This document shows positions 1 to 64,000 of a stretch of DNA of 64,000 nucleotides, piece after piece (the first letter of the stretch is position 1; every line of letters starts with the position of its first letter). Source of the DNA: an uncultured bacterium (GTDB taxonomy: Bacteria > Oederibacteriota > PGYV01 > CAWJRG01). The translations under genes and the position numbers were made by a program. The notes below the pieces were generated by a model. That model worked only from the letters and a program-made list of their open reading frames with translations. It did no database searches and had not been told where the DNA came from. Where the stretch lies: assembly GCA_963845185.1 (NCBI GenBank), contig CAWJRG010000010.1, positions 832,001 to 896,000 of the forward strand, in the 5' to 3' direction.

Positions 1-1203
1 GGGGAGTTAAAACAGGACAAAGCCCCGGGCATTGACGGAGTAAGGATAGAGGAATATGAAGTCAACAAAGAGGCAAATATCAAGGATTTAATCAATAGGA
101 TGAAGGCGTGGAGATACATACCGCAACCAACAAGGCGCGTCTACATCCCCAAGACAAACGGAGACAAGAGGCCGCTGGGAATACCTGCCGTCGAGGATAA
201 GATAATCCAGATGGGGGTAAAGAAAATTCTTGAGTCAATCTTTGAGGTAGACTTCAGCGAAGTATCTTACGGGTTCAGGCCTGACAGAAATTGTCATCAG
301 GCATTGAAAATTCTGGATAAGGAAGTAATGACAAAGCCAGTCAACGCAGTAGTGGATATGGACATTGAGAAGTTTTTCGATACCATAAACCACAAATGGC
401 TAATGAAATGCCTTACGCAAAGGATTGCCGATACAAACCTGATAAGGTTAATCGGCAGGATATTAAATGCAGGGATTATGGAAGAAGGTAAGTTTATCGA
501 AACGGATAAAGGGACGCCGCAGGGCGGAATACTAAGCCCATTACTGGCGAACATCTACCTACACTACATATTAGACCTGTGGTTCGAAAGGCATGTCAAG
601 AGACAGCTCAAAGGATACGCCAGTCTGATACGTTATGCCGATGACTTTGTTGTGCTGTTCCAATATGACAGCGAAGCAAAGGAGTTTGGCGAAATGTTAA
701 GACAGAGGCTTGATAAGTTTGGCCTCAAAATCGCCAAAGATAAATCGAGAATAATCGTATTCGGGCGCCACGCCTGGTATAAGTCCAAAGATACAGGCGG
801 GAAAATTCCGACCTTTGATTTCCTCGGGTTTACTCATTACTGCGACAAAACCAGAAAGGGCGGCTTCAAATTAGGCCGAAGGACGGCAAGTACAAAATTC
901 AAACAGAAGATGAAGGCGACGAACTTCTGGCTAAAGAGCGTAAGAAATCTTGTGGAATTAAAACAGTGGTGGCAGGCATTAGGAAGAAAGTTAACGGGCC
1001 ACTACAATTATTACGGGATAAGCGGTAATATGCCCCAAATAACAAAATTCTACTGGAGAAATCGTGCGCTCGCCTATAAATGGATAAACAGGCGAAGCCA
1101 GAAAAGAAGTTACAACTGGGAACAGTTTTGCCGCTTTCTAAGATACAACCCATTGCCGGAACCCAGGATATATCATTTAACCTATTCGCTGTCATCGTAT
1201 TAG
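1..1203 (+). CDS. ltrA: Group II intron reverse transcriptase/maturase, 5'-truncated by the window edge, no endonuclease domain
   Basis: Frame is open from base 1 (GELKQDKAPGIDG, RT0). Motifs RPLGIP, SYGFRP, GTPQGGILSPLLANIYL, RYADD and FDFLGFTH are present; domain X ends PLPEPRIYH. Confidence 0.97.
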   Translation, partial: GELKQDKAPGIDGVRIEEYEVNKEANIKDLINRMKAWRYIPQPTRRVYIPKTNGDKRPLGIPAVEDKIIQMGVKKILESIFEVDFSEVSYGFRPDRNCHQALKILDKEVMTKPVNAVVDMDIEKFFDTINHKWLMKCLTQRIADTNLIRLIGRILNAGIMEEGKFIETDKGTPQGGILSPLLANIYLHYILDLWFERHVKRQLKGYASLIRYADDFVVLFQYDSEAKEFGEMLRQRLDKFGLKIAKDKSRIIVFGRHAWYKSKDTGGKIPTFDFLGFTHYCDKTRKGGFKLGRRTASTKFKQKMKATNFWLKSVRNLVELKQWWQALGRKLTGHYNYYGISGNMPQITKFYWRNRALAYKWINRRSQKRSYNWEQFCRFLRYNPLPEPRIYHLTYSLSSY

Positions 1204-1217
1204 GAAGTATTCCCGTG

Positions 1218-1300
1218 GAGCCGAATGACCGAAACGGTCACGTTCGGTTCTGAGAGGGGCATTAAGTAACCAAAGGAGGTTATAAAAGATGTCTACTCAC
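1218..1300 (+). ncRNA. Group II intron ribozyme domains V and VI
   Basis: DV at 1218-1250 (GAGCCGAA/TTCGGTTC, AGC triad, CG bulge). In DVI, GAG 1254-56 pairs with CTC 1296-98 and GGGCAT 1257-62 pairs with ATGTCT 1289-94, leaving A1295 bulged. Confidence 0.88.
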
Positions 1301-1963
1301 AAAAAATATTTTTTTGCATTATTTTTGATTACGGGTCTATTTAGTAATGTATTTACAACGCAATGCCCCGGTTATAAAAATATTTGTTGGGGTTCTTCAG
1401 AAAAAGTAGTTAGAACTGCTTTAAATGCTAAATTTAGAGAACCATTAAACAGTTCTAGTGTTTATGATGGGGGGTGCCTATTTTTAAGTTATGAAGATTT
1501 TGATGGTGTTATTTTCAAAATGCTTGATATAGATACGAGCGAACCTTATTCATTCGATCCATATGTAGTAAATACACTTGACATATACGTACCAAATAGT
1601 TCATTTAAAAGATATAATGTAAAAGAAAACGATTTGGTTGTTTTCTTTAAGGGTAGATTTTTTTGTTATGAAACTTATGTGGGTGAATATGAAACTGTTG
1701 AAGAAGCCTTAATAAAAAAATACGGGCAAGAGATTAAGCCTTGGAAGGATTTTGAGGAAAAAAAGTATTATAATGTATCTGTAAGAATAATTGATGGAAC
1801 AAGAATTCTTAATATTAATGGAATTGTTTTTTATTTTGATGATAAGGTACTCAATGAAATTAAACAGATTGTTGATAAAAAATTGATGAAACAAAAGAAA
1901 CAACAAAATGAAAAAGACAAACAAAATAATTTAGAGGAAAAAAATAAATTAGATAATTTATAA
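1289..1963 (+). CDS. Hypothetical exported protein, AT-rich
   Basis: 224-aa ORF with SD AAAGGAGG at 1272-79 and a signal-peptide-like N-terminus (KKYFFALFLITGLF). Confidence 0.75.
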   Translation: MSTHKKYFFALFLITGLFSNVFTTQCPGYKNICWGSSEKVVRTALNAKFREPLNSSSVYDGGCLFLSYEDFDGVIFKMLDIDTSEPYSFDPYVVNTLDIYVPNSSFKRYNVKENDLVVFFKGRFFCYETYVGEYETVEEALIKKYGQEIKPWKDFEEKKYYNVSVRIIDGTRILNINGIVFYFDDKVLNEIKQIVDKKLMKQKKQQNEKDKQNNLEEKNKLDNL

Positions 1964-1964
1964 A

Positions 1965-2660
1965 ATGGAGTTAAAAGTAGTGAATATAATTGAAATTATT
2001 AAAGATACAGACAGGGATATTATAGAATGTTATCGGAACTCTAAGTCGGGAAGCTATGCGGCATCCAAAAAATACCTAATTTTTCCACCTTATCGTAACA
2101 ACAAAATACGCGTTTCGGAACAGGAGGCACGATTTTTATTTGTAAATAACTTAGAAAAAAATCAGGTCTATTACTCTGTGGAAAATCCCACGGAAAACGC
2201 GCATAATTTTAGTTCTAAAATCGGAAATAGCCGCAGTGCTGAAAGTGATGTAATGATTTGGGAAATAAAGAAAGGAAAACCAAGTAAACAATTAAATGTT
2301 GAATTTAAGGCAAAAGGCGTATCAGATAAAAGAAAAGACACGAAGTTTATTTTAAAAGACTTTAAAAAAATTCTATCCGAACCATGTGGCGGATTATGGT
2401 TTCATCTCCTTGAATCTGTAGATAGTAAAACAATTACTAAACTTTTTAACGTATTCCAAACGACATTAGAAAAGATAGGGGAAAAGCAATACAAAAAGAA
2501 AATTATTTTTAATATTTGTATTTTAAAGCAAGGGATATCTTTAATTAAGGAATTGGATTTAAGTATTGATTTAAGTATTGAGGATTTTTTTAATTTTGAT
2601 TATTCAATTAAAAAAGATAAAGTAAAAATTAGTAATTCGAACGAGTGGATTAGCATTTAA
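1965..2660 (+). CDS. Hypothetical protein, possible PD-(D/E)XK nuclease fold
   Basis: Coupled to the upstream ORF. SEQE...SVE.PT...RSAESD...VEFK gives an E..D..ExK arrangement. Confidence 0.55.
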   Translation: MELKVVNIIEIIKDTDRDIIECYRNSKSGSYAASKKYLIFPPYRNNKIRVSEQEARFLFVNNLEKNQVYYSVENPTENAHNFSSKIGNSRSAESDVMIWEIKKGKPSKQLNVEFKAKGVSDKRKDTKFILKDFKKILSEPCGGLWFHLLESVDSKTITKLFNVFQTTLEKIGEKQYKKKIIFNICILKQGISLIKELDLSIDLSIEDFFNFDYSIKKDKVKISNSNEWISI

Positions 2661-2681
2661 TTTTTTTATCAAGTAAACTGC

Positions 2682-2758
2682 TTTTAATCCCACTCCACGA
2701 AAATGTCCGCGTTTGTAGAAGCGGAATTTGATAGTCGCTTCGTGGACGTCGCAAATTA
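2682..2758. repeat. Palindromic repeat family B, copy 1 (divergent)
   Basis: Starts TTTTAATCCCACTCCACGAAAAT as at 20891 and 45602; stems TCCACGAA/TTCGTGGA and TCCGC/GCGGA. Confidence 0.7.
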
Positions 2759-2875
2759 TCCCTTTCACTTAGTTGTTTCAGGGACGTCGTAAACTTTATG
2801 ATAGTACTCCTGTTATAGTGCTCCAGCCCCGGCTCGCGCTAAAATTGCGTAAAATTTGTCAGCAATAGTAGAGAA

Positions 2876-2904
2876 TTGACAATGCCGTAAATAGGGGATA
2901 TACT
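2876..2904 (+). promoter_or_regulatory. Sigma70-type promoter for the GH43 gene
   Basis: TTGACA-17-TATACT. Confidence 0.65.
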
Positions 2905-2927
2905 TTTATTTGTTACGGAGGTAAGTT

Positions 2928-5087
2928 ATGCAAAAACTATTGTACCCTGAGGTGATATGCGCTGCGAGGCTCTTCGGTTTGTTGATGATTTTCCTTTTAG
3001 TGTTTTCCCTGATAGACGTTGCGATCGCGGCCGAAAATGAAAACAAAACCGGTATGCAGACCTATCATAACCCGATTCTTTCCGGTTTTCACCCTGACCC
3101 AAGCATCTGCCGGGCAGGCGACGATTTTTACCTGACCAATTCCACCTTTGAGATGTTTCCCGGCCTTCCCATCTATCACAGCCGGGACCTGGTTCATTGG
3201 GAACAAATAGGCAATGCCCTCACGCGGCCCAGCCAGCTTCCCTTGAAGGGCGCTACTGATTTCGGAGGGCTCTACGCGCCCACGTTACGCTATTGGAATG
3301 GCCTTTTTTACCTTACCTGCGACAACATGACCCACGGCGGAAATTTCATAGTCACGGCCAAGGACCCTGCCGGGCCATGGTCCGAGTCAATGTGGATGGA
3401 TGATTTCCACATGGATGGTTCGATGTTCTTCGACGACGACAATAAAGCTTATTACACCGCGCATTTCGGCGATGCGAAAGGCGGGATCGGCCAGGCTGAG
3501 TTCGACCCAATCACGGGAAAGCTGACCACACCCATGAAGGTGATTTATAACGACCTCAATGAAGACTGGAACGAGGGGCCCCATCTTTACAAGATTAATG
3601 GCCTCTACTACCTGATGCTGGCCGAGGGCGGTACCGGGACCGGCCACACGGAATTCATCGCGCGGTCCAAGTCAGCCTGGGGGCCTTTCGAGCCTTGCCC
3701 TTACAACCCCATACTCACGGAGCGGGACGACCTCAAAAGCCCTATCCAGTGCACGGGCCACGGCGACCTGGTTGAAGCGCCTGACGGAACATGGTGGATG
3801 GTGTTCCTTGGAACCAGGCCCCAGAACGGAACTTCGGTGCTGGGCCGTGAGACGTTCCTGGCGCCGGTACAATGGACAAAGGATGGATGGCCGGTAGTGA
3901 ACGGTAACCATCATGTGGCAGTGGAAATGCAGGCGCCAAATCTCAAGCCTTTTTCAGTACAAGAAACTCCGGTGAAGTGGCTCTTCAACGTCTCGAAGCT
4001 GGGCCCTGAGTGGATACACGTACGCAATATTGACCCTTTATATTTTTCGCTCTCTGAACACAAGGGTTATTTAAGGATCAAGGCAGTCAAGGACAGCCTG
4101 GATAACAAGGAGGACACACCGGCTTTTGTTGGACAGCGGCAGCCTTCCTTCCGATTTTTGGCACGCACTGCCATGGTGTTCAAGCCCGGGCAGGATGGGG
4201 AAGAAGCCGGACTTTGCGTAAGGGCAAATGACTTTAACTATTATGAAATTGGCCTCGCTAAATCCGGCGGCAAGCTGCAGATTTTCGTTAAGAACCGTGT
4301 GAAAGCCAAAAATTACAAGGTCGCAAGCCAGCTTTTTACAGGCAGCAAGGTCCTGCTGCAGATTACAGGCGACGAAAGCCAGTACCAGTTTGCCTGGTCC
4401 AAGGACGGAAAAACATGGAACACCATCGCAGCCTCGGCTGCGGATGACCTTTCGCGTGAAAAAGCAGGCGGCTTTACAGGCACAGCAATCGGTCTTTACG
4501 CCAGTGCCAACGGCAAGGATTCAGGCTCTTTCGCTGATTTCTCATGGTTCGAGATGATCCCGGACGCCGTGACCTCTCCCCAGGCTTTGTCGCCACGGCC
4601 AACACCGACGGCCTTGCCGGCCTCGGATACCTGGCGTATCCGGACCGGGGGCAAGGCCATGACTGACAAATCTGGAACGGCCTGGGCCGCAGATATTGGA
4701 TATGACGGAGGCGAGACTGCAATAACCGGAGAACCTATCCAGGGGGCTGTTGACCCGGCTCTTTACCAGACCGAACGATGGGGAAATGATTTCACCTATG
4801 CTTTCCAGGTTTTACCCGGGGAATACCGTGTCACCCTCAAGTTCACCGAAGTGTATCTGACAAAGCCCGGGGACCGGGTTTTTGACGTCTTTATCAACGG
4901 CCAGAAGGTGCTTGCTAACTTTGACATCATCAAGGAAGCCGGGGTTTTCGGCAAGGCAGTAGACCGGAGCTTTGATGGGATTGAACCCGATGACGGGCAA
5001 ATCCGCATTCGTTTCGTTTCCTCGGTCCAAAACGCGAAGGTCTGCGCCATCGAGGTTATCAGGACAGACAATAAGTCAAAAAAATAG
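2928..5087 (+). CDS. Secreted GH43 beta-xylosidase/arabinofuranosidase with C-terminal malectin domain
   Basis: NPILSGFHPDPSICR, EGPHLYK, GHGDLV and LGRETFL motifs; PT linker; malectin motifs LYQTERWG and RVFDVFING. Confidence 0.92.
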   Translation: MQKLLYPEVICAARLFGLLMIFLLVFSLIDVAIAAENENKTGMQTYHNPILSGFHPDPSICRAGDDFYLTNSTFEMFPGLPIYHSRDLVHWEQIGNALTRPSQLPLKGATDFGGLYAPTLRYWNGLFYLTCDNMTHGGNFIVTAKDPAGPWSESMWMDDFHMDGSMFFDDDNKAYYTAHFGDAKGGIGQAEFDPITGKLTTPMKVIYNDLNEDWNEGPHLYKINGLYYLMLAEGGTGTGHTEFIARSKSAWGPFEPCPYNPILTERDDLKSPIQCTGHGDLVEAPDGTWWMVFLGTRPQNGTSVLGRETFLAPVQWTKDGWPVVNGNHHVAVEMQAPNLKPFSVQETPVKWLFNVSKLGPEWIHVRNIDPLYFSLSEHKGYLRIKAVKDSLDNKEDTPAFVGQRQPSFRFLARTAMVFKPGQDGEEAGLCVRANDFNYYEIGLAKSGGKLQIFVKNRVKAKNYKVASQLFTGSKVLLQITGDESQYQFAWSKDGKTWNTIAASAADDLSREKAGGFTGTAIGLYASANGKDSGSFADFSWFEMIPDAVTSPQALSPRPTPTALPASDTWRIRTGGKAMTDKSGTAWAADIGYDGGETAITGEPIQGAVDPALYQTERWGNDFTYAFQVLPGEYRVTLKFTEVYLTKPGDRVFDVFINGQKVLANFDIIKEAGVFGKAVDRSFDGIEPDDGQIRIRFVSSVQNAKVCAIEVIRTDNKSKK

Positions 5088-5151
5088 GGGAACGAGGCGA
5101 TTTCAGTAATGGGCCACCAGTAATCCATTCGAAAATAACTTATAAAGCCTC

Positions 5152-5198
5152 TTGACAAATTAATATTATATTGTTATGCTTATGGTAAATAAATTTAC
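5152..5198 (+). promoter_or_regulatory. AbiE operon promoter with putative operator palindrome
   Basis: TTGACA-17-TATGCT with extended TG; GTAAAT-AA-ATTTAC at 5185-5198. Confidence 0.6.
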
Positions 5199-5223
5199 GC
5201 AAATTCCAGATAAAGGAAAAATC

Positions 5224-6024
5224 GTGAATAATCTTACCAAAGCAGGATATATAACAGAGCGGGAAAGGGAAGTGATAGGCAGGCTTTCATATGAAAAGGC
5301 CGATGTCATTTCACGGCAGAAATTTGACGAATATTTTGCTAAATACCCCAAAAACGTGAGGTCCAAGCTTGTTTACAAGCTTGTAAAAAAAGGCATTTTA
5401 TCCCCTATAAAAAAAGGATTGTATATATATTCGCCTATAGAATCCGGCCCAAACGGCAGAAATATAAATGAGTATCTTATCCCAGGATTTTTGATACCTG
5501 ACGGGAATTATTATATAGGCTATAACAATATGTTCAATTATTATAAATTTACGGATCAGATAACGCAGGTTGTTTACGTTTTAAATACAAGCATACAGAG
5601 TGAAAGAATTATTGGAGGTATAAGGTATAAGCTTCTAAAAATACCAAAAGACAGAATGTACGGGATTGCGGAGATTGAAATAATGGGGGCAAAGGTAAGG
5701 GTAAGCGACATGGAAAGGACCCTGGTGGATCTTATCTATTATCCTGATCCTGTCGGCGGGTTAAAAGCGGCATACGATATAGTAACGGACAGGTTAAAAA
5801 ACGGAAAAGCAAACCTTAAAAAGTTTATTGATTACTTGTGCCTTTTTCCGTCAGCCTACGTAAAAAAACGCGCGGGATATATACTCGAAAGCGCGGGAAT
5901 AAAAACAGGTAGGCTGATAAAAGCAGTAAATCCGGGTTCGATTATGAAATTATATGACAATGAGATTAGAAAAGGCAGGATTGATAAGAAGTGGGGGATT
6001 ATAGTAAATGATACACGGGGATAA
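5224..6024 (+). CDS. abiEi: Type IV TA antitoxin, AbiEi family
   Basis: wHTH-like LVKKG..IKKGLY and VSDMERTLVD motifs; directly upstream of AbiEii. Start placed at GTG 5224 after SD AAAGGA. Confidence 0.85.
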   Translation: MNNLTKAGYITEREREVIGRLSYEKADVISRQKFDEYFAKYPKNVRSKLVYKLVKKGILSPIKKGLYIYSPIESGPNGRNINEYLIPGFLIPDGNYYIGYNNMFNYYKFTDQITQVVYVLNTSIQSERIIGGIRYKLLKIPKDRMYGIAEIEIMGAKVRVSDMERTLVDLIYYPDPVGGLKAAYDIVTDRLKNGKANLKKFIDYLCLFPSAYVKKRAGYILESAGIKTGRLIKAVNPGSIMKLYDNEIRKGRIDKKWGIIVNDTRG

Positions 6025-6890
6025 AACAGAGTTCAGGCAAATTCTCGAAAGGTCTTCGGCGGCAACAGGATTTCCATTGCACCTTATGGAGAAAGACTAT
6101 TACCTCACGATACTTTTGGGCGGGGTAAATAGGGAACTTGATGGAAAGCTTGTTTTCAAAGGGGGCACATGCCTGAATAAGATATATTTTGAGTATTTCA
6201 GGCTTAGCGAAGACCTGGATTTTACCATGCTCCTGCCGGAAAGAAAAAACCGGCAGGGCAACAAGAAGCAAAATTATGGACGGGGTGAAAAGAAATATTA
6301 AAAGATACGCTGAAAGTTTTGGCTTAAGGCTTGATGAGACAGAAAAGGCGGGCAGGAACGAAAACAAACAGTACATTTATTTTATTGAATATGATTCGAT
6401 TATAACCGAAACAAAGGACAGCATAAAATTTGAGATTGGGTTAAGGGCAAATCCGTATCTACCTCCAAATAAAATGAAAATAAAGCATCTTTTCAAAAAT
6501 CCTTACACGGGAGAGTATTTGTTTGAACCCGGCGAAATTCAGTGCCTGTCCCTTGCTGAAATAGCCGCAGAAAAGGTCAGGGCCGCGACAACGAGAAAGG
6601 TAATAGCTCCCAGGGATTTTTTTGACCTGCATTATTTTATAAAAAATGGTTTTGATTTTAATGCGGAAGAGTTTTTAAGGCTTGTTGAAAAAAAACTTGC
6701 TGAAGACGGTTTTGATCTAAAGGGAAGGGAAAGTTACAGAAACCTTTCGCGTTCTGAAACTGAAATCAAGGCAATGAAATCAAGGCTTGAAAAAGAACTT
6801 TATCCGGTGCTAACGGCTGAAGCAGCAAAAGAATTTGATATTGAGGCTGTTTTGAAATATTTCAATGAACTGTACAGTAAGCATGCTTAA
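6008..6890 (+). pseudogene. abiEii: AbiEii nucleotidyltransferase toxin, split by one extra base near 6240 (pseudogene or sequence error)
   Basis: EKDY, FKGGTCL and RLSEDLDF in one frame; EIAAEK and PRDFFD in the next; junction lies in GGAAAGAAAAAA. Confidence 0.85.
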
Positions 6891-6963
6891 AACGGCGCAG
6901 GTAACTGCTTAAACAATAAATGTCATCATATTAGAAGACTCTATACATGCATTGAGGAGAAAA

Positions 6964-7714
6964 ATGGGCGCGCACAGGTTTTTTGTAAATAAGATATCAG
7001 AAGGCAGGGCTGAAATCCTCGGCGAGGATTACAACCATATAATCAATGTACTGCGCCTGAAAAAAGGGGATGCAATCAATGTTTTTAACTATGAAGCAGG
7101 CGAATATTCATCCATAATAGAATCAATTGATTCAAAGAACAGGATGATAAATGTTGCTATTGAAAACCAGGTCAAGGCAAGGGAGAAAAAAAACGTAAAG
7201 ATAGGCGCGATAATTTCAATTATAAAAAGGGAAAACATGGAATTTATCATTGAAAAACTTACTGAACTAGGAATTAATATTATAATACCTCTGATAACAA
7301 AGCGAACAGTTGTGAAAATTAAAGAAGAGGAAAAAAAGCAGAAAAGGTGGGAGTCAATAATCTATTCCGCTGTCAAGCAATGCGGCAGGATATCAAAGCC
7401 CAGAGCTTGCGGCTACCGTGGAAGGCGTGGAAAATATCAGTCTCAATGAAAAAGCAGTAAAATTTTTTGTGTGGGAAAAAGAGGAAAAGAATTTTCTAAT
7501 AGATGAGGCTGTAAAAATAAAACAGGACATAAATGAGGTTTATTTTTTGACTGGGCCAGAGGGCGGATTTGACGATTCAGAGGCAAAGATTATCATGGAC
7601 AAAGGCTTTGTGCCTGTGAGCATAGGCGACACTATTTTAAGGGCAGAGACCGCTGCCATAGTTTCAGCCGGGGTATTAATACAGGCATTAAGGAGAAGCG
7701 CATGGAAGACATAA
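6964..7714 (+). CDS. rsmE: 16S rRNA m3U1498 methyltransferase, apparent frameshift near 7400
   Basis: HIINVLR, EKLTELG and KQCGR in the first frame; GPEGGF and ILRAETA in the second. Removing one C from AAGCCCAGAG restores the frame. Confidence 0.88.
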
Positions 7715-9027
7715 AAGATACTGTTTTGGGCATATTGAGCAGGAAAAAATTAAAGGGCGACGTTTATATAGAGGAAAACAGGCAAAGTGAAATAGCCATT
7801 GAGGACGGAAAAATAGAAAAGACAGTCGAAGCCGACTCTTTCGGCGCCGGAGTCAGGCTGGTTAAAGACAAAAAAATGAGTTTCGGGTTTTTTACCACAA
7901 AAGAAAAAAACGAGATAGAAAATTTAATAGAGAGGCTTGAAAAGCAGGCGCTTATAGAAGGCTATGAAAACTATTCGCTGGCAGGTTATAACCGCTATAA
8001 CAATGTGGCGCTGTTTGACGAGAAAATTTTGCATATAAAGCCAGAGGAAAAAGCTGATATGCTTTTTAACATGGAAAAATCCATAAAGGCTTATTCAGGA
8101 CAGATAAAATATGTCCGCGATACCATGTACACGGACAATAATTTAAAAATAAGCTATGTAAACACCGAAGGCGCGGCCGCTTCGTACGAGAAAACAATTT
8201 TTAATGTTTATACGTCGGTTGTGGCATCTGACGGTACGCAGGACGAGGTAGTTGATGGCACGGAAAGCGCGTGCTTTTTAAGGGATATTAAAACAGAAGA
8301 ACTGGCAAAAGATGTGAGCCAGAGGGCAGTGAACCTGCTTGGCGGCAAATCCCTGAAATCAGGCCTTTACAATATCATATTATCCCCTTATGTGACTTCG
8401 CAGCTGCTGTATTTCATATCAAGAATGTTTTTTTCAAGTAATGTGAGAAAAGGCAAGTCTTTGCTGGGTTTCAGCAAGGAAGGCGACAAGATAGCTTCTG
8501 ACAAGGTTTCAATAGCAGACGACGCGCTTCTTCCAAATCATATAGGCGGGTTTCCGGCAGATGCAGAAGGCACGCCGGGTGTGGACAAGACCCTCGTGGA
8601 AAAAGGTATCTTAAAAACTATTTTGTACGACAGGTTCAACGCCCAGCTTATGGGCAAGGCAAGCACAGGTAACTGCGTCAGGGAAAGTTTCAAATCCCTG
8701 CCTGACGTTGGAACAGGCAATTTTTACATAAAGCAGGGAAAGGCAATGAAAGACCTTGTAATGACAAAGGAAAAAGGGATATTCGTAAACTCATTCATGG
8801 GTATGCATACCATAGACACGGTGTCAGGCAATTTTTCGCTCGGAATGGACGGCTGGATTTCGAATGCCGGCGAAGCAGTAAAGCCTGTAAAGGACGTGCT
8901 CATGACAGGCAATATCAAGACCCTGCTTTCAAACGTGGCAGAAGTGTGCGACGACTTGAAATTTTATTATAATTTTGGCTCGCCTACCATTATAATCAAG
9001 GACGTGCAGATAGCAGGGAGAGAGTAA
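7702..9027 (+). CDS. TldD/PmbA family protein (PmbA/TldE-like)
   Basis: DAEGTP, LVEKGIL, STGN, SGNFS and GSP motifs; no HExxGH. Confidence 0.88.
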   Translation: MEDIKDTVLGILSRKKLKGDVYIEENRQSEIAIEDGKIEKTVEADSFGAGVRLVKDKKMSFGFFTTKEKNEIENLIERLEKQALIEGYENYSLAGYNRYNNVALFDEKILHIKPEEKADMLFNMEKSIKAYSGQIKYVRDTMYTDNNLKISYVNTEGAAASYEKTIFNVYTSVVASDGTQDEVVDGTESACFLRDIKTEELAKDVSQRAVNLLGGKSLKSGLYNIILSPYVTSQLLYFISRMFFSSNVRKGKSLLGFSKEGDKIASDKVSIADDALLPNHIGGFPADAEGTPGVDKTLVEKGILKTILYDRFNAQLMGKASTGNCVRESFKSLPDVGTGNFYIKQGKAMKDLVMTKEKGIFVNSFMGMHTIDTVSGNFSLGMDGWISNAGEAVKPVKDVLMTGNIKTLLSNVAEVCDDLKFYYNFGSPTIIIKDVQIAGRE

Positions 9028-9093
9028 GTTAGTATTAACAAATCCATTGACATCCACTGACTACCTTATTGATTACCAACAAAGTTGGTGGTA

Positions 9094-9276
9094 TCCTCTC
9101 CCTCAACGGGAGAGGAAAAAGGTGAGGGTGAAGCAGCAGCAACAACCAAATAAATTAAGCTAAAAGATAGAATGCAAAAAAAAAAATTTTAGGAATCTGA
9201 AGTTAGGCGTGAAGTAATCATGGAGTCAGCCGCTACCCCACCCTCATCCCAACCTTCCCCCGTCGAGGGGGAAGGA
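9094..9276. repeat. Inverted pair of CCTCTCCC-n-GGGAGAGG-type palindromic repeats
   Basis: 9094-9130 resembles the reverse complement of 9239-9276; each unit is itself a hairpin. Confidence 0.75.
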
Positions 9277-9289
9277 GCAGTTTTTTGAT

Positions 9290-9703
9290 TTAGTATTCCT
9301 GCACCTGGCCGAATTTCCTTAGCAACTCTTTTTTCACCATGCCTTTTTCCGGCTCGCTGTAAACCACAATACTGAACATGCCTGCAATGTATACAGGCTG
9401 CCCGCCCGGCGCATTTTTATTCTTTTGCTTTTCTTTTTCAAGGCTGTCAGTGATTTTTTCCATAAAAAGGCCGTTGCCGTAATGGTTTATTTTGATGCTT
9501 ATGCCGCTGCCGGTTGCAAGCACTTCCTCGAGCATCGGGTCTGCCTGGGTGACTTTAATTGTGTCAATCTGCAGGCCGGATGCTTTTAATTCCTGCGCAA
9601 GCTTGTAGGCAGGGCCTGAATATTTTGCCATATATTTTAAGCCATATAACCCGAGTGCAACAATAATAACGAAAATTACGAATATAAACGTTGATTTTTT
9701 CAT
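9290..9703 (-). CDS. Hypothetical membrane-anchored protein
   Basis: SD AAGGAGG; N-terminal hydrophobic helix. Confidence 0.75.
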   Translation of the reverse strand: MKKSTFIFVIFVIIVALGLYGLKYMAKYSGPAYKLAQELKASGLQIDTIKVTQADPMLEEVLATGSGISIKINHYGNGLFMEKITDSLEKEKQKNKNAPGGQPVYIAGMFSIVVYSEPEKGMVKKELLRKFGQVQEY

Positions 9704-9809
9704 GTGACACGCCTCCTTATGATTTATTTATCCATATTTTACCATTGTTACTATTCAATACAAGAAAAATTACTGGATAAAGGAAGCATTATGATATATT
9801 ATTATCATT

Positions 9810-10649
9810 ATGAAGACAAAATCAAGAAAGCAAATTACAGGCATTATAGGTTATCCGCTGTCGCATACATTGTCGCCTCTTATGCACAACGCCGGGTTTA
9901 AAAAATTCGGGCTTAACTGGGAATACAAAGTTTTTGAGACAAAGCCCGAAGATGTAAAAAAATTCATTGGCAAAATCAGGGAGCAGCCTATAAAAGGCAT
10001 AAATGTTACGATACCTCACAAGCACTCTGTGATGCCTTTTCTTGACAGGATAGACAAAGCCGCGAAAACAATAGGCGCGGTAAATACCATTGTGAATAAA
10101 AATGGTTTCCTGATTGGCCATAACACCGATTACCTTGGTTTTATCGCATCGCTGAAAAAACACAGGGTAAATCTGAAAAATAAAAATGTTGTCATGCTCG
10201 GCGCGGGCGGCGCCGCGCACGCGGTCGGCTATGCAATAAATTTATCCAGGCCAAAAAGTTTCTACATATATAATATCGACACACCCATGATAAAGCGGCT
10301 TGTTAAAAAGTTAAAACTGAAAAATGTGAAAACAGGGGACATAATCAAAACCAAAGAAAAAGATAAGATATTGGCGAATGCGGATTTTATTGTAAACGCC
10401 ACGTCAGTGGGCATGCACGACAGTAATGTGCCGTATAAATTAGGGACACTGAAAAAGGGCTGCGTTGTTTATGATTTGATTTATAATCCCCCGCTTACCA
10501 AGTTTTTAAAGCACGCGAGGAGCAGGGGCGCGAGGATAATCAACGGCCTTGACATGCTGATTTATCAGGGCATAGAAGCATTTTGTTTGTGGACAGGCAA
10601 AAAACTCGGATATGATTTGTTCAAAAATGCAATCAAAAGGAAAAGTTAG
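9810..10649 (+). CDS. aroE: Shikimate dehydrogenase
   Basis: HTLSPLMHN, NVTIPHK, GAVNT, NTD, GAGGAA and GLDMLIYQG motifs. Confidence 0.96.
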   Translation: MKTKSRKQITGIIGYPLSHTLSPLMHNAGFKKFGLNWEYKVFETKPEDVKKFIGKIREQPIKGINVTIPHKHSVMPFLDRIDKAAKTIGAVNTIVNKNGFLIGHNTDYLGFIASLKKHRVNLKNKNVVMLGAGGAAHAVGYAINLSRPKSFYIYNIDTPMIKRLVKKLKLKNVKTGDIIKTKEKDKILANADFIVNATSVGMHDSNVPYKLGTLKKGCVVYDLIYNPPLTKFLKHARSRGARIINGLDMLIYQGIEAFCLWTGKKLGYDLFKNAIKRKS

Positions 10650-10652
10650 AAA

Positions 10653-11384
10653 TCAGCCAAACCCGTCAAAATTCAAGGATATTCCAAGTTTAACTGAAAA
10701 ACCCGGATAATCAACAGGAACTATTACATTCTGCGAGCCGTCTTTCAAAGTGCCTCCGCATGCCCTGTATGAAACTTCACCCATAAAGCCGAAATTATTG
10801 CTGAACCAGTAATTAAAGCCTGCATTAAAGTTAATGCCTGCAAAACTCCCGGAGGGCGCGAGGTTGACAGTGCCGGTATTACTGCCGGAACTGCTGAAAT
10901 AACTTATATTGGAATAGTTGTTCATGCCGATATAAACGCCTATGTCAGCAGCAATATAACACTGGAAAGCGTTTAGCGTGAAACTGTCAAAAAAGTATTT
11001 GCGCGCGCCAATGCCCAGGTAATGAAGGCTGTAATCCTCTTTTGCAGTAACGGAAACATTCTGGCTATTGGGATAATAGAAAGTGCTTGAATCGGTGAAA
11101 TTAATATAGTCTTTTTTTAAGTAAATCGCCCAGGTAACGGGGTCGGTGTACATCAGCATGACCGCGTTTGCGCCCAGGGAGGGCGATAAAAAAACGTATT
11201 CATTGCCGTTTGACGAAAAAGCCTTGACGCTCTCGGTTTCATAAATGTTATTCGCACCGAAGATTTCAAGGAAAATTTTTGTAACTTCAGTATCGGAAAA
11301 TACATTTGGCACTGCAAAAAGGGAAAGCATCGTCAAAAAAAATGCAACCCGTATTTTTTTCCTGAATGTGTCAGAGACTGTCAT
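10653..11384 (-). CDS. Hypothetical exported protein, likely outer-membrane beta-barrel
   Basis: Signal peptide and alternating aromatic beta-strand pattern. Confidence 0.6.
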   Translation of the reverse strand: MTVSDTFRKKIRVAFFLTMLSLFAVPNVFSDTEVTKIFLEIFGANNIYETESVKAFSSNGNEYVFLSPSLGANAVMLMYTDPVTWAIYLKKDYINFTDSSTFYYPNSQNVSVTAKEDYSLHYLGIGARKYFFDSFTLNAFQCYIAADIGVYIGMNNYSNISYFSSSGSNTGTVNLAPSGSFAGINFNAGFNYWFSNNFGFMGEVSYRACGGTLKDGSQNVIVPVDYPGFSVKLGISLNFDGFG

Positions 11385-11479
11385 TTGTCCTCCCTAAATT
11401 TATTAACATAATGATATATTAATTTTAATATGGTGTAAATACAAAATTAGCCGGCTGTCACATGGGCTGCGTATTATTC

Positions 11480-11507
11480 TTGACACTGCCTTTATTAGTG
11501 CTATAAT
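11480..11507 (+). promoter_or_regulatory. recA promoter
   Basis: TTGACA-16-TATAAT with extended TG. Confidence 0.7.
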
Positions 11508-11550
11508 TTCCCGAAATTTACACTAATCTTAACAGCAGGGGTGAAAAACA

Positions 11551-12633
11551 ATGGTTGACGACAGAAAAAAAGCACTTGAACTTGCCATATCACAGATAGA
11601 AAAACAATTCGGAAAAGGCGTCATTATGAGGCTCGGCAAGGCGTCTATAGCGAAAGTAGAGGCGGTTCCGACAGGCGCGCTGTCACTTGACCTGGCGCTA
11701 GGGGTCGGAGGCATACCTCGCGGCAGGATAGTAGAAATATTCGGGCCTGAATCGTCAGGCAAAACAACCCTGGCGCTTAACATAGTTTCCATAGTGCAGA
11801 AACAGGGCGGCACAGCCGCGTACGTGGATGCGGAAAATGCCATGGATGCGGAATACGCGAAAAGAATCGGCGTGAATATAGACGAGCTGCTTATTTCCCA
11901 GCCTGACAACGGGGAACAGGCGCTTGAAATAGTGGAAACTTTAGTGAGAAGCAGCGCCGTGGACGTGATAGTAGTTGATTCCGTGGCAGCGCTTGTGCCG
12001 AGGGCGGAAATAGAGGGAGAAATGGGCGACGCGCACATGGCGCTCCAGGCGAGGCTCATGTCGCAGGCAATGAGGAAGCTGACAAGCATAATTAACAAGT
12101 CAGGGTCAATAGTTATTTTCATCAACCAGCTCAGGGAAAAACTCGGCGTAATGTTCGGGAACCCAGAAACAACGCCGGGCGGCAGGGCGCTGAAATTTTA
12201 CGCGTCAATCAGGATTGATATAAGAAGAATAGAGACCATAAAAAAAGGCGACGTGCACATGGGGAACAGGGTTAAGGCAAAAGTAGTGAAAAACAAAGTT
12301 GCCCCGCCTTTCAGGGAGGCTATCTTCGACATTATATTCGGCAAGGGAATATTGAGGGAGCCGGCAACGCTTGAGGCCGCGGAGAACATGGGGGTCCTTG
12401 AAAAAAGCGGCTCATGGTATTTATATGGAGACAAAAAAATCGGCCAGGGCAGGGACTCGGCAATAACATACCTTACTGAAAACCCGAATGTGCTTGAAGA
12501 AATAGAATTAAAAACCAGGGAAAAATTCTTTGCGCAGATGAAGGTTGAAAACAGCGGCAAACAGGAGCCGCTCCCGGAAGAAAAACCCGCGAAAGAAAAA
12601 GAAACAAAAGCCAAGGCAAAAAAAGAGGACTGA
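11551..12633 (+). CDS. recA: Recombinase A
   Basis: [16 protein letters not shown] and [10 protein letters not shown] motifs. Confidence 0.99.
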
Positions 12634-12665
12634 ATCTGCGCCCATAAAGCGGAGGTAAAAACCGC

Positions 12666-14951
12666 ATGAATAAAACACTCAAAATCCTTTTAATCGTAGT
12701 CATCTCAATCCTGGTACTGATGGCAATCGCAATAGCGTCAATACCCTTATTTTTCCCGCCTGAAAAAATGAAAGCCATGCTTATCACCGAGATGTCCAAT
12801 TTGACCGGCAGGCAGGTGGCGGTAAAAAAACTGCAGTTCAATATTTTCAAGGGCATAGAGCTGGACGGCGTGACGATAAAGGAACGCGACGGGGAGAATA
12901 ATTTTATCAAGGATGACACAATACTCCTTAAATACAACCTTTTCGCGCTGCTCGTGAGGCAGCTCGTCATATACAAATTTGAGCTGGTTTCGCCTTACGT
13001 GGAAATAATAAAGGACAGGAAAGGGATTTTTAATTTTCAGGATATCATAGACAAAAACCAGAAACCCGCTGCCGGAGCAAAAAATGTTCCGGTATCAAAG
13101 TCAAAATCCAGGAAAAAACATCAGCAGCAGCCAACGCCTGTGCCGCAGCCGACGGCGCAGCCTGCAGGCAATGAAGCAGGAAATAAACCGGATTTTATAA
13201 AAAATATAATAATAACCAGCGCAGGGGTAAAAAACGGGAATTTTTCCTACCAGGATTTTTCAGCAGCAGCCCCTTTGTCCTTAAAAGTGGACAGTTTTAA
13301 TTTTGACATGGACAATATAATATTGACCGCGGTAAAGCCGGCTACGGTTGATTTAAACTGCAATGTCATTTACAATAAACTGGCGATACCCGTGCTTGTC
13401 AAGTCAAGCCTTGTATTCGACATGAAGGAAAAAGGGGTAAAATTAAACATATCAACGGCTAAAATAGCAGGCATAAACACGCAGGGCGAGCTGGTAATAA
13501 CGGACTTTAAAAATGCCGGCGGCGAACTGGTCACCACGCTTAATACGGCAGAGGTAATACAATACCTGCCGGCAGAAATGAAGGCGCAGTTAAAGGGCGC
13601 GACTGCAAACATAGAAATATCAAACAACGCGTGGTTCAGGTACCTGGCAGACGGCAAAAAGTTGTCCTTTAAGAACACGGTTTCAATAGACAGGGGCGAA
13701 GTTACATACAACGAAAAAAAGATTCTTGAAAACCTTAAGGGCAAGATATCAGTAACCGACAAATATGATTTAAAAAGCAATTTTACGTTTTTACTTGCCG
13801 GCTCAAGCGTAAAACTCGACACTGAAGGTTACGGGCTGAATAAAATCAAATCAAGCAGGATATACGTGAATATTTATTCTCCGAAGTTTGCGACTGAATA
13901 CCTGCTTGCCCTGTTCCCGCAAAAAGAAAAGGCAAAATCAGGGGCAAATACAGGCGGCAATGAAGCAAGCATAACAAAGGCAGGCTCACTGGCAGCATCT
14001 GCGAAAAAATCAAGGCAAAAAAGTGCTGGCACAAAGCAGCTTGGAGCAATGCCTGAAGTCCATATCAGCCTTAAAGCCGACGCCATAACCTATAAAACAG
14101 TCGAGGCGGGAAAGACAACGTCAAACATAAAATTTATAAACGGCAAACTTTCGTCTGACACATCAATATCCGCCTACAACGGAACTATATACAACAGCCT
14201 GACAGCTGACATAAACAAGGAAAAATACTCGACAAATGTCGAGATGAAAAACGTGCTCATAAACAAACTGATTGACGACGCCATTTCCGTGCTGCCGAAA
14301 AAGGACCCGAACAAGAAAACCCTGCTTGACGACCTGAAGAGCAAGGTTTACGGAAATTTCAGCACAAAGGTGAATTTTTCCGGGGACACCTTTATTGACG
14401 TGCCGCATACGATAAAAGGAGACGGGAATTTTGCCGTCAAAGACGGCAAGCTGGCTGCCCTTGACTCGGGTAAGGACCTTTATGCCAAGACAAAAATAGA
14501 GGCATTCAGGAATGACATGCCGTTTGATTTCCTCGGGGCGGACTTTAACATGAGCAAGGGAGTAATTAACATAAAAAATTTCAGGATGTACAGCGGCGCA
14601 AACGGGGAAAAGGGCGATATGAGGGCAAAGGGAGATGGGTATGTTACCGTGGATACAAAGCTTGATTTTACAATGCTTGTCGACCTGAACCCGCGCGTGG
14701 CAAAACAGGTGGAAGACGTGTTTGCGCAGAACCTGGGCATAAGGGATATAAGCTACGCGTATTCTTCCGACGGCTGGATGCCTTTTGATTTCAGGGTTTA
14801 CGGCACGGTGGAAAATAAAAGGTATGATTTCAACCAGAAAAGAATGTTTGATAATATAAAGAAAAGCATGGGCAAGAAACTTCAAAATCAAGGCACACAA
14901 TATTTCCAGGACAAGTCAAAAGACCTGCTTAAGAACCTTTTCGGCAAATGA
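12666..14951 (+). CDS. AsmA family protein
   Basis: N-terminal anchor, LTGRQV and FNFQDI motifs, AsmA-like C-terminus. Confidence 0.8.
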   Translation: MNKTLKILLIVVISILVLMAIAIASIPLFFPPEKMKAMLITEMSNLTGRQVAVKKLQFNIFKGIELDGVTIKERDGENNFIKDDTILLKYNLFALLVRQLVIYKFELVSPYVEIIKDRKGIFNFQDIIDKNQKPAAGAKNVPVSKSKSRKKHQQQPTPVPQPTAQPAGNEAGNKPDFIKNIIITSAGVKNGNFSYQDFSAAAPLSLKVDSFNFDMDNIILTAVKPATVDLNCNVIYNKLAIPVLVKSSLVFDMKEKGVKLNISTAKIAGINTQGELVITDFKNAGGELVTTLNTAEVIQYLPAEMKAQLKGATANIEISNNAWFRYLADGKKLSFKNTVSIDRGEVTYNEKKILENLKGKISVTDKYDLKSNFTFLLAGSSVKLDTEGYGLNKIKSSRIYVNIYSPKFATEYLLALFPQKEKAKSGANTGGNEASITKAGSLAASAKKSRQKSAGTKQLGAMPEVHISLKADAITYKTVEAGKTTSNIKFINGKLSSDTSISAYNGTIYNSLTADINKEKYSTNVEMKNVLINKLIDDAISVLPKKDPNKKTLLDDLKSKVYGNFSTKVNFSGDTFIDVPHTIKGDGNFAVKDGKLAALDSGKDLYAKTKIEAFRNDMPFDFLGADFNMSKGVINIKNFRMYSGANGEKGDMRAKGDGYVTVDTKLDFTMLVDLNPRVAKQVEDVFAQNLGIRDISYAYSSDGWMPFDFRVYGTVENKRYDFNQKRMFDNIKKSMGKKLQNQGTQYFQDKSKDLLKNLFGK

Positions 14952-14957
14952 GATAAA

Positions 14958-16007
14958 ATGAAGAAATATACCGCAGTCTTTCTATTTATTATTTTATTGT
15001 TTAGCACAGGATGCGTGCCGGCGGGCCAGCACAAGGTGAAAAAAACTCCAAAACCAAAGGAAGCTGTTGCCGCATTTACCGGGGATATAATGATGGGCAG
15101 GAGGATGGAGCCCTTTCTTGAGAAATACGGAGTTGATTATCCTTTTAAATTTGTCGATTGCGAGCTCAGCGGGTGCGATATTGTTTTCGGCAACTGCGAG
15201 GGGCCCATTGTTTACAAGGAAAAAACCAAGGACCTGCAGAAGACCCCCGGCAAAGAGCTGTATTTATTTATGGAAGAAAGCTGCGCCGGTGCAATAAAGA
15301 ATGCCGGGTACAACGTATTATCGCTTGCAAACAACCATACGCTTGATTACAAGGAAGATGCGTTATTGCAGACAATGGAAATACTTGATAAAAACGAAAT
15401 AAAATACACCGGAATATACAAAGGCAATTTAAGCAGGGCAAACGAGCCCCTGATAATGAAAGTAAACGGCATGAAAATCGGTTTTTTATGCTATTCGCAG
15501 GTGTCGCCGAAAAGTTTTTTCGCCCGCGGAAAAAGTTTCGGGATAATGCCGGCTGACATAAGCATAATAAGAAAAGACATAAAGGCAGCCAAACCAAAGG
15601 TTGATTTGCTGGTAATTTACCTTCACTGGGGAAAGGAAGGCCAGGGCGTGTTAAAATACCAGTATGCGCAGGCAAGGCAGATAATTGATGAAGGGGCAGA
15701 CCTTATCATAGGCTCGCATACGCACCTTTTCCAGGATATAGAGCTTTATAACGGGAAATATATTTTTTACGGCCTCGGCAATTTCGTGTTCGACCAGGAC
15801 AGCGAAAAAACAAAATACAGCGGCATAGTGAAGGTGAAAATCGAAAAGGGCAAAATTTCCGGGGTAAAGGTGGTGCCGGTTTACCTTAACAACTACAGGC
15901 CGGAAATAATAACGGACAGGGAAAAATTAAATACATTCTGGGATAAAGTAAACCTTATCAATATCGAAGCCAAAGACATAACTGAAGATTATTCAGGGAA
16001 GCTGTAA
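14958..16007 (+). CDS. CapA family metallophosphoesterase-like lipoprotein
   Basis: Lipobox STGC; GDIM, LANNH.LDY, HWG.E, GSHTH and YGLGNFVFDQ motifs. Confidence 0.92.
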   Translation: MKKYTAVFLFIILLFSTGCVPAGQHKVKKTPKPKEAVAAFTGDIMMGRRMEPFLEKYGVDYPFKFVDCELSGCDIVFGNCEGPIVYKEKTKDLQKTPGKELYLFMEESCAGAIKNAGYNVLSLANNHTLDYKEDALLQTMEILDKNEIKYTGIYKGNLSRANEPLIMKVNGMKIGFLCYSQVSPKSFFARGKSFGIMPADISIIRKDIKAAKPKVDLLVIYLHWGKEGQGVLKYQYAQARQIIDEGADLIIGSHTHLFQDIELYNGKYIFYGLGNFVFDQDSEKTKYSGIVKVKIEKGKISGVKVVPVYLNNYRPEIITDREKLNTFWDKVNLINIEAKDITEDYSGKL

Positions 16008-16025
16008 GAGGAGGCAGGATACTAA

Positions 16026-16668
16026 ATGAACGGGAATATTTTAAAATCAATACACTGGATTCACCACGCCAGTTTCAGGATAGAAGCCGGCGGCAAGGTG
16101 ATTTATATAGACCCGTTTAAATTAAAGGAAACAATGCCGGCAGATTATATATTCGTGACGCATGCGCATTTCGACCATTTTTCCTTAAACGACATCGACA
16201 GCATATTAAAGGAAGGGACCGTCATAATATGTCCGGATGCGGTTGCGAAGGAGTTAAAAGGGTATAATTTTAAGAAACTTAAACCCGGGGATAAGCTTGA
16301 GCTTGAAGGGATAAAATGCGAAGCGACACCCGCTTATAATATAGAAAAGAATTTTCACCAGAAAAACAACGATAACATGGGTTTTATTATCGAGATAGAA
16401 GGGGCCAGGATATACAACTCTGGCGATACGGATTATATACCTGAAATGAACGATTTGCAGGATATAACAGTTGCGCTTGTGCCTGTGGCAGGGACTTATA
16501 CAATGAACCCGAAAGAAGCTGCAGCGGCAGTAAATGCTTTTAAGCCGCAAATAGCAGTACCAATGCATTTCGGCCAGCTTGTTGTAGGCGACATGCAGAA
16601 CGCGGGAAGAGTTCAAAAAGCTTGTTAAAGAGCCAATAAAAGTAGAGATAATGAAAGAGGAAGGGTAA
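16026..16668 (+). CDS. MBL-fold metallo-hydrolase, apparent frameshift near 16605
   Basis: THAHFDH, SGDT and PMH motifs. Removing one G from GCGGGAAGAG extends the ORF (NAEEFKKLVKEPIKVEIMKEEG) to 16668. Confidence 0.85.
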
Positions 16669-16771
16669 ATAAGTACGGGAACCGGGAATCGGGTTAGGTG
16701 CGGCGCGCTCGCTTCAAGTCCTTGGTTGCCGATAAAGTGGGTATTTTGGATTATATAGTAAGATAGAAAAT

Positions 16772-16848
16772 TGGTGGGCCCTGTAGGACTTGAACCTACG
16801 GCCAATAGATTATGAGTCTACTGCTCTGACCAACTGAGCTAAGGGCCC
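16772..16848 (-). tRNA. tRNA with CAT anticodon, most likely tRNA-Ile2
   Basis: 77-nt cloverleaf GGGCCCTTAGCTCAG...CTCATAA...GTTCAAGTCC...GGGCCCACCA; promoter TTGACA-16-TATAAT at 16886-16859. Confidence 0.93.
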
Positions 16849-16912
16849 GCGGATAACAATTATATTTTTAATGGCGGATTTGTCAAGGAAATTCTAGGAA
16901 ACAGGAGGGAGC

Positions 16913-17467
16913 ATGCTTACAGACGATCAAAAAAAAATTTTTTTAAGGATTGCAAGGCAAACAATTGAGAACTACATAAAAAACGAGAGAATTTCTACAG
17001 TGCAGACAGATGACCCTGCTTTTACCCAGAACGGCGGTGCTTTTGTCACCATACACAGCCACGGCCAGCTGCGCGGCTGCATAGGCATGATAGAAGCATT
17101 AAAGCCGCTGTATGAGACTGTGATAGAGATGGCAATCGAATCTGCCACAGGAGACCCAAGGTTTATGCCTCTGAATGAAAACGAATTAAAGGAAATAGAT
17201 TTGGAAATATCAGCCCTTTCGCCAAAGAGAAGAATAAAAAGCATAGATGAAATCGAGCTCGGCAAGCACGGTGTGATTGTAAAAAACGGATATCACAGCG
17301 GGGTCTTCCTGCCGCAGGTCGCGACTGAAACAGGCTGGTCAAAGGAAGAATTCATGAGAAACCTGTGCGCAGGGAAAGCAGGATTACCACCTGACGCTTA
17401 TAAAGATAAAAGCACTGAAATATATATTTTTGATGCTGAAGTTTTCGGGGAAAAAGAATTCAAATAG
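16913..17467 (+). CDS. amrA: AmmeMemoRadiSam system protein A (AMMECR1 family)
   Basis: GAFVT, LRGCIG, DPRF, FLPQVA and LC.KAG motifs. Confidence 0.93.
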   Translation: MLTDDQKKIFLRIARQTIENYIKNERISTVQTDDPAFTQNGGAFVTIHSHGQLRGCIGMIEALKPLYETVIEMAIESATGDPRFMPLNENELKEIDLEISALSPKRRIKSIDEIELGKHGVIVKNGYHSGVFLPQVATETGWSKEEFMRNLCAGKAGLPPDAYKDKSTEIYIFDAEVFGEKEFK

Positions 17468-17481
17468 ATTGTTCTGCTAGG

Positions 17482-17510
17482 GCAGAGACGACCCGTCGGG
17501 TCGTCTCTAC
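17482..17510. repeat. GTAG-type REP-like palindrome
   Basis: GCAGAGACGACCCGTCGGGTCGTCTCTAC, nearly identical to 30701-30729. Confidence 0.8.
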
Positions 17511-17554
17511 TTTAATATCATTTATATGATTAAATAACAAACGGGGTTTGTAAA

Positions 17555-19243
17555 ATGCTGCGACCGCAAAGCAATACTTTCAGGCACACCATAGAGATAA
17601 AAGGCCCATGGACTATTAGGTTCGGCAAAAAAGAACGGCCAAGGTCCATACCTGTTCCTGCAAGCTGGAACGAAATATTTCCGGACAAGCGCGACTATCT
17701 TGGGCCTGCAACATATATCACGCGTTTCCAGGTGCCTGCGGAATACAAAAATAAAAAAATTCTCCTCAGGTTTAATTCGGTCAATTACTTTGCAAGTGTA
17801 TATTTAAACAATAAAAAACTCGGCTCGCACGAGGGTGGCAATCTACCTTTTGAGTTTGAGCTGCCAAAAAAAATTCTGAAAAAAAATAACCTTCTTTCTG
17901 TCGTTGTTGATGGCCAGCTTGCACCGGACCGTGTGCCGCCCGGTAACATACCGTACAACCCGAAAGATGCATTCGCGAATACCGCTTACCCTGCCGCGGC
18001 ATTTGATTTTTTCCCTTTTTGCGGCATACACCGCAAAGTATATTTGTGCGCAGTACCGCAGCAGGCCATAAAAGATATTACAATTACGACAGATATCAAA
18101 AACAAAAGCGGCATTGTCCATGTCAGGATAGAGCGTGATTTTGATGCAGACGCTTCGGCTAGTGTCAGCATCGGCACCATATCAAGGCAGGCAAAGTTTA
18201 AAGGCAGGTATGCCGACTTCCATATTATAATACCGCGCGCAAAATTCTGGTCGTCCGGCTCGCCTTTTCTTTACAGGCTAAATTCGAAAATCATCAAAAA
18301 TAAAAAAATAATAGACAGTTTCAGCACGTTTTTTGGCATAAGGACTGTCTCAGTAAAAGGCAGCAGGATATTTTTAAACAACAAGCCGATATTTTTAAAA
18401 GGCGTTGCTAGGCATGAGGATTTTCCCAGTACCGGCCGCGGGTATAACCCGTACTGGGTGGCAAAGGATTTCAGGCTTTTAAAATGGCTTGGCGCGAATT
18501 CTTTCCGCACCAGCCACTACCCCTACGCTGAGGAGCAGCTCGATTTGGCCGATAAACTGGGGTTCATGGTCATTGACGAGACTCCGGCAGTGGGCCTGTT
18601 TTTTAAAAATCCCGGCATGGAAAAGCGGGAAAAACTCTGTAAACAATATATAAGGGAAATGATTGACAGGGACAAGAATCATGCTTCGGTAGTAGTGTGG
18701 AGCCTTGCCAATGAGCCGCAAACACACAGGCCCGCGGCAAAGCCGTTTTTTAAAAGGCTGGCTACTCTTGCAAGGTCGCTCGACAAGACAAGGCCTGTTA
18801 CGCTCGTGAGTTTCATGGGAGCGTATGAAAAGTCTTTTGAGTTCCTTGATGTTGTTTGCGTGAACAGATACATGGGATGGTATTCTGAGCAGGGGCAGTT
18901 GTCTGTTGCCCTGCCAAAATTATCAAAGGATTTGGATTTGATTTATAAAACATTCCATAAGCCAGTAATACTTACGGAATTTGGAGCCGACGCCTTGCCT
19001 GGCAGGCGGTCGCCAATAAATCCCGACATGTTCAGCGAGGATTACCAGAAAGCAATAATAGAAGGCTATTTGAAAATCGCGGCATCAAAGCCGTATATGG
19101 CAGGCACGCATGTATGGAACATGTGCGACTTCAAGACAGGCCAGGCAATACACAGGCCGGGAGGGATGAACTGGAAAGGCGTTTTCACGCGCGACAGGAA
19201 ACCCAAGCTCGCCGCGTATTTACTGAGAAAATACTGGAAGTAA
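17555..19243 (+). CDS. uidA: GH2 beta-glucuronidase
   Basis: VPASWNE, FDFF, RHED, FRTSHYPY, WSLANEP, TEFGAD and NWKGVFTRDR (NxKG) motifs. Confidence 0.9.
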   Translation: MLRPQSNTFRHTIEIKGPWTIRFGKKERPRSIPVPASWNEIFPDKRDYLGPATYITRFQVPAEYKNKKILLRFNSVNYFASVYLNNKKLGSHEGGNLPFEFELPKKILKKNNLLSVVVDGQLAPDRVPPGNIPYNPKDAFANTAYPAAAFDFFPFCGIHRKVYLCAVPQQAIKDITITTDIKNKSGIVHVRIERDFDADASASVSIGTISRQAKFKGRYADFHIIIPRAKFWSSGSPFLYRLNSKIIKNKKIIDSFSTFFGIRTVSVKGSRIFLNNKPIFLKGVARHEDFPSTGRGYNPYWVAKDFRLLKWLGANSFRTSHYPYAEEQLDLADKLGFMVIDETPAVGLFFKNPGMEKREKLCKQYIREMIDRDKNHASVVVWSLANEPQTHRPAAKPFFKRLATLARSLDKTRPVTLVSFMGAYEKSFEFLDVVCVNRYMGWYSEQGQLSVALPKLSKDLDLIYKTFHKPVILTEFGADALPGRRSPINPDMFSEDYQKAIIEGYLKIAASKPYMAGTHVWNMCDFKTGQAIHRPGGMNWKGVFTRDRKPKLAAYLLRKYWK

Positions 19244-19264
19244 TGCTTTATGAAGGAGGTTAAG

Positions 19265-19831
19265 GTGAAAGGTAAACAAAACGACATAAAGTATTCATAT
19301 GATAATTTGACTTATGACGATATGAAGAAGAATGAAAACATTAAAAATAAGACCATATTGCAAATTATTAATAAAAGGATGGATTTTTTTTATTATAAAT
19401 ATTGTTTTTATAGTATGCGAGCATATCGAATTTTTACGACTGTTTCAGCAATCGTAATAGCTTTAAATGTAGTATTTATTGCTCGTTTTTTTTATGCAAT
19501 GAATGGCAAACATTGGGGTTTAGTGTTTTTGTTTTTGACAGCTATATATTCTTTTTTAGGTTTTATTATTTTAGGTATAATATACAGGTTAGTTTATGGG
19601 AAAAAAGAATTTTTTTGTGCTTACTGTGGAACGGTTAATAAAGGAACTTGTTATTGTACTAAATGTAACAGGCGAATTGATATAAATGGGTTTGAGTTTA
19701 AAAGAATAATATTAAGATGCCCAAAATGTTTTGAAGTAATTGTAAGAGATGAAGAAATAAATGCTTGTCCTGGCTGCGAATATAAATTTTATAAGCCGAA
19801 AAAGCAATTAACGGGTGAAAAAATTGGCTAA
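19265..19831 (+). CDS. Hypothetical two-TM protein with C-terminal zinc ribbons, AT-rich
   Basis: SD AAGGAGG before GTG 19265; four CxxC pairs. Confidence 0.65.
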   Translation: MKGKQNDIKYSYDNLTYDDMKKNENIKNKTILQIINKRMDFFYYKYCFYSMRAYRIFTTVSAIVIALNVVFIARFFYAMNGKHWGLVFLFLTAIYSFLGFIILGIIYRLVYGKKEFFCAYCGTVNKGTCYCTKCNRRIDINGFEFKRIILRCPKCFEVIVRDEEINACPGCEYKFYKPKKQLTGEKIG

Positions 19832-20828
19832 ATGCGTACCAAAAGCAGCAATACTGTGCGATTCGATTGAAAATATTCAAAATGTTTTCGGACAGGGCAG
19901 GCTTGAAAAATTAAAAAGCCTTGTAAATATTTTTCCGAAAATTATTTCAGGAAAAGATTTTGATAAATATAAAAACAGCATAAAAGAAATCGAATATATA
20001 TTTTCCACATGGGGTATGCCGCAACTGAAAGAAAGCCAGATTGACGAGCTAAGCAGGCTTAAGGCAATATTTTATGCCGCAGGATCAGTAAAATATTTTG
20101 CGGAACCATACCTTAAAAGAGGCATCAAGGTAATCAGCGCATGGGCTGAAAACGCAAAACCAACTGCCGCATTTGCGCTTGGACAGGTGCTTCTGTCGTG
20201 CAAAGGCTATTTCAGGCATGTCAGGGAATACAGAATAAAAAAATCCGGCATATGGAGCATCACCAAAGCCGGATTTTATGGATGCAAAGTAGGGATAATA
20301 GGTGCAGGAAAAGTTGGCCGCAGGCTCATTGAGTTGCTGAAACCCTTCGGTGTGGAAATCCTTGTTGCTGACCCGTATCTTTCTGTACAGCAGGCCAAAC
20401 TGCTTGGAGCGCGTAAGGCTTCGCTTGAAAAAATATTTAAGGAGTGCCGTGTAGTCTCAAATCACTTGCCCGATATCAAGAAAACAAAAGGAGCCTTAAA
20501 CGCTAGGCTGTTTTCTTCCATGATGAAAAACGCGACATTTATCAATACAGGCCGCGGGGCACAGGTAAATGAGCATGACCTTGTACGTGTATTAAAGAAA
20601 CGCAAAGACCTGGCTGCTTTGCTGGATGTGACAGACCATGAACCTCCAAAAAACAATTCTGCGCTGTTTAAACTGCCGAATGTTATTTTAAGCCCTCACA
20701 TAGCAGGCGCCTATGGCAAAGAACAGGTGCTGCTTGTTGATTGCGTTATTGAGGAATTTAAGTCATTCTTGCGTGGAAAAAGGCTCAAATACGAAGTTAC
20801 TTTGGGAATGCTGGGAAAAATGGGATGA
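19815..20828 (+). CDS. D-isomer-specific 2-hydroxyacid dehydrogenase
   Basis: YAAGSVK, GAGKVG, FINTGRG, LDVT..EP and SPHIAG motifs. Confidence 0.92.
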   Translation: MKKLAKCVPKAAILCDSIENIQNVFGQGRLEKLKSLVNIFPKIISGKDFDKYKNSIKEIEYIFSTWGMPQLKESQIDELSRLKAIFYAAGSVKYFAEPYLKRGIKVISAWAENAKPTAAFALGQVLLSCKGYFRHVREYRIKKSGIWSITKAGFYGCKVGIIGAGKVGRRLIELLKPFGVEILVADPYLSVQQAKLLGARKASLEKIFKECRVVSNHLPDIKKTKGALNARLFSSMMKNATFINTGRGAQVNEHDLVRVLKKRKDLAALLDVTDHEPPKNNSALFKLPNVILSPHIAGAYGKEQVLLVDCVIEEFKSFLRGKRLKYEVTLGMLGKMG

Positions 20829-21577
20829 TATATTTCTTTGCCGACAATCATTATAATACAAGAGCAGGTTTTTACCTTTATGATAAAATCAATCCCACTC
20901 CGCGAAAATCCCCAGCTGATAGAGCTGGGATTAATAGCGCTCCGGGGAGGGAGCAAATTAGAAAATTTTTTAAAGGTGGCTCCACAAATGATTTTCCAAT
21001 AAAATTTTTTGAAGACGATATTTCAGTACTTGCGGGAAAAGAATTCCTGCGGAACTGCAGTCTTCTGATTGTCAATCTGATTTGCGGTACAGGAAGCCTG
21101 GGAATGCCGGGTGAGGAAATAGAGGTTCCTTTGAAAGAATACTGCATGAGAGGAAGGCCTTTATTTCTTGTACATGCAGGCAGCGCAGCGTTCTGGCATT
21201 GGGAATGGTGGAGAAAACTTACAGGTTTGCGCTGGGTAAGGGAAAATAACCCGGAAGGAAAAGAGCCTTCAGTGCATCCTGTAAAGGATTTTTTAGTAGT
21301 CCCAGCCAAGAGCAGTCACACGATTGTAAAAGAATTAAAAAGTTTTGAATTGAAAAATGATGAAATATACACAAAACTTGAAAAGACACAGCCAGTTGAT
21401 GTGCTTATGGAAACAACCATAGATGAAGGTACTTTTCCTATGGCCTTTGTTTCAAAGAATGAGTGGGGTGGCAAGGTGTTGGGATTTTTACCAGGGCACA
21501 AGCCGGAGTCTTTTGAGAATAAAGAACTGATACACGACGTAAAGACAATAATAAAATACGCTTTGGAAGAAAAATAA
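20825..21577 (+). CDS. ThuA-like (class I GATase-like) protein carrying an in-frame repeat insertion
   Basis: VHAGSAAF, HP, DEIY and GH motifs; about 32 extra residues near the N-terminus. Confidence 0.75.
   Translation: MIYFFADNHYNTRAGFYLYDKINPTPRKSPADRAGINSAPGREQIRKFFKGGSTNDFPIKFFEDDISVLAGKEFLRNCSLLIVNLICGTGSLGMPGEEIEVPLKEYCMRGRPLFLVHAGSAAFWHWEWWRKLTGLRWVRENNPEGKEPSVHPVKDFLVVPAKSSHTIVKELKSFELKNDEIYTKLEKTQPVDVLMETTIDEGTFPMAFVSKNEWGGKVLGFLPGHKPESFENKELIHDVKTIIKYALEEK
20891..20988. repeat. Palindromic repeat family B, copy 2 (intragenic, in frame)
   Basis: Matches both ends of 45602-45771. Confidence 0.85.
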
Positions 21578-21625
21578 GGTACCGCTTGTCTGGGTAGTTT
21601 ATTTATTAAATGATTAATGGAAACT

Positions 21626-21660
21626 GCCAGTCAAATAGTCCACAGGACTATTTGACTGGC
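21626..21660. repeat. Perfect 16-bp hairpin abutting family A copy 1
   Basis: GCCAGTCAAATAGTCC-ACA-GGACTATTTGACTGGC; related hairpin at 48876-48902. Confidence 0.8.
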
Positions 21661-21742
21661 TTGAGCCTCGGACTTGAACGGGTACAATATCTCGTAATGT
21701 TTTGTCTGCGCTATGAAGCTTGACAAAACAAACGATCTATTG
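21658..21742 (+). repeat. Structured element family A, copy 1 (5'-truncated)
   Basis: GCCTCGGACTTGAACGGGTAC followed by the GTAA..TGC..TT..AAC hairpin; ends at SD GGAGG. Confidence 0.85.
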
Positions 21743-21752
21743 GAGGCAGAAA

Positions 21753-22079
21753 ATGAAACAAGGCATGATTGTAACGACAGCATTTGAGATTCCGGGAAAA
21801 GAGATAGTTGAAAGCAAAGGGCTTGTGAGGGGAATAATAGTCAGGTCGCCCACAATAGTACAGGGGATATTCGGAGGTTTGAAAACCATAATAGGCGGCA
21901 AAATAGGCGCATACACTGAAATGTGCGAGCAGGCCAGGGAGCAGGCATACGAGGCAATGGAAGAACACGCCGCGGCAATAGGCGCCAATGCAGTTATAGG
22001 CTGCCGTTATGACGCTTCTGAAGTTGCAGTTGGAGCAACCGAAGTGCTTTGCTACGGCACGGCAGTGGTTGTAAGATAA
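21753..22079 (+). CDS. YbjQ/UPF0145 family protein
   Basis: GLKTIIGG, GANAVIG.RYD and YGTAV motifs. Confidence 0.93.
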   Translation: MKQGMIVTTAFEIPGKEIVESKGLVRGIIVRSPTIVQGIFGGLKTIIGGKIGAYTEMCEQAREQAYEAMEEHAAAIGANAVIGCRYDASEVAVGATEVLCYGTAVVVR

Positions 22080-22107
22080 ACAGACACCATACGAACTGAT
22101 TTTGTGT

Positions 22108-22136
22108 TTGACAAAGCAATTTTGAAAGCATATTAT
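22108..22136 (+). promoter_or_regulatory. Sigma70-type promoter upstream of the tandem family A copies
   Basis: TTGACA-17-TATTAT. Confidence 0.6.
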
Positions 22137-22193
22137 TTTATGTACCTACGAAGAATAGTAGATTCGAAGCAATAAAAAAACAAATTATGCCCA

Positions 22194-22388
22194 GCACCTC
22201 TTGACCTCGGCCTTATGGCCTCGGACTGGAGCGGGTACAAGATAGTGTAATATTTTGTCAGCGCCTGTTGACGGCTTGGCCAAGTGGACACCGCTTGTCT
22301 TCGGCCTGATGGCCTCAGACTTGAACGGGTGTATGTCGATGTAATTTTCGACTGCACCCAGCGGGTTTGTCTCAAAAACATCGACATA
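22194..22388 (+). repeat. Structured element family A, tandem copies 2 (22194-22291) and 3 (22288-22388)
   Basis: Two head-to-tail units; the second ends immediately before GGAGG. Confidence 0.88.
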
Positions 22389-22398
22389 GGAGGAATTC

Positions 22399-23094
22399 AT
22401 GAAGAAAATATTATTAGTGTCAGTTTTATGCATGTTTGCGGTGTCAGTGGCTCTTGCACAGCCAAAGAAAACTACAAACGGGGATATGTTTTCCTATATC
22501 CCGTACAAGAGCGCTACATGGAAGCAAAAAACCACGGTTGAGAACGACGCAGGCGTCAATACAATAGAACAGTCTGTGTGGTTCAAAGACAAAAAGATGC
22601 GGACAGAAGGTACGTATCTGGACAAGGGAACAGGCAAGGAAGGGGACCAGATAATAATTGTCACGGATAAATACATGTACGTAATAATTCCCGAAAAAAA
22701 ACAGGGCCTTCAATATTCCATGGACAGCGCGAATAATCCGGAAAAAGAACAGCAAAGCGTGGATAAATTCAGAAAAAACGCGAAGAAGACAGGGTCTGAA
22801 AAAATAAACGGTGTGGAATATGACATTTATAAATATTCATTTAATACCAAAAACGGCGCAAATAAAATTTATGCGGAGATTACAGAATGGCGGAACCAGA
22901 CAGACGGATTTCCGATGAAAACCGAAAGCTGGATGAAAATCACCGGAGAACAAACAGGGACAATGAAGACAATAACCGAAATAAGCGATTTAAAGATAAA
23001 TGCCGCGGTTCCAGACTCCAAATTCGTGCCTGACAGCGATATTCAAATAGGGGATATGGACGAGATGCTGAAGAAGACTGGGCAGAATAAATAG
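22399..23094 (+). CDS. Secreted protein, LolA-like/DUF4412-like
   Basis: Signal peptide; WFKDKKMR, GSEKING, GFPMK and VPDSKF motifs. Confidence 0.65.
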   Translation: MKKILLVSVLCMFAVSVALAQPKKTTNGDMFSYIPYKSATWKQKTTVENDAGVNTIEQSVWFKDKKMRTEGTYLDKGTGKEGDQIIIVTDKYMYVIIPEKKQGLQYSMDSANNPEKEQQSVDKFRKNAKKTGSEKINGVEYDIYKYSFNTKNGANKIYAEITEWRNQTDGFPMKTESWMKITGEQTGTMKTITEISDLKINAAVPDSKFVPDSDIQIGDMDEMLKKTGQNK

Positions 23095-23148
23095 ATATAA
23101 AGCAACAGAGTTATTTTTTAAATATAAACAATTCGGAAGAGGTAACAA

Positions 23149-24177
23149 ATGGGAAGCGTAAAAGAAGTGAAAGTTTTAAAATCTGCGGAAAAAGACAAGG
23201 AAGGCGAAGGAGAATTCATATTTTCAGACAGGTATTCGGTTTTTGACTGGGGAGAAATGCCTGACCATATTGACAAAAAAGGAGCTGCCTTATGCGTGCT
23301 TTCGGCTTTTTTCTTTGATATTCTTGATAAAAAAGGCGTAAGAACGCATTTTTTAGGGCTTGTTGAAGATGGAAAAGCAAAAAAGTTCGCAGAATTAAAA
23401 TCATATTCAAACAAAATGCGCGTCAAGCTGGTGAGGGTGCTAAAACCGGCTTACGACAGTCAAAAGAATTCCTATGATTACTCGGTTTACAACGGCGAAA
23501 AAGACAATTACCTTATTCCTCTCGAAGTGATTTACAGGAATAAGCTGGGAGATGGTTCAAGCGTTTTTAAAAGACTCAAATCCGGGGCAATCACATATAA
23601 GGATATGGGGCTTGACCATGAGCCAAAGCCGGGAGAAGTTCTTGTTGAACCCATAATAGATGTTTCAACCAAGCTTGAGCATATCGACAGGTACCTTGGG
23701 TGGGAGGAAGCAGCGGCAATTTCAGGCCTTTCGCCGGAAGGCATAAAGAAAGTAAAAGACCTTACCCTGCTGATAAACGGCGTCATAAGCGAGTATACTA
23801 AAAAATACGGAATAGAAAACGAGGATGGAAAATTCGAGTTTGCCATAGACAGGGAAGAAAACACCATGCTTATAGACGTGCTCGGGACGCCGGATGAATG
23901 CAGGTTCTCATATAAAGGTTTCCACATAAGCAAGGAATTCGCAAGGCGCTGGTACAGGAAAACAGAATGGTTTAACGAGGTTGAAAAGGCAAAAAAGGAA
24001 AGGGGCCGCGACTGGAAAAAGTTTGTAAAAATAAAGCCGGAGCCGTTGCCGGATGAGATGAAAATCCTCCTGTCGCACATGTACCTCGCAGTTACAAATG
24101 AAATAACAGGCAGGAGATTTTTTGATGTGCCCGAGCTTCCAAAAATCATAGAGGAGTTGAAAAAATATGACACCTGA
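23149..24177 (+). CDS. purC: SAICAR synthetase
   Basis: GSVK, FSDRYSVFD, IPLEVIYR, DGKFEF and GTPDECR motifs. Confidence 0.95.
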   Translation: MGSVKEVKVLKSAEKDKEGEGEFIFSDRYSVFDWGEMPDHIDKKGAALCVLSAFFFDILDKKGVRTHFLGLVEDGKAKKFAELKSYSNKMRVKLVRVLKPAYDSQKNSYDYSVYNGEKDNYLIPLEVIYRNKLGDGSSVFKRLKSGAITYKDMGLDHEPKPGEVLVEPIIDVSTKLEHIDRYLGWEEAAAISGLSPEGIKKVKDLTLLINGVISEYTKKYGIENEDGKFEFAIDREENTMLIDVLGTPDECRFSYKGFHISKEFARRWYRKTEWFNEVEKAKKERGRDWKKFVKIKPEPLPDEMKILLSHMYLAVTNEITGRRFFDVPELPKIIEELKKYDT

Positions 24178-24772
24178 AAATGTCCTGGCATACCGCCTGA
24201 GGGTGTTGAACAAAACAAAACAATATTATTACGGGGATACTTTGCTTGATGTGGGCTGCGGTGACGGCCTGGATGATGAGCTTATGCTGAAATATTTCAA
24301 AAGAATAGAGGGAATAGACATAAATGAAAATCCGGCGTGGAACGAGCACAGGAGGGAAAACCTTATATTGAAGAAAGCAGATGCGGAAAACCTGGATTAC
24401 CCGGACAATAGCTTTGATACTGTCATAGAAAAAGACGTACTGCACCACGTGTCTGACCCGGAAAAAGCCTTAAAAGAAATGACAAGAATAGCAAAGAAAA
24501 GAATAATACTAATAGAGGCAAACCGGTATAACCCGCTTTTTTACATTTTTTTGACTTTAATGTGGAAACACAACCATTTCAGACAGAAAAGATTCAAAGA
24601 ACTTGTAAAGTCAAGCGGCCTGCAGTCGGAAATTATGCATTTTTCCGCAAGAGTATGCCCAATAAACAACAGCGGATTTATAAAGTTTTTTGACAAACTG
24701 GAAGATCTTATTGAGAAATTCCCGCCTTATACGCCCATAATAGAATACAACCTGGCAATAATAACAAAATAA
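24167..24772 (+). CDS. Class I SAM-dependent methyltransferase
   Basis: LDVGCGDG, FD and VLHH motifs. Confidence 0.9.
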   Translation: MTPENVLAYRLRVLNKTKQYYYGDTLLDVGCGDGLDDELMLKYFKRIEGIDINENPAWNEHRRENLILKKADAENLDYPDNSFDTVIEKDVLHHVSDPEKALKEMTRIAKKRIILIEANRYNPLFYIFLTLMWKHNHFRQKRFKELVKSSGLQSEIMHFSARVCPINNSGFIKFFDKLEDLIEKFPPYTPIIEYNLAIITK

Positions 24773-25827
24773 TGCTTACCAGGATTGATAATGTTTTAAA
24801 AACAATAACAAAAAACCAAGCATTTTATATTTCCAACGCCTCAGATATTTTTTACCTTACAGGTTTTTCGGGGACTTTTGCCAGGATAATTGTAAAAGAA
24901 AAAAAAGCACATTTTATAACCGATTACAGATATGAAAAAGTCGTTGAAAAAACAGGCATTGAAAAAAAATTCAACGTAATAATAACAAAAGACCATGTAA
25001 AAGATACTAGGCTGCTTTTATCAGAGAGCAAAAAAGTTTATATGAGCAAAAAGACGCAGCTTGAGGAATATTTTTCAGTCAAGGACGGCATGGGTAAAGA
25101 AATAGAGTTCAGCAGCCTTATAAGCGATTTGAGGATGATAAAGGATAACGAGGAAGTAGAGCTCATAAAAAATGCGGTAAAAATAATCGAAGCAGGAATT
25201 AAATATATAACTTCCATTATAAGGGAAGGCATGAGCGAAAAAGACCTTGCAACAGAACTTGAATATTTTATAAAGAAAAACGGAGCTGAATCAATGTCTT
25301 TCCCGCCAATCATAGCCTTCGGGCAAAACTCAAATAGCCCGCATCATATAACTTCCATGAAAAAGCTGAAAAAAGGCGATGTAATCCTGATGGATACTGG
25401 CGTAAAATACAATGGTTATTGTTCTGACTTGACAAGGGTGGCAGGCTTCGGTATAATCAAATCTCGCCTAAAAGAGGTGGAAAAAAACTATAATCTTGTG
25501 CAGGAAGCCAAAAAAATAAGCCTTGATTCCTACAGGATAGGCATTTTCATAAATAAAGCCGAGCAAAAAGCAAGGGAATTCCTTAAGAAATGCGGGCTTG
25601 AGCGGTTTTTTACCCATTCGCTCGGACATTCCCTTGGAATAGATATACATGAATTACCGGCATGCAATTTAAAGGAAAATACCAGATTCAAAAAAGGACT
25701 GGTTTTGACCTGCGAGCCCGGAATATATTTAAAAAATTACGGTATAAGAATAGAAGATGATTACCTGATAACCAGTGCAGGGCCGGAAAAGCTCGGCAGG
25801 ATGAAAGATGATCTTATTGTGATTTAA
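24772..25827 (+). CDS. Xaa-Pro aminopeptidase (M24)
   Basis: YCSDLTR, HSLGHSLGIDIHE, EPGIY and GIRIEDD motifs. Confidence 0.93.
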   Translation: MLTRIDNVLKTITKNQAFYISNASDIFYLTGFSGTFARIIVKEKKAHFITDYRYEKVVEKTGIEKKFNVIITKDHVKDTRLLLSESKKVYMSKKTQLEEYFSVKDGMGKEIEFSSLISDLRMIKDNEEVELIKNAVKIIEAGIKYITSIIREGMSEKDLATELEYFIKKNGAESMSFPPIIAFGQNSNSPHHITSMKKLKKGDVILMDTGVKYNGYCSDLTRVAGFGIIKSRLKEVEKNYNLVQEAKKISLDSYRIGIFINKAEQKAREFLKKCGLERFFTHSLGHSLGIDIHELPACNLKENTRFKKGLVLTCEPGIYLKNYGIRIEDDYLITSAGPEKLGRMKDDLIVI

Positions 25828-25890
25828 CGATTTGACAATAAAATAGTTTAACAAACAAATGCAAAAATAATATCAAGGAGGCAAAGTTTT

Positions 25891-26454
25891 ATGTCTTTAG
25901 CAACAGATTTAAGGCCAGGTGCCATTATAAAACACGAGGGCATAATTTACGAGATAATATATTACCACCATGTCCAGAGGCCCAGGCTGGCGCCGCTGGT
26001 GCGTTTAAAAATGAAAAACATTAAACTTGGCACAGTTACAGAAAGGACTTTCAGCCCTGATGATAAAATGGAAGACGTGGCAGTTGAAGAAAGAAAACTC
26101 CAGTTTCAGTACAGGCAGGGAGATTCGCTTCATTTTATGGATACGGATTCTTATGAACAATACGAGTTTAACGAAAAGCAGATAGGCGAGCAGAGCCATT
26201 ACCTGAAAGAGGAAATGACAATATCCATGATGATATATGAAGGAGAAATCCTCGGCGTTGTTGTTCCGAACAAGGTGGATTTAAAAGTAGCGCAGGCGCC
26301 ACCTGCGGTAAAAGGCGATACGGTGAGCAACGCAACAAAAACAGCGGTGCTGGAAACAGGAACACAGGTACAGGTGCCGCTTTTTATAAAAGAAGGTGAT
26401 ACCGTCAGAGTCGACACAAGGACAGGAGAGTATGTGGAAAGGGTAAGCAATTGA
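25891..26454 (+). CDS. efp: Elongation factor P with atypical tip loop
   Basis: DLRPG, FMD..SYEQ, KGDT, LETG..VQVPLFI and DTRTGEYVER motifs. Confidence 0.96.
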   Translation: MSLATDLRPGAIIKHEGIIYEIIYYHHVQRPRLAPLVRLKMKNIKLGTVTERTFSPDDKMEDVAVEERKLQFQYRQGDSLHFMDTDSYEQYEFNEKQIGEQSHYLKEEMTISMMIYEGEILGVVVPNKVDLKVAQAPPAVKGDTVSNATKTAVLETGTQVQVPLFIKEGDTVRVDTRTGEYVERVSN

Positions 26455-26534
26455 CAAATCCGGGTGAAAATCCCGTAAAATATAACCGGCTTGATGAAAA
26501 AATAAAGCAATAAATTAAAAAGGCGGTGTAAAAA

Positions 26535-27050
26535 ATGCCAAAACAAGAAAAAGAACCCAAAGTGGATATAGATCTTATAAATCAGGTGCTGAAAATAATG
26601 GAAAAAGGAGACCTGGTTGAGCTCCTTGTCGAACAGGATAATTTTAAAATACAGCTGAAGAAAAGCGGGGCAAATATCATGCATTCAACGCCAACAATTT
26701 TTACAACATCGGCACCTGCAAATTTTCAGGCATCCGCAGGGCCTGTACAGTCAGCGGCAAGCACAGGGCCAGCTGCAGAAGCGGCAAAGCCTGTTGAAGA
26801 AGACCCGAATGTTCATACGGTGAAATCGCCAATGGTAGGGACTTTTTACAGGGCTCCGTCTCCTGACGCGGCGCCGTTTGTCAATATCGGCGACAATGTT
26901 TCGCCAGGCCAGACTCTGTGCATAATCGAAGCAATGAAAATAATGAACGAAATTAAATCAGAAATAAAAGGCAAGGTAAAGGAAGTCAGGGTTGAAAACG
27001 GACAGGCTGTTGAATTTAACCAGCCAATTATATTAATAGAAAAGACATAA
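26535..27050 (+). CDS. accB: Biotin carboxyl carrier protein
   Basis: SPMVGTFY and EAMKIMN motifs. Confidence 0.97.
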   Translation: MPKQEKEPKVDIDLINQVLKIMEKGDLVELLVEQDNFKIQLKKSGANIMHSTPTIFTTSAPANFQASAGPVQSAASTGPAAEAAKPVEEDPNVHTVKSPMVGTFYRAPSPDAAPFVNIGDNVSPGQTLCIIEAMKIMNEIKSEIKGKVKEVRVENGQAVEFNQPIILIEKT

Positions 27051-27068
27051 ACTGCAAAGGATGGCACA

Positions 27069-28415
27069 ATGTTTAAAAGGATTTTAATAGCAAACAGAGG
27101 CGAAATAGCGCTGCGAGTTATCCGCGCATGCAAGGAAATGGGCATTGAAACGGTTGCCGTATTTTCGGAAGCCGACGAAAATTCCCTTCACGTGCGTTAC
27201 GCTGACCACGCAATATGCATAGGCCCGGCCCAGGCAAAGGAAAGTTACCTTAATATGCCGGCCATCATTTCCGCGGCCGAAGTTACGGATTCAGAGGCAA
27301 TACACCCGGGTTACGGTTTTTTGGCTGAAAACGCCCATTTTGCTGAAATATGCGCGGAGTGCAATATAAAATTTATCGGGCCATATCCCGACGCCATTAA
27401 GGCAATGGGAGACAAGGCGCGCGCAATACAGACAGCCATCGCAAACAAAGTCCCTACTGTGCCGGGCAGCGGAAGAGTTTTAAAAGACGAGAACGACGCC
27501 GTGGAAATAGCAAAAAAGATAGGGTTCCCTGTCATGATAAAAGCATCTGCAGGAGGCGGCGGCAGGGGCATGAGGATTGCCCATACCGAGCTTTCGCTGC
27601 GCAACCTGTTTAACGTCGCCAGGCAGGAGGCGCAGACTGCTTTTAACGACCCGGCGGTTTACCTCGAAAAATATGTCGAGGAACCAAGGCATATTGAGAT
27701 ACAGATAATGGCCGATGAATACGGCAATTGCATCGCCCTGGGCGAAAGGGACTGCACTATCCAGCGGAGGCACCAGAAGCTCCTTGAAGAAACACCCTCG
27801 CCCATGCTCAACGAAAAATTAAGGCATGAGATGGGACTGCTTGCGGTGAAAATAGCAAAGGCAGTGAAATACGTAGGAGCCGGCACCATAGAATTTATCA
27901 TGGACAAAAACAGGGAATATTATTTCATGGAAATGAACACAAGGATTCAGGTCGAGCACCCGGTTACCGAGGAAGTCACAGGTTTTGACCTTATTAAAGA
28001 GCAGATAAAGGTCGCGTCCGGCAGGAGGCTTTCGTTTCCGCCAAAGGAACTCAAGCTGAGGGGACACGCCATAGAATGCAGGATAAACGCAGAAGACCCT
28101 GATAATAATTTCATACCATCGCCGGGCACAATTACGGAATATAACGTACCTGGCGGTGCAGGCATAAGGATAGACACGCATGTTTACAGGGGATATAAGA
28201 TACCGCCGTATTATGATTCAATGATGGCAAAAATAATAGCAAAAGGAAAAGACAGGGAAGAAGCAATAGAAAGAATGCAAAGGGCGCTTGATGAATTTGT
28301 AATAGAGGGAGTGAAAACAACCATACCGCTGCACAAAAGAATACTGGACAACGAGAATTTCCTCAGGAACAATTATTCCACATTATTTATAGAAAAACTG
28401 GAAAAGGAAAAATGA
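27069..28415 (+). CDS. accC: Biotin carboxylase
   Basis: ANRGEIA, GGGGRG, EMNTRIQVEH and YYDSM motifs. Confidence 0.98.
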   Translation: MFKRILIANRGEIALRVIRACKEMGIETVAVFSEADENSLHVRYADHAICIGPAQAKESYLNMPAIISAAEVTDSEAIHPGYGFLAENAHFAEICAECNIKFIGPYPDAIKAMGDKARAIQTAIANKVPTVPGSGRVLKDENDAVEIAKKIGFPVMIKASAGGGGRGMRIAHTELSLRNLFNVARQEAQTAFNDPAVYLEKYVEEPRHIEIQIMADEYGNCIALGERDCTIQRRHQKLLEETPSPMLNEKLRHEMGLLAVKIAKAVKYVGAGTIEFIMDKNREYYFMEMNTRIQVEHPVTEEVTGFDLIKEQIKVASGRRLSFPPKELKLRGHAIECRINAEDPDNNFIPSPGTITEYNVPGGAGIRIDTHVYRGYKIPPYYDSMMAKIIAKGKDREEAIERMQRALDEFVIEGVKTTIPLHKRILDNENFLRNNYSTLFIEKLEKEK

Positions 28416-28428
28416 TTTGAGGTGATTT

Positions 28429-28791
28429 ATGACGGCAAACATAAATGAAGCGGGCGACATAAAAATTTCAGACGACGCGGTAGCGATGATAGCGGCAATT
28501 GCCGCAAAAAAAGTGGAAGGCGTTATAGGCCTGGATTCAGGCCCGGTGGGCGGCATAGCCGAGGCGCTGGGAATGCAGAACATGACAAAGGGCATAAAAG
28601 TAAGCATGGGAAAAGACAGCGTATCGCTTGATGTTAACCTAGTTGTTTTATTCGGCAAGGAAATATCGGACGTGGGCGCCGAGGTCCAGGAAAAAGTAAA
28701 AGAGGCTATTGAAAATATGACGGGCCTAATAGTCGATAAAATCAACGTTAACATAAACAGCGTCAGATTTGCCAAAGAAAAAAGCCTGTAA
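28429..28791 (+). CDS. Asp23/Gls24 family protein
   Basis: G.IKISDDAV and VQEKVKEAIENMTGL.V..INV motifs. Confidence 0.92.
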   Translation: MTANINEAGDIKISDDAVAMIAAIAAKKVEGVIGLDSGPVGGIAEALGMQNMTKGIKVSMGKDSVSLDVNLVVLFGKEISDVGAEVQEKVKEAIENMTGLIVDKINVNINSVRFAKEKSL

Positions 28792-28810
28792 TAACTAAAG
28801 GAGGACTTAC

Positions 28811-29368
28811 ATGAGAATATTCAACAGGATAATAATCATTATAAACACCGCGTTGTTCTTTATTGTCGGCGCGTTCGGCGTTTCCATAAGCGTAAACCAG
28901 ACAGCCAGTAAATGGTCGCTTGGCTTAATAGAAACGTTTGCCCAGTATTTAAACTCCTCGATAGCGGCCAGGATAATTATTCTTCTTTTCAGCCTGTTCC
29001 TGCTTTTTGTGGCGTTATTCACGACAATCGGCAATATAGAAACCAGAAGGCAGGAAAGGACAGTTGTGCTCGAGTCGCCGCTAGGGGATATTATGGTGTC
29101 TTTGTCGGCAATAGAGGATTTCTCAAAAGTCATTAAAAACCAGATTGACGGCGTAAAGGACATAAAAGGAAAGGTTTTTGCAAAAAGAAAAAGGATGGAT
29201 GTGAGGGCAAAAGTTGTTTTATATTCGGACAGGCCGGTTGCCGAAGTGACACAGGAAGTGCAGGAAGCGATAATAAATTACATCAAGAATACGCTTGGAA
29301 TTGAAGCGGAAATCAAACCCACGATATTAGTCAGTAAGGTTGCGTATAAATCCAAGGAAGAAAAATAA
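28811..29368 (+). CDS. amaP: Alkaline shock response membrane anchor, AmaP-like
   Basis: Two TM helices then G.I.VS..AIED; lies between asp23 and DUF2273. Confidence 0.75.
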   Translation: MRIFNRIIIIINTALFFIVGAFGVSISVNQTASKWSLGLIETFAQYLNSSIAARIIILLFSLFLLFVALFTTIGNIETRRQERTVVLESPLGDIMVSLSAIEDFSKVIKNQIDGVKDIKGKVFAKRKRMDVRAKVVLYSDRPVAEVTQEVQEAIINYIKNTLGIEAEIKPTILVSKVAYKSKEEK

Positions 29369-29370
29369 TA

Positions 29371-29601
29371 ATGAAGGAAATCCTGAGGATTGTTATCCAG
29401 AATATAGGAAAGATAATTGGCGCGGTAGTTGCCTTTTTTATTGCGCTGATGATAGCGATATTCGGGTTTTTAAAAACTATATTCATAGTCCTCTGCGTGC
29501 TTTTAGGGTATTACCTCGGCACGCTTTTTGACGACGGATTATCCTTCAAGAAAACAATAAAAGACATCATGAACCTTTTCAGGCTGGATCAATGGCATTA
29601 A
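29371..29601 (+). CDS. Small membrane protein, DUF2273-like
   Basis: GKIIG...FGFLKTIFI...GYYLG pattern and synteny. Confidence 0.8.
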   Translation: MKEILRIVIQNIGKIIGAVVAFFIALMIAIFGFLKTIFIVLCVLLGYYLGTLFDDGLSFKKTIKDIMNLFRLDQWH

Positions 29602-30029
29602 AAAAAAACAAGAAAACAATATATACGGTAATTGACGCAAATATAAACAGGGCAAAAGAGGGGCTGCGCGTAATTGAGGACATTACAAGGTTTATATTTG
29701 CGAAAAAAAACCTTTCAAAAGACCTGAAAAACCTTAGGCACGCTGTTGACCTGGCCGTAAAAAAAATATCCCTTGATTATAAAGACATGATTTTAAGCAG
29801 GGACAGCGAAGGCGATGTCGGCAGGAGGACATTTGTCAAAAGCGAATTTATGCGGCAGGACCCGCAGGAAATATTAATATCAAATTTTAAGCGCGTAGAG
29901 GAATCCATGCGGGTTCTGGAAGAAATAGTAAAACTCATAGACAAAAAAGCCGCGGCAAGGTTCAAGGATTTGAGGTACAGGGCTTATGTGCTTGAAAAAA
30001 AAGCCGTGCTGGGCTGCAGGCTTAAATAG
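29592..30029 (+). CDS. Stand-alone ThiD2-type domain protein
   Basis: IDANINRAKEGLRVIED, RDSEGDVG and NFKRVEESMRVLEE motifs. Confidence 0.85.
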   Translation: MALKKNKKTIYTVIDANINRAKEGLRVIEDITRFIFAKKNLSKDLKNLRHAVDLAVKKISLDYKDMILSRDSEGDVGRRTFVKSEFMRQDPQEILISNFKRVEESMRVLEEIVKLIDKKAAARFKDLRYRAYVLEKKAVLGCRLK

Positions 30030-30048
30030 GGATAAGGCCGGTGCGGCA

Positions 30049-30678
30049 ATGAAAAAAATTGATTATTCCCTTTATGCCATTATTGACCTGGATTATTTGA
30101 AAGCCGCCGGTAAAAATTATAAAAAATCAGTTGTTTCGGTTTTTCGGGGCGGGGCCACGGTAGTCCAGATAAGATCCAAAAACACGGAAGACAATGAATT
30201 CTATGGAGCGGCTTTATACGCGAAAAAAATGTCGCGGAAATACAAAATACCTCTTATAATCAACGACAGGGTTGATATAGCTTATTGCGTGGATGCGGAT
30301 GGAGTGCATATAGGCTTCAATGACATGCCGCTTTCTGAAACAAGAAAAATAATGAAAAAAGGAAAAATAATAGGGCTGTCGGCAAAAAATGAAAAAGAGG
30401 CGATTGTTGCAGACAAAAAAATGATTGATTATATCGGGCTCGGGCCAGTGTTCAGGACGGCAATAAAAAACACGAAACCATTGGGACTGAAAAAATTAAA
30501 AAGGATTTTAAAGAATCTGAAGAAAGACATAGTGGCAATAGGCGGAATAAAAGAAAGCAATATAGAAAGTTTAAAAAAAGTAGGCGTAAAAAACTTCGCT
30601 ATTATTTCAGATATTTTATCAGCAAAAAATATTTATAATAAAACAAAAAGGATCAAGGATATAATTAGGAGAAGCTAA
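30049..30678 (+). CDS. thiE: Thiamine-phosphate synthase
   Basis: QIR.K, IINDRVD, DGVHIG and VAIGGI motifs. Confidence 0.93.
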   Translation: MKKIDYSLYAIIDLDYLKAAGKNYKKSVVSVFRGGATVVQIRSKNTEDNEFYGAALYAKKMSRKYKIPLIINDRVDIAYCVDADGVHIGFNDMPLSETRKIMKKGKIIGLSAKNEKEAIVADKKMIDYIGLGPVFRTAIKNTKPLGLKKLKRILKNLKKDIVAIGGIKESNIESLKKVGVKNFAIISDILSAKNIYNKTKRIKDIIRRS

Positions 30679-30700
30679 TAATATAAAAATACAAAATAAG

Positions 30701-30729
30701 ATAGAGACGACCCGGCGGGTCGTTTCTAC
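30701..30729. repeat. GTAG-type REP-like palindrome
   Basis: ATAGAGACGACCCGGCGGGTCGTTTCTAC. Confidence 0.8.
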
Positions 30730-30756
30730 AGATAATTGCAATAACGGAGTTTAAAT

Positions 30757-32046
30757 ATGACGCAGTTGGAAGCGGCAAAAAAGGGAATTATAACAGGTGA
30801 AATGAAAAAAGTCGCAGCTGATGAAAGAATAAGCATTAAGGAACTGGCTGCTTTAATAGCCAGGGGTGAAGTCATAATACCTGTAAATATAAAACATAAA
30901 AAAGTAAAGCCTATAGGCATAGGCAAAAACATGAAAATTAAAATTAATGCCAATATAGGGAGTTCGCAGGATGTTTGTGATACCAAGCTTGAGCTGAAAA
31001 AACTTAAAACAGCTGTTGACAGCGGCGCGGACACGGTGATGGACCTGTCAACCGGAGGGAATTTAAAAAAAATACGAAAGGCGATTTTAAACGCGTCATC
31101 CGTGCCTATCGGCACCGTGCCTATTTATGAAATAATTACAAATGCTGCAAAAGCGAAAAAGGCGTTTGAAAAAATAACGGCCGATGATATTTTTAAAACA
31201 ATACAGGAACAGGCTGAGCAGGGCGTTGATTTTATCACGGTGCATTGTGGTGTTACGCGCGAAACAGTAAAAGCCCTGATTGCCGGTAAAAGGATACTAG
31301 GTATGGTGAGCAGGGGGGGCACTTTCCTTGCCAGCTGGATAATGAAAAACAAGACAGAAAACCCGCTTTATGAATACTTTGACCGGCTTCTTGATATTGC
31401 CTATAAATACGACATGACTTTGTCTTTGGGCGACGGCATGAGGCCGGGATGCCTTGCAGACGCCACAGACAAACCGCAAATTAAGGAACTTAAGACACTC
31501 GGAGAAATGGCGAAGCGTGCGTACAAAAGGAATGTGCAGGTAATGATAGAAGGCCCGGGGCATGTCCCGATAAATCAGATAATAAAAAACATGAAACTGC
31601 AGAAAAAATACTGCAATAACGCCCCGTTTTATGTCCTGGGGCCTTTGGTGACAGACATAGCGCCTGGTTATGACCATATAACCTCGGCAATAGGAGGCGC
31701 AATAGCCGCGGCCAACGGCGCTGATTTTTTATGCTACGTCACCCCGGCAGAACATTTGAAGCTGCCTGACATAGAGGATGTGAGGGAAGGGGTCATAGCG
31801 TCAAAGATTGCTGCGCATGCGGCTGATATAGCCAGGGGCATACCCGGCGCCCGCGACCGTGACGATGAAATGGCAAGGGCAAGGAGGAACTTAAACTGGG
31901 AAAAGCAGGCGATGCTTTCAATAAACCCGCTTAAAGCAAAAAAAATGAGGGAATCGTCAAGGCCGAAAATGGAGGATGTCTGCACAATGTGCGGGGAGTT
32001 CTGCGCAATTAAGGAAATGAAATGCCTGCGGGATAAAATTATTTGA
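30757..32046 (+). CDS. thiC: Phosphomethylpyrimidine synthase
   Basis: KINANIG, MDLSTGG, EGPGH, YVTPAEHL and CTMCGEFC motifs. Confidence 0.98.
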   Translation: MTQLEAAKKGIITGEMKKVAADERISIKELAALIARGEVIIPVNIKHKKVKPIGIGKNMKIKINANIGSSQDVCDTKLELKKLKTAVDSGADTVMDLSTGGNLKKIRKAILNASSVPIGTVPIYEIITNAAKAKKAFEKITADDIFKTIQEQAEQGVDFITVHCGVTRETVKALIAGKRILGMVSRGGTFLASWIMKNKTENPLYEYFDRLLDIAYKYDMTLSLGDGMRPGCLADATDKPQIKELKTLGEMAKRAYKRNVQVMIEGPGHVPINQIIKNMKLQKKYCNNAPFYVLGPLVTDIAPGYDHITSAIGGAIAAANGADFLCYVTPAEHLKLPDIEDVREGVIASKIAAHAADIARGIPGARDRDDEMARARRNLNWEKQAMLSINPLKAKKMRESSRPKMEDVCTMCGEFCAIKEMKCLRDKII

Positions 32047-32078
32047 CATAGCAAATTAAGTTTGATAAACTATCAAAC

Positions 32079-32639
32079 ATGGTGAGGAAGATGCTCGAGG
32101 TAAACGATAATATGGAAGTAAAGGGAAGGACTTTTACAATTACCGTTGAGTTTATCAAACAAAAATTCGGCATAGAAAAATTAAGCTCTTTTTATGCAGA
32201 TTTTCCAAAATACAAACAAATCGAAAATTTCTCGGAAATCGACTGGTATCCGGCAGCATTATTTTTGGAATTATCTGAGGACGCGGACAGGTATTTTGGT
32301 TTTGGCGATTTTTCCTTTCTTGAAGAGCTCGGATTGTTTTCGGCAGACAATGCGCTCAAAACCAGCCACGAACTTTTTAAGAACATTTCGCCAGAACTTT
32401 TCCTTTCAAACGGACAGGTAATATTTTCGTCCTATTATTCTCCTGGCACAGTCAAAACCAATTATTTGGGCGAGCGCAAGGCGGAGATTAACATAGAAAA
32501 TTTTGGGGATTCCATTTGCCTGTCAAAAAGGATTTTGGGATGGATGAAACGGATTTTAAGCGCGAGCGGAAGCAGAAAAATAAAATTAACGGAAATCCCC
32601 GCAAAAAACAAAATGGCGTTTTTACTGGAATGGGAATGA
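32079..32639 (+). CDS. Hypothetical protein
   Basis: 186-aa ORF (VKG, WYP, GW motifs) preceded by TTGACA-17-TAAACT at 32043-32071. Confidence 0.65.
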   Translation: MVRKMLEVNDNMEVKGRTFTITVEFIKQKFGIEKLSSFYADFPKYKQIENFSEIDWYPAALFLELSEDADRYFGFGDFSFLEELGLFSADNALKTSHELFKNISPELFLSNGQVIFSSYYSPGTVKTNYLGERKAEINIENFGDSICLSKRILGWMKRILSASGSRKIKLTEIPAKNKMAFLLEWE

Positions 32640-32704
32640 TGAAAAGCCCGTGCAATGAGCGGAATAAGAAATTTTTAAATATATTAAAGACAGGAAGTAG
32701 TATT

Positions 32705-33388
32705 ATGAAAAAAAAGATTTCAATAGCATTAATCCTGACATTATGCGGCATAGCATTTTTTCCTTCGTTTGCCAATTGCTACTGGATAAGCAATACCTCG
32801 GGGAAAATTGACCTGGACCTCGGGGGTTTCGGATACCCTACGCCGTATAATGATATTACCCAGAATTACCAAATACAAATAGGGTACCACACAAACGAAT
32901 TCGCCATAATGGGGCTGAAAATATCGTATTTGAATTACAATGAAGAAAATGAAAATATAACAATTCCTTCAGGAACGGATTCTTTTGCTATAACCGACGC
33001 AATTTACAATTTTGACCTGGTTATGCTCTTTAATTTTGCCAAAATAGGGGACAGGATGGTTTTATCATCCAGCCTACTGCCAGGCGTTGCCATGGTAACA
33101 CGAACCGTTTTTAAGGATGGAACTTCAATTAAACAGGAAAGTTATACTGCTTTTTCAGGCGGATTTGAAATTGGATTCAGGATTTACCTTACGGAGGGCA
33201 TTTCATTGAACGCGGGATGGATACTAAGGTATATGAAACTGAAAAATTACCCTATTGCATATTATGTGACTTTGCCAAAGCCGCCGTATACTTTGAATGA
33301 CTACAAAAACGGGCTCATTTACACTTCACTCACCGCAAATGATGTACTTTTGGATTATAATTTATTCAGCATAATATGGAGCTTTTAA
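32705..33388 (+). CDS. Hypothetical exported protein, likely beta-barrel
   Basis: Signal peptide from MKKKIS; C-terminal Phe. Confidence 0.6.
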   Translation: MKKKISIALILTLCGIAFFPSFANCYWISNTSGKIDLDLGGFGYPTPYNDITQNYQIQIGYHTNEFAIMGLKISYLNYNEENENITIPSGTDSFAITDAIYNFDLVMLFNFAKIGDRMVLSSSLLPGVAMVTRTVFKDGTSIKQESYTAFSGGFEIGFRIYLTEGISLNAGWILRYMKLKNYPIAYYVTLPKPPYTLNDYKNGLIYTSLTANDVLLDYNLFSIIWSF

Positions 33389-33389
33389 A

Positions 33390-35051
33390 ATGACGGGGAA
33401 AAATATTTTCAAATTAAAAGGCAGTATAATTATTATATTGATATTGATTTTTTGCATGGCTTTCAGCGGGCAGGCTTTTGCAAAATCAAAAAAGAAAAAA
33501 AAGGCCACCCCTACCCCGACGGCAACAGCAGAGATTCAGGCTGAAGCAGTGTCAAACACCCAGACTCCGCAAATACAGCCTACGGCACAGCCGGGCGTGG
33601 ATCAGGGCAAAACAGCCGCGTATTATTATGACGAAGGCCTGAAATACGAAAAAAACATGGATTACAAGAAGGCATATATTAATTTTTACACGGCCGTTAC
33701 CATGGATAAAACCTATTATAACGCCTACAGGAAACTCGGGAATATATATTTTACGGCGAAAAATTACAAATATGCCGTTTATTTTTATGAAAAATACCTC
33801 GTATACAAGCCAAACGACACGGAATTAAGGAAATTTGTGGACAGCTTAAAAGCGAGAATGGCAATCCCAAAGCCCAAAGCAACCGTGACAACAGGGCTTT
33901 TGCTTATACCTGAGCCACAGGGCCCTGTGCCTTACGAATTCAAGTCGCCTTCAACCGCGTTTATGATGTCCGACTTTGATTTAATATCATTCCCGCTGTT
34001 AAGCGGATGGGGCAGTTTTTACGCCAGGGCGCGCGGCCAGGATTTTTTCCCACCACCGGCATACATTTCCATGGTAAGCGATTTTATAATGATTTTTGGC
34101 GGGGGCACTTATTATTTGTTGAAGTCATCAGGAAGCACAAAAGACCTGAGCCCGTTTTACCCTGCCGGAAACCTGTGCGCTGTAATGACTTCATCGGCAT
34201 TGCTTTTTGATTTTGCCTCAGCCCCTTTTATGGCTACGGAAAATTCGGAAAAATTCATCAATTATATCAAGACGCATAACATTAAAGTGCCAAAGGTTCC
34301 GGTTGACTATAAGGACCCGCTTCTATCCGCTACGCTTTCTTTGACGGCAGGAAACATAGTGCCGGGCATAGGGCATTTTTACTGCGGAGATACTGACGCA
34401 GGACTGAAACTGCTTTTTATAACTTACGGGATAAACTCTGTTTTAACCGGCGCGGGATTTTTTGTCATAGGGCAGCAGCATTTAGCCGGAGAAATAATTT
34501 TCGGGATAGATGCGCTAGTGTACTCCATATTACGGTTTGCCGATTTACAGGGTTCGGCGGCCGAAACAGACGGAGTAAACGAACAATATTACGAGCAAAA
34601 GTTATGCCCAAGCAGCCCTTTGAAAAAAATTGAAATTAAAGATGAAAAAAGCCCAATGCTTGCTTTCGGTATAGCCCTGGTACCAGGCGCGCTGGTGCAT
34701 GGCGCGGGTAATTTTTACGCGGAAAATTACATAACGGCATTCACCCTGGCAGGGTGGGAACTGGCAGGCGGAATAATGTATCTTGCCGCAAACGGCCCGG
34801 ATTCAAATAAGCTGTGGGATGTAGGGTATGGAATCAATATTCCTGCAAACAGCCAGGGCTGGGTAAAATACACAGGGCTCGGACTTTTCGGGCTTTCATA
34901 TCTTTATGATATTATATCTTCTCCTGGCTATACCGCAATTTACAACGCAGTATATACGAATAAACCGGGTCAGACTATGCCCGGGAAAGCCGCTTTAATG
35001 CCGTATTTTGATAAAAACGAGGCTGGATTAAGGCTAGCGTATAATTTTTAA
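33390..35051 (+). CDS. TPR-containing envelope protein with three K(S/D)P..A/S..(P)G.G.FY repeats
   Basis: Signal peptide, PT linker, TPR-like helices, three related hydrophobic modules, ends YNF. Confidence 0.7.
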   Translation: MTGKNIFKLKGSIIIILILIFCMAFSGQAFAKSKKKKKATPTPTATAEIQAEAVSNTQTPQIQPTAQPGVDQGKTAAYYYDEGLKYEKNMDYKKAYINFYTAVTMDKTYYNAYRKLGNIYFTAKNYKYAVYFYEKYLVYKPNDTELRKFVDSLKARMAIPKPKATVTTGLLLIPEPQGPVPYEFKSPSTAFMMSDFDLISFPLLSGWGSFYARARGQDFFPPPAYISMVSDFIMIFGGGTYYLLKSSGSTKDLSPFYPAGNLCAVMTSSALLFDFASAPFMATENSEKFINYIKTHNIKVPKVPVDYKDPLLSATLSLTAGNIVPGIGHFYCGDTDAGLKLLFITYGINSVLTGAGFFVIGQQHLAGEIIFGIDALVYSILRFADLQGSAAETDGVNEQYYEQKLCPSSPLKKIEIKDEKSPMLAFGIALVPGALVHGAGNFYAENYITAFTLAGWELAGGIMYLAANGPDSNKLWDVGYGINIPANSQGWVKYTGLGLFGLSYLYDIISSPGYTAIYNAVYTNKPGQTMPGKAALMPYFDKNEAGLRLAYNF

Positions 35052-35096
35052 GAAACTCTTCCCTTTGTGATTCCATATGATTTACAATTAAAAAAT

Positions 35097-35507
35097 TTAT
35101 TTGTATATCATTGATATGCTTAAACCCGCCGCAACATAGCTTGTAAGGCCCTGCAGCAGCCAGGATATTAACAGGCTTTTTGTGAAGGAGCCGGCAAGGA
35201 AAGCCGTTACAAGCGGAGGCGTAACCATCAGAGCCCATAACATAAATCCGAAAAATATGCCTTTTAAAAGGGTGGAACCGGGAAGTCCGTTTTGAATTAT
35301 CGAGTAGAAAAAGGCAAACACGAGGCCGAAAACAATGTTAATTATTAAAAGCTTGTAAAACCATGCCATTGAGATTTTTTCGCGCCAGAAATACTTAATA
35401 GAAGGGTCTGAAATTTCGTGATTGAAATTATAAGCTATGCTCGCGACTACAAACAGAATAAAACCGGCTACAATGCCGGAAATAATAAATTTCAATAATT
35501 TTTCCAT
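35097..35507 (-). CDS. Hypothetical four-TM membrane protein
   Basis: SD AAGGAG; KG..FG motif; hydrophobic helices. Confidence 0.7.
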   Translation of the reverse strand: MEKLLKFIISGIVAGFILFVVASIAYNFNHEISDPSIKYFWREKISMAWFYKLLIINIVFGLVFAFFYSIIQNGLPGSTLLKGIFFGFMLWALMVTPPLVTAFLAGSFTKSLLISWLLQGLTSYVAAGLSISMIYK

Positions 35508-35647
35508 GGGTTGTTCTCCTTTTTTGTATTTTCTTAATAATAACACATAATAAACGCATAATCAATTATTTTTTAATGCCGGTAAATATGGATGTTACCC
35601 GATTGCTTTTTCCCTAGCATCGGTATAAACGCAGCGAAAAATATTAT

Positions 35648-35676
35648 TTGACAAAGCCCTGATTTATTAGTAAAAT
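35648..35676 (+). promoter_or_regulatory. Sigma70-type promoter
   Basis: TTGACA-17-TAAAAT. Confidence 0.6.
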
Positions 35677-35717
35677 TTTACATGAAGGATAAATGATTCT
35701 TTTATCAGGAGAATGCA

Positions 35718-36155
35718 ATGAATGACGATATGTCCAAATTAAGGGAAGCGCTGCAAAAAGTTGATTTTTTCTATTCATTAAGTTACGTCGAACTTGATGA
35801 ATTGATAAAATCCCTGAAAAAAAGGACGGTTCCTGCAGGGAATACGATTATAAGGCAGGGCGAAAAAGGTGACGCATTTTATTTGATAAGCACGGGTTCT
35901 GTTTCGGTAAGCGTAAGAAAAGGCATGATGGGCGGCCAGAAACAAATAGCAGAACTTGGCCCTGGGGCTTTCTTCGGCGAGATGGCGCTTGTGGTTGAAG
36001 AGCCAAGGACAGCCACCATAAAAGCAAGAGAGCGTTGCGAACTTTTTGTACTTTATAAAAAGGATTTTAAACAGATACTTCTTGCAAACCCTAAAATATC
36101 CACAATAATAAATAATGTGCTGACTGAGAGGAAAGAACAAAACAAGATTAAGTAA
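35718..36155 (+). CDS. Stand-alone cyclic nucleotide-binding domain protein
   Basis: IIRQGEKGDAFY, FFGEMAL and PRTAT motifs. Confidence 0.93.
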   Translation: MNDDMSKLREALQKVDFFYSLSYVELDELIKSLKKRTVPAGNTIIRQGEKGDAFYLISTGSVSVSVRKGMMGGQKQIAELGPGAFFGEMALVVEEPRTATIKARERCELFVLYKKDFKQILLANPKISTIINNVLTERKEQNKIK

Positions 36156-36314
36156 TTTTTTTTGTTTTAAAGCGGGAAAATAGTTTCAACATGCAAAATA
36201 TAACTTAAAAATTGGATTTAAATGTTTTACTGGTTTAAATATCCCTCCTTTTGTTAATTATGTAAAGATTAAAAAGGGAGCAAACACTATATGAAATAAA
36301 AGGAGCGAAATAAA

Positions 36315-38102
36315 ATGGCTGAAGCGCAAATTACAGTAAAACCCGGAGAGGCTATAAACAATGTGCTGGAAGGCATTAGCGAAGACGTCAAAAAAACCGT
36401 CATAGACGCCGTCGAATTTTATAACAAGGAAAAATCAGAAGCAGGCCATAAAATAGAGGACATGGTCAAAGTCAACAAACTAAGGAACGCGTATAATACC
36501 CTGGTATCGGCGCTGCTGGACAGGATGAACGCATTAAACAAATTTCAAAGGCTATTTTTGACAACAGGCGTGCTTGCGGACGTTGTAGAGTCAAACGGTA
36601 CGACCATAACCCTGGTCGAGCCCGCAATTTACGCGGCGCTTTTTGATTCATTTGAAAACAGGGAAGTCGGGCCGTTAAACGAGGTTATTTTTACCACGCT
36701 TGATAAAATGAAGGCGCTTGCCGAGGGCAGGATACAGCTGATTGACACCTCGGGAAAGAGAAAAAGGAGCATTGACACCAGCGTCGACCCGAAAAAAGTA
36801 AAAGCCGCACTTGAATGGAAAAAAGCGGATTCGCTGCGATCGGGCGCCAACCTTGTAAGGGAAATTTCAAATGATTTTGACAAACTTACCCAGCTGACTT
36901 CAGACAAAATAAAGAACGCAAAATTAAATTACGACGTCATAAAAAAATATTTTGATTTGCTTTTAAAGGGCCACAGGATAGAACCGGAAGAGAAAAAACT
37001 GAAAAACGCCTTAAAAACAAGGATAGACATCCTCTCAAAAACCCTGATAGAGTTTTCAAAGACTTACTCCGAGATATTCAACAGGACAAATGAACAACTC
37101 GAAAACCTGAAAGAGAAGATAGAGGACGTCCAGCAAAAAGAAGAGGAAATTGAGCAGGCCGACAGCATGATATCAACCGAAGAAGACAGGAAGGTGGACG
37201 AGTTCGGCAGCGAGCACCTCGATATAATAAAGAGGGACATAATAATAATAAACAATTTTATAGTAAACGCGGCGGAAAAAAACCCGAACAGGGTGCCGTT
37301 TTCAGGATCGAGGATAGTGGTAAATTCGCAGATACCAGACCTGGAAAAGGCAAATGAAGCTTATTTCTGCACGCCGCAAAACGTAATAAACGCCCTAAAG
37401 AAGATACTCAGCATACACATAAACGCTTTCCCGAAAGACGAGGACGGAAAATACATGATACCTCCCATAATCATTGAGCCCATAAGGAACTACGTGGACT
37501 TTCTGGAAGACAGGTTTGTGATGGGGTTTATCAGCGGCGAGCCCGGCAGAAAAGGCGCCAACGTTTCTTTTTCACCCGTGGATTTCCAGGTGTTAAAAGC
37601 AATAGGCATGTACCTTGCGAAGGATTCCATATACAACTACCGCGGCGAGATAAATGAAGGCACTTTTATGGGTGATTATACCGGCAAGATAGAGAAAAAG
37701 GCGCAGGTCAAGTGGACAGGCGAGGATAAAAAGTTCAACATGGTCATCTCTTCCCAGCTTGTGGACGCGGCGTCCAGGGACCAGGCTGTACAGGACTATA
37801 TGGATTTCCTGTTTAACGTCATGAACGGCCTCGGGCCCGGGCCGAAGATGAGCAAGCGCAGGATAAACGTGCTTTTAAAATACGCCGTGATAAAAAACGT
37901 GGAAAACAACATAAAGCTGCTTTTAAATTACGTGGCCCAGTCAGAGCCGACAGAGGCAAGGGACACAATACTTTTTTATTACGAGCACAATTACGAGGTA
38001 GCCAAGGAAGTCGTCAGGAAAATCGTAAAGGAAGACCAGCAGGTGCAGAGGGTTTTCGGAACATCAAACTCGGATTACGTAATCAACAGGATATTTGTAT
38101 AA
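36315..38102 (+). CDS. Hypothetical cytoplasmic protein with central coiled coil
   Basis: 595-aa ORF with SD AAGGAG and an E/K-rich heptad region; no recognised family. Confidence 0.8.
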   Translation: MAEAQITVKPGEAINNVLEGISEDVKKTVIDAVEFYNKEKSEAGHKIEDMVKVNKLRNAYNTLVSALLDRMNALNKFQRLFLTTGVLADVVESNGTTITLVEPAIYAALFDSFENREVGPLNEVIFTTLDKMKALAEGRIQLIDTSGKRKRSIDTSVDPKKVKAALEWKKADSLRSGANLVREISNDFDKLTQLTSDKIKNAKLNYDVIKKYFDLLLKGHRIEPEEKKLKNALKTRIDILSKTLIEFSKTYSEIFNRTNEQLENLKEKIEDVQQKEEEIEQADSMISTEEDRKVDEFGSEHLDIIKRDIIIINNFIVNAAEKNPNRVPFSGSRIVVNSQIPDLEKANEAYFCTPQNVINALKKILSIHINAFPKDEDGKYMIPPIIIEPIRNYVDFLEDRFVMGFISGEPGRKGANVSFSPVDFQVLKAIGMYLAKDSIYNYRGEINEGTFMGDYTGKIEKKAQVKWTGEDKKFNMVISSQLVDAASRDQAVQDYMDFLFNVMNGLGPGPKMSKRRINVLLKYAVIKNVENNIKLLLNYVAQSEPTEARDTILFYYEHNYEVAKEVVRKIVKEDQQVQRVFGTSNSDYVINRIFV

Positions 38103-38128
38103 TTGCAGGGACACTCCGCCAAAAAAGC

Positions 38129-39955
38129 CTACCAGGTCACTTCCTGAAATAAAACAAGGTTATTTTCATAATTTTTTTCCACTATTCCAGGGTTTATGCG
38201 CTGGACAATCTCAAATTCATTTACAGCTTCCTGCTGCCTGTTAAGTGCCACAAGAACATTGCCAAGGGCAAGATGCGCTGCGGCAAAATCAGGGAAAAGC
38301 ACGATGCTTTTTTTGAGGTAATTTTCAGCCATACCGGAAACGCCTTTTCCAATGTATATTATGGCCGCGTCATAAAGCAGGTCGGCGGCATACGGGTTCA
38401 AGGCAAGGGCTTTTTCGTACTCGGCTGAGGCTTCGTTAAACTGTTTAAACGATGCGTATGAATCCGCCAGGCAGGCCCTGGCAAAATAACTGCAGGAATT
38501 ATATTCCACGGCTTTTTTTAAAGACCATGTGATTGAAGACCCGGATTTTTTAACTGCAGCTCCGGGCTTCAGGTAAAAATTGGAAATAAAATCAAAAGGC
38601 TTTGTGAAAAAAACAATAATTACAGTCAGGATAACAGCGGCAGAAATCAGCCTGCAAACCCCGGAACTGATTTTTACGGATTTTTCATTTTTCCCTGCAG
38701 TTAGCGAGTAAAGAAAACCGCAATAAAGCCAGAAAAGGACGCAAGAAGGCAGTATAAAAAGGGGGAAGTTAAAAAAACTTTCCACAAGCGTACCTGTTAA
38801 AGAGGCCAGCAGCGCAAAAGAAAAAACATAATCGCCAGGCGCAAGCAGATACGAGGCTTTTTCGTAATAAAACACCAGGGAAAAGACAAAAGCCAGGAAT
38901 AAAACCAGGCCTGTAATCCCAAATTCTGCGAGAATCTGCGCGTAATCATTGTGGGCATAAGAAGTGCTTATAAAACTGTAATTTTTATCCTGATTCAGGC
39001 TTTCTGCCTGGTATTTCTGGTAAAAGTACTTATAAGATCCGGCACCCAGGCCGAATACCGGGTTGTTGTGCGCCATTAAAATTGCGGTTTTCAGCATCAG
39101 CATGCGGTTTTTTACGGACCCACTGTTTGCGGAGAAAATCCCGGCGCTGCGGGAGATATTATTTTTCATCATACCGGAAAAACGGGGAGTTAAAAATAGC
39201 GCCAGCGCCAGCAGAACAAAACAGGCGGAATATATAATGACAGCCTTTGTCATTTTCAGTACAAACATACCACTTGTCGCCAGAAGAAAAACCAAAAAAA
39301 CCAGGCATATAACCAGGGAAATGAATACGCCCCTTGATGCGGCAAGCATGATTGACAGGAGGCTAAAGCCCGTGTTTATAAGAAAAACAGGCCTGTTTTT
39401 TTTAAAGCAAAAAAACGAAACAACCAGAAATGGAAAGTTTATCATCATGAACTCACCGAAAAAAATCGGGTTGCCGAAAAAAGAATAAGGCCTCGGTACC
39501 ACGTAAAAAAACTGCCAGAGGCCGTACAGGGAGCTTAAAAACACGAGCATGTTGATAAAAACCAGGAATTTTTTCCAGTTGATTTCCGCAAGCACGGGGA
39601 TTATGAAAGACAGAGGCGATAAAAGCGCCAAAGTATAATAAAACTGCGGATGGAACCCGGATGCAAAGATTTGCACTGTAACGTAAAGGAAAAAAACTGT
39701 GAACACGAAGAATACAAAGTTGACCTTTGGTTTTTGCCGGTAAAAAAGCATGGCAGCAAATACCATTAAGGCAAAAAATATAAAACACACGGCCTTAGCC
39801 AGCTGAAACTCGTCATACATTGACTTTGAAAACAGTATGCAGGAAAGGACAAGGCAAAAAACAAAAATATCAGCGTATTTGTGTAGAAACCCCCGGGTAT
39901 GACTCTGCAATGCTTGAGACAGGGTTCCGTCCCTGTCTCTACGAATATTATTCAT
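38129..39955 (-). CDS. O-antigen ligase (Wzy_C) family protein with C-terminal TPRs
   Basis: Multi-TM; FGNP, SRG, R...GLGAG and AHNDY.Q..AE.G motifs. Confidence 0.88.
   Translation of the reverse strand: MNNIRRDRDGTLSQALQSHTRGFLHKYADIFVFCLVLSCILFSKSMYDEFQLAKAVCFIFFALMVFAAMLFYRQKPKVNFVFFVFTVFFLYVTVQIFASGFHPQFYYTLALLSPLSFIIPVLAEINWKKFLVFINMLVFLSSLYGLWQFFYVVPRPYSFFGNPIFFGEFMMINFPFLVVSFFCFKKNRPVFLINTGFSLLSIMLAASRGVFISLVICLVFLVFLLATSGMFVLKMTKAVIIYSACFVLLALALFLTPRFSGMMKNNISRSAGIFSANSGSVKNRMLMLKTAILMAHNNPVFGLGAGSYKYFYQKYQAESLNQDKNYSFISTSYAHNDYAQILAEFGITGLVLFLAFVFSLVFYYEKASYLLAPGDYVFSFALLASLTGTLVESFFNFPLFILPSCVLFWLYCGFLYSLTAGKNEKSVKISSGVCRLISAAVILTVIIVFFTKPFDFISNFYLKPGAAVKKSGSSITWSLKKAVEYNSCSYFARACLADSYASFKQFNEASAEYEKALALNPYAADLLYDAAIIYIGKGVSGMAENYLKKSIVLFPDFAAAHLALGNVLVALNRQQEAVNEFEIVQRINPGIVEKNYENNLVLFQEVTW
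39883..39942. repeat. REP-like doublet (GTAG...CTAC, 60 bp) inside the 5' end of the ligase ORF
   Basis: Minus strand GTAGAGACAGGGACGGAACCCTGTCTC followed by a degenerate unit ending GTTTCTAC. Confidence 0.7.
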
Positions 39956-39979
39956 GAGAAGTGGTTAATAAATATGCTG

Positions 39980-41710
39980 TTAATAAGGGCCGGGCGTAGG
40001 CACGAGAAAAGTCATTTCGCCGAAAGAAACAAGCATTACATTGTTGCCCACGCTTGAAAACATATTCATGTCGCTGTTAAAATACACCCACAGCGCGGGA
40101 GTGTCGAGGGTGGTATCCTCGGTGAGTTCGCCGTATTGGTCAATAAAGATTGTGCCGTATATGCAGATATCCGAAGTTGCAGGAGCCCCATTATTGGCTT
40201 GTATTCTCGGCCCGCCTATTCTCAGCTCGCCGTTTACATACAAGAAGCCTTCGTGTTTTAGATTGCAAATCGTATAGTATGTGCGGCTGTTCTGTCCCCA
40301 TCTCCATCCCCATGTATTATTGCAGTTCAAATGCGAGCCGTAATTACCGTTGGTGCAATTCTGCGGGTAGTAATAATTGCTCGGTATTGACACCCTTGTA
40401 CAGGAACTTGGGCAGCCGTTGCAGTTGTTCCACCACCCGTTGCAGTTGCCGCTGCCGTTAAGCCAGTCAGGGTCGTCGCCTATAAAAATAAGAGGGCCCA
40501 TGACAAAAAGTGAGCCTTTTGTGTAATACTGGTTGCCGTCATCGGCATATAAGGATATTGCCTGGGGCGACGCGCAGGGAGTTGCCTGGGTTTTTGGCAC
40601 AACAGTCGTGTAGCAGTATGTATTTGCGCCGTTTGCCATCTCAGGCAGGGCGTCGGTTGTATCTATAAATACAACCGCTTCCGTGTCTGCGCTGGCCATG
40701 GGTGCGACAATCTGGCTGTATACGTTGCTATTGGCCGCATTTTGGGCAGGCGAAAATATCGACAGGTCATTGCCCTGGTTATAGTAAGGATTTGGGGTGC
40801 CTGATACTCCGCCGCCGATGTATTGGGGTCCGAAATAATTATTCTGCTTGCTTGCCAGGGACTTATAATAATCAAGGTCAACCTGGCACTGGCCCGCCTG
40901 GTATGCCACAGGTGAATAGGGATGGCAATGAGCAGTGGGTGTCATGTCGTCAGCCACATAGCCAAAGGTATAGGGACCAGGGCTGGGCTGTTCAGGATTA
41001 AGTGCGGTATATATGTTGCCGGCCGCATACACATGCGGCATCCATGCAGGCGGGTTGTCGGTACCGCGGGCAACCTGTATGAAAGGGATTTTACAAGCGC
41101 CGTCATTGGTATTGGCAGAATAAACATCGCCCCAGTAAAAATCAAGCGAATCGTGTGCAGTGGAGTAATTGCTAATGCAGGGCAGGTTTATCAGGCCCTT
41201 TGATATCAGGGGCCCGCCGAATCCCTGTTTTAACACGGCGTAATACTGGTGCGTGACTCCGGACTGCTTTGATTTTATCTTGATTCCTATTGTCCTGTAA
41301 TTTATCTGGCCCTGCCTCTGGTCGGTTGTGACAGTGGTACGGTGCCATCCCCATCCTGTAGTGACAGTCTGCGAATTGATAAAAAGATTGCCTGCCAGTA
41401 TATTCAGCTTGTATGTGCCTTTGTTGGTGGTATATTCCTGGTCATATTGAAACCCGGTAAGCGGAAGGCTGTTCCAGTTTGTGCCCTGCTGCAGTTCAAC
41501 CATGGCATGCTGCAAAGCTATGTTTGCTATTTCCTGGCGGTCCATGGAGTCCATATATTTCACCTGGAATTTAGCCTGGTTTGAGAAAAGAAAGAGCAGG
41601 GTTACGGCGAATAAAGAAAGAATCGAGCATAAAATAAGGACTACGGGAAGAGTCTGGCCCTTACGGTTTTCCAGGCAGTACCGGCTTTTTATTTTTGTGC
41701 GGGCGGTCAT
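39980..41710 (-). CDS. PilX/GspK-like minor pilin with large Cys-rich domain
   Basis: RKG|QTLPVVLIL (no Glu5) and A..ALQHA motif. Confidence 0.8.
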   Translation of the reverse strand: MTARTKIKSRYCLENRKGQTLPVVLILCSILSLFAVTLLFLFSNQAKFQVKYMDSMDRQEIANIALQHAMVELQQGTNWNSLPLTGFQYDQEYTTNKGTYKLNILAGNLFINSQTVTTGWGWHRTTVTTDQRQGQINYRTIGIKIKSKQSGVTHQYYAVLKQGFGGPLISKGLINLPCISNYSTAHDSLDFYWGDVYSANTNDGACKIPFIQVARGTDNPPAWMPHVYAAGNIYTALNPEQPSPGPYTFGYVADDMTPTAHCHPYSPVAYQAGQCQVDLDYYKSLASKQNNYFGPQYIGGGVSGTPNPYYNQGNDLSIFSPAQNAANSNVYSQIVAPMASADTEAVVFIDTTDALPEMANGANTYCYTTVVPKTQATPCASPQAISLYADDGNQYYTKGSLFVMGPLIFIGDDPDWLNGSGNCNGWWNNCNGCPSSCTRVSIPSNYYYPQNCTNGNYGSHLNCNNTWGWRWGQNSRTYYTICNLKHEGFLYVNGELRIGGPRIQANNGAPATSDICIYGTIFIDQYGELTEDTTLDTPALWVYFNSDMNMFSSVGNNVMLVSFGEMTFLVPTPGPY

Positions 41711-41728
41711 TATAAATCACCTCTTTGG

Positions 41729-42358
41729 TTAATAAATTTTCTGGTAAAAACCAGCGCCGGACATATGCGTAATGACAACGGTTTTTTGCATAAATACCTG
41801 GATCGGCGGCTGGTTGGCAAACGGGGTTTCCGAGAACCTTGAGCCCACTATGACAGTATTTCCAATCTGTGAGTTGTCAAAAGTAAACATTAGGGAATCA
41901 ATGTGAGTGGAAATGGTGATAGTATTCCCGGCGGAATCAATAACAATAAGCTTATTCAACTGCTGGTAAATCTGCATTGGATTGCCTGCAGAACCTGCCA
42001 TTGTATAAGAATTCTGCCGGAATCCGCCGCGGCCGCAGCCGTTGTTTCCGCCGCTGCCTGCCTCTATATATAACGGCTCTGCAAGCGTAGCGGTAATATA
42101 GCTGTTTACAGGCTGGGTATTGTCAAACCTGGAGATTTGTATGGTCGAGCCTTCGCAGCCCTGTATCACCTTTGTCAGGGTACCCATTGTATAATTTGCT
42201 TCTGAGATAAGCGAGAGCTTGGCCAGGCTGTAATTCCATATTTTAATCCCGTTCTGGAACATTTGTAAAATGCCTATTGTGACAATGCCCATTATTGCAA
42301 TTGCCAGCATGGCCTCAATCAAAGTCCAGCCTTTTTTGCTTTTTAGTATTGTTTTCAT
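41729..42358 (-). CDS. PilW/GspJ-like minor pilin
   Basis: KKG|WTLIEAMLAIAIMGIV prepilin motif. Confidence 0.85.
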   Translation of the reverse strand: MKTILKSKKGWTLIEAMLAIAIMGIVTIGILQMFQNGIKIWNYSLAKLSLISEANYTMGTLTKVIQGCEGSTIQISRFDNTQPVNSYITATLAEPLYIEAGSGGNNGCGRGGFRQNSYTMAGSAGNPMQIYQQLNKLIVIDSAGNTITISTHIDSLMFTFDNSQIGNTVIVGSRFSETPFANQPPIQVFMQKTVVITHMSGAGFYQKIY

Positions 42359-42371
42359 AATACCGCCTTTG

Positions 42372-44549
42372 TTAATAAGTCTGCCATGGCCCGGTGAAGT
42401 TCTGGGTAGAGTTGGGCGAGACATTTGAAATTTTCTGGTAGTACCTGTTGACGGCAGGCGTAGGCGCGTTTTTCACCGCAAACAGCGCCGGCGAGGGCGT
42501 CACAAAACTGTAATATGCGTACAAATCATAATTAGTGCCGGCAGGTACATTAAAATAATAATAACTGTTGCTCTGTAAAACCGTGCCGTAACTCTTGTAT
42601 TGCAGCCTTACCATGCTGTCCTGCGACTGAAGCCAGGAAGCTGAACCCATGGACCAATAAAACTGGTCGGGTGTAACGGTCATGCCGGTAGGGACGGCCA
42701 GAAGCATTACGCCGCCTGCTACAGGCGTGCTGTTGAAAGTTACTTTGCCCTGTATGGGCTGGCTTGTAATCTTGAGAGTGAAACCTATATTTGAGGTTAT
42801 AACGCCCTGCTGTACCATGACAGCACCATAATAACCAACAGCAGGGTTGATACAGCTATAATTCGTGCTTGCAAGCACCGGCGCTACCTTGTATCCGGTA
42901 CTGACGGCCGGGATGCTGACAGCAATATAAGTGCCCGTAGAATCGGTTTGCGTTGTAGCAACTACGCTGCCTGAACCGCCGTTTGATGTAACCTGCACGT
43001 TTATATTTGGTATGGGCTGGCCCGTATTGTAGTCAAGAATTATGCCGCTTATTTTACCCACGGGCATTAAATAAATGGGGTTGGGGTCATTATATATAAA
43101 CGAGCCAAGGGTAAACGCCGGCGGCAACGGCGAATATAAAATGTAATTAGGCGCGCCGCCGGTTACATTATAAGTGCCGACCGGCATAAAAGCGGAACAT
43201 AAGCCGGAGTTTGCCGTGGAAGTGACATTCGAGCCCCCATTAGTAGCTGAATTCGACGGCGTAAAATAAACAAGCACAGGGTCTGTTATTAGCGTGGTAT
43301 CGTCCACTGCGCTCTTGACATAAATATTTACCGTACCTGAAGTACCGGCAGGAACATAGGTCAGAACAGGGTTCCACGTTAGCTGCTGATTTGGGAGTAT
43401 AGACATGATTGTCTGCGCGTAATAATTGTAACTGGCGCTGCTGTATATGGCAGTTATTGTTATATATTTTCCAGTCGCGGGCGGATTAATATCGGCTAAA
43501 GCATAAAAACCGTTTGTCGTTACAGGGGTAAGCATGCAGTTGACCGCGTTTCCTGAAATGGACGGGTCTGATAATCCGTCGTTTGCCGTTACGGACACGC
43601 CGTTGTAATTTGGTATTGGTGTGGGAGTTTTGCCGGAAACCGGGGTTTTTTGAACATTGGGCGTCAGGTAAATAGACACAGAGCCGCTTAGGCATGTGGT
43701 GTTTGCGCTGACCGACATATTTACTCCCGTATAATCCTGGCATACGACATCTACGTCAAAAGGGTTGCCGGGAAACGTGGTGGTGTACAGGCCGGGGCCG
43801 CCCACAAATAAATAGTACGAATTGCCCGGAGGGATATTCCAGATTTTATAGTTGCCGTTAGCGTCCGTATTGGCCTGCAGTCCGGAATATCCCTGAAGAT
43901 ACACTGTGGCATAGCGGGTGCCGCGCCAACCCCACCAGTTTCCTATGGCCCTGCACCAGCTGCCCCACCAGTTTGTTCTGTAAAGGCATACCTGTCCCGA
44001 TATTGTCGAGGTGCAGGAACCCAACACTGACTGGTTGGCAATATATGTTGTTACCTGGCTGTTTTTTGTCATGTTGCCGTTTCGATAGGTTACTATTACA
44101 GAAGCCATTTTTATGGTAGGTGTATAAGTCAGCCCGTTTGAATACATAGGGCTTAAATTGCCGTTTGTGTCCATCTGCGCGTAAGTTACGAACTGATAAA
44201 CATAAAAAGGAACGCCGCTTGTAGCGATGATAGTGACAGGATACGGGTTGGTAGGGGTCGGGTAAGAGGCAAGAGTCGTTAAATTAGGGTTGGTCAGGTT
44301 CGTCAGGCATGAATCATCGGTAACATTTAAAGAACTAAAACCATCCTTTTTTAAATTTTCAAGATAACCTGCTGCCATATTATATGAATTTGATTTTAAA
44401 TTGGAAGCTAAAATTCCGGAGTATACATTGCTAAGAAGCTTTACAAGGCTTACCATTGTAACAGCCACAATAACTGCGGTAAATGCCACCTCGATAAAGG
44501 TAAGGCCTGTTTTTCTTTCTAAAATACCATTAATTTTCATAATTTTCAC
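42372..44549 (-). CDS. Large PilV-like minor pilin with tandem beta-sandwich (carboxypeptidase-regulatory-like) domains
   Basis: KTG|LTFIEVAFTAVIV; ISG...TDANGNY and ISG...TDSTGTY repeats. Confidence 0.82.
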   Translation of the reverse strand: MKIMKINGILERKTGLTFIEVAFTAVIVAVTMVSLVKLLSNVYSGILASNLKSNSYNMAAGYLENLKKDGFSSLNVTDDSCLTNLTNPNLTTLASYPTPTNPYPVTIIATSGVPFYVYQFVTYAQMDTNGNLSPMYSNGLTYTPTIKMASVIVTYRNGNMTKNSQVTTYIANQSVLGSCTSTISGQVCLYRTNWWGSWCRAIGNWWGWRGTRYATVYLQGYSGLQANTDANGNYKIWNIPPGNSYYLFVGGPGLYTTTFPGNPFDVDVVCQDYTGVNMSVSANTTCLSGSVSIYLTPNVQKTPVSGKTPTPIPNYNGVSVTANDGLSDPSISGNAVNCMLTPVTTNGFYALADINPPATGKYITITAIYSSASYNYYAQTIMSILPNQQLTWNPVLTYVPAGTSGTVNIYVKSAVDDTTLITDPVLVYFTPSNSATNGGSNVTSTANSGLCSAFMPVGTYNVTGGAPNYILYSPLPPAFTLGSFIYNDPNPIYLMPVGKISGIILDYNTGQPIPNINVQVTSNGGSGSVVATTQTDSTGTYIAVSIPAVSTGYKVAPVLASTNYSCINPAVGYYGAVMVQQGVITSNIGFTLKITSQPIQGKVTFNSTPVAGGVMLLAVPTGMTVTPDQFYWSMGSASWLQSQDSMVRLQYKSYGTVLQSNSYYYFNVPAGTNYDLYAYYSFVTPSPALFAVKNAPTPAVNRYYQKISNVSPNSTQNFTGPWQTY

Positions 44550-44604
44550 CTTTCCTTTAATCTGCTTTCTATATGCGCATTACAGAGCGTCATTTTCCAT
44601 ATTA

Positions 44605-44633
44605 ATTATATATGTTATTTTAGGTTTTGTCAA
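44605..44633 (-). promoter_or_regulatory. Consensus sigma70 promoter for the pilin cluster
   Basis: TTGACA-17-TATAAT on the minus strand. Confidence 0.72.
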
Positions 44634-44686
44634 GTATTTTGTAGGATTTTAGGGTTATTTGTTACCCATAACAGAATAAGGACTTT

Positions 44687-45469
44687 TTACTTTATGCGCA
44701 TCTGGCCAGGCTTGTGTGTTTCCTTGATAAAACGAAAGAAAAAAAAGACGCTTGCTGCGAAACATATTATACACCATACCTGAGCATTTGAAAGAACGGA
44801 AACTGTTTCATGATACCTGAAAAGCTCGATAAAGAACCTGGCCGCCGAATATATAATCAGCATGATTAATATCAATTCCCCGTGAAAAAGTTTTTTGTTT
44901 TTCAGGAAATTTAAGGTTAAGAAAATCCCAAGCCACGCTGCTGCTTCATATAACTGCACAGGGTATAGGGCCTTTCCCGGGAAGACACTGCCTGCAGGCG
45001 AATTATCCGCGAAAAAAGCAGCGGGAATATCAGCAGGGCACGGCCTGCCGAAGCAACAGCCGTTTAAAAGGCATGCCAGCCTGACAAATACCGCGCCTAT
45101 TGATATTGGCAGAGCAAGGAGGTCGGCGGATTCCCATATGTCAAGTTTTAGCATTTTAACCGCTGGAAGTGAAGCGGCTATTGAGAAGGCCATGCCCCAC
45201 CATAAAGAAAATCCACTGTTAAGGTAAAAATCAGAAACGTGGACAGGCAAGCGCATTATTATGGAATCAAGTACAAAACCTATTTTTGACCCGAGTATAA
45301 AAGGGATGAAAATAAATGCCGCAAGTGTTATGGTGTTACGGCGCTTCACAGCGCTAGAATGTTTCAGATTCAGGAAAAGCGTCAGAAAACCGGCTATAAT
45401 GCCCAAAGCGTTGAAAACATAATAGCTCTTTATTTCGAACCCGCCTATGTAAGCAAGAACAGGGTACAT
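44687..45469 (-). CDS. lgt: Prolipoprotein diacylglyceryl transferase family protein
   Basis: MYPVL, RLAC.LNGCCFG, YPVQLYE and RFFIELFR motifs. Confidence 0.85.
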   Translation of the reverse strand: MYPVLAYIGGFEIKSYYVFNALGIIAGFLTLFLNLKHSSAVKRRNTITLAAFIFIPFILGSKIGFVLDSIIMRLPVHVSDFYLNSGFSLWWGMAFSIAASLPAVKMLKLDIWESADLLALPISIGAVFVRLACLLNGCCFGRPCPADIPAAFFADNSPAGSVFPGKALYPVQLYEAAAWLGIFLTLNFLKNKKLFHGELILIMLIIYSAARFFIELFRYHETVSVLSNAQVWCIICFAASVFFFFRFIKETHKPGQMRIK

Positions 45470-45601
45470 GACGCCTCCGGGAAAAATTTATTCAGCAACA
45501 AAAGCAGCAACATTATACACAATAATTTTTTAAAAAACAGTAATAATTATTTACGCAAAAAAATGGTATAATATATAACAGCAAACATTGAGCAAGAAAA
45601 A

Positions 45602-45771
45602 TTTTAATCCCACTCCGCGAAAATCCCCGCCGGTAGAGGCGGGGATGGATAGCGCTCCGGGGAGGGAGCATATTATAGATGGCAATTCGAATGAAAGCAA
45701 ACTCGGCGAGGTAAAACCGAGCCGAGATTTTTTTAAAGGTGCCACGCCTGTGAAGGCGGGGACTCCACAAA
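45602..45771. repeat. Palindromic repeat family B, copy 3 (longest, intergenic)
   Basis: Hairpins ATCCCCGCC/GGCGGGGAT, CTCGG/CCGAG and CGCCT/AGGCG. Confidence 0.85.
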
Positions 45772-45786
45772 GGGGAAGCCCAAAAC

Positions 45787-47376
45787 ATGCACAACAAAGG
45801 GTTTATTATCCTGCAAATAGACGGCCTGTCTTTTATTGACCTGCAAAAAGCTTTTAAATACCGCTACATGCCTTTTTTAAGCCGCATTTACAGGAATAAA
45901 AAAATTGCCATAAAAGAAATGAAAACCGGGCTGCCAAGCAACACGCCTTATACGCAGGCAAACATGTTTTACGATAAGCCGGAAAGTATACCGGGCTTCA
46001 GGTGGTTTATCAAAAGCCAGAAAAAAAACATGACCTTTAAATTGCCTGATACCGCAGTATATGTCGACAAGCAGTACGATTTTTCAAAAGCAATATTAAA
46101 AGGCGGGACATGCTATGTGTCTTTATTGTCAGGCGGGGCAGACGAGGGCTTATTTACTCTGTCAAGGGCGTTTGAAAAGGAGAGGGGCGACAGGCTTTTC
46201 GGGCTGAGAGTCCTGGGCCTTACTCTTATTAACATCGTGACAATACTGAATATGCTGTGGCTTTCATTGAAAGAATTTTACAGGGAAATCAGGGATTTTT
46301 TACTTTATACTTTCAAAAAACAGATCCAAAGGGGCGAGGGGTTTTTTCCGCTCGTCAGGATAGTCAACAACGTCATATTCAGGGAAATATCCGTTTGGGC
46401 AATAATAAGGGATATAAAAAGGAGCATGCCATATATTTACATGGATTTTACAATTTATGATGAAAACGCACACCAGCGCGGGCCTGACAGGAAAAACGTG
46501 CTTCATGTCCTGCGCGATATAGACACGAATATCAGGCAAATATACAGGGCAGCTCGCAGGAACAGGGAGATAAAATACGATATTTTTGTCTTGTCAGACC
46601 ACGGCCAGACATTTTCAATACCGTATTCATATGTAAACGACGGCACTTTCGAGGATTTTGTGAAGAATACAATCAAGGAGCAGGCAGTGGCAGGCGACAA
46701 ATACGCGGAAGACTGGAACAGCAATGTGCTTAAATTTGCGCGTGATATACAGCAGAAAATATTCCCCACAAAGACAGTGAACTACATGGCGGGCAAGCTG
46801 GGCTCGAGCATAGAAAAATCCGCTACAAAACGTATCAGGGCCGAAAGCCAGGCAATGCCTGAAAAAAAGCAGGAAGTTATTGTGAAATATTCCGGGCCAA
46901 TGGCGCATATATATTTTCCTGAGCTTTTGGGCAAAGCAGATACTGAACACATAGAAATAGACCAACCCGGCCTGATACAGGCGATAATGCGGCACAAGGA
47001 TATTGAAATAATTGCATGCAGAAATAAAAATGAAAAGATTATACTGGGCAAAAACGGCATCCTGGTAAAGGAAAGCGAAAAAGACTTGTATACGGTAAAA
47101 GGCACAAACCCGCTTAACTGCTACGAAGACACCCATTTCGCGTATGAAGAAATAATGTCCCTGCTTGACCGGCAGGACAGCGGCGATTTGATCGTGTTTT
47201 CAAGGTACAGCAATAATTTCACGATCAATTTTGAGGAACAGCTATCGGCGCACGGAGGTATGGGCGGAAACCAGAACAACGCGTTTTTTGCATGCCCTGC
47301 CGACAGGGCAGGAGATATTAAAATAGAAACAATAAGGGATTTATACGGCATATTTATCAAATACCATGAAAAGTAA
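45787..47376 (+). CDS. Alkaline phosphatase superfamily (nucleotide pyrophosphatase/phosphodiesterase-like) protein
   Basis: QIDGLS, PSNT, YDE.AH.RGP, LSDHGQ and HGGMGG motifs. Confidence 0.85.
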   Translation: MHNKGFIILQIDGLSFIDLQKAFKYRYMPFLSRIYRNKKIAIKEMKTGLPSNTPYTQANMFYDKPESIPGFRWFIKSQKKNMTFKLPDTAVYVDKQYDFSKAILKGGTCYVSLLSGGADEGLFTLSRAFEKERGDRLFGLRVLGLTLINIVTILNMLWLSLKEFYREIRDFLLYTFKKQIQRGEGFFPLVRIVNNVIFREISVWAIIRDIKRSMPYIYMDFTIYDENAHQRGPDRKNVLHVLRDIDTNIRQIYRAARRNREIKYDIFVLSDHGQTFSIPYSYVNDGTFEDFVKNTIKEQAVAGDKYAEDWNSNVLKFARDIQQKIFPTKTVNYMAGKLGSSIEKSATKRIRAESQAMPEKKQEVIVKYSGPMAHIYFPELLGKADTEHIEIDQPGLIQAIMRHKDIEIIACRNKNEKIILGKNGILVKESEKDLYTVKGTNPLNCYEDTHFAYEEIMSLLDRQDSGDLIVFSRYSNNFTINFEEQLSAHGGMGGNQNNAFFACPADRAGDIKIETIRDLYGIFIKYHEK

Positions 47377-47382
47377 TAAAAA

Positions 47383-48399
47383 ATGAAAGAAAAAACATGC
47401 CTTGCGCTTTATTCAGGAGGATTGGACAGCATGCTGTCTGTCAAAGCTATGCAGGAACAGGAAATAAAAACAATCCCCTTAAACTTTAATACCGGATTTT
47501 TTTTCCGTGCTTATACAAAAGAAGGCGGCAAATTAAAATACAAACAAAGGACGCCGCCGGGCATTGACGTGGAGGTTGTGGATATATCAAAAGAATTTTA
47601 TGAGATGATAAGAAAACCTTCCTACGGGTTCGGCAGGAACATGAACCCGTGCATTGACTGCAAGATACTGATGCTTCAAAAGGCAAAGGAACTCATGCCT
47701 TTTTATGACGCAGGTTTTGTAATAACAGGCGAGGTTCTAGGCCAGAGGCCCATGACGCAAAACAAAAATTCAATGAAAATAATAGAAAAGAAAAGCGGCC
47801 TGGAGGGTTTTCTTTTAAGGCCGCTTTGCGCGAAGAATATGGAGGAGACAGAGCCTGAAAAGCTCGGCTGGGTGGACAGGAGCAAACTGCTTGACATAAG
47901 GGGCCGTTCGAGAAAGATGCAAATGCAGCTGGCTTCTTTATATTATATAGAGGAATACGCGCAGCAGCCTGCAGGGGGCTGCATATTGACGGAAAAGAGC
48001 TATTCAAGGCGCCTGGCTGATTTTATCAGCCATAATGCGGCAGGGGAGTTCACGCAGGAGGATATGCTTTTACTTGCCACTGGCAGGCATTTCAGGAAAG
48101 GCAATGTAAAATTTATTATAGGCAGGAACAGGCAGGATAACGAAATACTTCTTTCCTATGCAAAGCAGCTAGACGCGAAAATTTTTGACTGCGCGGGAGC
48201 GCCTGGGCCAATAGGGATAACTTTTGACGGAATAGATGATGAGATAAAAAAATTTATTGCTGCGGCAGTGGCGGCATATTCAGATACTGACAAGACAAGG
48301 GAAGTACAAGTGGACATAATTGCCAAAGACAATAAAGAAACAATAAAAATCATGCCGATTGACAGGAATATTTTAACAGACTTGCGCATTGACAAATAA
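47383..48399 (+). CDS. ThiI/MnmA-like PP-loop tRNA thiolation family protein
   Basis: SGGLDS, NPCIDC, TGEVLGQRPM.Q, PAGGC.LT and GRHFR motifs. Confidence 0.85.
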   Translation: MKEKTCLALYSGGLDSMLSVKAMQEQEIKTIPLNFNTGFFFRAYTKEGGKLKYKQRTPPGIDVEVVDISKEFYEMIRKPSYGFGRNMNPCIDCKILMLQKAKELMPFYDAGFVITGEVLGQRPMTQNKNSMKIIEKKSGLEGFLLRPLCAKNMEETEPEKLGWVDRSKLLDIRGRSRKMQMQLASLYYIEEYAQQPAGGCILTEKSYSRRLADFISHNAAGEFTQEDMLLLATGRHFRKGNVKFIIGRNRQDNEILLSYAKQLDAKIFDCAGAPGPIGITFDGIDDEIKKFIAAAVAAYSDTDKTREVQVDIIAKDNKETIKIMPIDRNILTDLRIDK

Positions 48400-48401
48400 G
48401 A

Positions 48402-48429
48402 GTAGAGACGTTTTGCAAAATGTCTCTAC
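48402..48429. repeat. GTAG-type REP-like palindrome
   Basis: GTAGAGACGTTTTGCAAAATGTCTCTAC. Confidence 0.8.
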
Positions 48430-48449
48430 AATAAATAATAGAGGTAAAA

Positions 48450-48827
48450 ATGAAATTGATAATTGACGGTTATAACCTGATTTACAGGCTGGTATTAAAA
48501 GCAGAAAGCCTTGAAAAAAAGCGCGATAAACTGCTTGAACTGCTGAATGAGTTTCTCGAGATAAATGGCGGGACTATTACCGTAGTATTTGACGCTGGCA
48601 AAAACCCGTCGCAGCACAGGGGCAGGGAAACACGCGGTAAAGTAAAAGTTGTATATTCAGCAAACGACGAAATTGCGGACGACGTAATAATAGAGCTGAT
48701 AAAAGGCAGAAAAGGCAGGGCGCGCGAATACGCAATAGTGTCGTCGGACAACAAGCTGCTTGATTGCGCAAGGGAAAATTTTATGAATGCGATGACAAGC
48801 GACGATTTCGCGGAATATTTAAGTTGA
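48450..48827 (+). CDS. YacP-like NYN domain ribonuclease
   Basis: IIDGYNL, VVFD, ADDVI and VSSD motifs. Confidence 0.9.
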   Translation: MKLIIDGYNLIYRLVLKAESLEKKRDKLLELLNEFLEINGGTITVVFDAGKNPSQHRGRETRGKVKVVYSANDEIADDVIIELIKGRKGRAREYAIVSSDNKLLDCARENFMNAMTSDDFAEYLS

Positions 48828-48875
48828 TCCCACTTGGGGGTAGTTTTTATATTAAATAACTTGTGGTAACAACCC

Positions 48876-48993
48876 GTTAAATAGTCTACCAGACTATTTA
48901 ACCTCTTGGCCGTAGGCCTTAGACTTGAACGGGTACAAGATATTGTAATGTTTTGTCTGCGCCTTCGGCTTGACAAAACAAACGTTATCTTGC
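48876..48993 (+). repeat. Structured element family A, copy 4, with upstream accessory hairpin
   Basis: GTTAAATAGTCT-ACC-AGACTATTTAAC, then ACCTCTTGGCC..AGACTTGAACGGGTAC and the GTAA/AAC hairpin. Confidence 0.85.
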
Positions 48994-49075
48994 AATAAAA
49001 GCCATTCTGGTACGTCTATAATAATGAGATATCCAATAAAGCAGAAAAACATCAAAAAATTAATACAAAATTAAC

Positions 49076-49105
49076 TTGACAAACAACTATCTCATTTGAT
49101 ATACT
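49076..49105 (+). promoter_or_regulatory. Promoter of the marR-efflux operon
   Basis: TTGACA-18-TATACT. Confidence 0.55.
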
Positions 49106-49157
49106 TCGGGAACCTAAATATTAGTTTTATGAAATATTTTTACTACTCAGGAGATTT

Positions 49158-49643
49158 ATGGAAAAAAACGCACAGAAGATATTGAGCTGTATGAACGATA
49201 TGCATAAAGAGATAGGAAAAATAATCAAGACCATAAAGCCCAAAAAATGCATTGATATAGGAATGAAAGACCTTACAATATCACAGCTTGAGACCATGGC
49301 CTACTTATACCAGCATAAAGCAGTAAAAATGAGCGAACTCGCTAACAACGCTGGCGTACAAATGTCAACAATGACAGATATGATAGACAGGCTTCATAAG
49401 ATAGGGCTTGTCGAAAGAAAACACGACGAAAAAGACAGGAGAAGCATTGTAATTTCAATTTCAAAAGACGCTCAAAGCAAGGTATACGGACATATACAAA
49501 GCCGCAACGAGCAACTAAGCAAAATAATGGACTGCCTTACAAAAAAAGAAAAGCAGGTAGTGGTAAAGATACTTACAAAAATGCTGGATTCATTGCATAA
49601 AAAAGCCGCGGGCCCAAATAAAACAGGGCTTCAGCGGGGATAA
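49158..49643 (+). CDS. MarR family regulator
   Basis: LT.SQ, MSELA, IDRL...GLVER and DRR motifs. Confidence 0.93.
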   Translation: MEKNAQKILSCMNDMHKEIGKIIKTIKPKKCIDIGMKDLTISQLETMAYLYQHKAVKMSELANNAGVQMSTMTDMIDRLHKIGLVERKHDEKDRRSIVISISKDAQSKVYGHIQSRNEQLSKIMDCLTKKEKQVVVKILTKMLDSLHKKAAGPNKTGLQRG

Positions 49644-49655
49644 GAGAGGAAGAAA

Positions 49656-50252
49656 ATGAAAAACAAAACTTTATTTTTAGCAATTCTTTTAACTGCGGCA
49701 ATAAGCTCCAGCCTGCTTGCAGACAACAGGCTTATTTTCACGGAATTTGGCATTAGTTACGCTTCCATGATAGCGCCGCCTGTTCTTGAGAACAACACAA
49801 CAGGAGTTTTTGATACTGCTTCTTTGGACGTAAAAGCAGGAGTGGATATCTTAAAATGGGCGGATGTATACGCCGGAGGCGGTTTAATGTTTTTTGCCTT
49901 AAGACCAAATTCCGCAGAGAACTATACTTTTTACCCGATTTATGGCGGTATACGCGCAAATATTTTTCCGGACTGGATTGTTTATCCTGGAGTGCTTTTT
50001 GAATTAGGAAAAGCAATATCCAGCCAGCACTTGAATAATGAATTAATGTCACAATTAGGTCCCCTTTATTCACCCCTTGATTATTCCTGGGCCGGGACAT
50101 ATTATAATTTTGGTTTTGACCTGAACATGAACGTAAATGATATAGCAATACTTTCACTTAAAATAGACAGGCCTGCTATCAGCAGCGGCGACACAAAATT
50201 AGGCGAAATTCAAATTTTCAGGGTTGGTCTTGCCTGGAAAATGCTGTATTGA
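49656..50252 (+). CDS. Hypothetical exported protein, likely beta-barrel
   Basis: Signal peptide, beta-strand pattern, C-terminal aromatic residue. Confidence 0.6.
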   Translation: MKNKTLFLAILLTAAISSSLLADNRLIFTEFGISYASMIAPPVLENNTTGVFDTASLDVKAGVDILKWADVYAGGGLMFFALRPNSAENYTFYPIYGGIRANIFPDWIVYPGVLFELGKAISSQHLNNELMSQLGPLYSPLDYSWAGTYYNFGFDLNMNVNDIAILSLKIDRPAISSGDTKLGEIQIFRVGLAWKMLY

Positions 50253-50262
50253 GGTGAAAACA

Positions 50263-51699
50263 ATGAAAATAAAACAATTAATCATAATTTTACCGGCTAT
50301 ACTATTTTTCTCAATAAACCTATACTCTGCAGAACCAAAATCTGCAATAGCAGCAAGTGAAGGCACGGCTGCAGCAGCTACGGCACAGCCTACTGCAAAT
50401 GCAACAGTTACTCCATCAAATGCGTTAATCCTGACATATGACGACTGCTACAAGATGGCTTCTGAAAAAAACCGTGATTTCCGCATGGCTAAAATGGACA
50501 AGATAATAGCTGAATCTGAAATGCAGAAGGGCATAGCTGCTTTCGGACCGAGTATCTCACTTTCAGGCGGATACGAGCCGATAAATGTACCTGCCCCAAC
50601 TGCTCCAGGCAATACACTTTATGATTTTGTCGGAGCCTATTTACCTGCAAATTTTCATTCACCATTTTATTTGAGCCTAGCCCCTCAATTTTATTACATG
50701 GCCCAAATAACATTGTCACAGCCTATTTTTACTTTTGGAAAAACATTTTTTGGATTTAAGATTGCAGATGAAGCATACAAGATAGCAAAAATAAAATTCA
50801 ATAAAGCGGAACAAAAGCTTACGCTTGACGTAATAAACGCTTTTTACGGAGCCCTGATTGCTCAGGAACTTAACGATGTGCAGCAGGAGGCACTTAAAGC
50901 AAATGAGGAATATTTAAGGATAACGAAAACAAAATACGCAAATGGACAGGCGTCAAACTTCGACGTTTTACAGGCACAGGTGCAGTATGCAAACTCTTTA
51001 CCTGACGCAAAAAAAGCAGAGGATGGAGTAATAATTGCAAAACAAATGCTGAAAAACACACTTGGCCTGCCGCTTGACCAGGAAATAACCCTGTCGGGCA
51101 CAACTGAATATAAAAAATTTGAAATGACCTATGATGAAATAGAAAAGAAATTTAAAGAGAAGAACAACGACAGGGAAATGATTGAAGCAGCGGCAAATAT
51201 TGCAAAATATACAAAAGATTTAGAGGCTGCAATGCTTTTGCCAAATATAGGACTAAATGCAAATTATGATTATGTTTCTTCGGACCCTGCATTTCACCAC
51301 GAAGCCTGGGACTGGCAGTCATCCTGGACAGTCATGGTAGGATTACAGTGGACATTTTTTGACAGTTTTAAAAATGTAGCATCGCTAAGGGAAGCAGCTG
51401 CCGCAGAGGAAAAAGCCAACCTTAGCAAGGAAAATACGGACAATCTTTTGAAAATACAGCTCGACCTGTTTTACACATCGCTGGAAGAATCAAAGCAGAT
51501 TATAGAGGCGGCTGATGACCTGATAAAGCAGGCGCAGGAAGGCTACAGGATAGCGAAGGAAAGCTATAAAAACGGGCTTATCCAGAGCGTGGATCTCTTA
51601 AATTCCGAAACTGGGCTGCTGCGCGCAAAGATAAATTACCTTAACGCAATGATGAACTACATAACAACGGCTCAGACATTAAGGAATTTTGTGGAATAA
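50263..51699 (+). CDS. TolC family outer-membrane efflux protein
   Basis: LSQPIF, DV..AFY, Y.NG.....DVL.AQ and the repeated OEP pattern. Confidence 0.92.
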   Translation: MKIKQLIIILPAILFFSINLYSAEPKSAIAASEGTAAAATAQPTANATVTPSNALILTYDDCYKMASEKNRDFRMAKMDKIIAESEMQKGIAAFGPSISLSGGYEPINVPAPTAPGNTLYDFVGAYLPANFHSPFYLSLAPQFYYMAQITLSQPIFTFGKTFFGFKIADEAYKIAKIKFNKAEQKLTLDVINAFYGALIAQELNDVQQEALKANEEYLRITKTKYANGQASNFDVLQAQVQYANSLPDAKKAEDGVIIAKQMLKNTLGLPLDQEITLSGTTEYKKFEMTYDEIEKKFKEKNNDREMIEAAANIAKYTKDLEAAMLLPNIGLNANYDYVSSDPAFHHEAWDWQSSWTVMVGLQWTFFDSFKNVASLREAAAAEEKANLSKENTDNLLKIQLDLFYTSLEESKQIIEAADDLIKQAQEGYRIAKESYKNGLIQSVDLLNSETGLLRAKINYLNAMMNYITTAQTLRNFVE

Positions 51700-51704
51700 A
51701 TTCC

Positions 51705-51806
51705 GCACCTCTTGTCCTGGGCCTGGCGGCCTCGGACTTGAACGGGTGCATGCAAGAGTAATATTTTGCTGCGCCCTTTAGGGGCTTACAAAATAAACTC
51801 TTGCAT
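51705..51806 (+). repeat. Structured element family A, copy 5 (between tolC and MFP gene)
   Basis: Complete two-hairpin unit filling the intergenic gap and ending at AGGAGG. Confidence 0.9.
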
Positions 51807-51815
51807 AGGAGGAAT

Positions 51816-52760
51816 ATGATGCAAAGAAAACAGATGAAACAAATAGGAATATGGATATTGATAGTAATTCTGGCAATAATACTTATTCAGGTTGTTATTA
51901 GTATTGCAAAAAGCATAAAAAAACCTGAAGAGCTTGTTTTTAATGTGAACACAGTCAAGCTTCAAAAACAGAAGTTACAACATATCCTGACCGTCCAGGG
52001 GATACTTGAAGGTGACCCTCAGGTCAAAGTATACCCCCAGGTACCTGGAAAGTTCGCAAAGAATGTGGTTGCCGAGGGTGACAGCGTAAAAAAGGAAGAT
52101 GTGCTGGCATATCTCGACAGGGACATGGTCGGGTATAAATACGAACTCGCGCCAGTCAAGTCGCCGGCGTCAGGGATAGTTACAAAGTTATATTATACAG
52201 ATAAAGGCGACGCAGTAAGCCCGGAAATGCCTGTTGCAGAAATTGGAAACGAGGATAATGTAAAAGTCGTTTTTAACCTTGGACAGGACGATTTGTTAAA
52301 GGTACATAAAGGGCAACCTGTCCAGATATTCTTTGTTGATGACCCGGCTATTTCCATTGATGGCGAAGTTTTTTCAGTCCCGCCGGTGGTAGATACGGAC
52401 ATTATGGCCGGTACAGTTGTCGTAAAGGCGCCGAATAAGGCAAAGACAATGAAAATAGGCATGTCGGTAAATGTGGAGATTTTAACGGGAGAAACAGACA
52501 GCTATATGATCCCTGAAAGAGCAGTCCTGCTTGGCGAAGATTTTTCATATGTTTACATTGATAAGTCGGGCAAAGCAACGCAGGCAAAAGTGACGACCGG
52601 TATGAGGCAAAATGACTTAATAGAAATAGCAGGACCTCTGGCTGATGGTGACGAAGTAGTTACTGACGGGAATTTCAAATTATTTGAAGGTGCAAAGTTA
52701 AGCGCAGCTTCATCCCAGGTTACGTCGGTGCCTGTAACAACAACAACTGCGGTAAAATAA
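51816..52760 (+). CDS. RND periplasmic adaptor (MFP) 1
   Basis: N-terminal TM; V.EGD.VKK, VKSPASG and GDEVVTDG motifs. Confidence 0.9.
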   Translation: MMQRKQMKQIGIWILIVILAIILIQVVISIAKSIKKPEELVFNVNTVKLQKQKLQHILTVQGILEGDPQVKVYPQVPGKFAKNVVAEGDSVKKEDVLAYLDRDMVGYKYELAPVKSPASGIVTKLYYTDKGDAVSPEMPVAEIGNEDNVKVVFNLGQDDLLKVHKGQPVQIFFVDDPAISIDGEVFSVPPVVDTDIMAGTVVVKAPNKAKTMKIGMSVNVEILTGETDSYMIPERAVLLGEDFSYVYIDKSGKATQAKVTTGMRQNDLIEIAGPLADGDEVVTDGNFKLFEGAKLSAASSQVTSVPVTTTTAVK

Positions 52761-52788
52761 ATTATTAACTTTAAAAGGAGTTTTTAAT

Positions 52789-55700
52789 ATGAATATAGCA
52801 GGACTTGCCATAAAAAGGCCTGTCTTTATAGTTATGTTGGTTGCAAGTTTAATAACAATAGGCCTTGTTGGTTATTTCAGCCTTTCAGTAGACCTTTTAC
52901 CTAACGTGGAATTCCCAAATATCGTTGTTACAATAACATACCCGGGAGCTTCGGCTGAAGAAATGGAAAACCTAATAACAAAACCTTTGGAAGACTCTTT
53001 TTCCACACTTGAAGGGCTAGACAAAGTGATATCATCGTCAACTGAAGGGGTCTCTGTTGTAACAGCGCAATTCAAGCTCGGCGTTGATGTGAAATTTTCG
53101 GAAATAAAGGTGAGGGACAAGGTTGCGCTCACAAAAACAATATTACCCGACGGCATAAACGAGCCGATAATACAGAGGTTCACTTTTGCGGACATACCTA
53201 TACTTTTCATGTCTGTAGCCGGCAAGAGGGATACTGTAACATTGCGCGAGCTTATAGAAGACAAAATACAGCCCCGCATAGAGCAGCTGCCGGGTGTAGC
53301 CTCCATATATATATGGGGCGGCAGGAAACGGATAGTAAAGATAACAGTCGATAAAGCCCTGCTCCTGGCAAATAAACTGAATATGAACCAGATTACAGCC
53401 GCTATAAGCAGCAGGGACCTGAATTCTCCTGTTGGTATTGTAGAAGGGCCTGAAAAAAACATTACAGTAAGGGTAAAAGGAGAGTTTGAAGATGTAAATC
53501 AGATAGCCAATACCCCTATTACCTCTATGTCCGGGAAAATAGTCAGGATAAAGGACATTGCAAAAGTCGAGTTTACTGCAGAGGATGAAACCACCCGTGT
53601 GAGGGTTGGCAGTCAACCGGCAGCGTCATTTGCTGTTTTTAAGCAGAGCGGCGAGAATTCTGTACAAGTGGCAAAAGAGGTAATAAACGCAGTAAAAGAT
53701 ATCCAGAAAGACCTGCCCTCCGATGTAATTCTTGCGGTTAACGGCGATACAACCCGCGGTATTGTAAGGAGTATTGAGGGCGTCCAGGAAAACATATTAA
53801 TTGGAGCCTTACTTGCCATACTTATAGTATGGCTTTTCCTGGGTAATTTCAGGTCTGCAATAATAACTGCAGTTGCGCTTCCTGATTCCATAATCGGCGC
53901 ATTTTTTCTCATATGGATAGCAGGATTTTCGATAAACACAATAACCCTGCTTTCGCTTGCCCTGGCGGTCGGGCTGCTTATAGATGATTCAATTGTCGTG
54001 CGCGAAAATATATTCAGGCATATTGAAGAGGGCATGAAGCCTATGGAAGCCGCGGAAAAAGGCACAAATGAAGTCGCGCTTGCTGTAATATCAACCACAC
54101 TTTCCATAATGGCAGTATTCATTCCGATATCGTTTTTATCCGGCATGATTGGCCAGTTTTTCAGGCAGTTTGGACTGACAGTGGCTTTTGCCCTGGGAGT
54201 TTCTTTGCTTGATGCTTTTACCATGGCACCCATGCTTTCCGCCTACTGGTACAGGAAAAGCGACGAAAAGAAGAGGACAGGCTTTATAAAGTGGGTTTAC
54301 CAGCAATCGGATAACTGGAATAAATTTTACGATGAGCTAAAAAAAGTATACAAGGATATTATTGCATGGGCGCTCGAAAACAAGAAAAAGGTACTGCTTG
54401 CTGCTCTCATGCTTTTTGTGGCAAGCTTTAGTTCCTGCTTTTTCGTAGGAAAGGGATTCATGCAGCAGGATTCCGGGTACGCGATAATGAATATCCAGAC
54501 TTATACAGGCGCGCCGCTCGATAAAACAGATTCCTACATCAAAAAGCTGGAGGAGTTTGTGGCAAAACAGCCTGACGCTGAATCATATTTCATTATAACA
54601 GGCGGAGGATTTTCCCAGGACGCGAGGTCCAATACAGGCCTGCTTTTCATAACCATGAAGCCTTTAAGCCAGAGGAAGGTGACAAAGACAACAGATGATA
54701 TGCAGCAGGTAGTGAGGAAGTATATCAAGGACCAGAAGCTCGATAAATATATAACAGCGGCTTTTGCCGTAGGTGGAGGCATGGGCGGTGACAGCAACTC
54801 AAACACGCCTGTCCTGATAACAATTGCGGGAGATGACTTAAGGGTATTGTCCCAAATAGGGGAGAAAATCAAAAAAATAGTCCAGTCCACTCCCGGAACA
54901 GCCGATGTCGACATTTCAATAAAACCGGGACAGCCGGAAATAGTCCTGAAAGTGGACCCGATAAAATCTGAAAAACTTGGCCTTACAACCTATGATATAT
55001 CCACTGCGTTAAGGACGCTGGTGCAGGGTTTGAAAATAGCCATATATAAAAAAGCTGAAAAAAATTATGACATCATAATGCAGATGAACAAGTCGGACAG
55101 GAAAGTCACAGACGACATCAAAAGCATTTACCTCACAAGCAAAACAGGCAAAAAAATACCGCTTACTGCCGTGGCTGATTTTGAATACAGCTCGGGCCCG
55201 ACAGAAATAGACAGGGAAAATAAAACCAGGATCGTGCGCATCACGGCAAACCTGGCCCCGGGCTATAACACCGGCATGGTTAACGCAAAAATACAGCAGG
55301 CACTTGATAAGGAAGTAAAGCTTCCGACGAATTACAGGTACGTAGCCGGCGGCCAGCAAAAGCAGTTTATGGATGTTTTAACCCAGATGTCGCTTGCCAT
55401 GCTGCTTGCGTTTTTATTTATGTACATGATACTGGCTTCATTATATAATTCTTTTGTCCAGCCTTTTATTATAATGCTTTCTGTTATCCTGGCATTTATT
55501 GGAGGCCCGATAGCGCTGCTTATGACCGGTTACCAGCTTGACCTTTTTGCTTTTATAGGGCTTTTGATGGTCATGGGTTTAGCTGCAAAAAACGGAATAT
55601 TACTGCTTGATTTCACAAACAAAATGCGTCAGCGCGGCATGCAGATAAGGCAGGCGTTGCTGCACGCGGCACCAATACGGTTAAGGCCTATTTTGATGAC

Positions 55701-55935
55701 GACTTTTGCCATGATATTTGGCATGTTGCCTATAGCATTGTCAATGGGCGAGGGGGCCAAGGGAAGGGAATCCCTGGCAGTTGTAGTAATAGGAGGACTT
55801 TTGACATCCACATTCCTTACACTGGTAATTGTACCTGTGGTTTATGAGTGGGTAGAGGGCAAACTGGAAAAAGGAAAAGAAAAAAAGACTGTCAAAAAAA
55901 TAACTGGACGGGCAGCAAAAAAAATTATAGGATAA
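52789..55935 (+). CDS. RND efflux permease 1 (AcrB/AcrD/AcrF family)
   Basis: YPGAS, LIDDSIVV.ENI, KNGILL and RLRPILMTT motifs. Confidence 0.97.
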   Translation: MNIAGLAIKRPVFIVMLVASLITIGLVGYFSLSVDLLPNVEFPNIVVTITYPGASAEEMENLITKPLEDSFSTLEGLDKVISSSTEGVSVVTAQFKLGVDVKFSEIKVRDKVALTKTILPDGINEPIIQRFTFADIPILFMSVAGKRDTVTLRELIEDKIQPRIEQLPGVASIYIWGGRKRIVKITVDKALLLANKLNMNQITAAISSRDLNSPVGIVEGPEKNITVRVKGEFEDVNQIANTPITSMSGKIVRIKDIAKVEFTAEDETTRVRVGSQPAASFAVFKQSGENSVQVAKEVINAVKDIQKDLPSDVILAVNGDTTRGIVRSIEGVQENILIGALLAILIVWLFLGNFRSAIITAVALPDSIIGAFFLIWIAGFSINTITLLSLALAVGLLIDDSIVVRENIFRHIEEGMKPMEAAEKGTNEVALAVISTTLSIMAVFIPISFLSGMIGQFFRQFGLTVAFALGVSLLDAFTMAPMLSAYWYRKSDEKKRTGFIKWVYQQSDNWNKFYDELKKVYKDIIAWALENKKKVLLAALMLFVASFSSCFFVGKGFMQQDSGYAIMNIQTYTGAPLDKTDSYIKKLEEFVAKQPDAESYFIITGGGFSQDARSNTGLLFITMKPLSQRKVTKTTDDMQQVVRKYIKDQKLDKYITAAFAVGGGMGGDSNSNTPVLITIAGDDLRVLSQIGEKIKKIVQSTPGTADVDISIKPGQPEIVLKVDPIKSEKLGLTTYDISTALRTLVQGLKIAIYKKAEKNYDIIMQMNKSDRKVTDDIKSIYLTSKTGKKIPLTAVADFEYSSGPTEIDRENKTRIVRITANLAPGYNTGMVNAKIQQALDKEVKLPTNYRYVAGGQQKQFMDVLTQMSLAMLLAFLFMYMILASLYNSFVQPFIIMLSVILAFIGGPIALLMTGYQLDLFAFIGLLMVMGLAAKNGILLLDFTNKMRQRGMQIRQALLHAAPIRLRPILMTTFAMIFGMLPIALSMGEGAKGRESLAVVVIGGLLTSTFLTLVIVPVVYEWVEGKLEKGKEKKTVKKITGRAAKKIIG

Positions 55936-55962
55936 ATGCAGACTAAATATACATATGCAATT

Positions 55963-55998
55963 ACAGGCAGCCGAGGATTTAATCCCGCGGTTGCCTGT
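55963..55998. repeat. REP-like hairpin or possible attenuating terminator between the two efflux modules
   Basis: ACAGGCAGCCG...CGGTTGCCTGT followed by TTCAGTTT. Confidence 0.55.
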
Positions 55999-56030
55999 TT
56001 CAGTTTATGGACAAGAACCCGGAGTCGAAA

Positions 56031-56927
56031 ATGAAAAAGATACTTAAAAATTCAGCACTTGCGTTGTTGGCACTGATTGCCGCGCTTATGATATTCAGGA
56101 TAGCGGCCAAAATAATACAGGGCGCTGAGAAAAATAAAGAGCTGTTATACACAGTAGCCGGGAAAACCCTGAAGCCGGAAAGTGTCGATGTGATAATCAG
56201 GCTGAACGGAAACGCAGAGGGAGACCCGCAGGTGATGTCTTTCCCCATGCTTTCCGGGAAATTCGATAAAAATATTGTAAGTGAAGGCCAGCAGGTACAA
56301 AAGGGCCAGATAATAGCATATATCGACAGGGATATTGCCGGAGGCGGCTTTGAGCTTGAGCCTGTAAAGGCAGCATCAGGCGGAATGGTCATAAAGCTTT
56401 ATTACAGGGACAAAGGCGCAGAGGTATGGACAAACAGGCCCATAGCCGAGACAGGAGACAGCTCTGTAATAAAAGTATCAATTCCTGTGGGGCCGGAAGA
56501 AACCGAAAAGATAAAAAAGGGTATGGCTGCGAAAATTTATCCTGCAAATGACCCGGAGCAGGGAATAGAGGCCTCAGTTGAAAGTGTCACTCCATTTGTT
56601 AACGGCGAAAACTCAGATGGAAGAGTGATTGTCAAAGGCAAAAATGCTGACGGAAAAATAAAAATAGGAATGAATGTGACAGTAGAAGTCAACACAGGAA
56701 CAAAGCAGGCTTTTATGGTGCTTGAAAGGGCAGTGCTGCTCGGACAGGGCAGGGCATACGTTTTTATCAATGACCACGGCATAGCCCGCGAGCGATGGGT
56801 AAAGACGGGGTATATTAAAGGCGACTATATTGAGATAAGCGGCGACATAAAAGAGGGAGAGCAGATAGTGGTAAACGGGGCATTCATGCTGAATGACGGC
56901 GCGAAAATAGACTTCAAGGAACAATAA
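56031..56927 (+). CDS. RND periplasmic adaptor (MFP) 2
   Basis: Paralog of MFP 1 (EGDPQV, AY.DRD, ERAVLLG shared). Confidence 0.9.
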   Translation: MKKILKNSALALLALIAALMIFRIAAKIIQGAEKNKELLYTVAGKTLKPESVDVIIRLNGNAEGDPQVMSFPMLSGKFDKNIVSEGQQVQKGQIIAYIDRDIAGGGFELEPVKAASGGMVIKLYYRDKGAEVWTNRPIAETGDSSVIKVSIPVGPEETEKIKKGMAAKIYPANDPEQGIEASVESVTPFVNGENSDGRVIVKGKNADGKIKIGMNVTVEVNTGTKQAFMVLERAVLLGQGRAYVFINDHGIARERWVKTGYIKGDYIEISGDIKEGEQIVVNGAFMLNDGAKIDFKEQ

Positions 56928-56929
56928 AA

Positions 56930-59900
56930 ATGAATTTACCTGAAATTGCAGTTAAAAGGCCGGTTTTTATAGTAATGATAGTTGTCGCAATTATTACACT
57001 CGGCTTAATAGGCTATTCAAGAATGGCAGTTGAGCTCGTGCCAAATGTCGAGTTTCCAACAATAACGATCATGACTGTTTACCCCGGCGCGTCTTCGGAG
57101 GAAATAGAAAACCTAGTCTCAAGGCCGATAGAAGACTCGCTTGCAGCGGTGGAAGGAATAGAAAAGATAAGCTCGACTTCTTCAGAAGGGCTGTCGGAAG
57201 TAAATGTGCAGTTTAACCTGGGGACAGACATAAAATTTTCCGAAATAAAAGTCAGGGAAAAGGTACAGCTTGTCAAGCCAACCCTGCCAAAAGATATAGA
57301 CGACCCTATAGTGAGCAGGTTTTCTTTCCAGGATATAGAGGTCATAGACGCGTCAATAAAGGGCAACTTTGACCTTTTCAAGCTCAGGCAGCTTGCCGAA
57401 GACGTGGTAAAGACCAGGCTTGAAAAACTGCCCGGGGTGGGAGACGTGGAAATATGGGGCGGCAGGGAAAAGGAAGTAAAAATAGCAATATCAAAAGCGC
57501 TGCTTATCGCAAAGGGAGTAGGGCTTGATACAGTAATAAAAGCAGTCGCTTCGGAAAATGTAAACTATCCTGTCGGCGTCATGAAACGCGACGAGAAAAA
57601 CGTGACGGTAAGGGTAAAGGGGAAGTTTGAGACAATACAGGACATAGAAAACCTGCCGATAAAAACATATATGGGCTCGACAGTCCGGCTCAAGGATATC
57701 GCAAAAGTTACGTTTGACCTGAAAGAAGAGATGTCAAAAGCGCGTACCATGGGGACAAACGGGGTCATGTTCAGTGTTTTCAAGCAAAGCGGGTCAAACT
57801 CGATACAGGTCGCGGACGAGGTAACAGAAGCGCTGAAACATATGAAAAAATACCTTCCCGAGGGAGTCGAAACAAATGTAATTTACGATACCACGGTTTA
57901 TATAAGGCACAGCGTATCAGGAGTCCAGGAAAATATAATAATCGGGGCGCTGCTTGCCATACTTGTGGTATGGCTGTTTTTGGGGAATTTCCGATCCACC
58001 ATGATAACTGCCGTGGCTTTGCCGGACTCTTTGCTAGGAGCTTTTTTCCTGGTGTGGCTTGTCGGTTACTCGATAAACGTGATTTTGCTCATGGCTTTAT
58101 CGCTTGCCATAGGCCTGCTTATAGACGACTCGATAGTTGTGCGCGAAAATATTTTCAGACACGTGGAAGAGGGCATGGGAAACAAGGAAGCCGCTGTAAA
58201 AGGCACAAACGAGGTTTTTATGGCAGTAATTGCGACCACCCTGTCGATAATGGCTGTTTTTATACCTATATCCTTCATGACGGGCATAATAGGCAAAATG
58301 TTCAGCCAGTTTGGTTTTACGATAGCTTTTGCCCTGGTCATCTCGCTTTTTGACGCTTTCACTACAGCACCCATGCTTTCGGCTTACTGGTATAAAAAAG
58401 AGGAGCCGCATAAGAAAGGATTTGCGAAATTCGCGGCAGACCTTTCAAAAAAATGGAATGAATTTTATTATAACTTAAACGACATTTACAAGGAAATACT
58501 GCTGTGGGCACTGGGCAGAAAGTGGACAGTAATAGGCGTCTCGGCCATGCTTTTTGGCGCCAGTTTTTTTATTGTGCCGTATCTTGACAAAGGATTTTTT
58601 AACGCAGGCGACGAGGGTATGTTTACAGTAAATGTGGAAGCGTATCCGGGAGCTCCAATAGGCAGGCTTGACAGCGACTTGAAGGCAATAGAGGCATTTA
58701 TAATGAAACAGCCTTCGGTTGAAAGTTATTTTTCACGCATTGGCGGAGGAAGGTCGGCGGCGGACCAGAACCAGGGATTTATTTTCGGGACAATGAAGCC
58801 TGAGGGAAAAAGAATATTATCATCCAAGGAACAGTCCCAGGTAATAAAGGATTATATAAGGAAAAATTTCGGCAGGGAGCTTTTTGTTTACGAGGAAACG
58901 CACGGCGCAGAGGCGGTACTTTCCGGCTCAAACAGCACAAGCCCTATCACACTTGAAATAAAAGGCGACGACCTTACGGTTCTGGAAGACCTTGGCAGGC
59001 AGGCAAAGAAAATAGCGCAGGAGATACCGGGAGCAATAGACGTAAACACCTCTTTCAAGCCCGCAAAACCGGAGCTGGTTGTAAAACTTGACAGGACAAA
59101 GGCGGCAAAGCTCGGGATATCGACAGCTGAAATAGGGCAGACCCTGAATACTTTAATAGAGGGATATAAGATTTCCGATTACAGGAGCGAAGGAAAGGAC
59201 TACGATATTGTAGTGCGGATGGATAAAAAAGACATATCCACGGTTGACGACCTGCATGGACTGATGATTACAACACAGACAGGCGCAAAGGTGCCCCTGG
59301 ATGCTGTCGCGACAATTTACTATTCATCGGCGCCGGTTGAGATACTGCGTGAAGACAAGACAAGGATGGTAAAGATAAATGTGAACGTAGCAAAAGGCTA
59401 CTCACTCGGTGAGATAGTGGTAAAAATTGATAAAAGGCTGAAAAAAGAAATAAATTGGCCGGAGGGGTATATGTACGAGTTTACCGGCGAGGACAAACAG
59501 ATGAAAGACATGGCAACGCAGATGATACTTGTTATACTTCTTTCTGTGCTGTTTATGTACATGATACTCGCATCGCTTTATAACTCTTTTATCCAACCTC
59601 TTATCCTGATGCTGTCTGTACCTCTGGCAATCATAGGGGCTTTTACAGCACTTTTGATTACAAAAAAGCCGCTCGATATGATGGGATTTATAGGGATACT
59701 CATGGTGCTCGGGCTTGTGGCAAAAAACGCGATACTGCTTATAGATTTTACAAACAAGAAAAGGGAGCAAGGCATGTCTATAAGGGAAGCATTATTACAC
59801 GCGGGCCCTGTACGCCTGAGGCCAATACTTATGACGACATTTGCCATGATATTCGGCATGTTGCCCATTGCGCTTGGCATAGGCGAGGGCGGCCGCGGCA

Positions 59901-60055
59901 TGGAATCAATGCCTGTGGCTGTGATAGGCGGGCTGTTGACTTCCACTTTCCTTACTCTGATAGTGGTACCTGTTGTATATGAACAGGTTGAGACTTGGTT
60001 GGAAAAAAGAAAAGCTTATAAAGTAAAAGGCTTAAAAGCTAAAAAAATAAATTAA
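56930..60055 (+). CDS. RND efflux permease 2
   Basis: Same RND motifs; paralog of permease 1. Confidence 0.97.
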   Translation: MNLPEIAVKRPVFIVMIVVAIITLGLIGYSRMAVELVPNVEFPTITIMTVYPGASSEEIENLVSRPIEDSLAAVEGIEKISSTSSEGLSEVNVQFNLGTDIKFSEIKVREKVQLVKPTLPKDIDDPIVSRFSFQDIEVIDASIKGNFDLFKLRQLAEDVVKTRLEKLPGVGDVEIWGGREKEVKIAISKALLIAKGVGLDTVIKAVASENVNYPVGVMKRDEKNVTVRVKGKFETIQDIENLPIKTYMGSTVRLKDIAKVTFDLKEEMSKARTMGTNGVMFSVFKQSGSNSIQVADEVTEALKHMKKYLPEGVETNVIYDTTVYIRHSVSGVQENIIIGALLAILVVWLFLGNFRSTMITAVALPDSLLGAFFLVWLVGYSINVILLMALSLAIGLLIDDSIVVRENIFRHVEEGMGNKEAAVKGTNEVFMAVIATTLSIMAVFIPISFMTGIIGKMFSQFGFTIAFALVISLFDAFTTAPMLSAYWYKKEEPHKKGFAKFAADLSKKWNEFYYNLNDIYKEILLWALGRKWTVIGVSAMLFGASFFIVPYLDKGFFNAGDEGMFTVNVEAYPGAPIGRLDSDLKAIEAFIMKQPSVESYFSRIGGGRSAADQNQGFIFGTMKPEGKRILSSKEQSQVIKDYIRKNFGRELFVYEETHGAEAVLSGSNSTSPITLEIKGDDLTVLEDLGRQAKKIAQEIPGAIDVNTSFKPAKPELVVKLDRTKAAKLGISTAEIGQTLNTLIEGYKISDYRSEGKDYDIVVRMDKKDISTVDDLHGLMITTQTGAKVPLDAVATIYYSSAPVEILREDKTRMVKINVNVAKGYSLGEIVVKIDKRLKKEINWPEGYMYEFTGEDKQMKDMATQMILVILLSVLFMYMILASLYNSFIQPLILMLSVPLAIIGAFTALLITKKPLDMMGFIGILMVLGLVAKNAILLIDFTNKKREQGMSIREALLHAGPVRLRPILMTTFAMIFGMLPIALGIGEGGRGMESMPVAVIGGLLTSTFLTLIVVPVVYEQVETWLEKRKAYKVKGLKAKKIN

Positions 60056-60127
60056 AAAATATGGTACGAAAAGCAATCTAGTTCTTATTATTATGAGGGA
60101 CAGTTACTATAAAAATTATAGACAAAA

Positions 60128-60192
60128 ACCCGGGGCATTACCCTCCAAACCCCCTCTTATTAATTCCCCTTATTTTGCCCCGGGTCTTTTTT
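60128..60192 (+). terminator. Intrinsic-terminator-like stem with unusually long C-rich loop
   Basis: ACCCGGGGCA/TGCCCCGGGT followed by CTTTTTT. Confidence 0.6.
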
Positions 60193-60234
60193 ATTTTGAT
60201 ATTTTATATAAACCATAAAATATTAACAAAATAC

Positions 60235-60263
60235 TTGACAAACAATAAAATATCAATTATAAT
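60235..60263 (+). promoter_or_regulatory. Consensus sigma70 promoter upstream of family A copy 6
   Basis: TTGACA-17-TATAAT. Confidence 0.75.
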
Positions 60264-60310
60264 TAATGCACTAAGGATAAAAATAGAATTGTTAGTTTAA
60301 AAAACAAAGA

Positions 60311-60404
60311 GTACCACTTGTCCCTCGCAAGTTCGGGACTGGAACGGGTATAAGCAAGAGTAATATTTTGCTGTACCCTGAAGGTTTGCAAAATAAACTC
60401 TTGC
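60311..60404 (+). repeat. Structured element family A, copy 6 (5' UTR)
   Basis: GTACC-ACTT-GTCCC..GGGAC-TGGAACG-GGTAT plus GCAAGA-GTAA..AAC-TCTTGC, then ATAGGAGG. Confidence 0.88.
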
Positions 60405-60418
60405 ATAGGAGGAAATAT

Positions 60419-61210
60419 ATGAAAAAATTATTATTATTTATGCTTGTTTTTTTTATGATAATTTTAATTTCAGTTGATTGCAGCAAGAAATCCCAGTCGA
60501 CTACTCCAAATACACCTGTTGCTACTGCCACACCTGTTGGCGGGACTATTTCCGGAAATATCATATTGCCTGCGGCTGAACTAGGCGTGACATGGCAGGT
60601 ATTAGTAGACACAGACATGAATTTCAATAATGGAATAACCAACATGGTTGTGGGGATATGCCCGCTTGGAGCAACAAGCATACCTTACAGTGTTACTGCG
60701 CCGGCTGGCACGTATTATGTCTATGCGCTGGTAAAAACAGCAGGCGCTTTGACAAGCCCACCCATAGCAGGAGATTTGCTTGGATGGGATGGCGCGCTTT
60801 ATCCGGCCAGTCCAAGCTCGGCAGGAGTTATACTCAACTCGCAGCAACAGCTGGCTGGACAGAATATCACCATGGTTGCCGCAACAAGTAATGTTTCGGG
60901 CACGATAACCATGCCGGCGAACGCCAATGGCCTGCCCATTATCTTAATTATAAGTCCAACCACAAACCCGGCAGTTGCGGAGTTTTATGTAAATGTCACT
61001 CCTGTTGCAGGCATGACAGGAACTACTTATAATTATAGCACCCTATGTTATATGCCGGGCTCTTTTTATATTACGGCGCAGGTATCAGGCGACGGGTCAG
61101 GACTGCCAAGGCCACCAAAAACAGGGGATTATGTAGGGCAGTCCGTACAGGAGACTATGGACCCGACATTAAGCAACGGGCCTTATAATTTTTCATTGAC
61201 GACATTTTAG
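60419..61210 (+). CDS. Putative lipoprotein with two internal beta-rich repeats
   Basis: MKK + hydrophobic + ISVDC; repeats ISGNIILP/VSGTITMP and PP..GD..G. Confidence 0.7.
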   Translation: MKKLLLFMLVFFMIILISVDCSKKSQSTTPNTPVATATPVGGTISGNIILPAAELGVTWQVLVDTDMNFNNGITNMVVGICPLGATSIPYSVTAPAGTYYVYALVKTAGALTSPPIAGDLLGWDGALYPASPSSAGVILNSQQQLAGQNITMVAATSNVSGTITMPANANGLPIILIISPTTNPAVAEFYVNVTPVAGMTGTTYNYSTLCYMPGSFYITAQVSGDGSGLPRPPKTGDYVGQSVQETMDPTLSNGPYNFSLTTF

Positions 61211-61331
61211 ATTTGATGTTTGGGATTTTCTTTAAAATTTTTGAAAAGTAATTTAGGGGTTTGGCCGGCTCTATTAAATTTATAAACCGAGGCGGTTACT
61301 ATAGAGCCGATAGGTTGTGTAAAGGATACAA

Positions 61332-64000
61332 ATGAAGAGTGAAAATTTATGGTTAAAGAGTAAACTTTTTAGAATTGATTTTAACGCTAAAAATTTTATT
61401 AAAAGAATTTTTTTTGTTTTTTTTACCCTTGTATTTTTAATGTTCCCATTTTTCGCATATTCCCAACAAATGGACCACTTTAATGTGTCAGGACCCGTCA
61501 ACTCAAGCGCGGACAGCGTTTTCTTCATTACGGTGACGGCAATAGCAAATGACGGCTCGGTTTTTACAACATATAACGGTACTGTAACTTTCAGCACTTC
61601 ATCCGGGCTTTATAACCTTCCGGCAAACTACACTTTCCAGACTTCCGACGCAGGCGTGCATGTTTTTGCAGTGCAGATAATGGCAGGCGGAGATCAGAGC
61701 ATATTTGTGAATGATTATAATTCGCCGGGTATATCCGGAAGCACTGTAGTCACCATAACCAGCGGCAGTGCAGCTTTCCTGACAATATCAGCCCCGGCTG
61801 CGTCGAGCGCGGGGCAGGCTTTTTACATTACTGTAACCGCAAAAGACCTTTATAATAATATAGCGATATCGTACAGCGGTACCGTGCATTTCACATCAAC
61901 TGATCCTTCGGCAGTATTGCCCCCTGACGCGACATTCCAGCGCGACGACAACGGCCAGGAAATATTAAGCGTGACAATGAAAACCGAAGGTACGCAGACA
62001 ATAACTGGACAGGACCTTGAGAACAATTCAATAAGCGGGGTAAGCAACGCGATAGCTGTCTCGAGCGGGATAGTTGTAAGTTTCAATGTAAGCGCGCCGA
62101 CAATAGCAAACCCGGGCACAAATTTTAATTTCGCCGTATCTGCCATGGACGCGTACGGAAACGTGGCGCAGAATTACACAAATACGGTGCATTTTACCTC
62201 GAGCGACGGCGCGGCTGTTCTACCTGCAAATTACACTTTCCAGGCGAGCGACTACGGCAGCAGGATTTTCCCTGTCACGCTGAATACCACGGGTTCCCAG
62301 ACCATATCGGTCAATGATGTTTCAGCGGCTACAATAAACGGAGTAAGCAACAACATAAACGTGCTGGCAAGCGGGTCAACTTTATACAGCCAGCCTTTGC
62401 TTCTGACAGCATACCTGCCTGCAGCAAACGCGTATCAGTATGATTATATATATATTTCGCATACAGCACAGACCATTGCAATAGCAAATAACACTTATCT
62501 CCAGTACGATGTTTTCATGCCAACCTATAACCCGGATTTTTACACGGGCACTGAATTCGCAGAGACGGCCGGGGCCGCAGCGGGCCAGTGGGATATGAGG
62601 GATTTTGGACAGCCTCAGAATTATATAATAGACCAGAACGGAATAAGGTGCCATCCATCCATGGACCTGTCAGCGTATGCGTATGGGCAGTGGTACCACA
62701 GGACATTTAACATAGGTTCTCTCGGAGGACATACATATAATCAGGCAGAGCTTGCGCTGGATACGGGTAATGCAGGGCAAAACGGCGCACCCTCAAACAA
62801 GGCAGGCACTTTCAACGCTGTATATGACAACATAGTTTTTACGGACTCTGGCGGCAATATACTGAGGAACTTTTTTTCGGATAACAACTTAATTCCTTAT
62901 AACGCAGCTGTGTCGGTAAACGGAAGCGCCGGAGCCGGAAATAACGGAAGCGGAGGAATAAGCGGGCCTCCGGCCAACAATGACCCGGTGCCTTTAAATG
63001 ATTATGTATGGATAGTAAAAAGCCTGTCGGTCACCCAGACCCCGATAGGTGATGTCCAGGTCGGCGGTCAGTATGTGACAATTGCGGCCCAGCTTTTATC
63101 CGTGGGAAATAACCGGGTGCCTTATGCACTTGCTAACTGTACTTCAAATCGGTTTCAAGACTCTATTACGCCGATATTAGCTACAACTTATACAGCCGAT
63201 ACATTGGCGATCACAAATGCTCAAGGTTACGCTTATAATTTAATAAGCTCGACAGCTGCAGGCCCGGCTGTAGTGACTGTACGTTCCGTACACCTCACGA
63301 GTATGATAACTATTAATTTTCTGGCAGGTCCTGCGACGCAGGTGGATGTAATACCAAATACGCTTACAACGCAGACAAATGTAAGCGGCTCAATGGTTGT
63401 CGAGGCACAGGATATGTACGGTAATGTGACGGTCAGCACGCAGACAATAAACTTATCAGCAAACGCTTCGTCAAACCTGCGTTTTTCTTCTGACAATGGA
63501 GCCACATGGCACCAGACACTGGCGGTTTCCGGGGCCGCTCCAAGTAATATACTTGTAATAGACTCCACTGCGGAAACTTCGACAGTATTTGCTGCAGCCG
63601 CCGGGCTCAGCACTGGCACAGCAACTGTTTATGTGAATAATGCGCAAGCCACGGGCCTTGCGATAATTCCTGCAACAAGCACGACAATGGCAGGTGTGGG
63701 TCCGCTTTTTACAATACAGGCAAAAGACGCGAATAACAACGACGCTTATTCTACGGCAAGCGTGCAATTGACATCAGCATCGGGAACCATGATGTTTTCG
63801 ACAGATAATATAAATTATTCGAACTCATTAATCGTCACGCTGAACGACGGCAGTGCCAGCGCCTATTACAGGGATACGTCAATGAGCGCCATGCCTGTGA
63901 CAGTAACAGCGTCTTCGGCTGGGTACACAAGCGGCAAAGCTTATGAGACAATAGTCCCCAACACAGCGGCACTGCTTAACGCGTGGGCAAATTATTACGC
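61332..64000 (+). CDS. Large secreted or surface protein with tandem Ig-like repeats, runs off the window (absent from the ORF track)
   Basis: ATG 61332 after AAAGGA; signal peptide; three approximately 100-aa repeats (VTA.D.Y.N....Y.GTVHFTS.D...LPANYTF...D.G); same frame at the window end. Confidence 0.85.
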   Translation, partial: MKSENLWLKSKLFRIDFNAKNFIKRIFFVFFTLVFLMFPFFAYSQQMDHFNVSGPVNSSADSVFFITVTAIANDGSVFTTYNGTVTFSTSSGLYNLPANYTFQTSDAGVHVFAVQIMAGGDQSIFVNDYNSPGISGSTVVTITSGSAAFLTISAPAASSAGQAFYITVTAKDLYNNIAISYSGTVHFTSTDPSAVLPPDATFQRDDNGQEILSVTMKTEGTQTITGQDLENNSISGVSNAIAVSSGIVVSFNVSAPTIANPGTNFNFAVSAMDAYGNVAQNYTNTVHFTSSDGAAVLPANYTFQASDYGSRIFPVTLNTTGSQTISVNDVSAATINGVSNNINVLASGSTLYSQPLLLTAYLPAANAYQYDYIYISHTAQTIAIANNTYLQYDVFMPTYNPDFYTGTEFAETAGAAAGQWDMRDFGQPQNYIIDQNGIRCHPSMDLSAYAYGQWYHRTFNIGSLGGHTYNQAELALDTGNAGQNGAPSNKAGTFNAVYDNIVFTDSGGNILRNFFSDNNLIPYNAAVSVNGSAGAGNNGSGGISGPPANNDPVPLNDYVWIVKSLSVTQTPIGDVQVGGQYVTIAAQLLSVGNNRVPYALANCTSNRFQDSITPILATTYTADTLAITNAQGYAYNLISSTAAGPAVVTVRSVHLTSMITINFLAGPATQVDVIPNTLTTQTNVSGSMVVEAQDMYGNVTVSTQTINLSANASSNLRFSSDNGATWHQTLAVSGAAPSNILVIDSTAETSTVFAAAAGLSTGTATVYVNNAQATGLAIIPATSTTMAGVGPLFTIQAKDANNNDAYSTASVQLTSASGTMMFSTDNINYSNSLIVTLNDGSASAYYRDTSMSAMPVTVTASSAGYTSGKAYETIVPNTAALLNAWANYY

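Follow-up and report, generated by a model that had tools for sequence, protein, structure and literature searches.

A group II intron lodged behind a start codon, with a Shine-Dalgarno-like sequence and an in-frame AUG in its domain VI

Bacterial group II introns are generally said to avoid genes or to rely on splicing to spare them. The locus described here raises the question of whether there is another way, since an open reading frame of 224 aa begins inside the last structural domain of such an intron and runs across its 3' end into the interrupted gene. What kind of element is this, where exactly does it end, and which start codon would the interrupted gene use? The locus lies at the beginning of a 64,000-nucleotide stretch of DNA from an uncultured bacterium (the window, to which all positions refer unless stated otherwise). 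Judging from comparison of sequences, it is probably a mobile group II intron, present here as an active copy, and belongs to a lineage that homes to translation initiation regions and carries in domain VI a start that would be usable on unspliced RNA.

The whole intron is 1905 nt long (G000:C10:831397-833301) and the window holds its 3' part. Its GTGCG 5' end is found at C10:831397, 604 nt upstream of window position 1, and the upstream genome sequence shows the 5' exon to end ...TTGGAGGCAATTATGA, followed by GTGCGCC; that is, the exon closes with a Shine-Dalgarno (SD) sequence, five nucleotides, ATG and one further base. The original prediction, made from the window alone, was that the 5' exon would end SD...ATG before GTGYG, and GGAGG-N5-ATGA before GTGCG is just such an end. 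The element has the GUGYG end, the domain V triad, the bulged branch-point A, the domain IV RT and the EBS1-IBS1 and gamma-gamma' pairings of a mobile, RT-encoding group II intron. Its reverse transcriptase (RT) matches Pfam RVT_1 (1e-40) and NCBIfam TIGR04416 (366 bits, cut-off 300) and has a YADD motif visible in the translation, while a Pfam search of the RT found no HNH or endonuclease (En) domain. When compared with solved RTs it scores higher with the GsI-IIC RT (158 bits) than with that of PDB 6me0 (119 bits); we take the latter to be a CL1 RT and the other nearest solved maturases to be of IIC type. At the 5' end, the ribozyme matches Rfam family RF02005 (group-II-D1D4-6; locus L057, 1036-1270) with 100.4 bits (gathering score 49), and the same family is matched by this copy and by 15 of the 15 other relatives tested, at 98-130 bits.

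At the 3' end, RF00029 (Rfam, group II domains V-VI) matches window positions 1216-1302 with 49.1 bits (cut-off 40). Domain V begins GAGC, and in 52 relatives all 13 of its pairs are 100% paired, six of them having changed on both sides. In domain VI, the 5' strand GAGGGGCAU (1254-1262) pairs with the 3' strand AUGUCU[A1295]CUC (1289-1298). It had been proposed that the ATG forms part of the branch helix, and RNAfold of 1254-1301 returned exactly the helix described, with A1295 bulged, at -15.1 kcal/mol (z = -4.6; one of 200 shuffles folded as well). Across the 52 distinct relatives, 98.2% of cells in the combined structure of domains V and VI are paired and 13 pairs have changed on both sides, a result matched by 0 of 500 shuffles. 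The basal helix of domain VI is 99.8% paired in these relatives and the apical hairpin 90%, with four of the five pairs of the hairpin co-varying. Sequence and fold likewise place the SD-like AAAGGAGG where it had been predicted, in the apical hairpin nine nucleotides before the ATG at 1289-1291: it starts in the apical loop and its final GG lies in the hairpin stem.

The original prediction set the intron's last bases at AC1300, with an uncertainty of one or two nucleotides, and the insertion point at ATG/AAA. The region of the 3' end and the placing of the insertion just behind a start codon have both held, and each boundary has moved by one base. With the intron ending at A1301 all seven genomic copies are in frame, compared with none of the seven for an end at C1300. 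The J2/3 base (N in GGCAGUC[N]GAC) co-varies with the terminal intron base (U/A in 14 cases, G/C in 54, none discordant among 68), which leads us to place the 3' end at A1301. The boundary GTGCG...CAC (end 1300) was dropped, as none of the 7 host ORFs would then be in frame and the gamma-gamma' pairing would be violated. A predicted boundary after A1301 is thus supported by frame logic, by EBS1-IBS1 pairing and by gamma-gamma' covariation, and the insertion point becomes ATGA/AA; in this copy the ligated sequence is identical under the old and the new placing. The claim that the intron supplies the residues MSTH in frame with the exon stands: a lysine codon split by the splice site comes next, and the frame has the N-terminus MSTHKKYFFALF. 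The product of the ligated exons would be a signal-peptide-like orphan protein of 221 aa, MKKYFFALFLITGLF..., in which a Pfam scan gave no family above its cut-off. Homologues of the protein encoded by the 3' exon were found in 0 of 30 related genomes, hence there is no uninterrupted orthologue for comparison, and three DNA sequencing runs, from which only short contigs were obtained, contained no joint spanning the intron and no empty-site allele. The features of the locus are collected in Table 1.

Table 1. Features of the intron and the interrupted gene, in window coordinates
Feature	Positions	Strand	Basis
Group II intron, 3' 1301 nt	1..1301	+	Copies and boundaries; RF02005 at 5' ribozyme, RF00029 at 3' end
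Intron-encoded reverse transcriptase/maturase, last 400 codons and stop TAG (1201-1203)	1..1203	+	ORF, Pfam, NCBIfam
Domain V, catalytic hairpin with AGC triad	1218..1250	+	RF00029, fold, covariation
Domain VI; basal helix 1254-1262 with 1289-1298, apical hairpin 1266-1283	1254..1298	+	RNAfold, covariation
Shine-Dalgarno-like AAAGGAGG	1272..1279	+	Sequence; GGAGG columns invariant or nearly so in 52 relatives
Intron-borne ATG within domain VI basal helix, 13 nt before 3' splice site	1289..1291	+	Sequence, ORF
Frame open on unspliced RNA: MSTH, K codon split by splice site, exon; 224 aa	1289..1963	+	ORF list, frame logic
Bulged branch-point adenosine, 7th base from intron 3' end	1295..1295	+	RF00029, fold; column invariant in 52 relatives
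Predicted 3' splice site: last intron base A1301, first exon base A1302	1301..1302	+	Frame logic, gamma-gamma' covariation
3' exon CDS of interrupted gene; begins at 2nd base of codon 2, stop 1961-1963	1302..1963	+	ORF, frame logic

Six full-length copies of the intron are present in this genome, 99.5-100% identical to one another and with intact RT ORFs of 453-566 aa, together with one 786-nt derivative that has lost the RT ORF. Identity at this level suggests that the element was recently mobile. The domain V-domain VI sequence is the same in all six full-length copies; in the short derivative (copy C1) GTG replaces ATG, and the SD and GTG are kept in frame with a 247-aa gene. The seven copies lie in seven different genes, each at GGAGG-N5/6-ATGA, followed by the intron (GTGCG...CUCACA) and AAA; the native start codon is retained in the exon in every case, and no copy lies elsewhere in the genome. 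Ligating the exons gives ORFs of 66-334 aa, all seven with an MK(K/I) plus hydrophobic N-terminus. A census of the genome found 177 empty GGAGG-N4-7-ATGAAA sites beside the seven occupied ones, and the extended sequence GGAGG(C/T)GG is seen at five of the seven occupied sites compared with only six of the 177 empty ones.

How such sites are recognised is suggested by the EBS1 loop. Its sequence, 5'-UCAUAA, pairs with exon UUAUGA, a stretch that runs from the tail of the spacer through the AUG to the base that opens codon 2. The pairing is maintained by covariation: UCAU/AUGA is found alongside CCACUC/GAGUGG (L021), CCAUU/AAUGG (L108), UAAAGA/UCUUUA (L014), UCCGUG/CACGGA (L034) and UCCAG/CUGGA (L102), with further cases in L023 and L028. 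Because EBS1 pairs with the spacer end, the AUG and the next base, the intron comes to lie one base after the start codon, in the order SD-N5-ATGA, intron, AA... A second loop, 5'-(A)UCGCC, is a tentative candidate for EBS2 that might pair with GGCGG(U), made up of the closing GG of the SD and the spacer. The proposed pairing would account for the GGAGG(C/U)GG sequence at five of the seven occupied sites; the mean helix formed by the candidate with its own exon is 3.94 bp, against 3.58 +/- 0.11 bp for controls.

To see how far the arrangement extends, we turned to relatives in other genomes and metagenomes, taken as those with an intron-encoded protein (IEP) of 58% identity or more; we looked for the intron ends at 111 loci (31 of 56 genome loci and 80 of 80 metagenome loci). 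Counted over distinct junctions in introns that are related to one another, and so not as independent events, ATG or GTG stands at -4 to -2 in 59 of 67 5' junctions, 55 of them with an SD as well, and ATG stands at -13 in 66 of 71 3' junctions and at -16, in the same phase, in three more. Some of the metagenome contigs may be chimeric over the repeated intron, as L070 and L071 have a common 5' exon and different 3' exons. The expectation that other copies and homologues would carry the SD/ATG and an in-frame exon is therefore borne out in all seven genomic copies as well as at most of these junctions. Where the ATG stands at -13, 61 of the 66 junctions have at least four of the five GGAGG positions 3-12 nt upstream of it, the spacing being mostly 9 nt and sometimes 5, and in 54 of 62 cases the longest open frame of the 3' exon is in phase with the domain VI ATG. 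Pfam domains that start at residues 1-3 of 3'-exon products (P-II, Response_reg, 3HCDH_N, Sulfatase and RmlD_sub_bind) indicate that the introns have inserted at genuine N-termini, including some of housekeeping-type genes. The CAU/AUG pairs of the basal helix are kept in 46-49 of the 52 sequences; the constancy of the AUG is to some extent confounded with that of the helix itself. In two introns in which the helix sequence has changed (L094 and L105), an in-phase ATG is kept at -16, exactly one codon away, and in introns with an insertion of about 70 nt in domain VI the SD hairpin still adjoins the ATG.

The signals at the two ends of the intron tend to occur together. Out of 62 distinct loci, 51 have both the exon start codon and the domain VI SD plus ATG and five have neither; the domain VI signals occur alone in four and the exon start codon alone in two, one of which (L076) is an apparent parsing artefact. 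L013 and L091 lie away from start codons, yet have SD plus ATG in domain VI. Relatives retargeted off start codons are mostly without SD or ATG, and in four of the five retargeted introns missing both features domain VI still pairs while a good SD or ATG is absent. We considered whether decayed native starts prove use of the domain VI start and rejected the argument: L005 and L114 have apparently mutated exons, L091 has a retargeted EBS1, and the 3' exons are short or cut off. Hosts of the relatives belong mostly to uncultivated non-proteobacterial phyla, and one relative (L017) is carried by a Brocadia (anammox) genome. Seven of seven outgroup IIC-like introns lack SD/ATG in domain VI and none of them is at an ATG site. 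Among RF02005 introns at 48-52% RT identity, L028, L145 and L146 have no ATG at the 5' junction and L028 also lacks SD/ATG in domain VI; the best plasmid matches, from cultured relatives, are only 49-52% identical in the RT, and L145 and L146 are not at ATG sites. As these distant RF02005 introns are not all at start codons, the start-codon design marks a sub-lineage rather than the whole family.

What might the built-in signals do? The final 13 nt of the intron, AUG UCU ACU CAC A, have the same phase as the AUGA that insertion has displaced, with GGAGG upstream at a 9-nt spacing. On unspliced RNA, ribosomes would start at the domain VI AUG and the host protein would receive MSTH in place of M, the three extra residues falling within a signal peptide that is expected to be cleaved off. 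With that extension tolerated on unspliced RNA and the native MKK... frame restored after splicing, insertion would be nearly harmless in either case. The branch-point helix takes in the AUG together with some of the SD, so that ribosome binding and domain VI folding should be mutually exclusive, and whether the invaded gene is translated would be gated by that folding; once the precursor has folded, the native AUG and the sequence next to the native SD would be masked by EBS-IBS pairing. Starting at the intron's own AUG may be inefficient, given that this codon and two SD bases are held in a -15 kcal/mol structure, and splicing alone could suffice for expression, given that the native SD and ATG are intact in most copies.

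Other explanations of the same features have to be weighed against this. The SD-like stretch and AUG might be kept for reasons internal to the RNA, for instance because they stabilise the helix, because the purine-rich loop makes a tertiary contact or because they imitate the target site, with the host gene expressed from spliced mRNA only. Such an account sits well with an AUG held in a helix that is 99.8% paired, with initiation signals partly buried in structure and with a 5' exon SD plus ATG retained in 55 of 67 junctions. Against it, phase is kept: in 71 3' junctions the ATG is at 13 nt in 66 and at 16 nt in three, no junction having an out-of-phase ATG, L094 and L105 with their changed helices have shifted it by exactly one codon, and there is no stop codon from the ATG to the splice site. 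The distance from SD to ATG is one suited to ribosomes, the SD hairpin stays beside the ATG despite the insertion of about 70 nt, and four of the five retargeted introns without both features show that domain VI can pair without a good SD or ATG. We consider a purely RNA-level cause unlikely. Might the intron instead insert widely, without aiming at start codons, and survive only where its SD and ATG rescue the gene? Selection must contribute something, as all seven host genes here have signal-peptide-like N-termini tolerant of extension, but in nearly every member EBS1 matches ..AUGA by complementarity, and it co-varies in those at other sequences, all seven copies in this genome are at such sites and none elsewhere, and the occupied sites have extra upstream sequence in common (GGAGG(C/T)GG, 5/7 versus 6/177 empty). 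That aiming plays no part seems to us quite improbable.

Two further readings concern the nature of the element itself. The copies could be immobile relics, domesticated as 5' leaders on whose start the host now permanently depends. Six full-length copies with near-identical sequences and intact RT ORFs, with no damage to domain V, branch A, EBS1 or GUGCG, argue against this, as do the native start codons present in 7/7 copies; only copy C1, which keeps its SD and GTG in frame with a gene after losing the RT ORF, is of the kind expected of a relic, and we regard the idea as very improbable. Least credible is that the intron is a member of the described IIB1 lineage specialised on start and stop codons (the Avi.groEL / EcKTE56.groEL family), notwithstanding that both are tied to translation signals and that the groEL insertion also re-creates a stop codon, as set out in the part of PMC12584367 on those introns. 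Here the 300-700-nt 5' subterminal insertion is absent, there being only about 445 nt before the RT ORF; the RT has no En domain and, on the class labels that we assume for the solved structures, is closer to the IIC-type GsI-IIC enzyme (158 bits) than to 6me0 (119 bits); the ribozyme is RF02005; the hosts are mostly from uncultivated non-proteobacterial phyla; and the targets are many unrelated genes, not one.

We return, then, to a mobile intron that homes to initiation regions. A broader form of this reading holds that the relatives make up a widespread, unrecognised lineage homing to initiation regions, in which EBS1 reads the AUG, EBS2 reads the SD end and spacer, and domain VI is a splicing/translation switch with a portable ribosome-binding site and start; this could well be so, though we lean slightly away from it in full. 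If true, initiation regions would join gene-specific homing sites, terminators and attC sites as a fourth niche for such introns. A full-text literature search, in which older papers were only partly covered, turned up no account of an En-less lineage homing to start codons, nor of SD plus AUG in domain VI, and the relevant part of a 2015 review (PMC4424553) recognises three kinds of target, namely homing sites, terminators and attC sites. A large start-codon intron lineage thus apparently has gone undescribed so far.

The consequences, should the proposal hold, would be several. Aiming at start codons while carrying start signals of its own would be a new survival strategy for a retroelement, allowing low-cost invasion even of housekeeping genes (PurM-like, P-II, XseB and 3-hydroxyacyl-CoA dehydrogenase genes are among those seen) and explaining the presence of such introns in housekeeping genes of many uncultivated phyla. 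The branch-point domain would be tied directly to the ribosome, with splicing and initiation competing for one RNA helix, so that the fates of a given transcript would exclude each other: domain VI folded would lead to branching, and domain VI unfolded by the ribosome to translation. In practical terms, gene-targeting introns might be designed that tag the invaded gene or keep its expression. Annotators should be aware that proteins starting MSTR, MSTQ or MSTH just after an RT gene may be intron-exon fusions.

Among known systems, the nearest in insertion site are the IIB1 introns found at initiation and termination codons, including Avi.groEL and EcKTE56.groEL (Michel et al. 2007, as summarised by Gomes et al. 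2025, PMC12584367). In the sections of the latter paper that treat them, insertion into groEL turns UAA into UAG and the host frame is unharmed by the unspliced intron, and the family is characterised by a CL1-type RT, a subdomain Ia of 300-700 nt, proteobacterial hosts and one cognate housekeeping gene per intron (PMC12584367). The lineage described here is alike in inserting at a start or stop codon and re-creating a translation signal (7/7 copies, 59/67 junctions). It differs in having an RF02005 ribozyme, an En-less RT, a generic SD-spacer-AUG-A target and a complete SD plus AUG cassette in domain VI, and the large subdomain Ia was not found: in 21 aligned 5' regions the maximum was a 30-70-nt hairpin-loop insert in some relatives, with none in this copy. 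By these sequence features it is a different family from the known IIB1 lineage.

Group IIC introns offer a second comparison. Their insertion points follow terminator hairpins or attC sites, and they have a very short IBS1 and, in the passages that describe them, no EBS2 (PMC12584367, PMC4424553). Common to both are an En-less RT, a compact ribozyme and the specialisation of a whole lineage on a generic gene-expression signal. In contrast to IIC, the introns here have an EBS1-IBS1 helix of 5-7 bp that covers the AUG, insert into coding sequence and have a domain V of AGC rather than CCGCC type. Their 5' exons end SD-ATGA inside genes, not at terminators or attC sites, and no hairpin plus T-run before the junction was seen by eye in the flanks of this locus and the genomic copies.

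RF02005 ribozymes with En-less RTs may match class F plus the unclassified group of Toro and Martinez-Abarca (2013), whose account, in the part that concerns these classes, places a Kuenenia (anammox) intron near class F (PMC3552965). RF02005 and TIGR04416 are common to that group and the introns described here, whereas its more distant members are not all at start codons. A last parallel is provided by organellar group II introns, some of which, in the portion of PMC3073962 that deals with them, have an intron ORF translated in frame with the upstream exon. In both systems translation is fused in frame across a splice site, but the direction is reversed: in organelles the start in the 5' exon drives the intron ORF, whereas here the 3' end of the intron supplies a start for the 3' exon.

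The RT ORF of the intron is already open at the window start and stops at 1203. The complete, 453-aa protein scores 366 bits (cut-off 300) with the NCBIfam model TIGR04416 for group II intron reverse transcriptases/maturases; RVT_1 is its only Pfam domain and an endonuclease domain is absent. The 5′ ribozyme matches Rfam model RF02005 (group-II-D1D4-6; 100.4 bits), whilst RF00029, the group II domain V/VI model, matches 1216–1302 (49.1 bits, cut-off 40). According to the original prediction, domain VI encodes the ribosome-binding site and start codon of the interrupted gene, the ATG lying in the branch helix nine nucleotides after a Shine–Dalgarno (SD) sequence. This observation is correct to the base, because the layout read from the sequence, the RNAfold helix (exactly as laid out, with A1295 bulged; −15.1 kcal/mol, z = −4.6) and ORF 1289–1963, which begins MSTHKKYFFALF, all agree with it. 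The 5′ exon expected to end in SD and ATG before GTGYG was also found: the intron starts GTGCGCC at position 831397 of its contig (C10), upstream of the window (C10 832001–896000), and the preceding exon ends TTGGAGGCAATTATGA, that is, an SD, five bases, ATG and one further base.

Coordinates of intron features and related elements (plain positions are window positions; G000, source genome; C1 and C10, its contigs; L numbers, intron loci)
Feature	Position or loci	Strand	Basis or remark
Domain V	1218–1250	+	sequence reading
Linker between domains V and VI	1251–1253	+	sequence reading
Domain VI 5′ strand, GAGGGGCAU	1254–1262	+	sequence reading
SD-like stretch, AAAGGAGG	1272–1279	+	sequence reading
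Nine-base spacer, SD to ATG	1280–1288	+	sequence reading
ATG inside domain VI 3′ strand	1289–1291	+	sequence reading
Domain VI 3′ strand, AUGUCU[A1295]CUC	1289–1298	+	sequence reading
L063, 786-nt derivative without RT ORF	G000:C1:269109-269894	−	identity 89% in 5′ part, 96% in 3′ part
Eighth RF00029 match in genome, 43.7 bits	G000:C10:404965-405041	−	other, IIC-like type; domain V starts CCGCC
Carriers of ~70-nt domain VI insertion	L005, L006, L014, L017, L023, L034, L090, L106, L121, L133, L134, L137		

The interrupted gene is an orphan, for which neither a Pfam family nor a homologue in 30 related genomes was found. With a second orphan ORF (1965–2660; 231 aa, no Pfam family) it lies in a low-GC island at 1289–2900 (24–35% GC, compared with 41–46% in the intron and 50–62% from ~3000 onward) that may have been horizontally acquired. 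Upstream of the gene (C10 ~829800–831330), sequence reading finds two genes, one encoding a repeat-rich protein with a signal peptide (by eye TPR-like), the other a small membrane protein with a CxxC...CxxC motif at its end. Elsewhere in the window, a tRNA gene (16775–16848, − strand, 76.3 bits) has the anticodon loop CUCAUAA, and thus the anticodon CAU.

BLAST of the genome identified six full-length copies (99.5–100% identical, with identical domain V–VI sequence) and the shorter derivative L063. All seven, in seven different genes, share the layout GGAGG-N5/6-ATGA^GTGCG...CUCACA^AAA (^, junction). With the intron taken as GTGCG...CACA, the ligated exons form in-frame ORFs of 66–334 aa in 7/7 copies, whose products begin with MK(K/I) and continue into a hydrophobic stretch, which in several is accompanied by a lipobox-like cysteine; among the remaining six host proteins, three have a recognisable Pfam family (MORN_2, FGE-sulfatase, RHS_repeat). 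L063 sits at GGAGGCGTAAATGA in the gene for a 247-aa protein with the RHS_repeat match, and its domain VI ATG is replaced by GTG, which is still a start codon, still paired and still in frame. The proposed comparison of genomic copies for SD and ATG in domain VI and an in-frame 3′ exon therefore holds in 7/7, with GTG in L063. On unspliced RNA, a frame initiated at the native ATG runs 36 codons into domain I and then stops.

The exon-binding loop EBS1, 5′-UCAUAA (within UUUUUCAUAAAAG), pairs with UUAUGA, and UCAU is common to nearly all members at ATGA sites. A genome census of GGAGG-N4-7-ATGAAA sites gave 177 empty versus 7 occupied, with GGAGG(C/T)GG at 5/7 occupied versus 6/177 empty sites. 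We tentatively assign as EBS2 the loop 5′-(A)UCGCC, which lies in a stretch unpaired in the RF02005 consensus and could pair with GGCGG(U). The corresponding loops of relatives end in CC in 47/68 cases and pair with their own exons slightly better than with those of others (mean helix 3.94 versus 3.58 ± 0.11, with 0/500 controls as high).

Searching with the RT gave 56 loci from species-representative genomes, to which the best 80 of 342 metagenome loci were added. Boundaries were sought in 111 of these (31/56 genome loci, after setting aside partial ones and those under 48% identity, plus the full set of 80 from metagenomes); a single 5′ end was located in 83 and a 3′ end in 97. The counts that follow refer to the lineage sharing 58% RT identity or more, with every distinct junction entered once. 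At the 5′ side, 67 distinct junctions comprise ATG^A (52), ATG^G (5), GTG^G (1), GTG^A (1) and others (8), and in 55 the start codon is accompanied by at least four of the five GGAGG positions 3–12 nt upstream. Among 71 distinct 3′ junctions, ATG lies at −13 in 66, of which 61 have an SD-like pentamer, at −16 in three and is lacking in two, and the longest open frame is in phase with the domain VI ATG in 54 of the 62 3′ exons that are 150 nt or longer, so that the conservation sought in RT homologues was indeed present. Of the 3′-exon ORFs of at least 95 aa, 19/36 have a Pfam family (E ≤ 1e-5). Several matches begin at residue 1–3 of the exon product, namely P-II 1–104 (profile 3–102), Response_reg 2–108 (1–109), 3HCDH_N 3–181 (1–179), Sulfatase 1–298 (2–301) and RmlD_sub_bind 1–156 (2–137), and the intron is therefore at the true N-terminus; judged from these sequences, its position is one base after true start codons. 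Invaded genes include those for AIR-synthase-like proteins, P-II, the exonuclease VII small subunit and 3-hydroxyacyl-CoA dehydrogenase, and record titles place the carriers in Omnitrophota, Aerophobetes, Aminicenantes, Elusimicrobia, Brocadia, Syntrophaceae, Chloroflexi, Actinomycetota, an ANME-1 archaeon and others. At sequence level, the start-codon design reaches far beyond the window locus and marks a broad lineage in uncultivated bacteria.

Some relatives have unusual exon combinations. Metagenome contigs L070 and L071 share one 5′ exon and differ in the 3′ exon; L080 and L081 share one 3′ exon and differ in the 5′ exon, and L082 differs in both. Either intron copies have recombined or the assemblies are chimeric across the repeat. 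L075 and L119, from different sub-lineages (ends CACA and CGAC), both occupy the beginning of NifU-like genes that resemble each other (product N-termini EKIEAALKKIRPMLQADGG and EKVEQALEKVRPMLRADGG); either the insertion is old and was passed on with the gene, or homing into a conserved start region happened more than once.

Is it the SD and AUG that are conserved, or merely the helix? Across 52 distinct sequences, 98.2% of cells in the domain V–VI structure are paired, with 13 pairs changed on both sides (equalled in 0/500 shuffles); sliding the structure by 1–3 columns lowers pairing to 33–50%. The apical hairpin covaries in 4/5 pairs, whilst the GGAGG columns are invariant or nearly so. Where the helix sequence is altered and its AUG lost (L094, L105), an in-phase ATG lies one codon further upstream. 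In a sub-group, domain VI contains a conserved ~70-nt insertion with an internal hairpin and GAAA loop; members of this sub-group that occupy start codons retain the SD hairpin and ATG immediately ahead of the 3′ strand. A separate insertion of 30–70 nt, in the loop of the first domain I hairpin (after GGUGA), occurs in L012, L014–L017 and L021 and is absent from the window intron.

Presence and absence were cross-tallied at 62 distinct loci with both junctions, related sequences whose counts are not independent trials: 51 have the start codon in the exon as well as SD+ATG in domain VI, five have neither (L014, L023, L028, L034, L102), four have the domain VI signals alone (L005, L013, L091, L114) and two the exon start codon alone (L025, with a weak SD, and L076). 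On sequence reading, the L076 entry is an artefact of how two adjacent ATGs were parsed. In the five loci without either signal EBS1 is complementary to the intron's own non-ATG exon, and these introns are therefore retargeted rather than misplaced. In L013, from the ANME-1 archaeon, the 5′ exon ends ...TTCAAC, with no start codon there; an SD-like GGUGG and in-phase ATG at −16 are present, and the frame that follows reaches a stop after 10 codons. Among outgroup introns of IIC-like type (RF02001/RF01998), domain VI contains an SD/AUG in 0/7 and the 5′ exon ends in ATG in 0/7. The eighth RF00029 match in the genome, which has no adjoining RT ORF and no SD/ATG in domain VI, is probably an intron remnant or ORF-less intron. 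By these comparisons the in-phase SD+AUG cassette is conserved lineage-wide.

The 3′ boundary had been left uncertain by 1–2 nt, with an end at AC 1300 proposed. In the window copy, ATGA^GTGCG...CACA^AA and ATG^AGTGCG...CAC^AAA yield an identical ligated sequence. Ending the intron one base earlier (...CAC) leaves 0/7 copies in frame, the frames closing after 15–78 codons. Three features favour ATGA^GTGCG...CACA^AA, and hence an end one base later than proposed. EBS1 pairing reaches exon base −1 (CCACUC with GAGUGG in L021, CCAUU with AAUGG in L108), and EBS1–IBS1 pairing is shown by sequence comparison. With the CACA end, the branch A is base 7 counted back from the 3′ terminus, matching relatives that terminate in CUCGAC. 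In the J2/3 motif GGCAGUC[N]GAC, N is U in 14/14 distinct introns ending in A and G in 54/54 ending in C (0 discordant among 68; the stretch is missing from nine further loci). This covariation is that expected of the γ–γ′ pair, although it may reflect few evolutionary events.

The upstream exon on the one hand and the copies and homologues on the other, two of the three tests originally set out, support the reading of an intron inserted at a start codon with rebuilt initiation signals. We envisage that the ribonucleoprotein would reverse-splice into SD-spacer-ATGA^A sites and, having no endonuclease, would therefore rely on host priming. Ribosomes could start at the domain VI AUG of unspliced RNA to give MSTH-K..., which would exceed the native protein by three residues, an extension that in secreted proteins would be removed together with the signal peptide; splicing would restore MKK.... 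Domain VI folding and ribosome binding may be mutually exclusive, and EBS–IBS pairing may conceal the native AUG.

The 2015 review, in the text available, names homing sites, terminators and attC as the three kinds of target specificity (PMC4424553). Start codons are not mentioned in the available portions of a 2020 survey of intron neighbourhoods (PMC7306698) or a 2013 study of En-less classes (PMC3552965), and a full-text literature search found no description of the start-codon design. A specialised IIB1 start/stop-codon lineage has groEL members that re-create the stop codon on insertion and is defined, in the accessible part of that account, by a CL1-type RT and a 300–700-nt subdomain Ia (PMC12584367, summarising Michel et al. 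2007); the window intron, in contrast, has neither. Whilst an earlier mention is possible, we regard this lineage of group II introns as new in its target niche and in having domain VI carry a translation cassette.

Follow-up and report, generated by a model that had tools for sequence, protein, structure and literature searches.

What places the same pair of hairpins in front of unrelated bacterial genes? In a window of 64,000 nucleotides (the whole stretch of DNA that we analyzed) from the genome GCA_963845185.1, an earlier note had described six copies of a two-hairpin element, here called element A. It proposed that the element was either a cis-regulatory RNA similar to a riboswitch or a non-autonomous palindromic element that carries its own ribosome-binding site. 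Element A is a folded repeat of about 100-105 nt with roughly 180 copies in this genome, which is 99.4% complete. We give about an even chance to the explanation that it is a structured RNA module, specific to this lineage, which spread as a non-autonomous cassette at the 5' edge of Shine-Dalgarno (SD) sites and forms a co-transcribed leader.

Six copies in the window

We built a covariance model from 30 copies in the genome; it had exactly six matches in the window, and these were the same six that the earlier note had located, at nearly the same positions. All of them are on the + strand, but they are not all intact: another repeat (repeat B) interrupts copies 1 and 4, and copy 2 lacks its last arm.

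Copy 1 begins with a 13-nt piece (21579-21591) that includes the 5' strand of P1, the internal loop, and the 5' arm of P2, and that matches alignment columns 4-16. A 66-nt, two-hairpin copy of repeat B (21592-21657, + strand) is inserted into hairpin 1 and separates this piece from the remainder of copy 1 (21658-21742), which is the 3' part only (68.9 bits). The last helix ends at GGAGG (21742-21746), and the ATG of a YbjQ-family gene (PF01906) is at 21753. Copies 2 and 3 are in tandem. Copy 2 (22194-22287; 50.2 bits) has a degenerate tail in which P3 has no 3' arm, and copy 3 begins at the position expected for this absent arm of the last helix. Copy 3 (22288-22388) is complete (101.5 bits; -39.7 kcal/mol, z = -5.1) and is followed by GGAGG (22389-22393) and by the ATG (22399) of a 231-amino-acid protein with a signal-peptide-like start.

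Copy 4 has a 5' piece (about 48829-48836), then repeat B (about 48837-48902, + strand) inserted into hairpin 1, and then the remainder (48903-48993; 68.2 bits). It is an orphan, with no GGAG behind it, and the gene that comes next has its promoter-like site (49076-49105) downstream of the copy. Copy 5 (51705-51806; complete; 105.8 bits; -53.2 kcal/mol, z = -6.8) occupies the gap from the upstream gene's stop (51699) to the AGGAGG (51807-51812) of an HlyD-type membrane-fusion gene. Copy 6 (60311-60406; complete; 88.3 bits; z = -4.3) is followed by AGGAGG (60407-60412) and by the ATG (60419) of a 263-amino-acid protein with no match in Pfam. Thus, the docking on GGAGG that had been described is true of copies 1, 3, 5, and 6, but not of copy 4.

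Two of the loci are behind promoters, as had been proposed. A sigma-70-like site (22108-22136, + strand; 11 of 12 matches) precedes copies 2 and 3, and a consensus site (60235-60263, + strand; 12 of 12) lies 48 nt upstream of copy 6. These sites are upstream of the copies and not within them, which argues against element A being a portable promoter whose TTGA(A/G)C and TAAT blocks drive the downstream gene. Both blocks are conserved, and for some copies a terminator-like hairpin is only 10-20 nt upstream, too close for another promoter to fit in between. However, the spacer is 15 nt, about a third of the copies have TGGA instead of TTGA, and a consensus scan flagged only a 9/12 site in copy 1 and nothing in copies 3, 5, and 6. 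Also, if transcription started inside the element, the 5' arms of P1-P3 would not be transcribed, and their covariation would have no explanation. We consider this explanation extremely unlikely.

A conserved fold in about 180 copies

Across the genome, nhmmer found 181 matches to element A, of which 134 are near full length. The repeat is built from two neighboring, imperfect hairpins whose internal loops are invariant. The motifs that had been described for the two hairpins are borne out by invariant columns of the alignment, except that RNAalifold places base pairs between the G-U of GTAA and the A-C of AAC.

There is good support for the two-hairpin fold. The covariation seen in six copies extends to the alignment of 30, in which 23 of 29 pairs changed on both sides. 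Across 92 genome matches, 92.2% of the pairing cells were compatible with the fold, as compared to 73.7% in shuffles (0 of 500 shuffles scored as high) and at most 41% when the partners were slid, and 24 of the 29 pairs showed compensatory change. Matches in related genomes gave similar results (92.2% versus 67.7% in shuffles; compensatory change in 26 of 29 pairs). Thus, the structure is kept under compensatory change, as the earlier note had claimed. Its view that this is not a known RNA family also held up: a search of Rfam with element A found nothing at gathering scores and nothing at E values up to 10.

The copies are not a young burst. Their median pairwise identity is 63%, and they form eight subfamilies by hairpin 2; the private differences within these avoid the GUAA, P4, and AAAC core.

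Which strand is functional had been considered ambiguous, and for the source genome this was fair. Both strands fold equally well, and the ratio of G·U to A·C was 51:75, or 50:46 if the two outermost pairs are left out, or 21:18 among SD-adjacent copies. In the relatives, G·U outnumbers A·C by 37:7, which differs from 50:46 (P = 3e-4, Fisher's exact test) and is as expected for RNA, or for a single DNA strand, from the element's own strand.

Placement relative to genes

Most element A matches (162 of 181) have the same orientation as the gene that follows. These counts rely on crude ORF calls, and missed short genes explain a few of the 19 exceptions. In gaps between co-directional genes, the counts were 127 co-oriented versus 9 opposite, so the co-orientation noticed in the window holds genome-wide.

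An SD site and a start codon follow 99 of the 152 copies with an intact 3' end, and in 88 of these 99, the start is 17-22 nt past the end of the model. In 75 of 81 copies, the GGAG starts 7-9 nt downstream of the conserved AAC; the element stops 0-3 nt before it, and the spacing from SD to start varies from 9 to 14 nt. In contrast, GGAG is missing after the last helix in 8 copies internal to tandem arrays and in 23 copies that have no gene after them. Therefore, the GGAG is part of the target, not of the repeat, and the proposal that the element brings its own ribosome-binding site is not supported. Among 101 copies in co-directional gaps, 28 start within 40 nt of the end of the upstream gene, too near for a separate promoter to lie in between.

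Copies also adjoin each other. The tail of another copy is directly upstream of 22 of 112 copies (0 in shuffles), and one tandem array contains seven copies. Repeat B has 43 oriented copies in the genome; 36 of them are within 120 nt of an element A match, all 36 in the same orientation as element A, and repeat B is nested inside many element A copies.

These placements do not point to a specific switch. We scanned 37 downstream proteins and their functions are unrelated; the prevalence of envelope, secretion, or efflux genes suggested by the window does not hold genome-wide. No alternative fold that sequesters the SD site was predicted for element A, and in the relatives, the copies are antisense to their neighbors. 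The riboswitch-like reading is therefore not supported.

Element A in related genomes

In 23 other genomes from the same order, we found 0 to 18 matches per genome, versus at least 94 scored in the source genome. The module is rare in the sister families (1-18 matches), where it is antisense to its neighbors, either beside terminators or between fabG and acpP in the fab operon. With the exception of one family, it never adjoins an SD site. The fabG-acpP gap contains element A in five relatives and is empty in the source genome; similarly, the radC-TPR gap contains it in one genus and is empty in the source genome. At the orthologous fabG-acpP site, compensatory changes have preserved the copy in five genomes from two families.

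Neither the 23 genomes, all from other families, nor a metagenome scan (at most 53% protein identity) offered an empty site in a near-identical genome, so we infer insertion from the distribution of the element. This distribution, the tandem arrays, and the nesting of repeat B suggest turnover and mobility.

Another explanation is a post-transcriptional regulon: the module would bind one trans-acting factor, such as a lineage-specific RNA-binding protein or the ribosome, and put over 100 genes under shared control at the level of translation, while the free-standing copies in relatives would be decoys or titrators. Across families, the stems covary around loops whose nucleotides do not change, the core is nearly free of private differences, and pairing is better in SD-adjacent copies than in the remaining copies (95.1% versus 91.9%). 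The docking to within 1 nt, the strict orientation, the strand-specific tolerance of G·U in relatives, and the maintenance of the fabG-acpP copy also fit. However, the downstream genes share no pathway, and no candidate factor is known. G·U shows no bias over A·C in the source genome, not even among the SD-adjacent copies. Many copies are orphans, stand in tandem arrays, or are split by repeat B; copy number varies over 10-fold between families; and outside one family, the antisense copies of the relatives are not beside SD sites. A regulon is a minority possibility that we consider unlikely.

How element A might have spread

In the spreading-cassette explanation that we favor, the module would have multiplied to about 180 copies in the lineage of the source genome. 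It would land in a single orientation immediately 5' of the GGAG of an SD site or, alternatively, just 3' of an earlier copy, which would create tandem arrays. Because it lands directly 5' of GGAG, it would be co-transcribed as the last 100 nt or so of 5' leaders or intercistronic spacers. A very stable fold upstream of a still accessible SD site may act as a generic leader, both a barrier to decay from the 5' end and an insulator of the ribosome-binding site, and not as a specific switch. SD accessibility was 0.55 with element A and 0.48 for control genes (P = 0.06). Most copies in the source genome would be evolving nearly neutrally. On the other hand, the spared core and the better pairing of SD-adjacent copies fit some selection in place, and docking this precise could itself be functional. 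The non-autonomous structured element of the earlier note is thus closer to the evidence than its riboswitch, but not as a classical palindromic MITE or REP: we found no terminal inverted repeats or target duplications at the copies and no Y1 transposase in the source genome. Nor did we identify any other mobilizing enzyme for element A there.

We considered two mechanisms of copying. First, the structured RNA might be reverse transcribed and inserted by a group II intron reverse transcriptase (RT), as a bacterial counterpart of a SINE. The source genome contains six group II introns of about 1.92 kb that are 99.4-99.8% identical. They home to translation starts (GGAGG, 5-7 nt, ATGA, intron), so a ribonucleoprotein that recognizes ribosome-binding sites exists in the cell. 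RVT_1 was found in just 1 of the 23 other genomes, which has no match to element A, and the lack of inverted termini, target duplication, and a transposase also fits. But the co-occurrence of RT and element is a single case (n = 1), and one relative has SD-adjacent copies with no RT match. Element A has no A-tail and no bias toward 5' truncation (most truncated matches are copies split by repeat B), and it inserts 5' of GGAG while the intron inserts after ATGA. Also, the introns are nearly identical but the element copies are diverse, which implies different time scales. Overall, copying through RNA seems quite improbable.

Second, element A might be a REP/REPIN or a derivative of IS200/IS605, mobilized in single-stranded form by a Y1 (HUH) transposase through recognition of the hairpins and a short target, which would be CCTCC on the opposite strand in the source genome and the T-tract of terminators in the relatives. 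Two hairpins without inverted termini or target duplication, strict orientation, head-to-tail arrays, insertion beside a short fixed motif, and the position next to terminators in relatives are all expected; the strand-specific tolerance of G·T is compatible with a single DNA strand as well; and three relatives (G014, G001, and G019) have eight Y1_Tnp matches each. However, PF01797 and PF07282 have no match in the source genome despite its completeness, and tblastn with the relatives' Y1 proteins (321-341 amino acids) found no match there either. None of four Y1 loci in the relatives is flanked by the element (filters off, E up to 1), and the counts do not track each other: G019 has eight Y1 matches and three elements, while the source genome has none and about 180 elements. 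The two hairpins are also unlike each other. We regard a Y1 origin as very unlikely.

Comparison with known systems

BOX of pneumococcus, ERIC/IRU of enterobacteria, and Correia of Neisseria are non-autonomous repeats, 100-150 nt long, whose RNA folds; they are co-transcribed with neighboring genes and can alter mRNA stability or expression. Element A would likewise be a non-autonomous, structured, co-transcribed intergenic repeat. However, these families have terminal inverted repeats or modular boxes (Correia also has a TA target duplication) and insert in either orientation at variable distances from genes. To our knowledge, docking within 1 nt of an SD site has not been reported for any of them.

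REP/REPIN with RAYT and elements derived from IS200/IS605 resemble element A in having hairpins without inverted termini or target duplication, oriented insertion by a short motif, and head-to-tail clusters, and they are often beside terminators, as element A is in relatives. But their defining Y1 transposase was not found in the source genome and is unlinked to element A in relatives, and element A is longer, with two unlike hairpins and conserved asymmetric internal loops.

The SINEs of eukaryotes, such as Alu, which derives from 7SL RNA, offer an analogy: a structured RNA family that is high-copy in one lineage, low-copy in its sisters, and coexists with an active RT element. Element A differs in lacking an A-tail, target duplication, and 5' truncation and in its site-specific insertion, and its copying through RNA is hypothetical. 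The T-box and c-di-GMP-I riboswitches also combine a conserved fold, invariant loops, and many co-oriented copies in 5' leaders next to ribosome-binding sites. In contrast, element A has no common pathway, expression platform, or Rfam match, and the related genomes have antisense, gene-independent copies.

A close parallel is REP2 of Neisseria, which is described as a dispersed intergenic repeat with two internal stem-loops and about 26 copies, and to which IR-A/IR-B of Borrelia plasmids are similar (Delihas 2011, PMC3184786). As described there, REP2 and IR-A/IR-B share with element A a length of 100-150 nt, no terminal inverted repeats, two stem-loops, and a place directly upstream of unrelated ORFs, within the 5' UTR. 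But in that account REP2 itself carries a promoter, ribosome-binding site, and ATG, and its genes are co-regulated on contact with host cells, whereas element A stops just short of GGAG, has promoter-like sites outside it, precedes genes with no common function, and has about 180 copies. The stems of element A also covary across subfamilies and bacterial families; here the contrast with REP2 is by description and not by sequence. Element A may lie outside the described families of RNAs and mobile elements, as a new kind of portable gene leader.

A family of structured repeats in the window's genome

All six copies of the two-hairpin element that the earlier note had placed in the window are present, and they align over ~100 columns, but two of them are interrupted and one is incomplete. 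In copies 1 and 4, hairpin 1 is interrupted by a different 66-nt repeat, which we call repeat B (at 21592-21657 and about 48837-48902); these two copies truly begin upstream of it, with 5' ends at 21579-21591 and about 48829-48836. The last helix of copy 2 is missing its 3' arm, and copy 3 follows without a break.

An HMM from the six copies was iterated (E up to 1e-3) on the genome that contains the window, which comprises 3.50 Mb in 11 contigs, and it gave 172, then 183, then 181 matches. Most of the final matches (134 of 181) extend from model position 5 or earlier to position 88 or later, and the family makes up ~18 kb of the genome's intergenic DNA. We also built a covariance model, R1, from 30 of the genomic copies. 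It had 92 matches in 464 kb (the fetched loci and the window). A further 537 kb of metagenome DNA, from 44 loci gathered with an AcrB-like neighbor protein in a search for empty sites in close relatives, proved to be unrelated (best identity, 53%); R1 had no match there, and this set served only as a negative control. The main element is a real family.

About nine weak matches form a variant family, in which hairpin 1 is common to the main element, the second hairpin differs, and a third short hairpin follows. Examples in the window's genome (G000) are C10:122656-122736 (-), C9:137909-137994 (+), and C9:17952-18033 (+). In many cases, a standard copy comes directly after the variant.

Predicted structure and covariation

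From 30 copies, RNAalifold predicts two adjacent hairpins. Hairpin 1 consists of helix P1, an asymmetric internal loop (N-C-U-U opposite U-K-G-A-R-C-G), helix P2, and a variable tip; hairpin 2 consists of P3, an A-A/A loop, P4, a small junction, and P5. Both sides change at 23 of the 29 pairs in this alignment. Across the 92 R1 matches, 92.2% of cells pair, versus 73.7% in column shuffles (0 of 500 shuffles were as high), although this overstates the significance because the alignment was fitted to R1 and its rows are paralogues. Two other lines of evidence are independent of R1: the 30-copy alignment, which was made with MAFFT, and controls with slid partners, in which pairing across the 92 matches was at most 41%. 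Compensatory changes were seen at 24 of the 29 pairs in the 92 matches, which bears out the earlier observation that the stems change in a compensatory way.

Folded singly, the copies reach -33 to -53 kcal/mol (z of -4.3 to -6.8), and their reverse strand folds equally well. The ratio of G·U to A·C in the window's genome is 50:46 if the two outermost P1 pairs are left out, and it is 21:18 in the copies that are adjacent to a Shine-Dalgarno (SD) sequence. Thus, within this genome, the functional strand is as ambiguous as the earlier note had said, and the mismatches look unfiltered.

Position relative to genes and Shine-Dalgarno sequences

Using crude, ORF-based gene calls for gene orientation, we found that 162 of the 181 copies are oriented toward the next gene, and some of the 19 exceptions are due to short genes that the ORF caller missed. 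In gaps between co-directional genes, 127 copies are co-oriented with the genes and 9 are opposite (binomial P = 8e-28). Twenty-eight of 101 copies in such gaps start 40 nt or less past the end of the upstream gene and are therefore intercistronic.

An SD-like motif, a start codon, and an open frame follow 99 of the 152 copies with an intact 3' end, and the start codon lies 17-22 nt past the end of the model in 88 of these 99. We anchored 112 copies on the conserved AAC: 76 are followed by an SD, a start codon, and an open frame; 5 are followed by an SD only; 8 run into the next copy; and 23 have neither an SD nor a next copy (4 of these 23 show a weaker SD with an ATG). The SD motif starts 7-9 nt past the AAC in 75 of 81 copies, while anything from 9 to 14 nt separates the SD from the start codon. 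It is thus the GGAG, and not the start codon, to which the repeat is fixed.

We considered whether the element might bring its own ribosome-binding site (RBS), as had been proposed. Sequence similarity among the copies stops after the GGAG (as seen in a logo), and the GGAG is absent after the last helix in 31 of the 112 anchored copies, namely, the 23 orphans and the 8 copies that are internal to tandem arrays. Because copies without a gene do not carry it, the GGAG belongs to the site and not to the repeat, and the proposal fails. The related claim that copies are docked on ribosome-binding sites holds, given the spacing from the AAC, except for orphans, such as copy 4, and copies that are internal to tandem arrays. 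No GGAG follows copy 4, and the promoter-like site of the gene after it lies downstream of the copy, at 49076-49105 (11 of 12 matches, with TG).

Copies 2/3 and 6 do lie between a promoter-like site and a start codon, much as first described: they are behind strong matches at 22108-22136 and at 60235-60263, respectively, and the latter matches the consensus at 12 of 12 positions. A promoter inside the repeat was rejected, as a consensus scan flagged none of copies 3, 5, and 6, and the promoter-like sites are upstream of the repeat.

The element is probably not a specific switch

A riboswitch or other specific leader would be expected to precede genes with a common function. We scanned 37 of the 99 SD-linked downstream proteins, namely, those within the fetched loci, and found no common function. 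Twenty-six of the 37 had Pfam matches, and their functions are unrelated: the families include RNase J-like proteins, GatC, PEBP, TPR, ABC ATPase, HtrA, FGGY kinase, NuoF/NuoB-like proteins, a response regulator, and others. This spread also does away with the earlier impression, from the window, that the downstream genes are mostly related to the envelope, secretion, or efflux.

Nor did thermodynamic prediction show a clear masking or exposure of the SD, whose unpaired probability is 0.55, versus 0.48 in 200 control genes (P = 0.06). The conserved 5' segment of the element is somewhat like the 3' end of 16S rRNA, and in copies with U at the N of its ACC-N-CUU it is able to pair with AGGAGG. 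However, in partition-function folding of 79 leaders, predicted pairing of the SD with the 5' segment averaged just 4.5%, or 17% if N is U, and anti-SD mimicry was rejected. Given the unrelated genes and the predicted accessibility, the main element is probably not a specific switch.

Arrays, repeat B, and turnover

Some copies occur in head-to-tail arrays. The window's genome contains a seven-copy array with a 100-nt period at C9:916585-917175 (-), which corresponds to L001:204-810 among the fetched loci. More broadly, the 3' tail of another copy lies 1-9 nt upstream of 22 of the 112 anchored copies and of none in shuffles. A three-copy array with a 98-nt period was also seen in a relative (locus L100).

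Repeat B is about 66-72 nt long, with two near-perfect hairpins. Of its 43 oriented copies in the genome, 36 lie within 120 nt of a main-element copy, always co-oriented with it. It occurs at only a few fixed positions, namely, in the hairpin 1 tip, at the junction of P4 and P5, or immediately ahead of the SD.

We looked for the usual marks of transposition. For target-site duplications, the longest flank repeat averaged 2.5 nt, versus 2.2 nt in re-paired flanks, and the longer flank repeats derive from tandem arrays. As read from the alignments, the ends have no terminal inverted repeats beyond a complement of 4 nt or less (CTTG/CAAG). A 5'-truncation bias was not found either: most of the seemingly truncated matches are copies that are split by repeat B. 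Small ORFs after three repeated copies were considered as a transposase and rejected because they are only short frames.

The family is not a recent burst. The median pairwise identity of the copies is 63%, and hairpin 2 falls into at least eight subfamilies that are set apart by paired changes. Private differences within subfamilies occur at a rate of 7.0% in paired and 8.4% in unpaired columns, and they spare the core formed by GUAA, P4, and AAAC. Six copies of one subfamily, GCTATA, have no SD after them and are instead followed by a common T-rich block of repeated TTTTCAAT-like units (for example, at G000 C9:671476, C5:32834, and C1:208468). This block may be a further repeat module.

Relatives of the window's genome

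R1 was run on 23 genomes from other families of the same order, of which it matched 11, and on 17 other genomes from the phylum, of which it matched none. The matching relatives have 1-18 matches each, versus at least 94 that scored in the window's genome. A strict motif scan of one genome per species (185,579 species) turned up the motif in just four other assemblies, as 14 stretches; one of the four is titled candidate division FCPU426, and none is titled Neisseria. A scan of viral contigs had no matches.

Copies that are adjacent to an SD, as in the window's genome, were found in one other family. Other relatives have a different arrangement. In five genomes from two families, one copy lies between the fabG stop codon and acpP and is oriented against the fab operon (translation confirmed the genes in three of the five genomes, and an identical flank did so in the other two); the corresponding gap in the window's genome is empty. 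In one genus, both neighbors are on the opposite strand at 17 of 18 loci, and an A-run and a GC-rich hairpin follow the element. The hairpin is the terminator, often bidirectional, of a convergent gene 47-66 nt away; about 9 of 15 loci have a T-run with it on the strand of the element. A free-standing small RNA gene would have a promoter as well as a terminator of its own: many copies in relatives are preceded by a TATTAT-like block, but a consistent -35 element was not found. At three orthologous loci of one genus (L022, L025, and L107), the element is directly preceded by a long, near-perfect palindrome (~19 bp per arm).

The structure is conserved in the relatives: in their 38 matches, 92.2% of cells pair, versus 67.7% in shuffles, and 26 of the 29 pairs are compensatory. 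Here, G·U outnumbers A·C by 37:7, which favors the element's own strand and differs from the window's genome (Fisher P = 3e-4), although R1 scores G·U above A·C and this may slightly bias the alignment of distant matches. We read this as the relatives keeping the structure on the element's own strand, whether as RNA or as single-stranded DNA.

Candidate copying machinery

First, we considered Y1 transposases. The window's genome, which is 99.4% complete, has no matches to PF01797 (Y1 transposase) or to PF07282 (the zinc-ribbon domain of TnpB). Three relatives, G014, G001, and G019, have eight Y1 matches each, including intact genes for proteins of 321-341 amino acids, and these proteins had no tblastn match in the window's genome. 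At four Y1 loci from the three relatives, R1 did not match beside the Y1 gene even when filters were switched off and E values up to 1 were allowed. Y1 counts do not track element counts. These negatives weigh against the comparison with IS200/IS605 derivatives.

Second, the window's genome contains six group II introns, each ~1.92 kb long and 99.4-99.8% identical to the others: one at 1-1306 (+) of the window and five more on contigs 9, 10, and 11. All six are preceded by GGAGG, 5-7 nt, and ATGA, begin with GTGCG, and are followed by an A-run. They have homed to translation starts, and each sits within the first codons of a gene that seems to begin with Met-Lys-Lys. (An ORF call in the window, 1289-1963, starts in intron domain VI and is in frame with the downstream exon.) The main element is not a derivative of these introns by the models we used, as the Rfam intron model matches only 1216-1302 and not the repeats, and R1 does not match the intron region. 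Among the 23 remaining genomes from the order, just 1 has a reverse transcriptase (RVT_1) match. The co-occurrence of the introns and the main element is a single case, and we treat it as a lead and not as evidence.

Possible origin and significance

How the module is copied and how it affects the genes behind it are questions on which we infer. Our tests agree best with a main reading, about as likely as not, in which the main element is a mobile structured leader placed before RBSs. A bolder reading, which we consider a long shot, is that the main element is an RNA-derived mobile cassette, a bacterial counterpart of SINEs that would also serve as a natural insulator of the RBS. In this scenario, a small structured RNA from the order would have been copied via an RNA or single-strand intermediate, without a classical transposase, to sites exactly at the 5' edge of Shine-Dalgarno sequences. 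It might have been copied with the ribonucleoprotein of the RBS-homing group II intron, which would be active only in the window's genome, and the cassette would now give a standard structured leader to over 100 unrelated genes.

If the main reading holds, the main element would be the clearest example to date of a small structured repeat that lands by recognizing the region where translation starts, and a single bacterium would have equipped about 3% of its genes with the same folded leader of 100 nt. It would bear on how non-autonomous elements are copied without inverted repeats or a transposase. Synthetic biologists put structured "insulator" leaders between the promoter and the RBS, and the reading would also bear on the natural use of such leaders by bacteria. 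In sister lineages, the module behaves like a selected RNA beside terminators, and the family might therefore be a natural before-and-after series of a dispersed repeat born from an RNA gene. The family also matters for annotation: ~18 kb of one genome's intergenic DNA belongs to it, and Rfam does not contain it.

Comparison with known systems

As far as our searches show, the main element is undescribed. When we compared both strands of the whole window to Rfam 15, the gathering score was reached only by a tRNA and by one domain of a group II intron, and neither is on the repeats. (The tRNA gene, at 16775-16848 [-], scored 76.3 bits; it has a CAU-type anticodon loop in the alignment and is ordinary.) With E up to 10, the matches to copies 2/3 and 5 were noise: the best scored 14 bits, versus a gathering score of 100. 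This agrees with the earlier note, which did not recognize a known riboswitch or ribozyme. We also did not find a published description in titles and the openings of abstracts.

Unlike classical miniature inverted-repeat elements (MITEs), which are derivatives of DDE transposons, the main element has neither inverted termini nor target duplications. Unlike REP/REPIN-RAYT systems or the PATEs of IS200/IS605, it has no cognate Y1 (HUH) enzyme in its genome, and it does not flank the Y1 genes of relatives (four loci).

The closest described analogue is the REP2 repeat of Neisseria, with the IR elements of Borrelia. These are described as having no inverted termini and two stem-loops, as lying immediately upstream of genes, and as numbering about 26 copies, with the promoter, RBS, and ATG in the repeat (PMC3184786). 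By that description, the main element differs from REP2 in that it does not have its own RBS (the GGAG is absent after 31 of 112 copies), and its promoter-like sites are upstream of the repeat and not inside. Like REP2, it is intergenic, without inverted termini, and places two internal stem-loops immediately upstream of ORFs.
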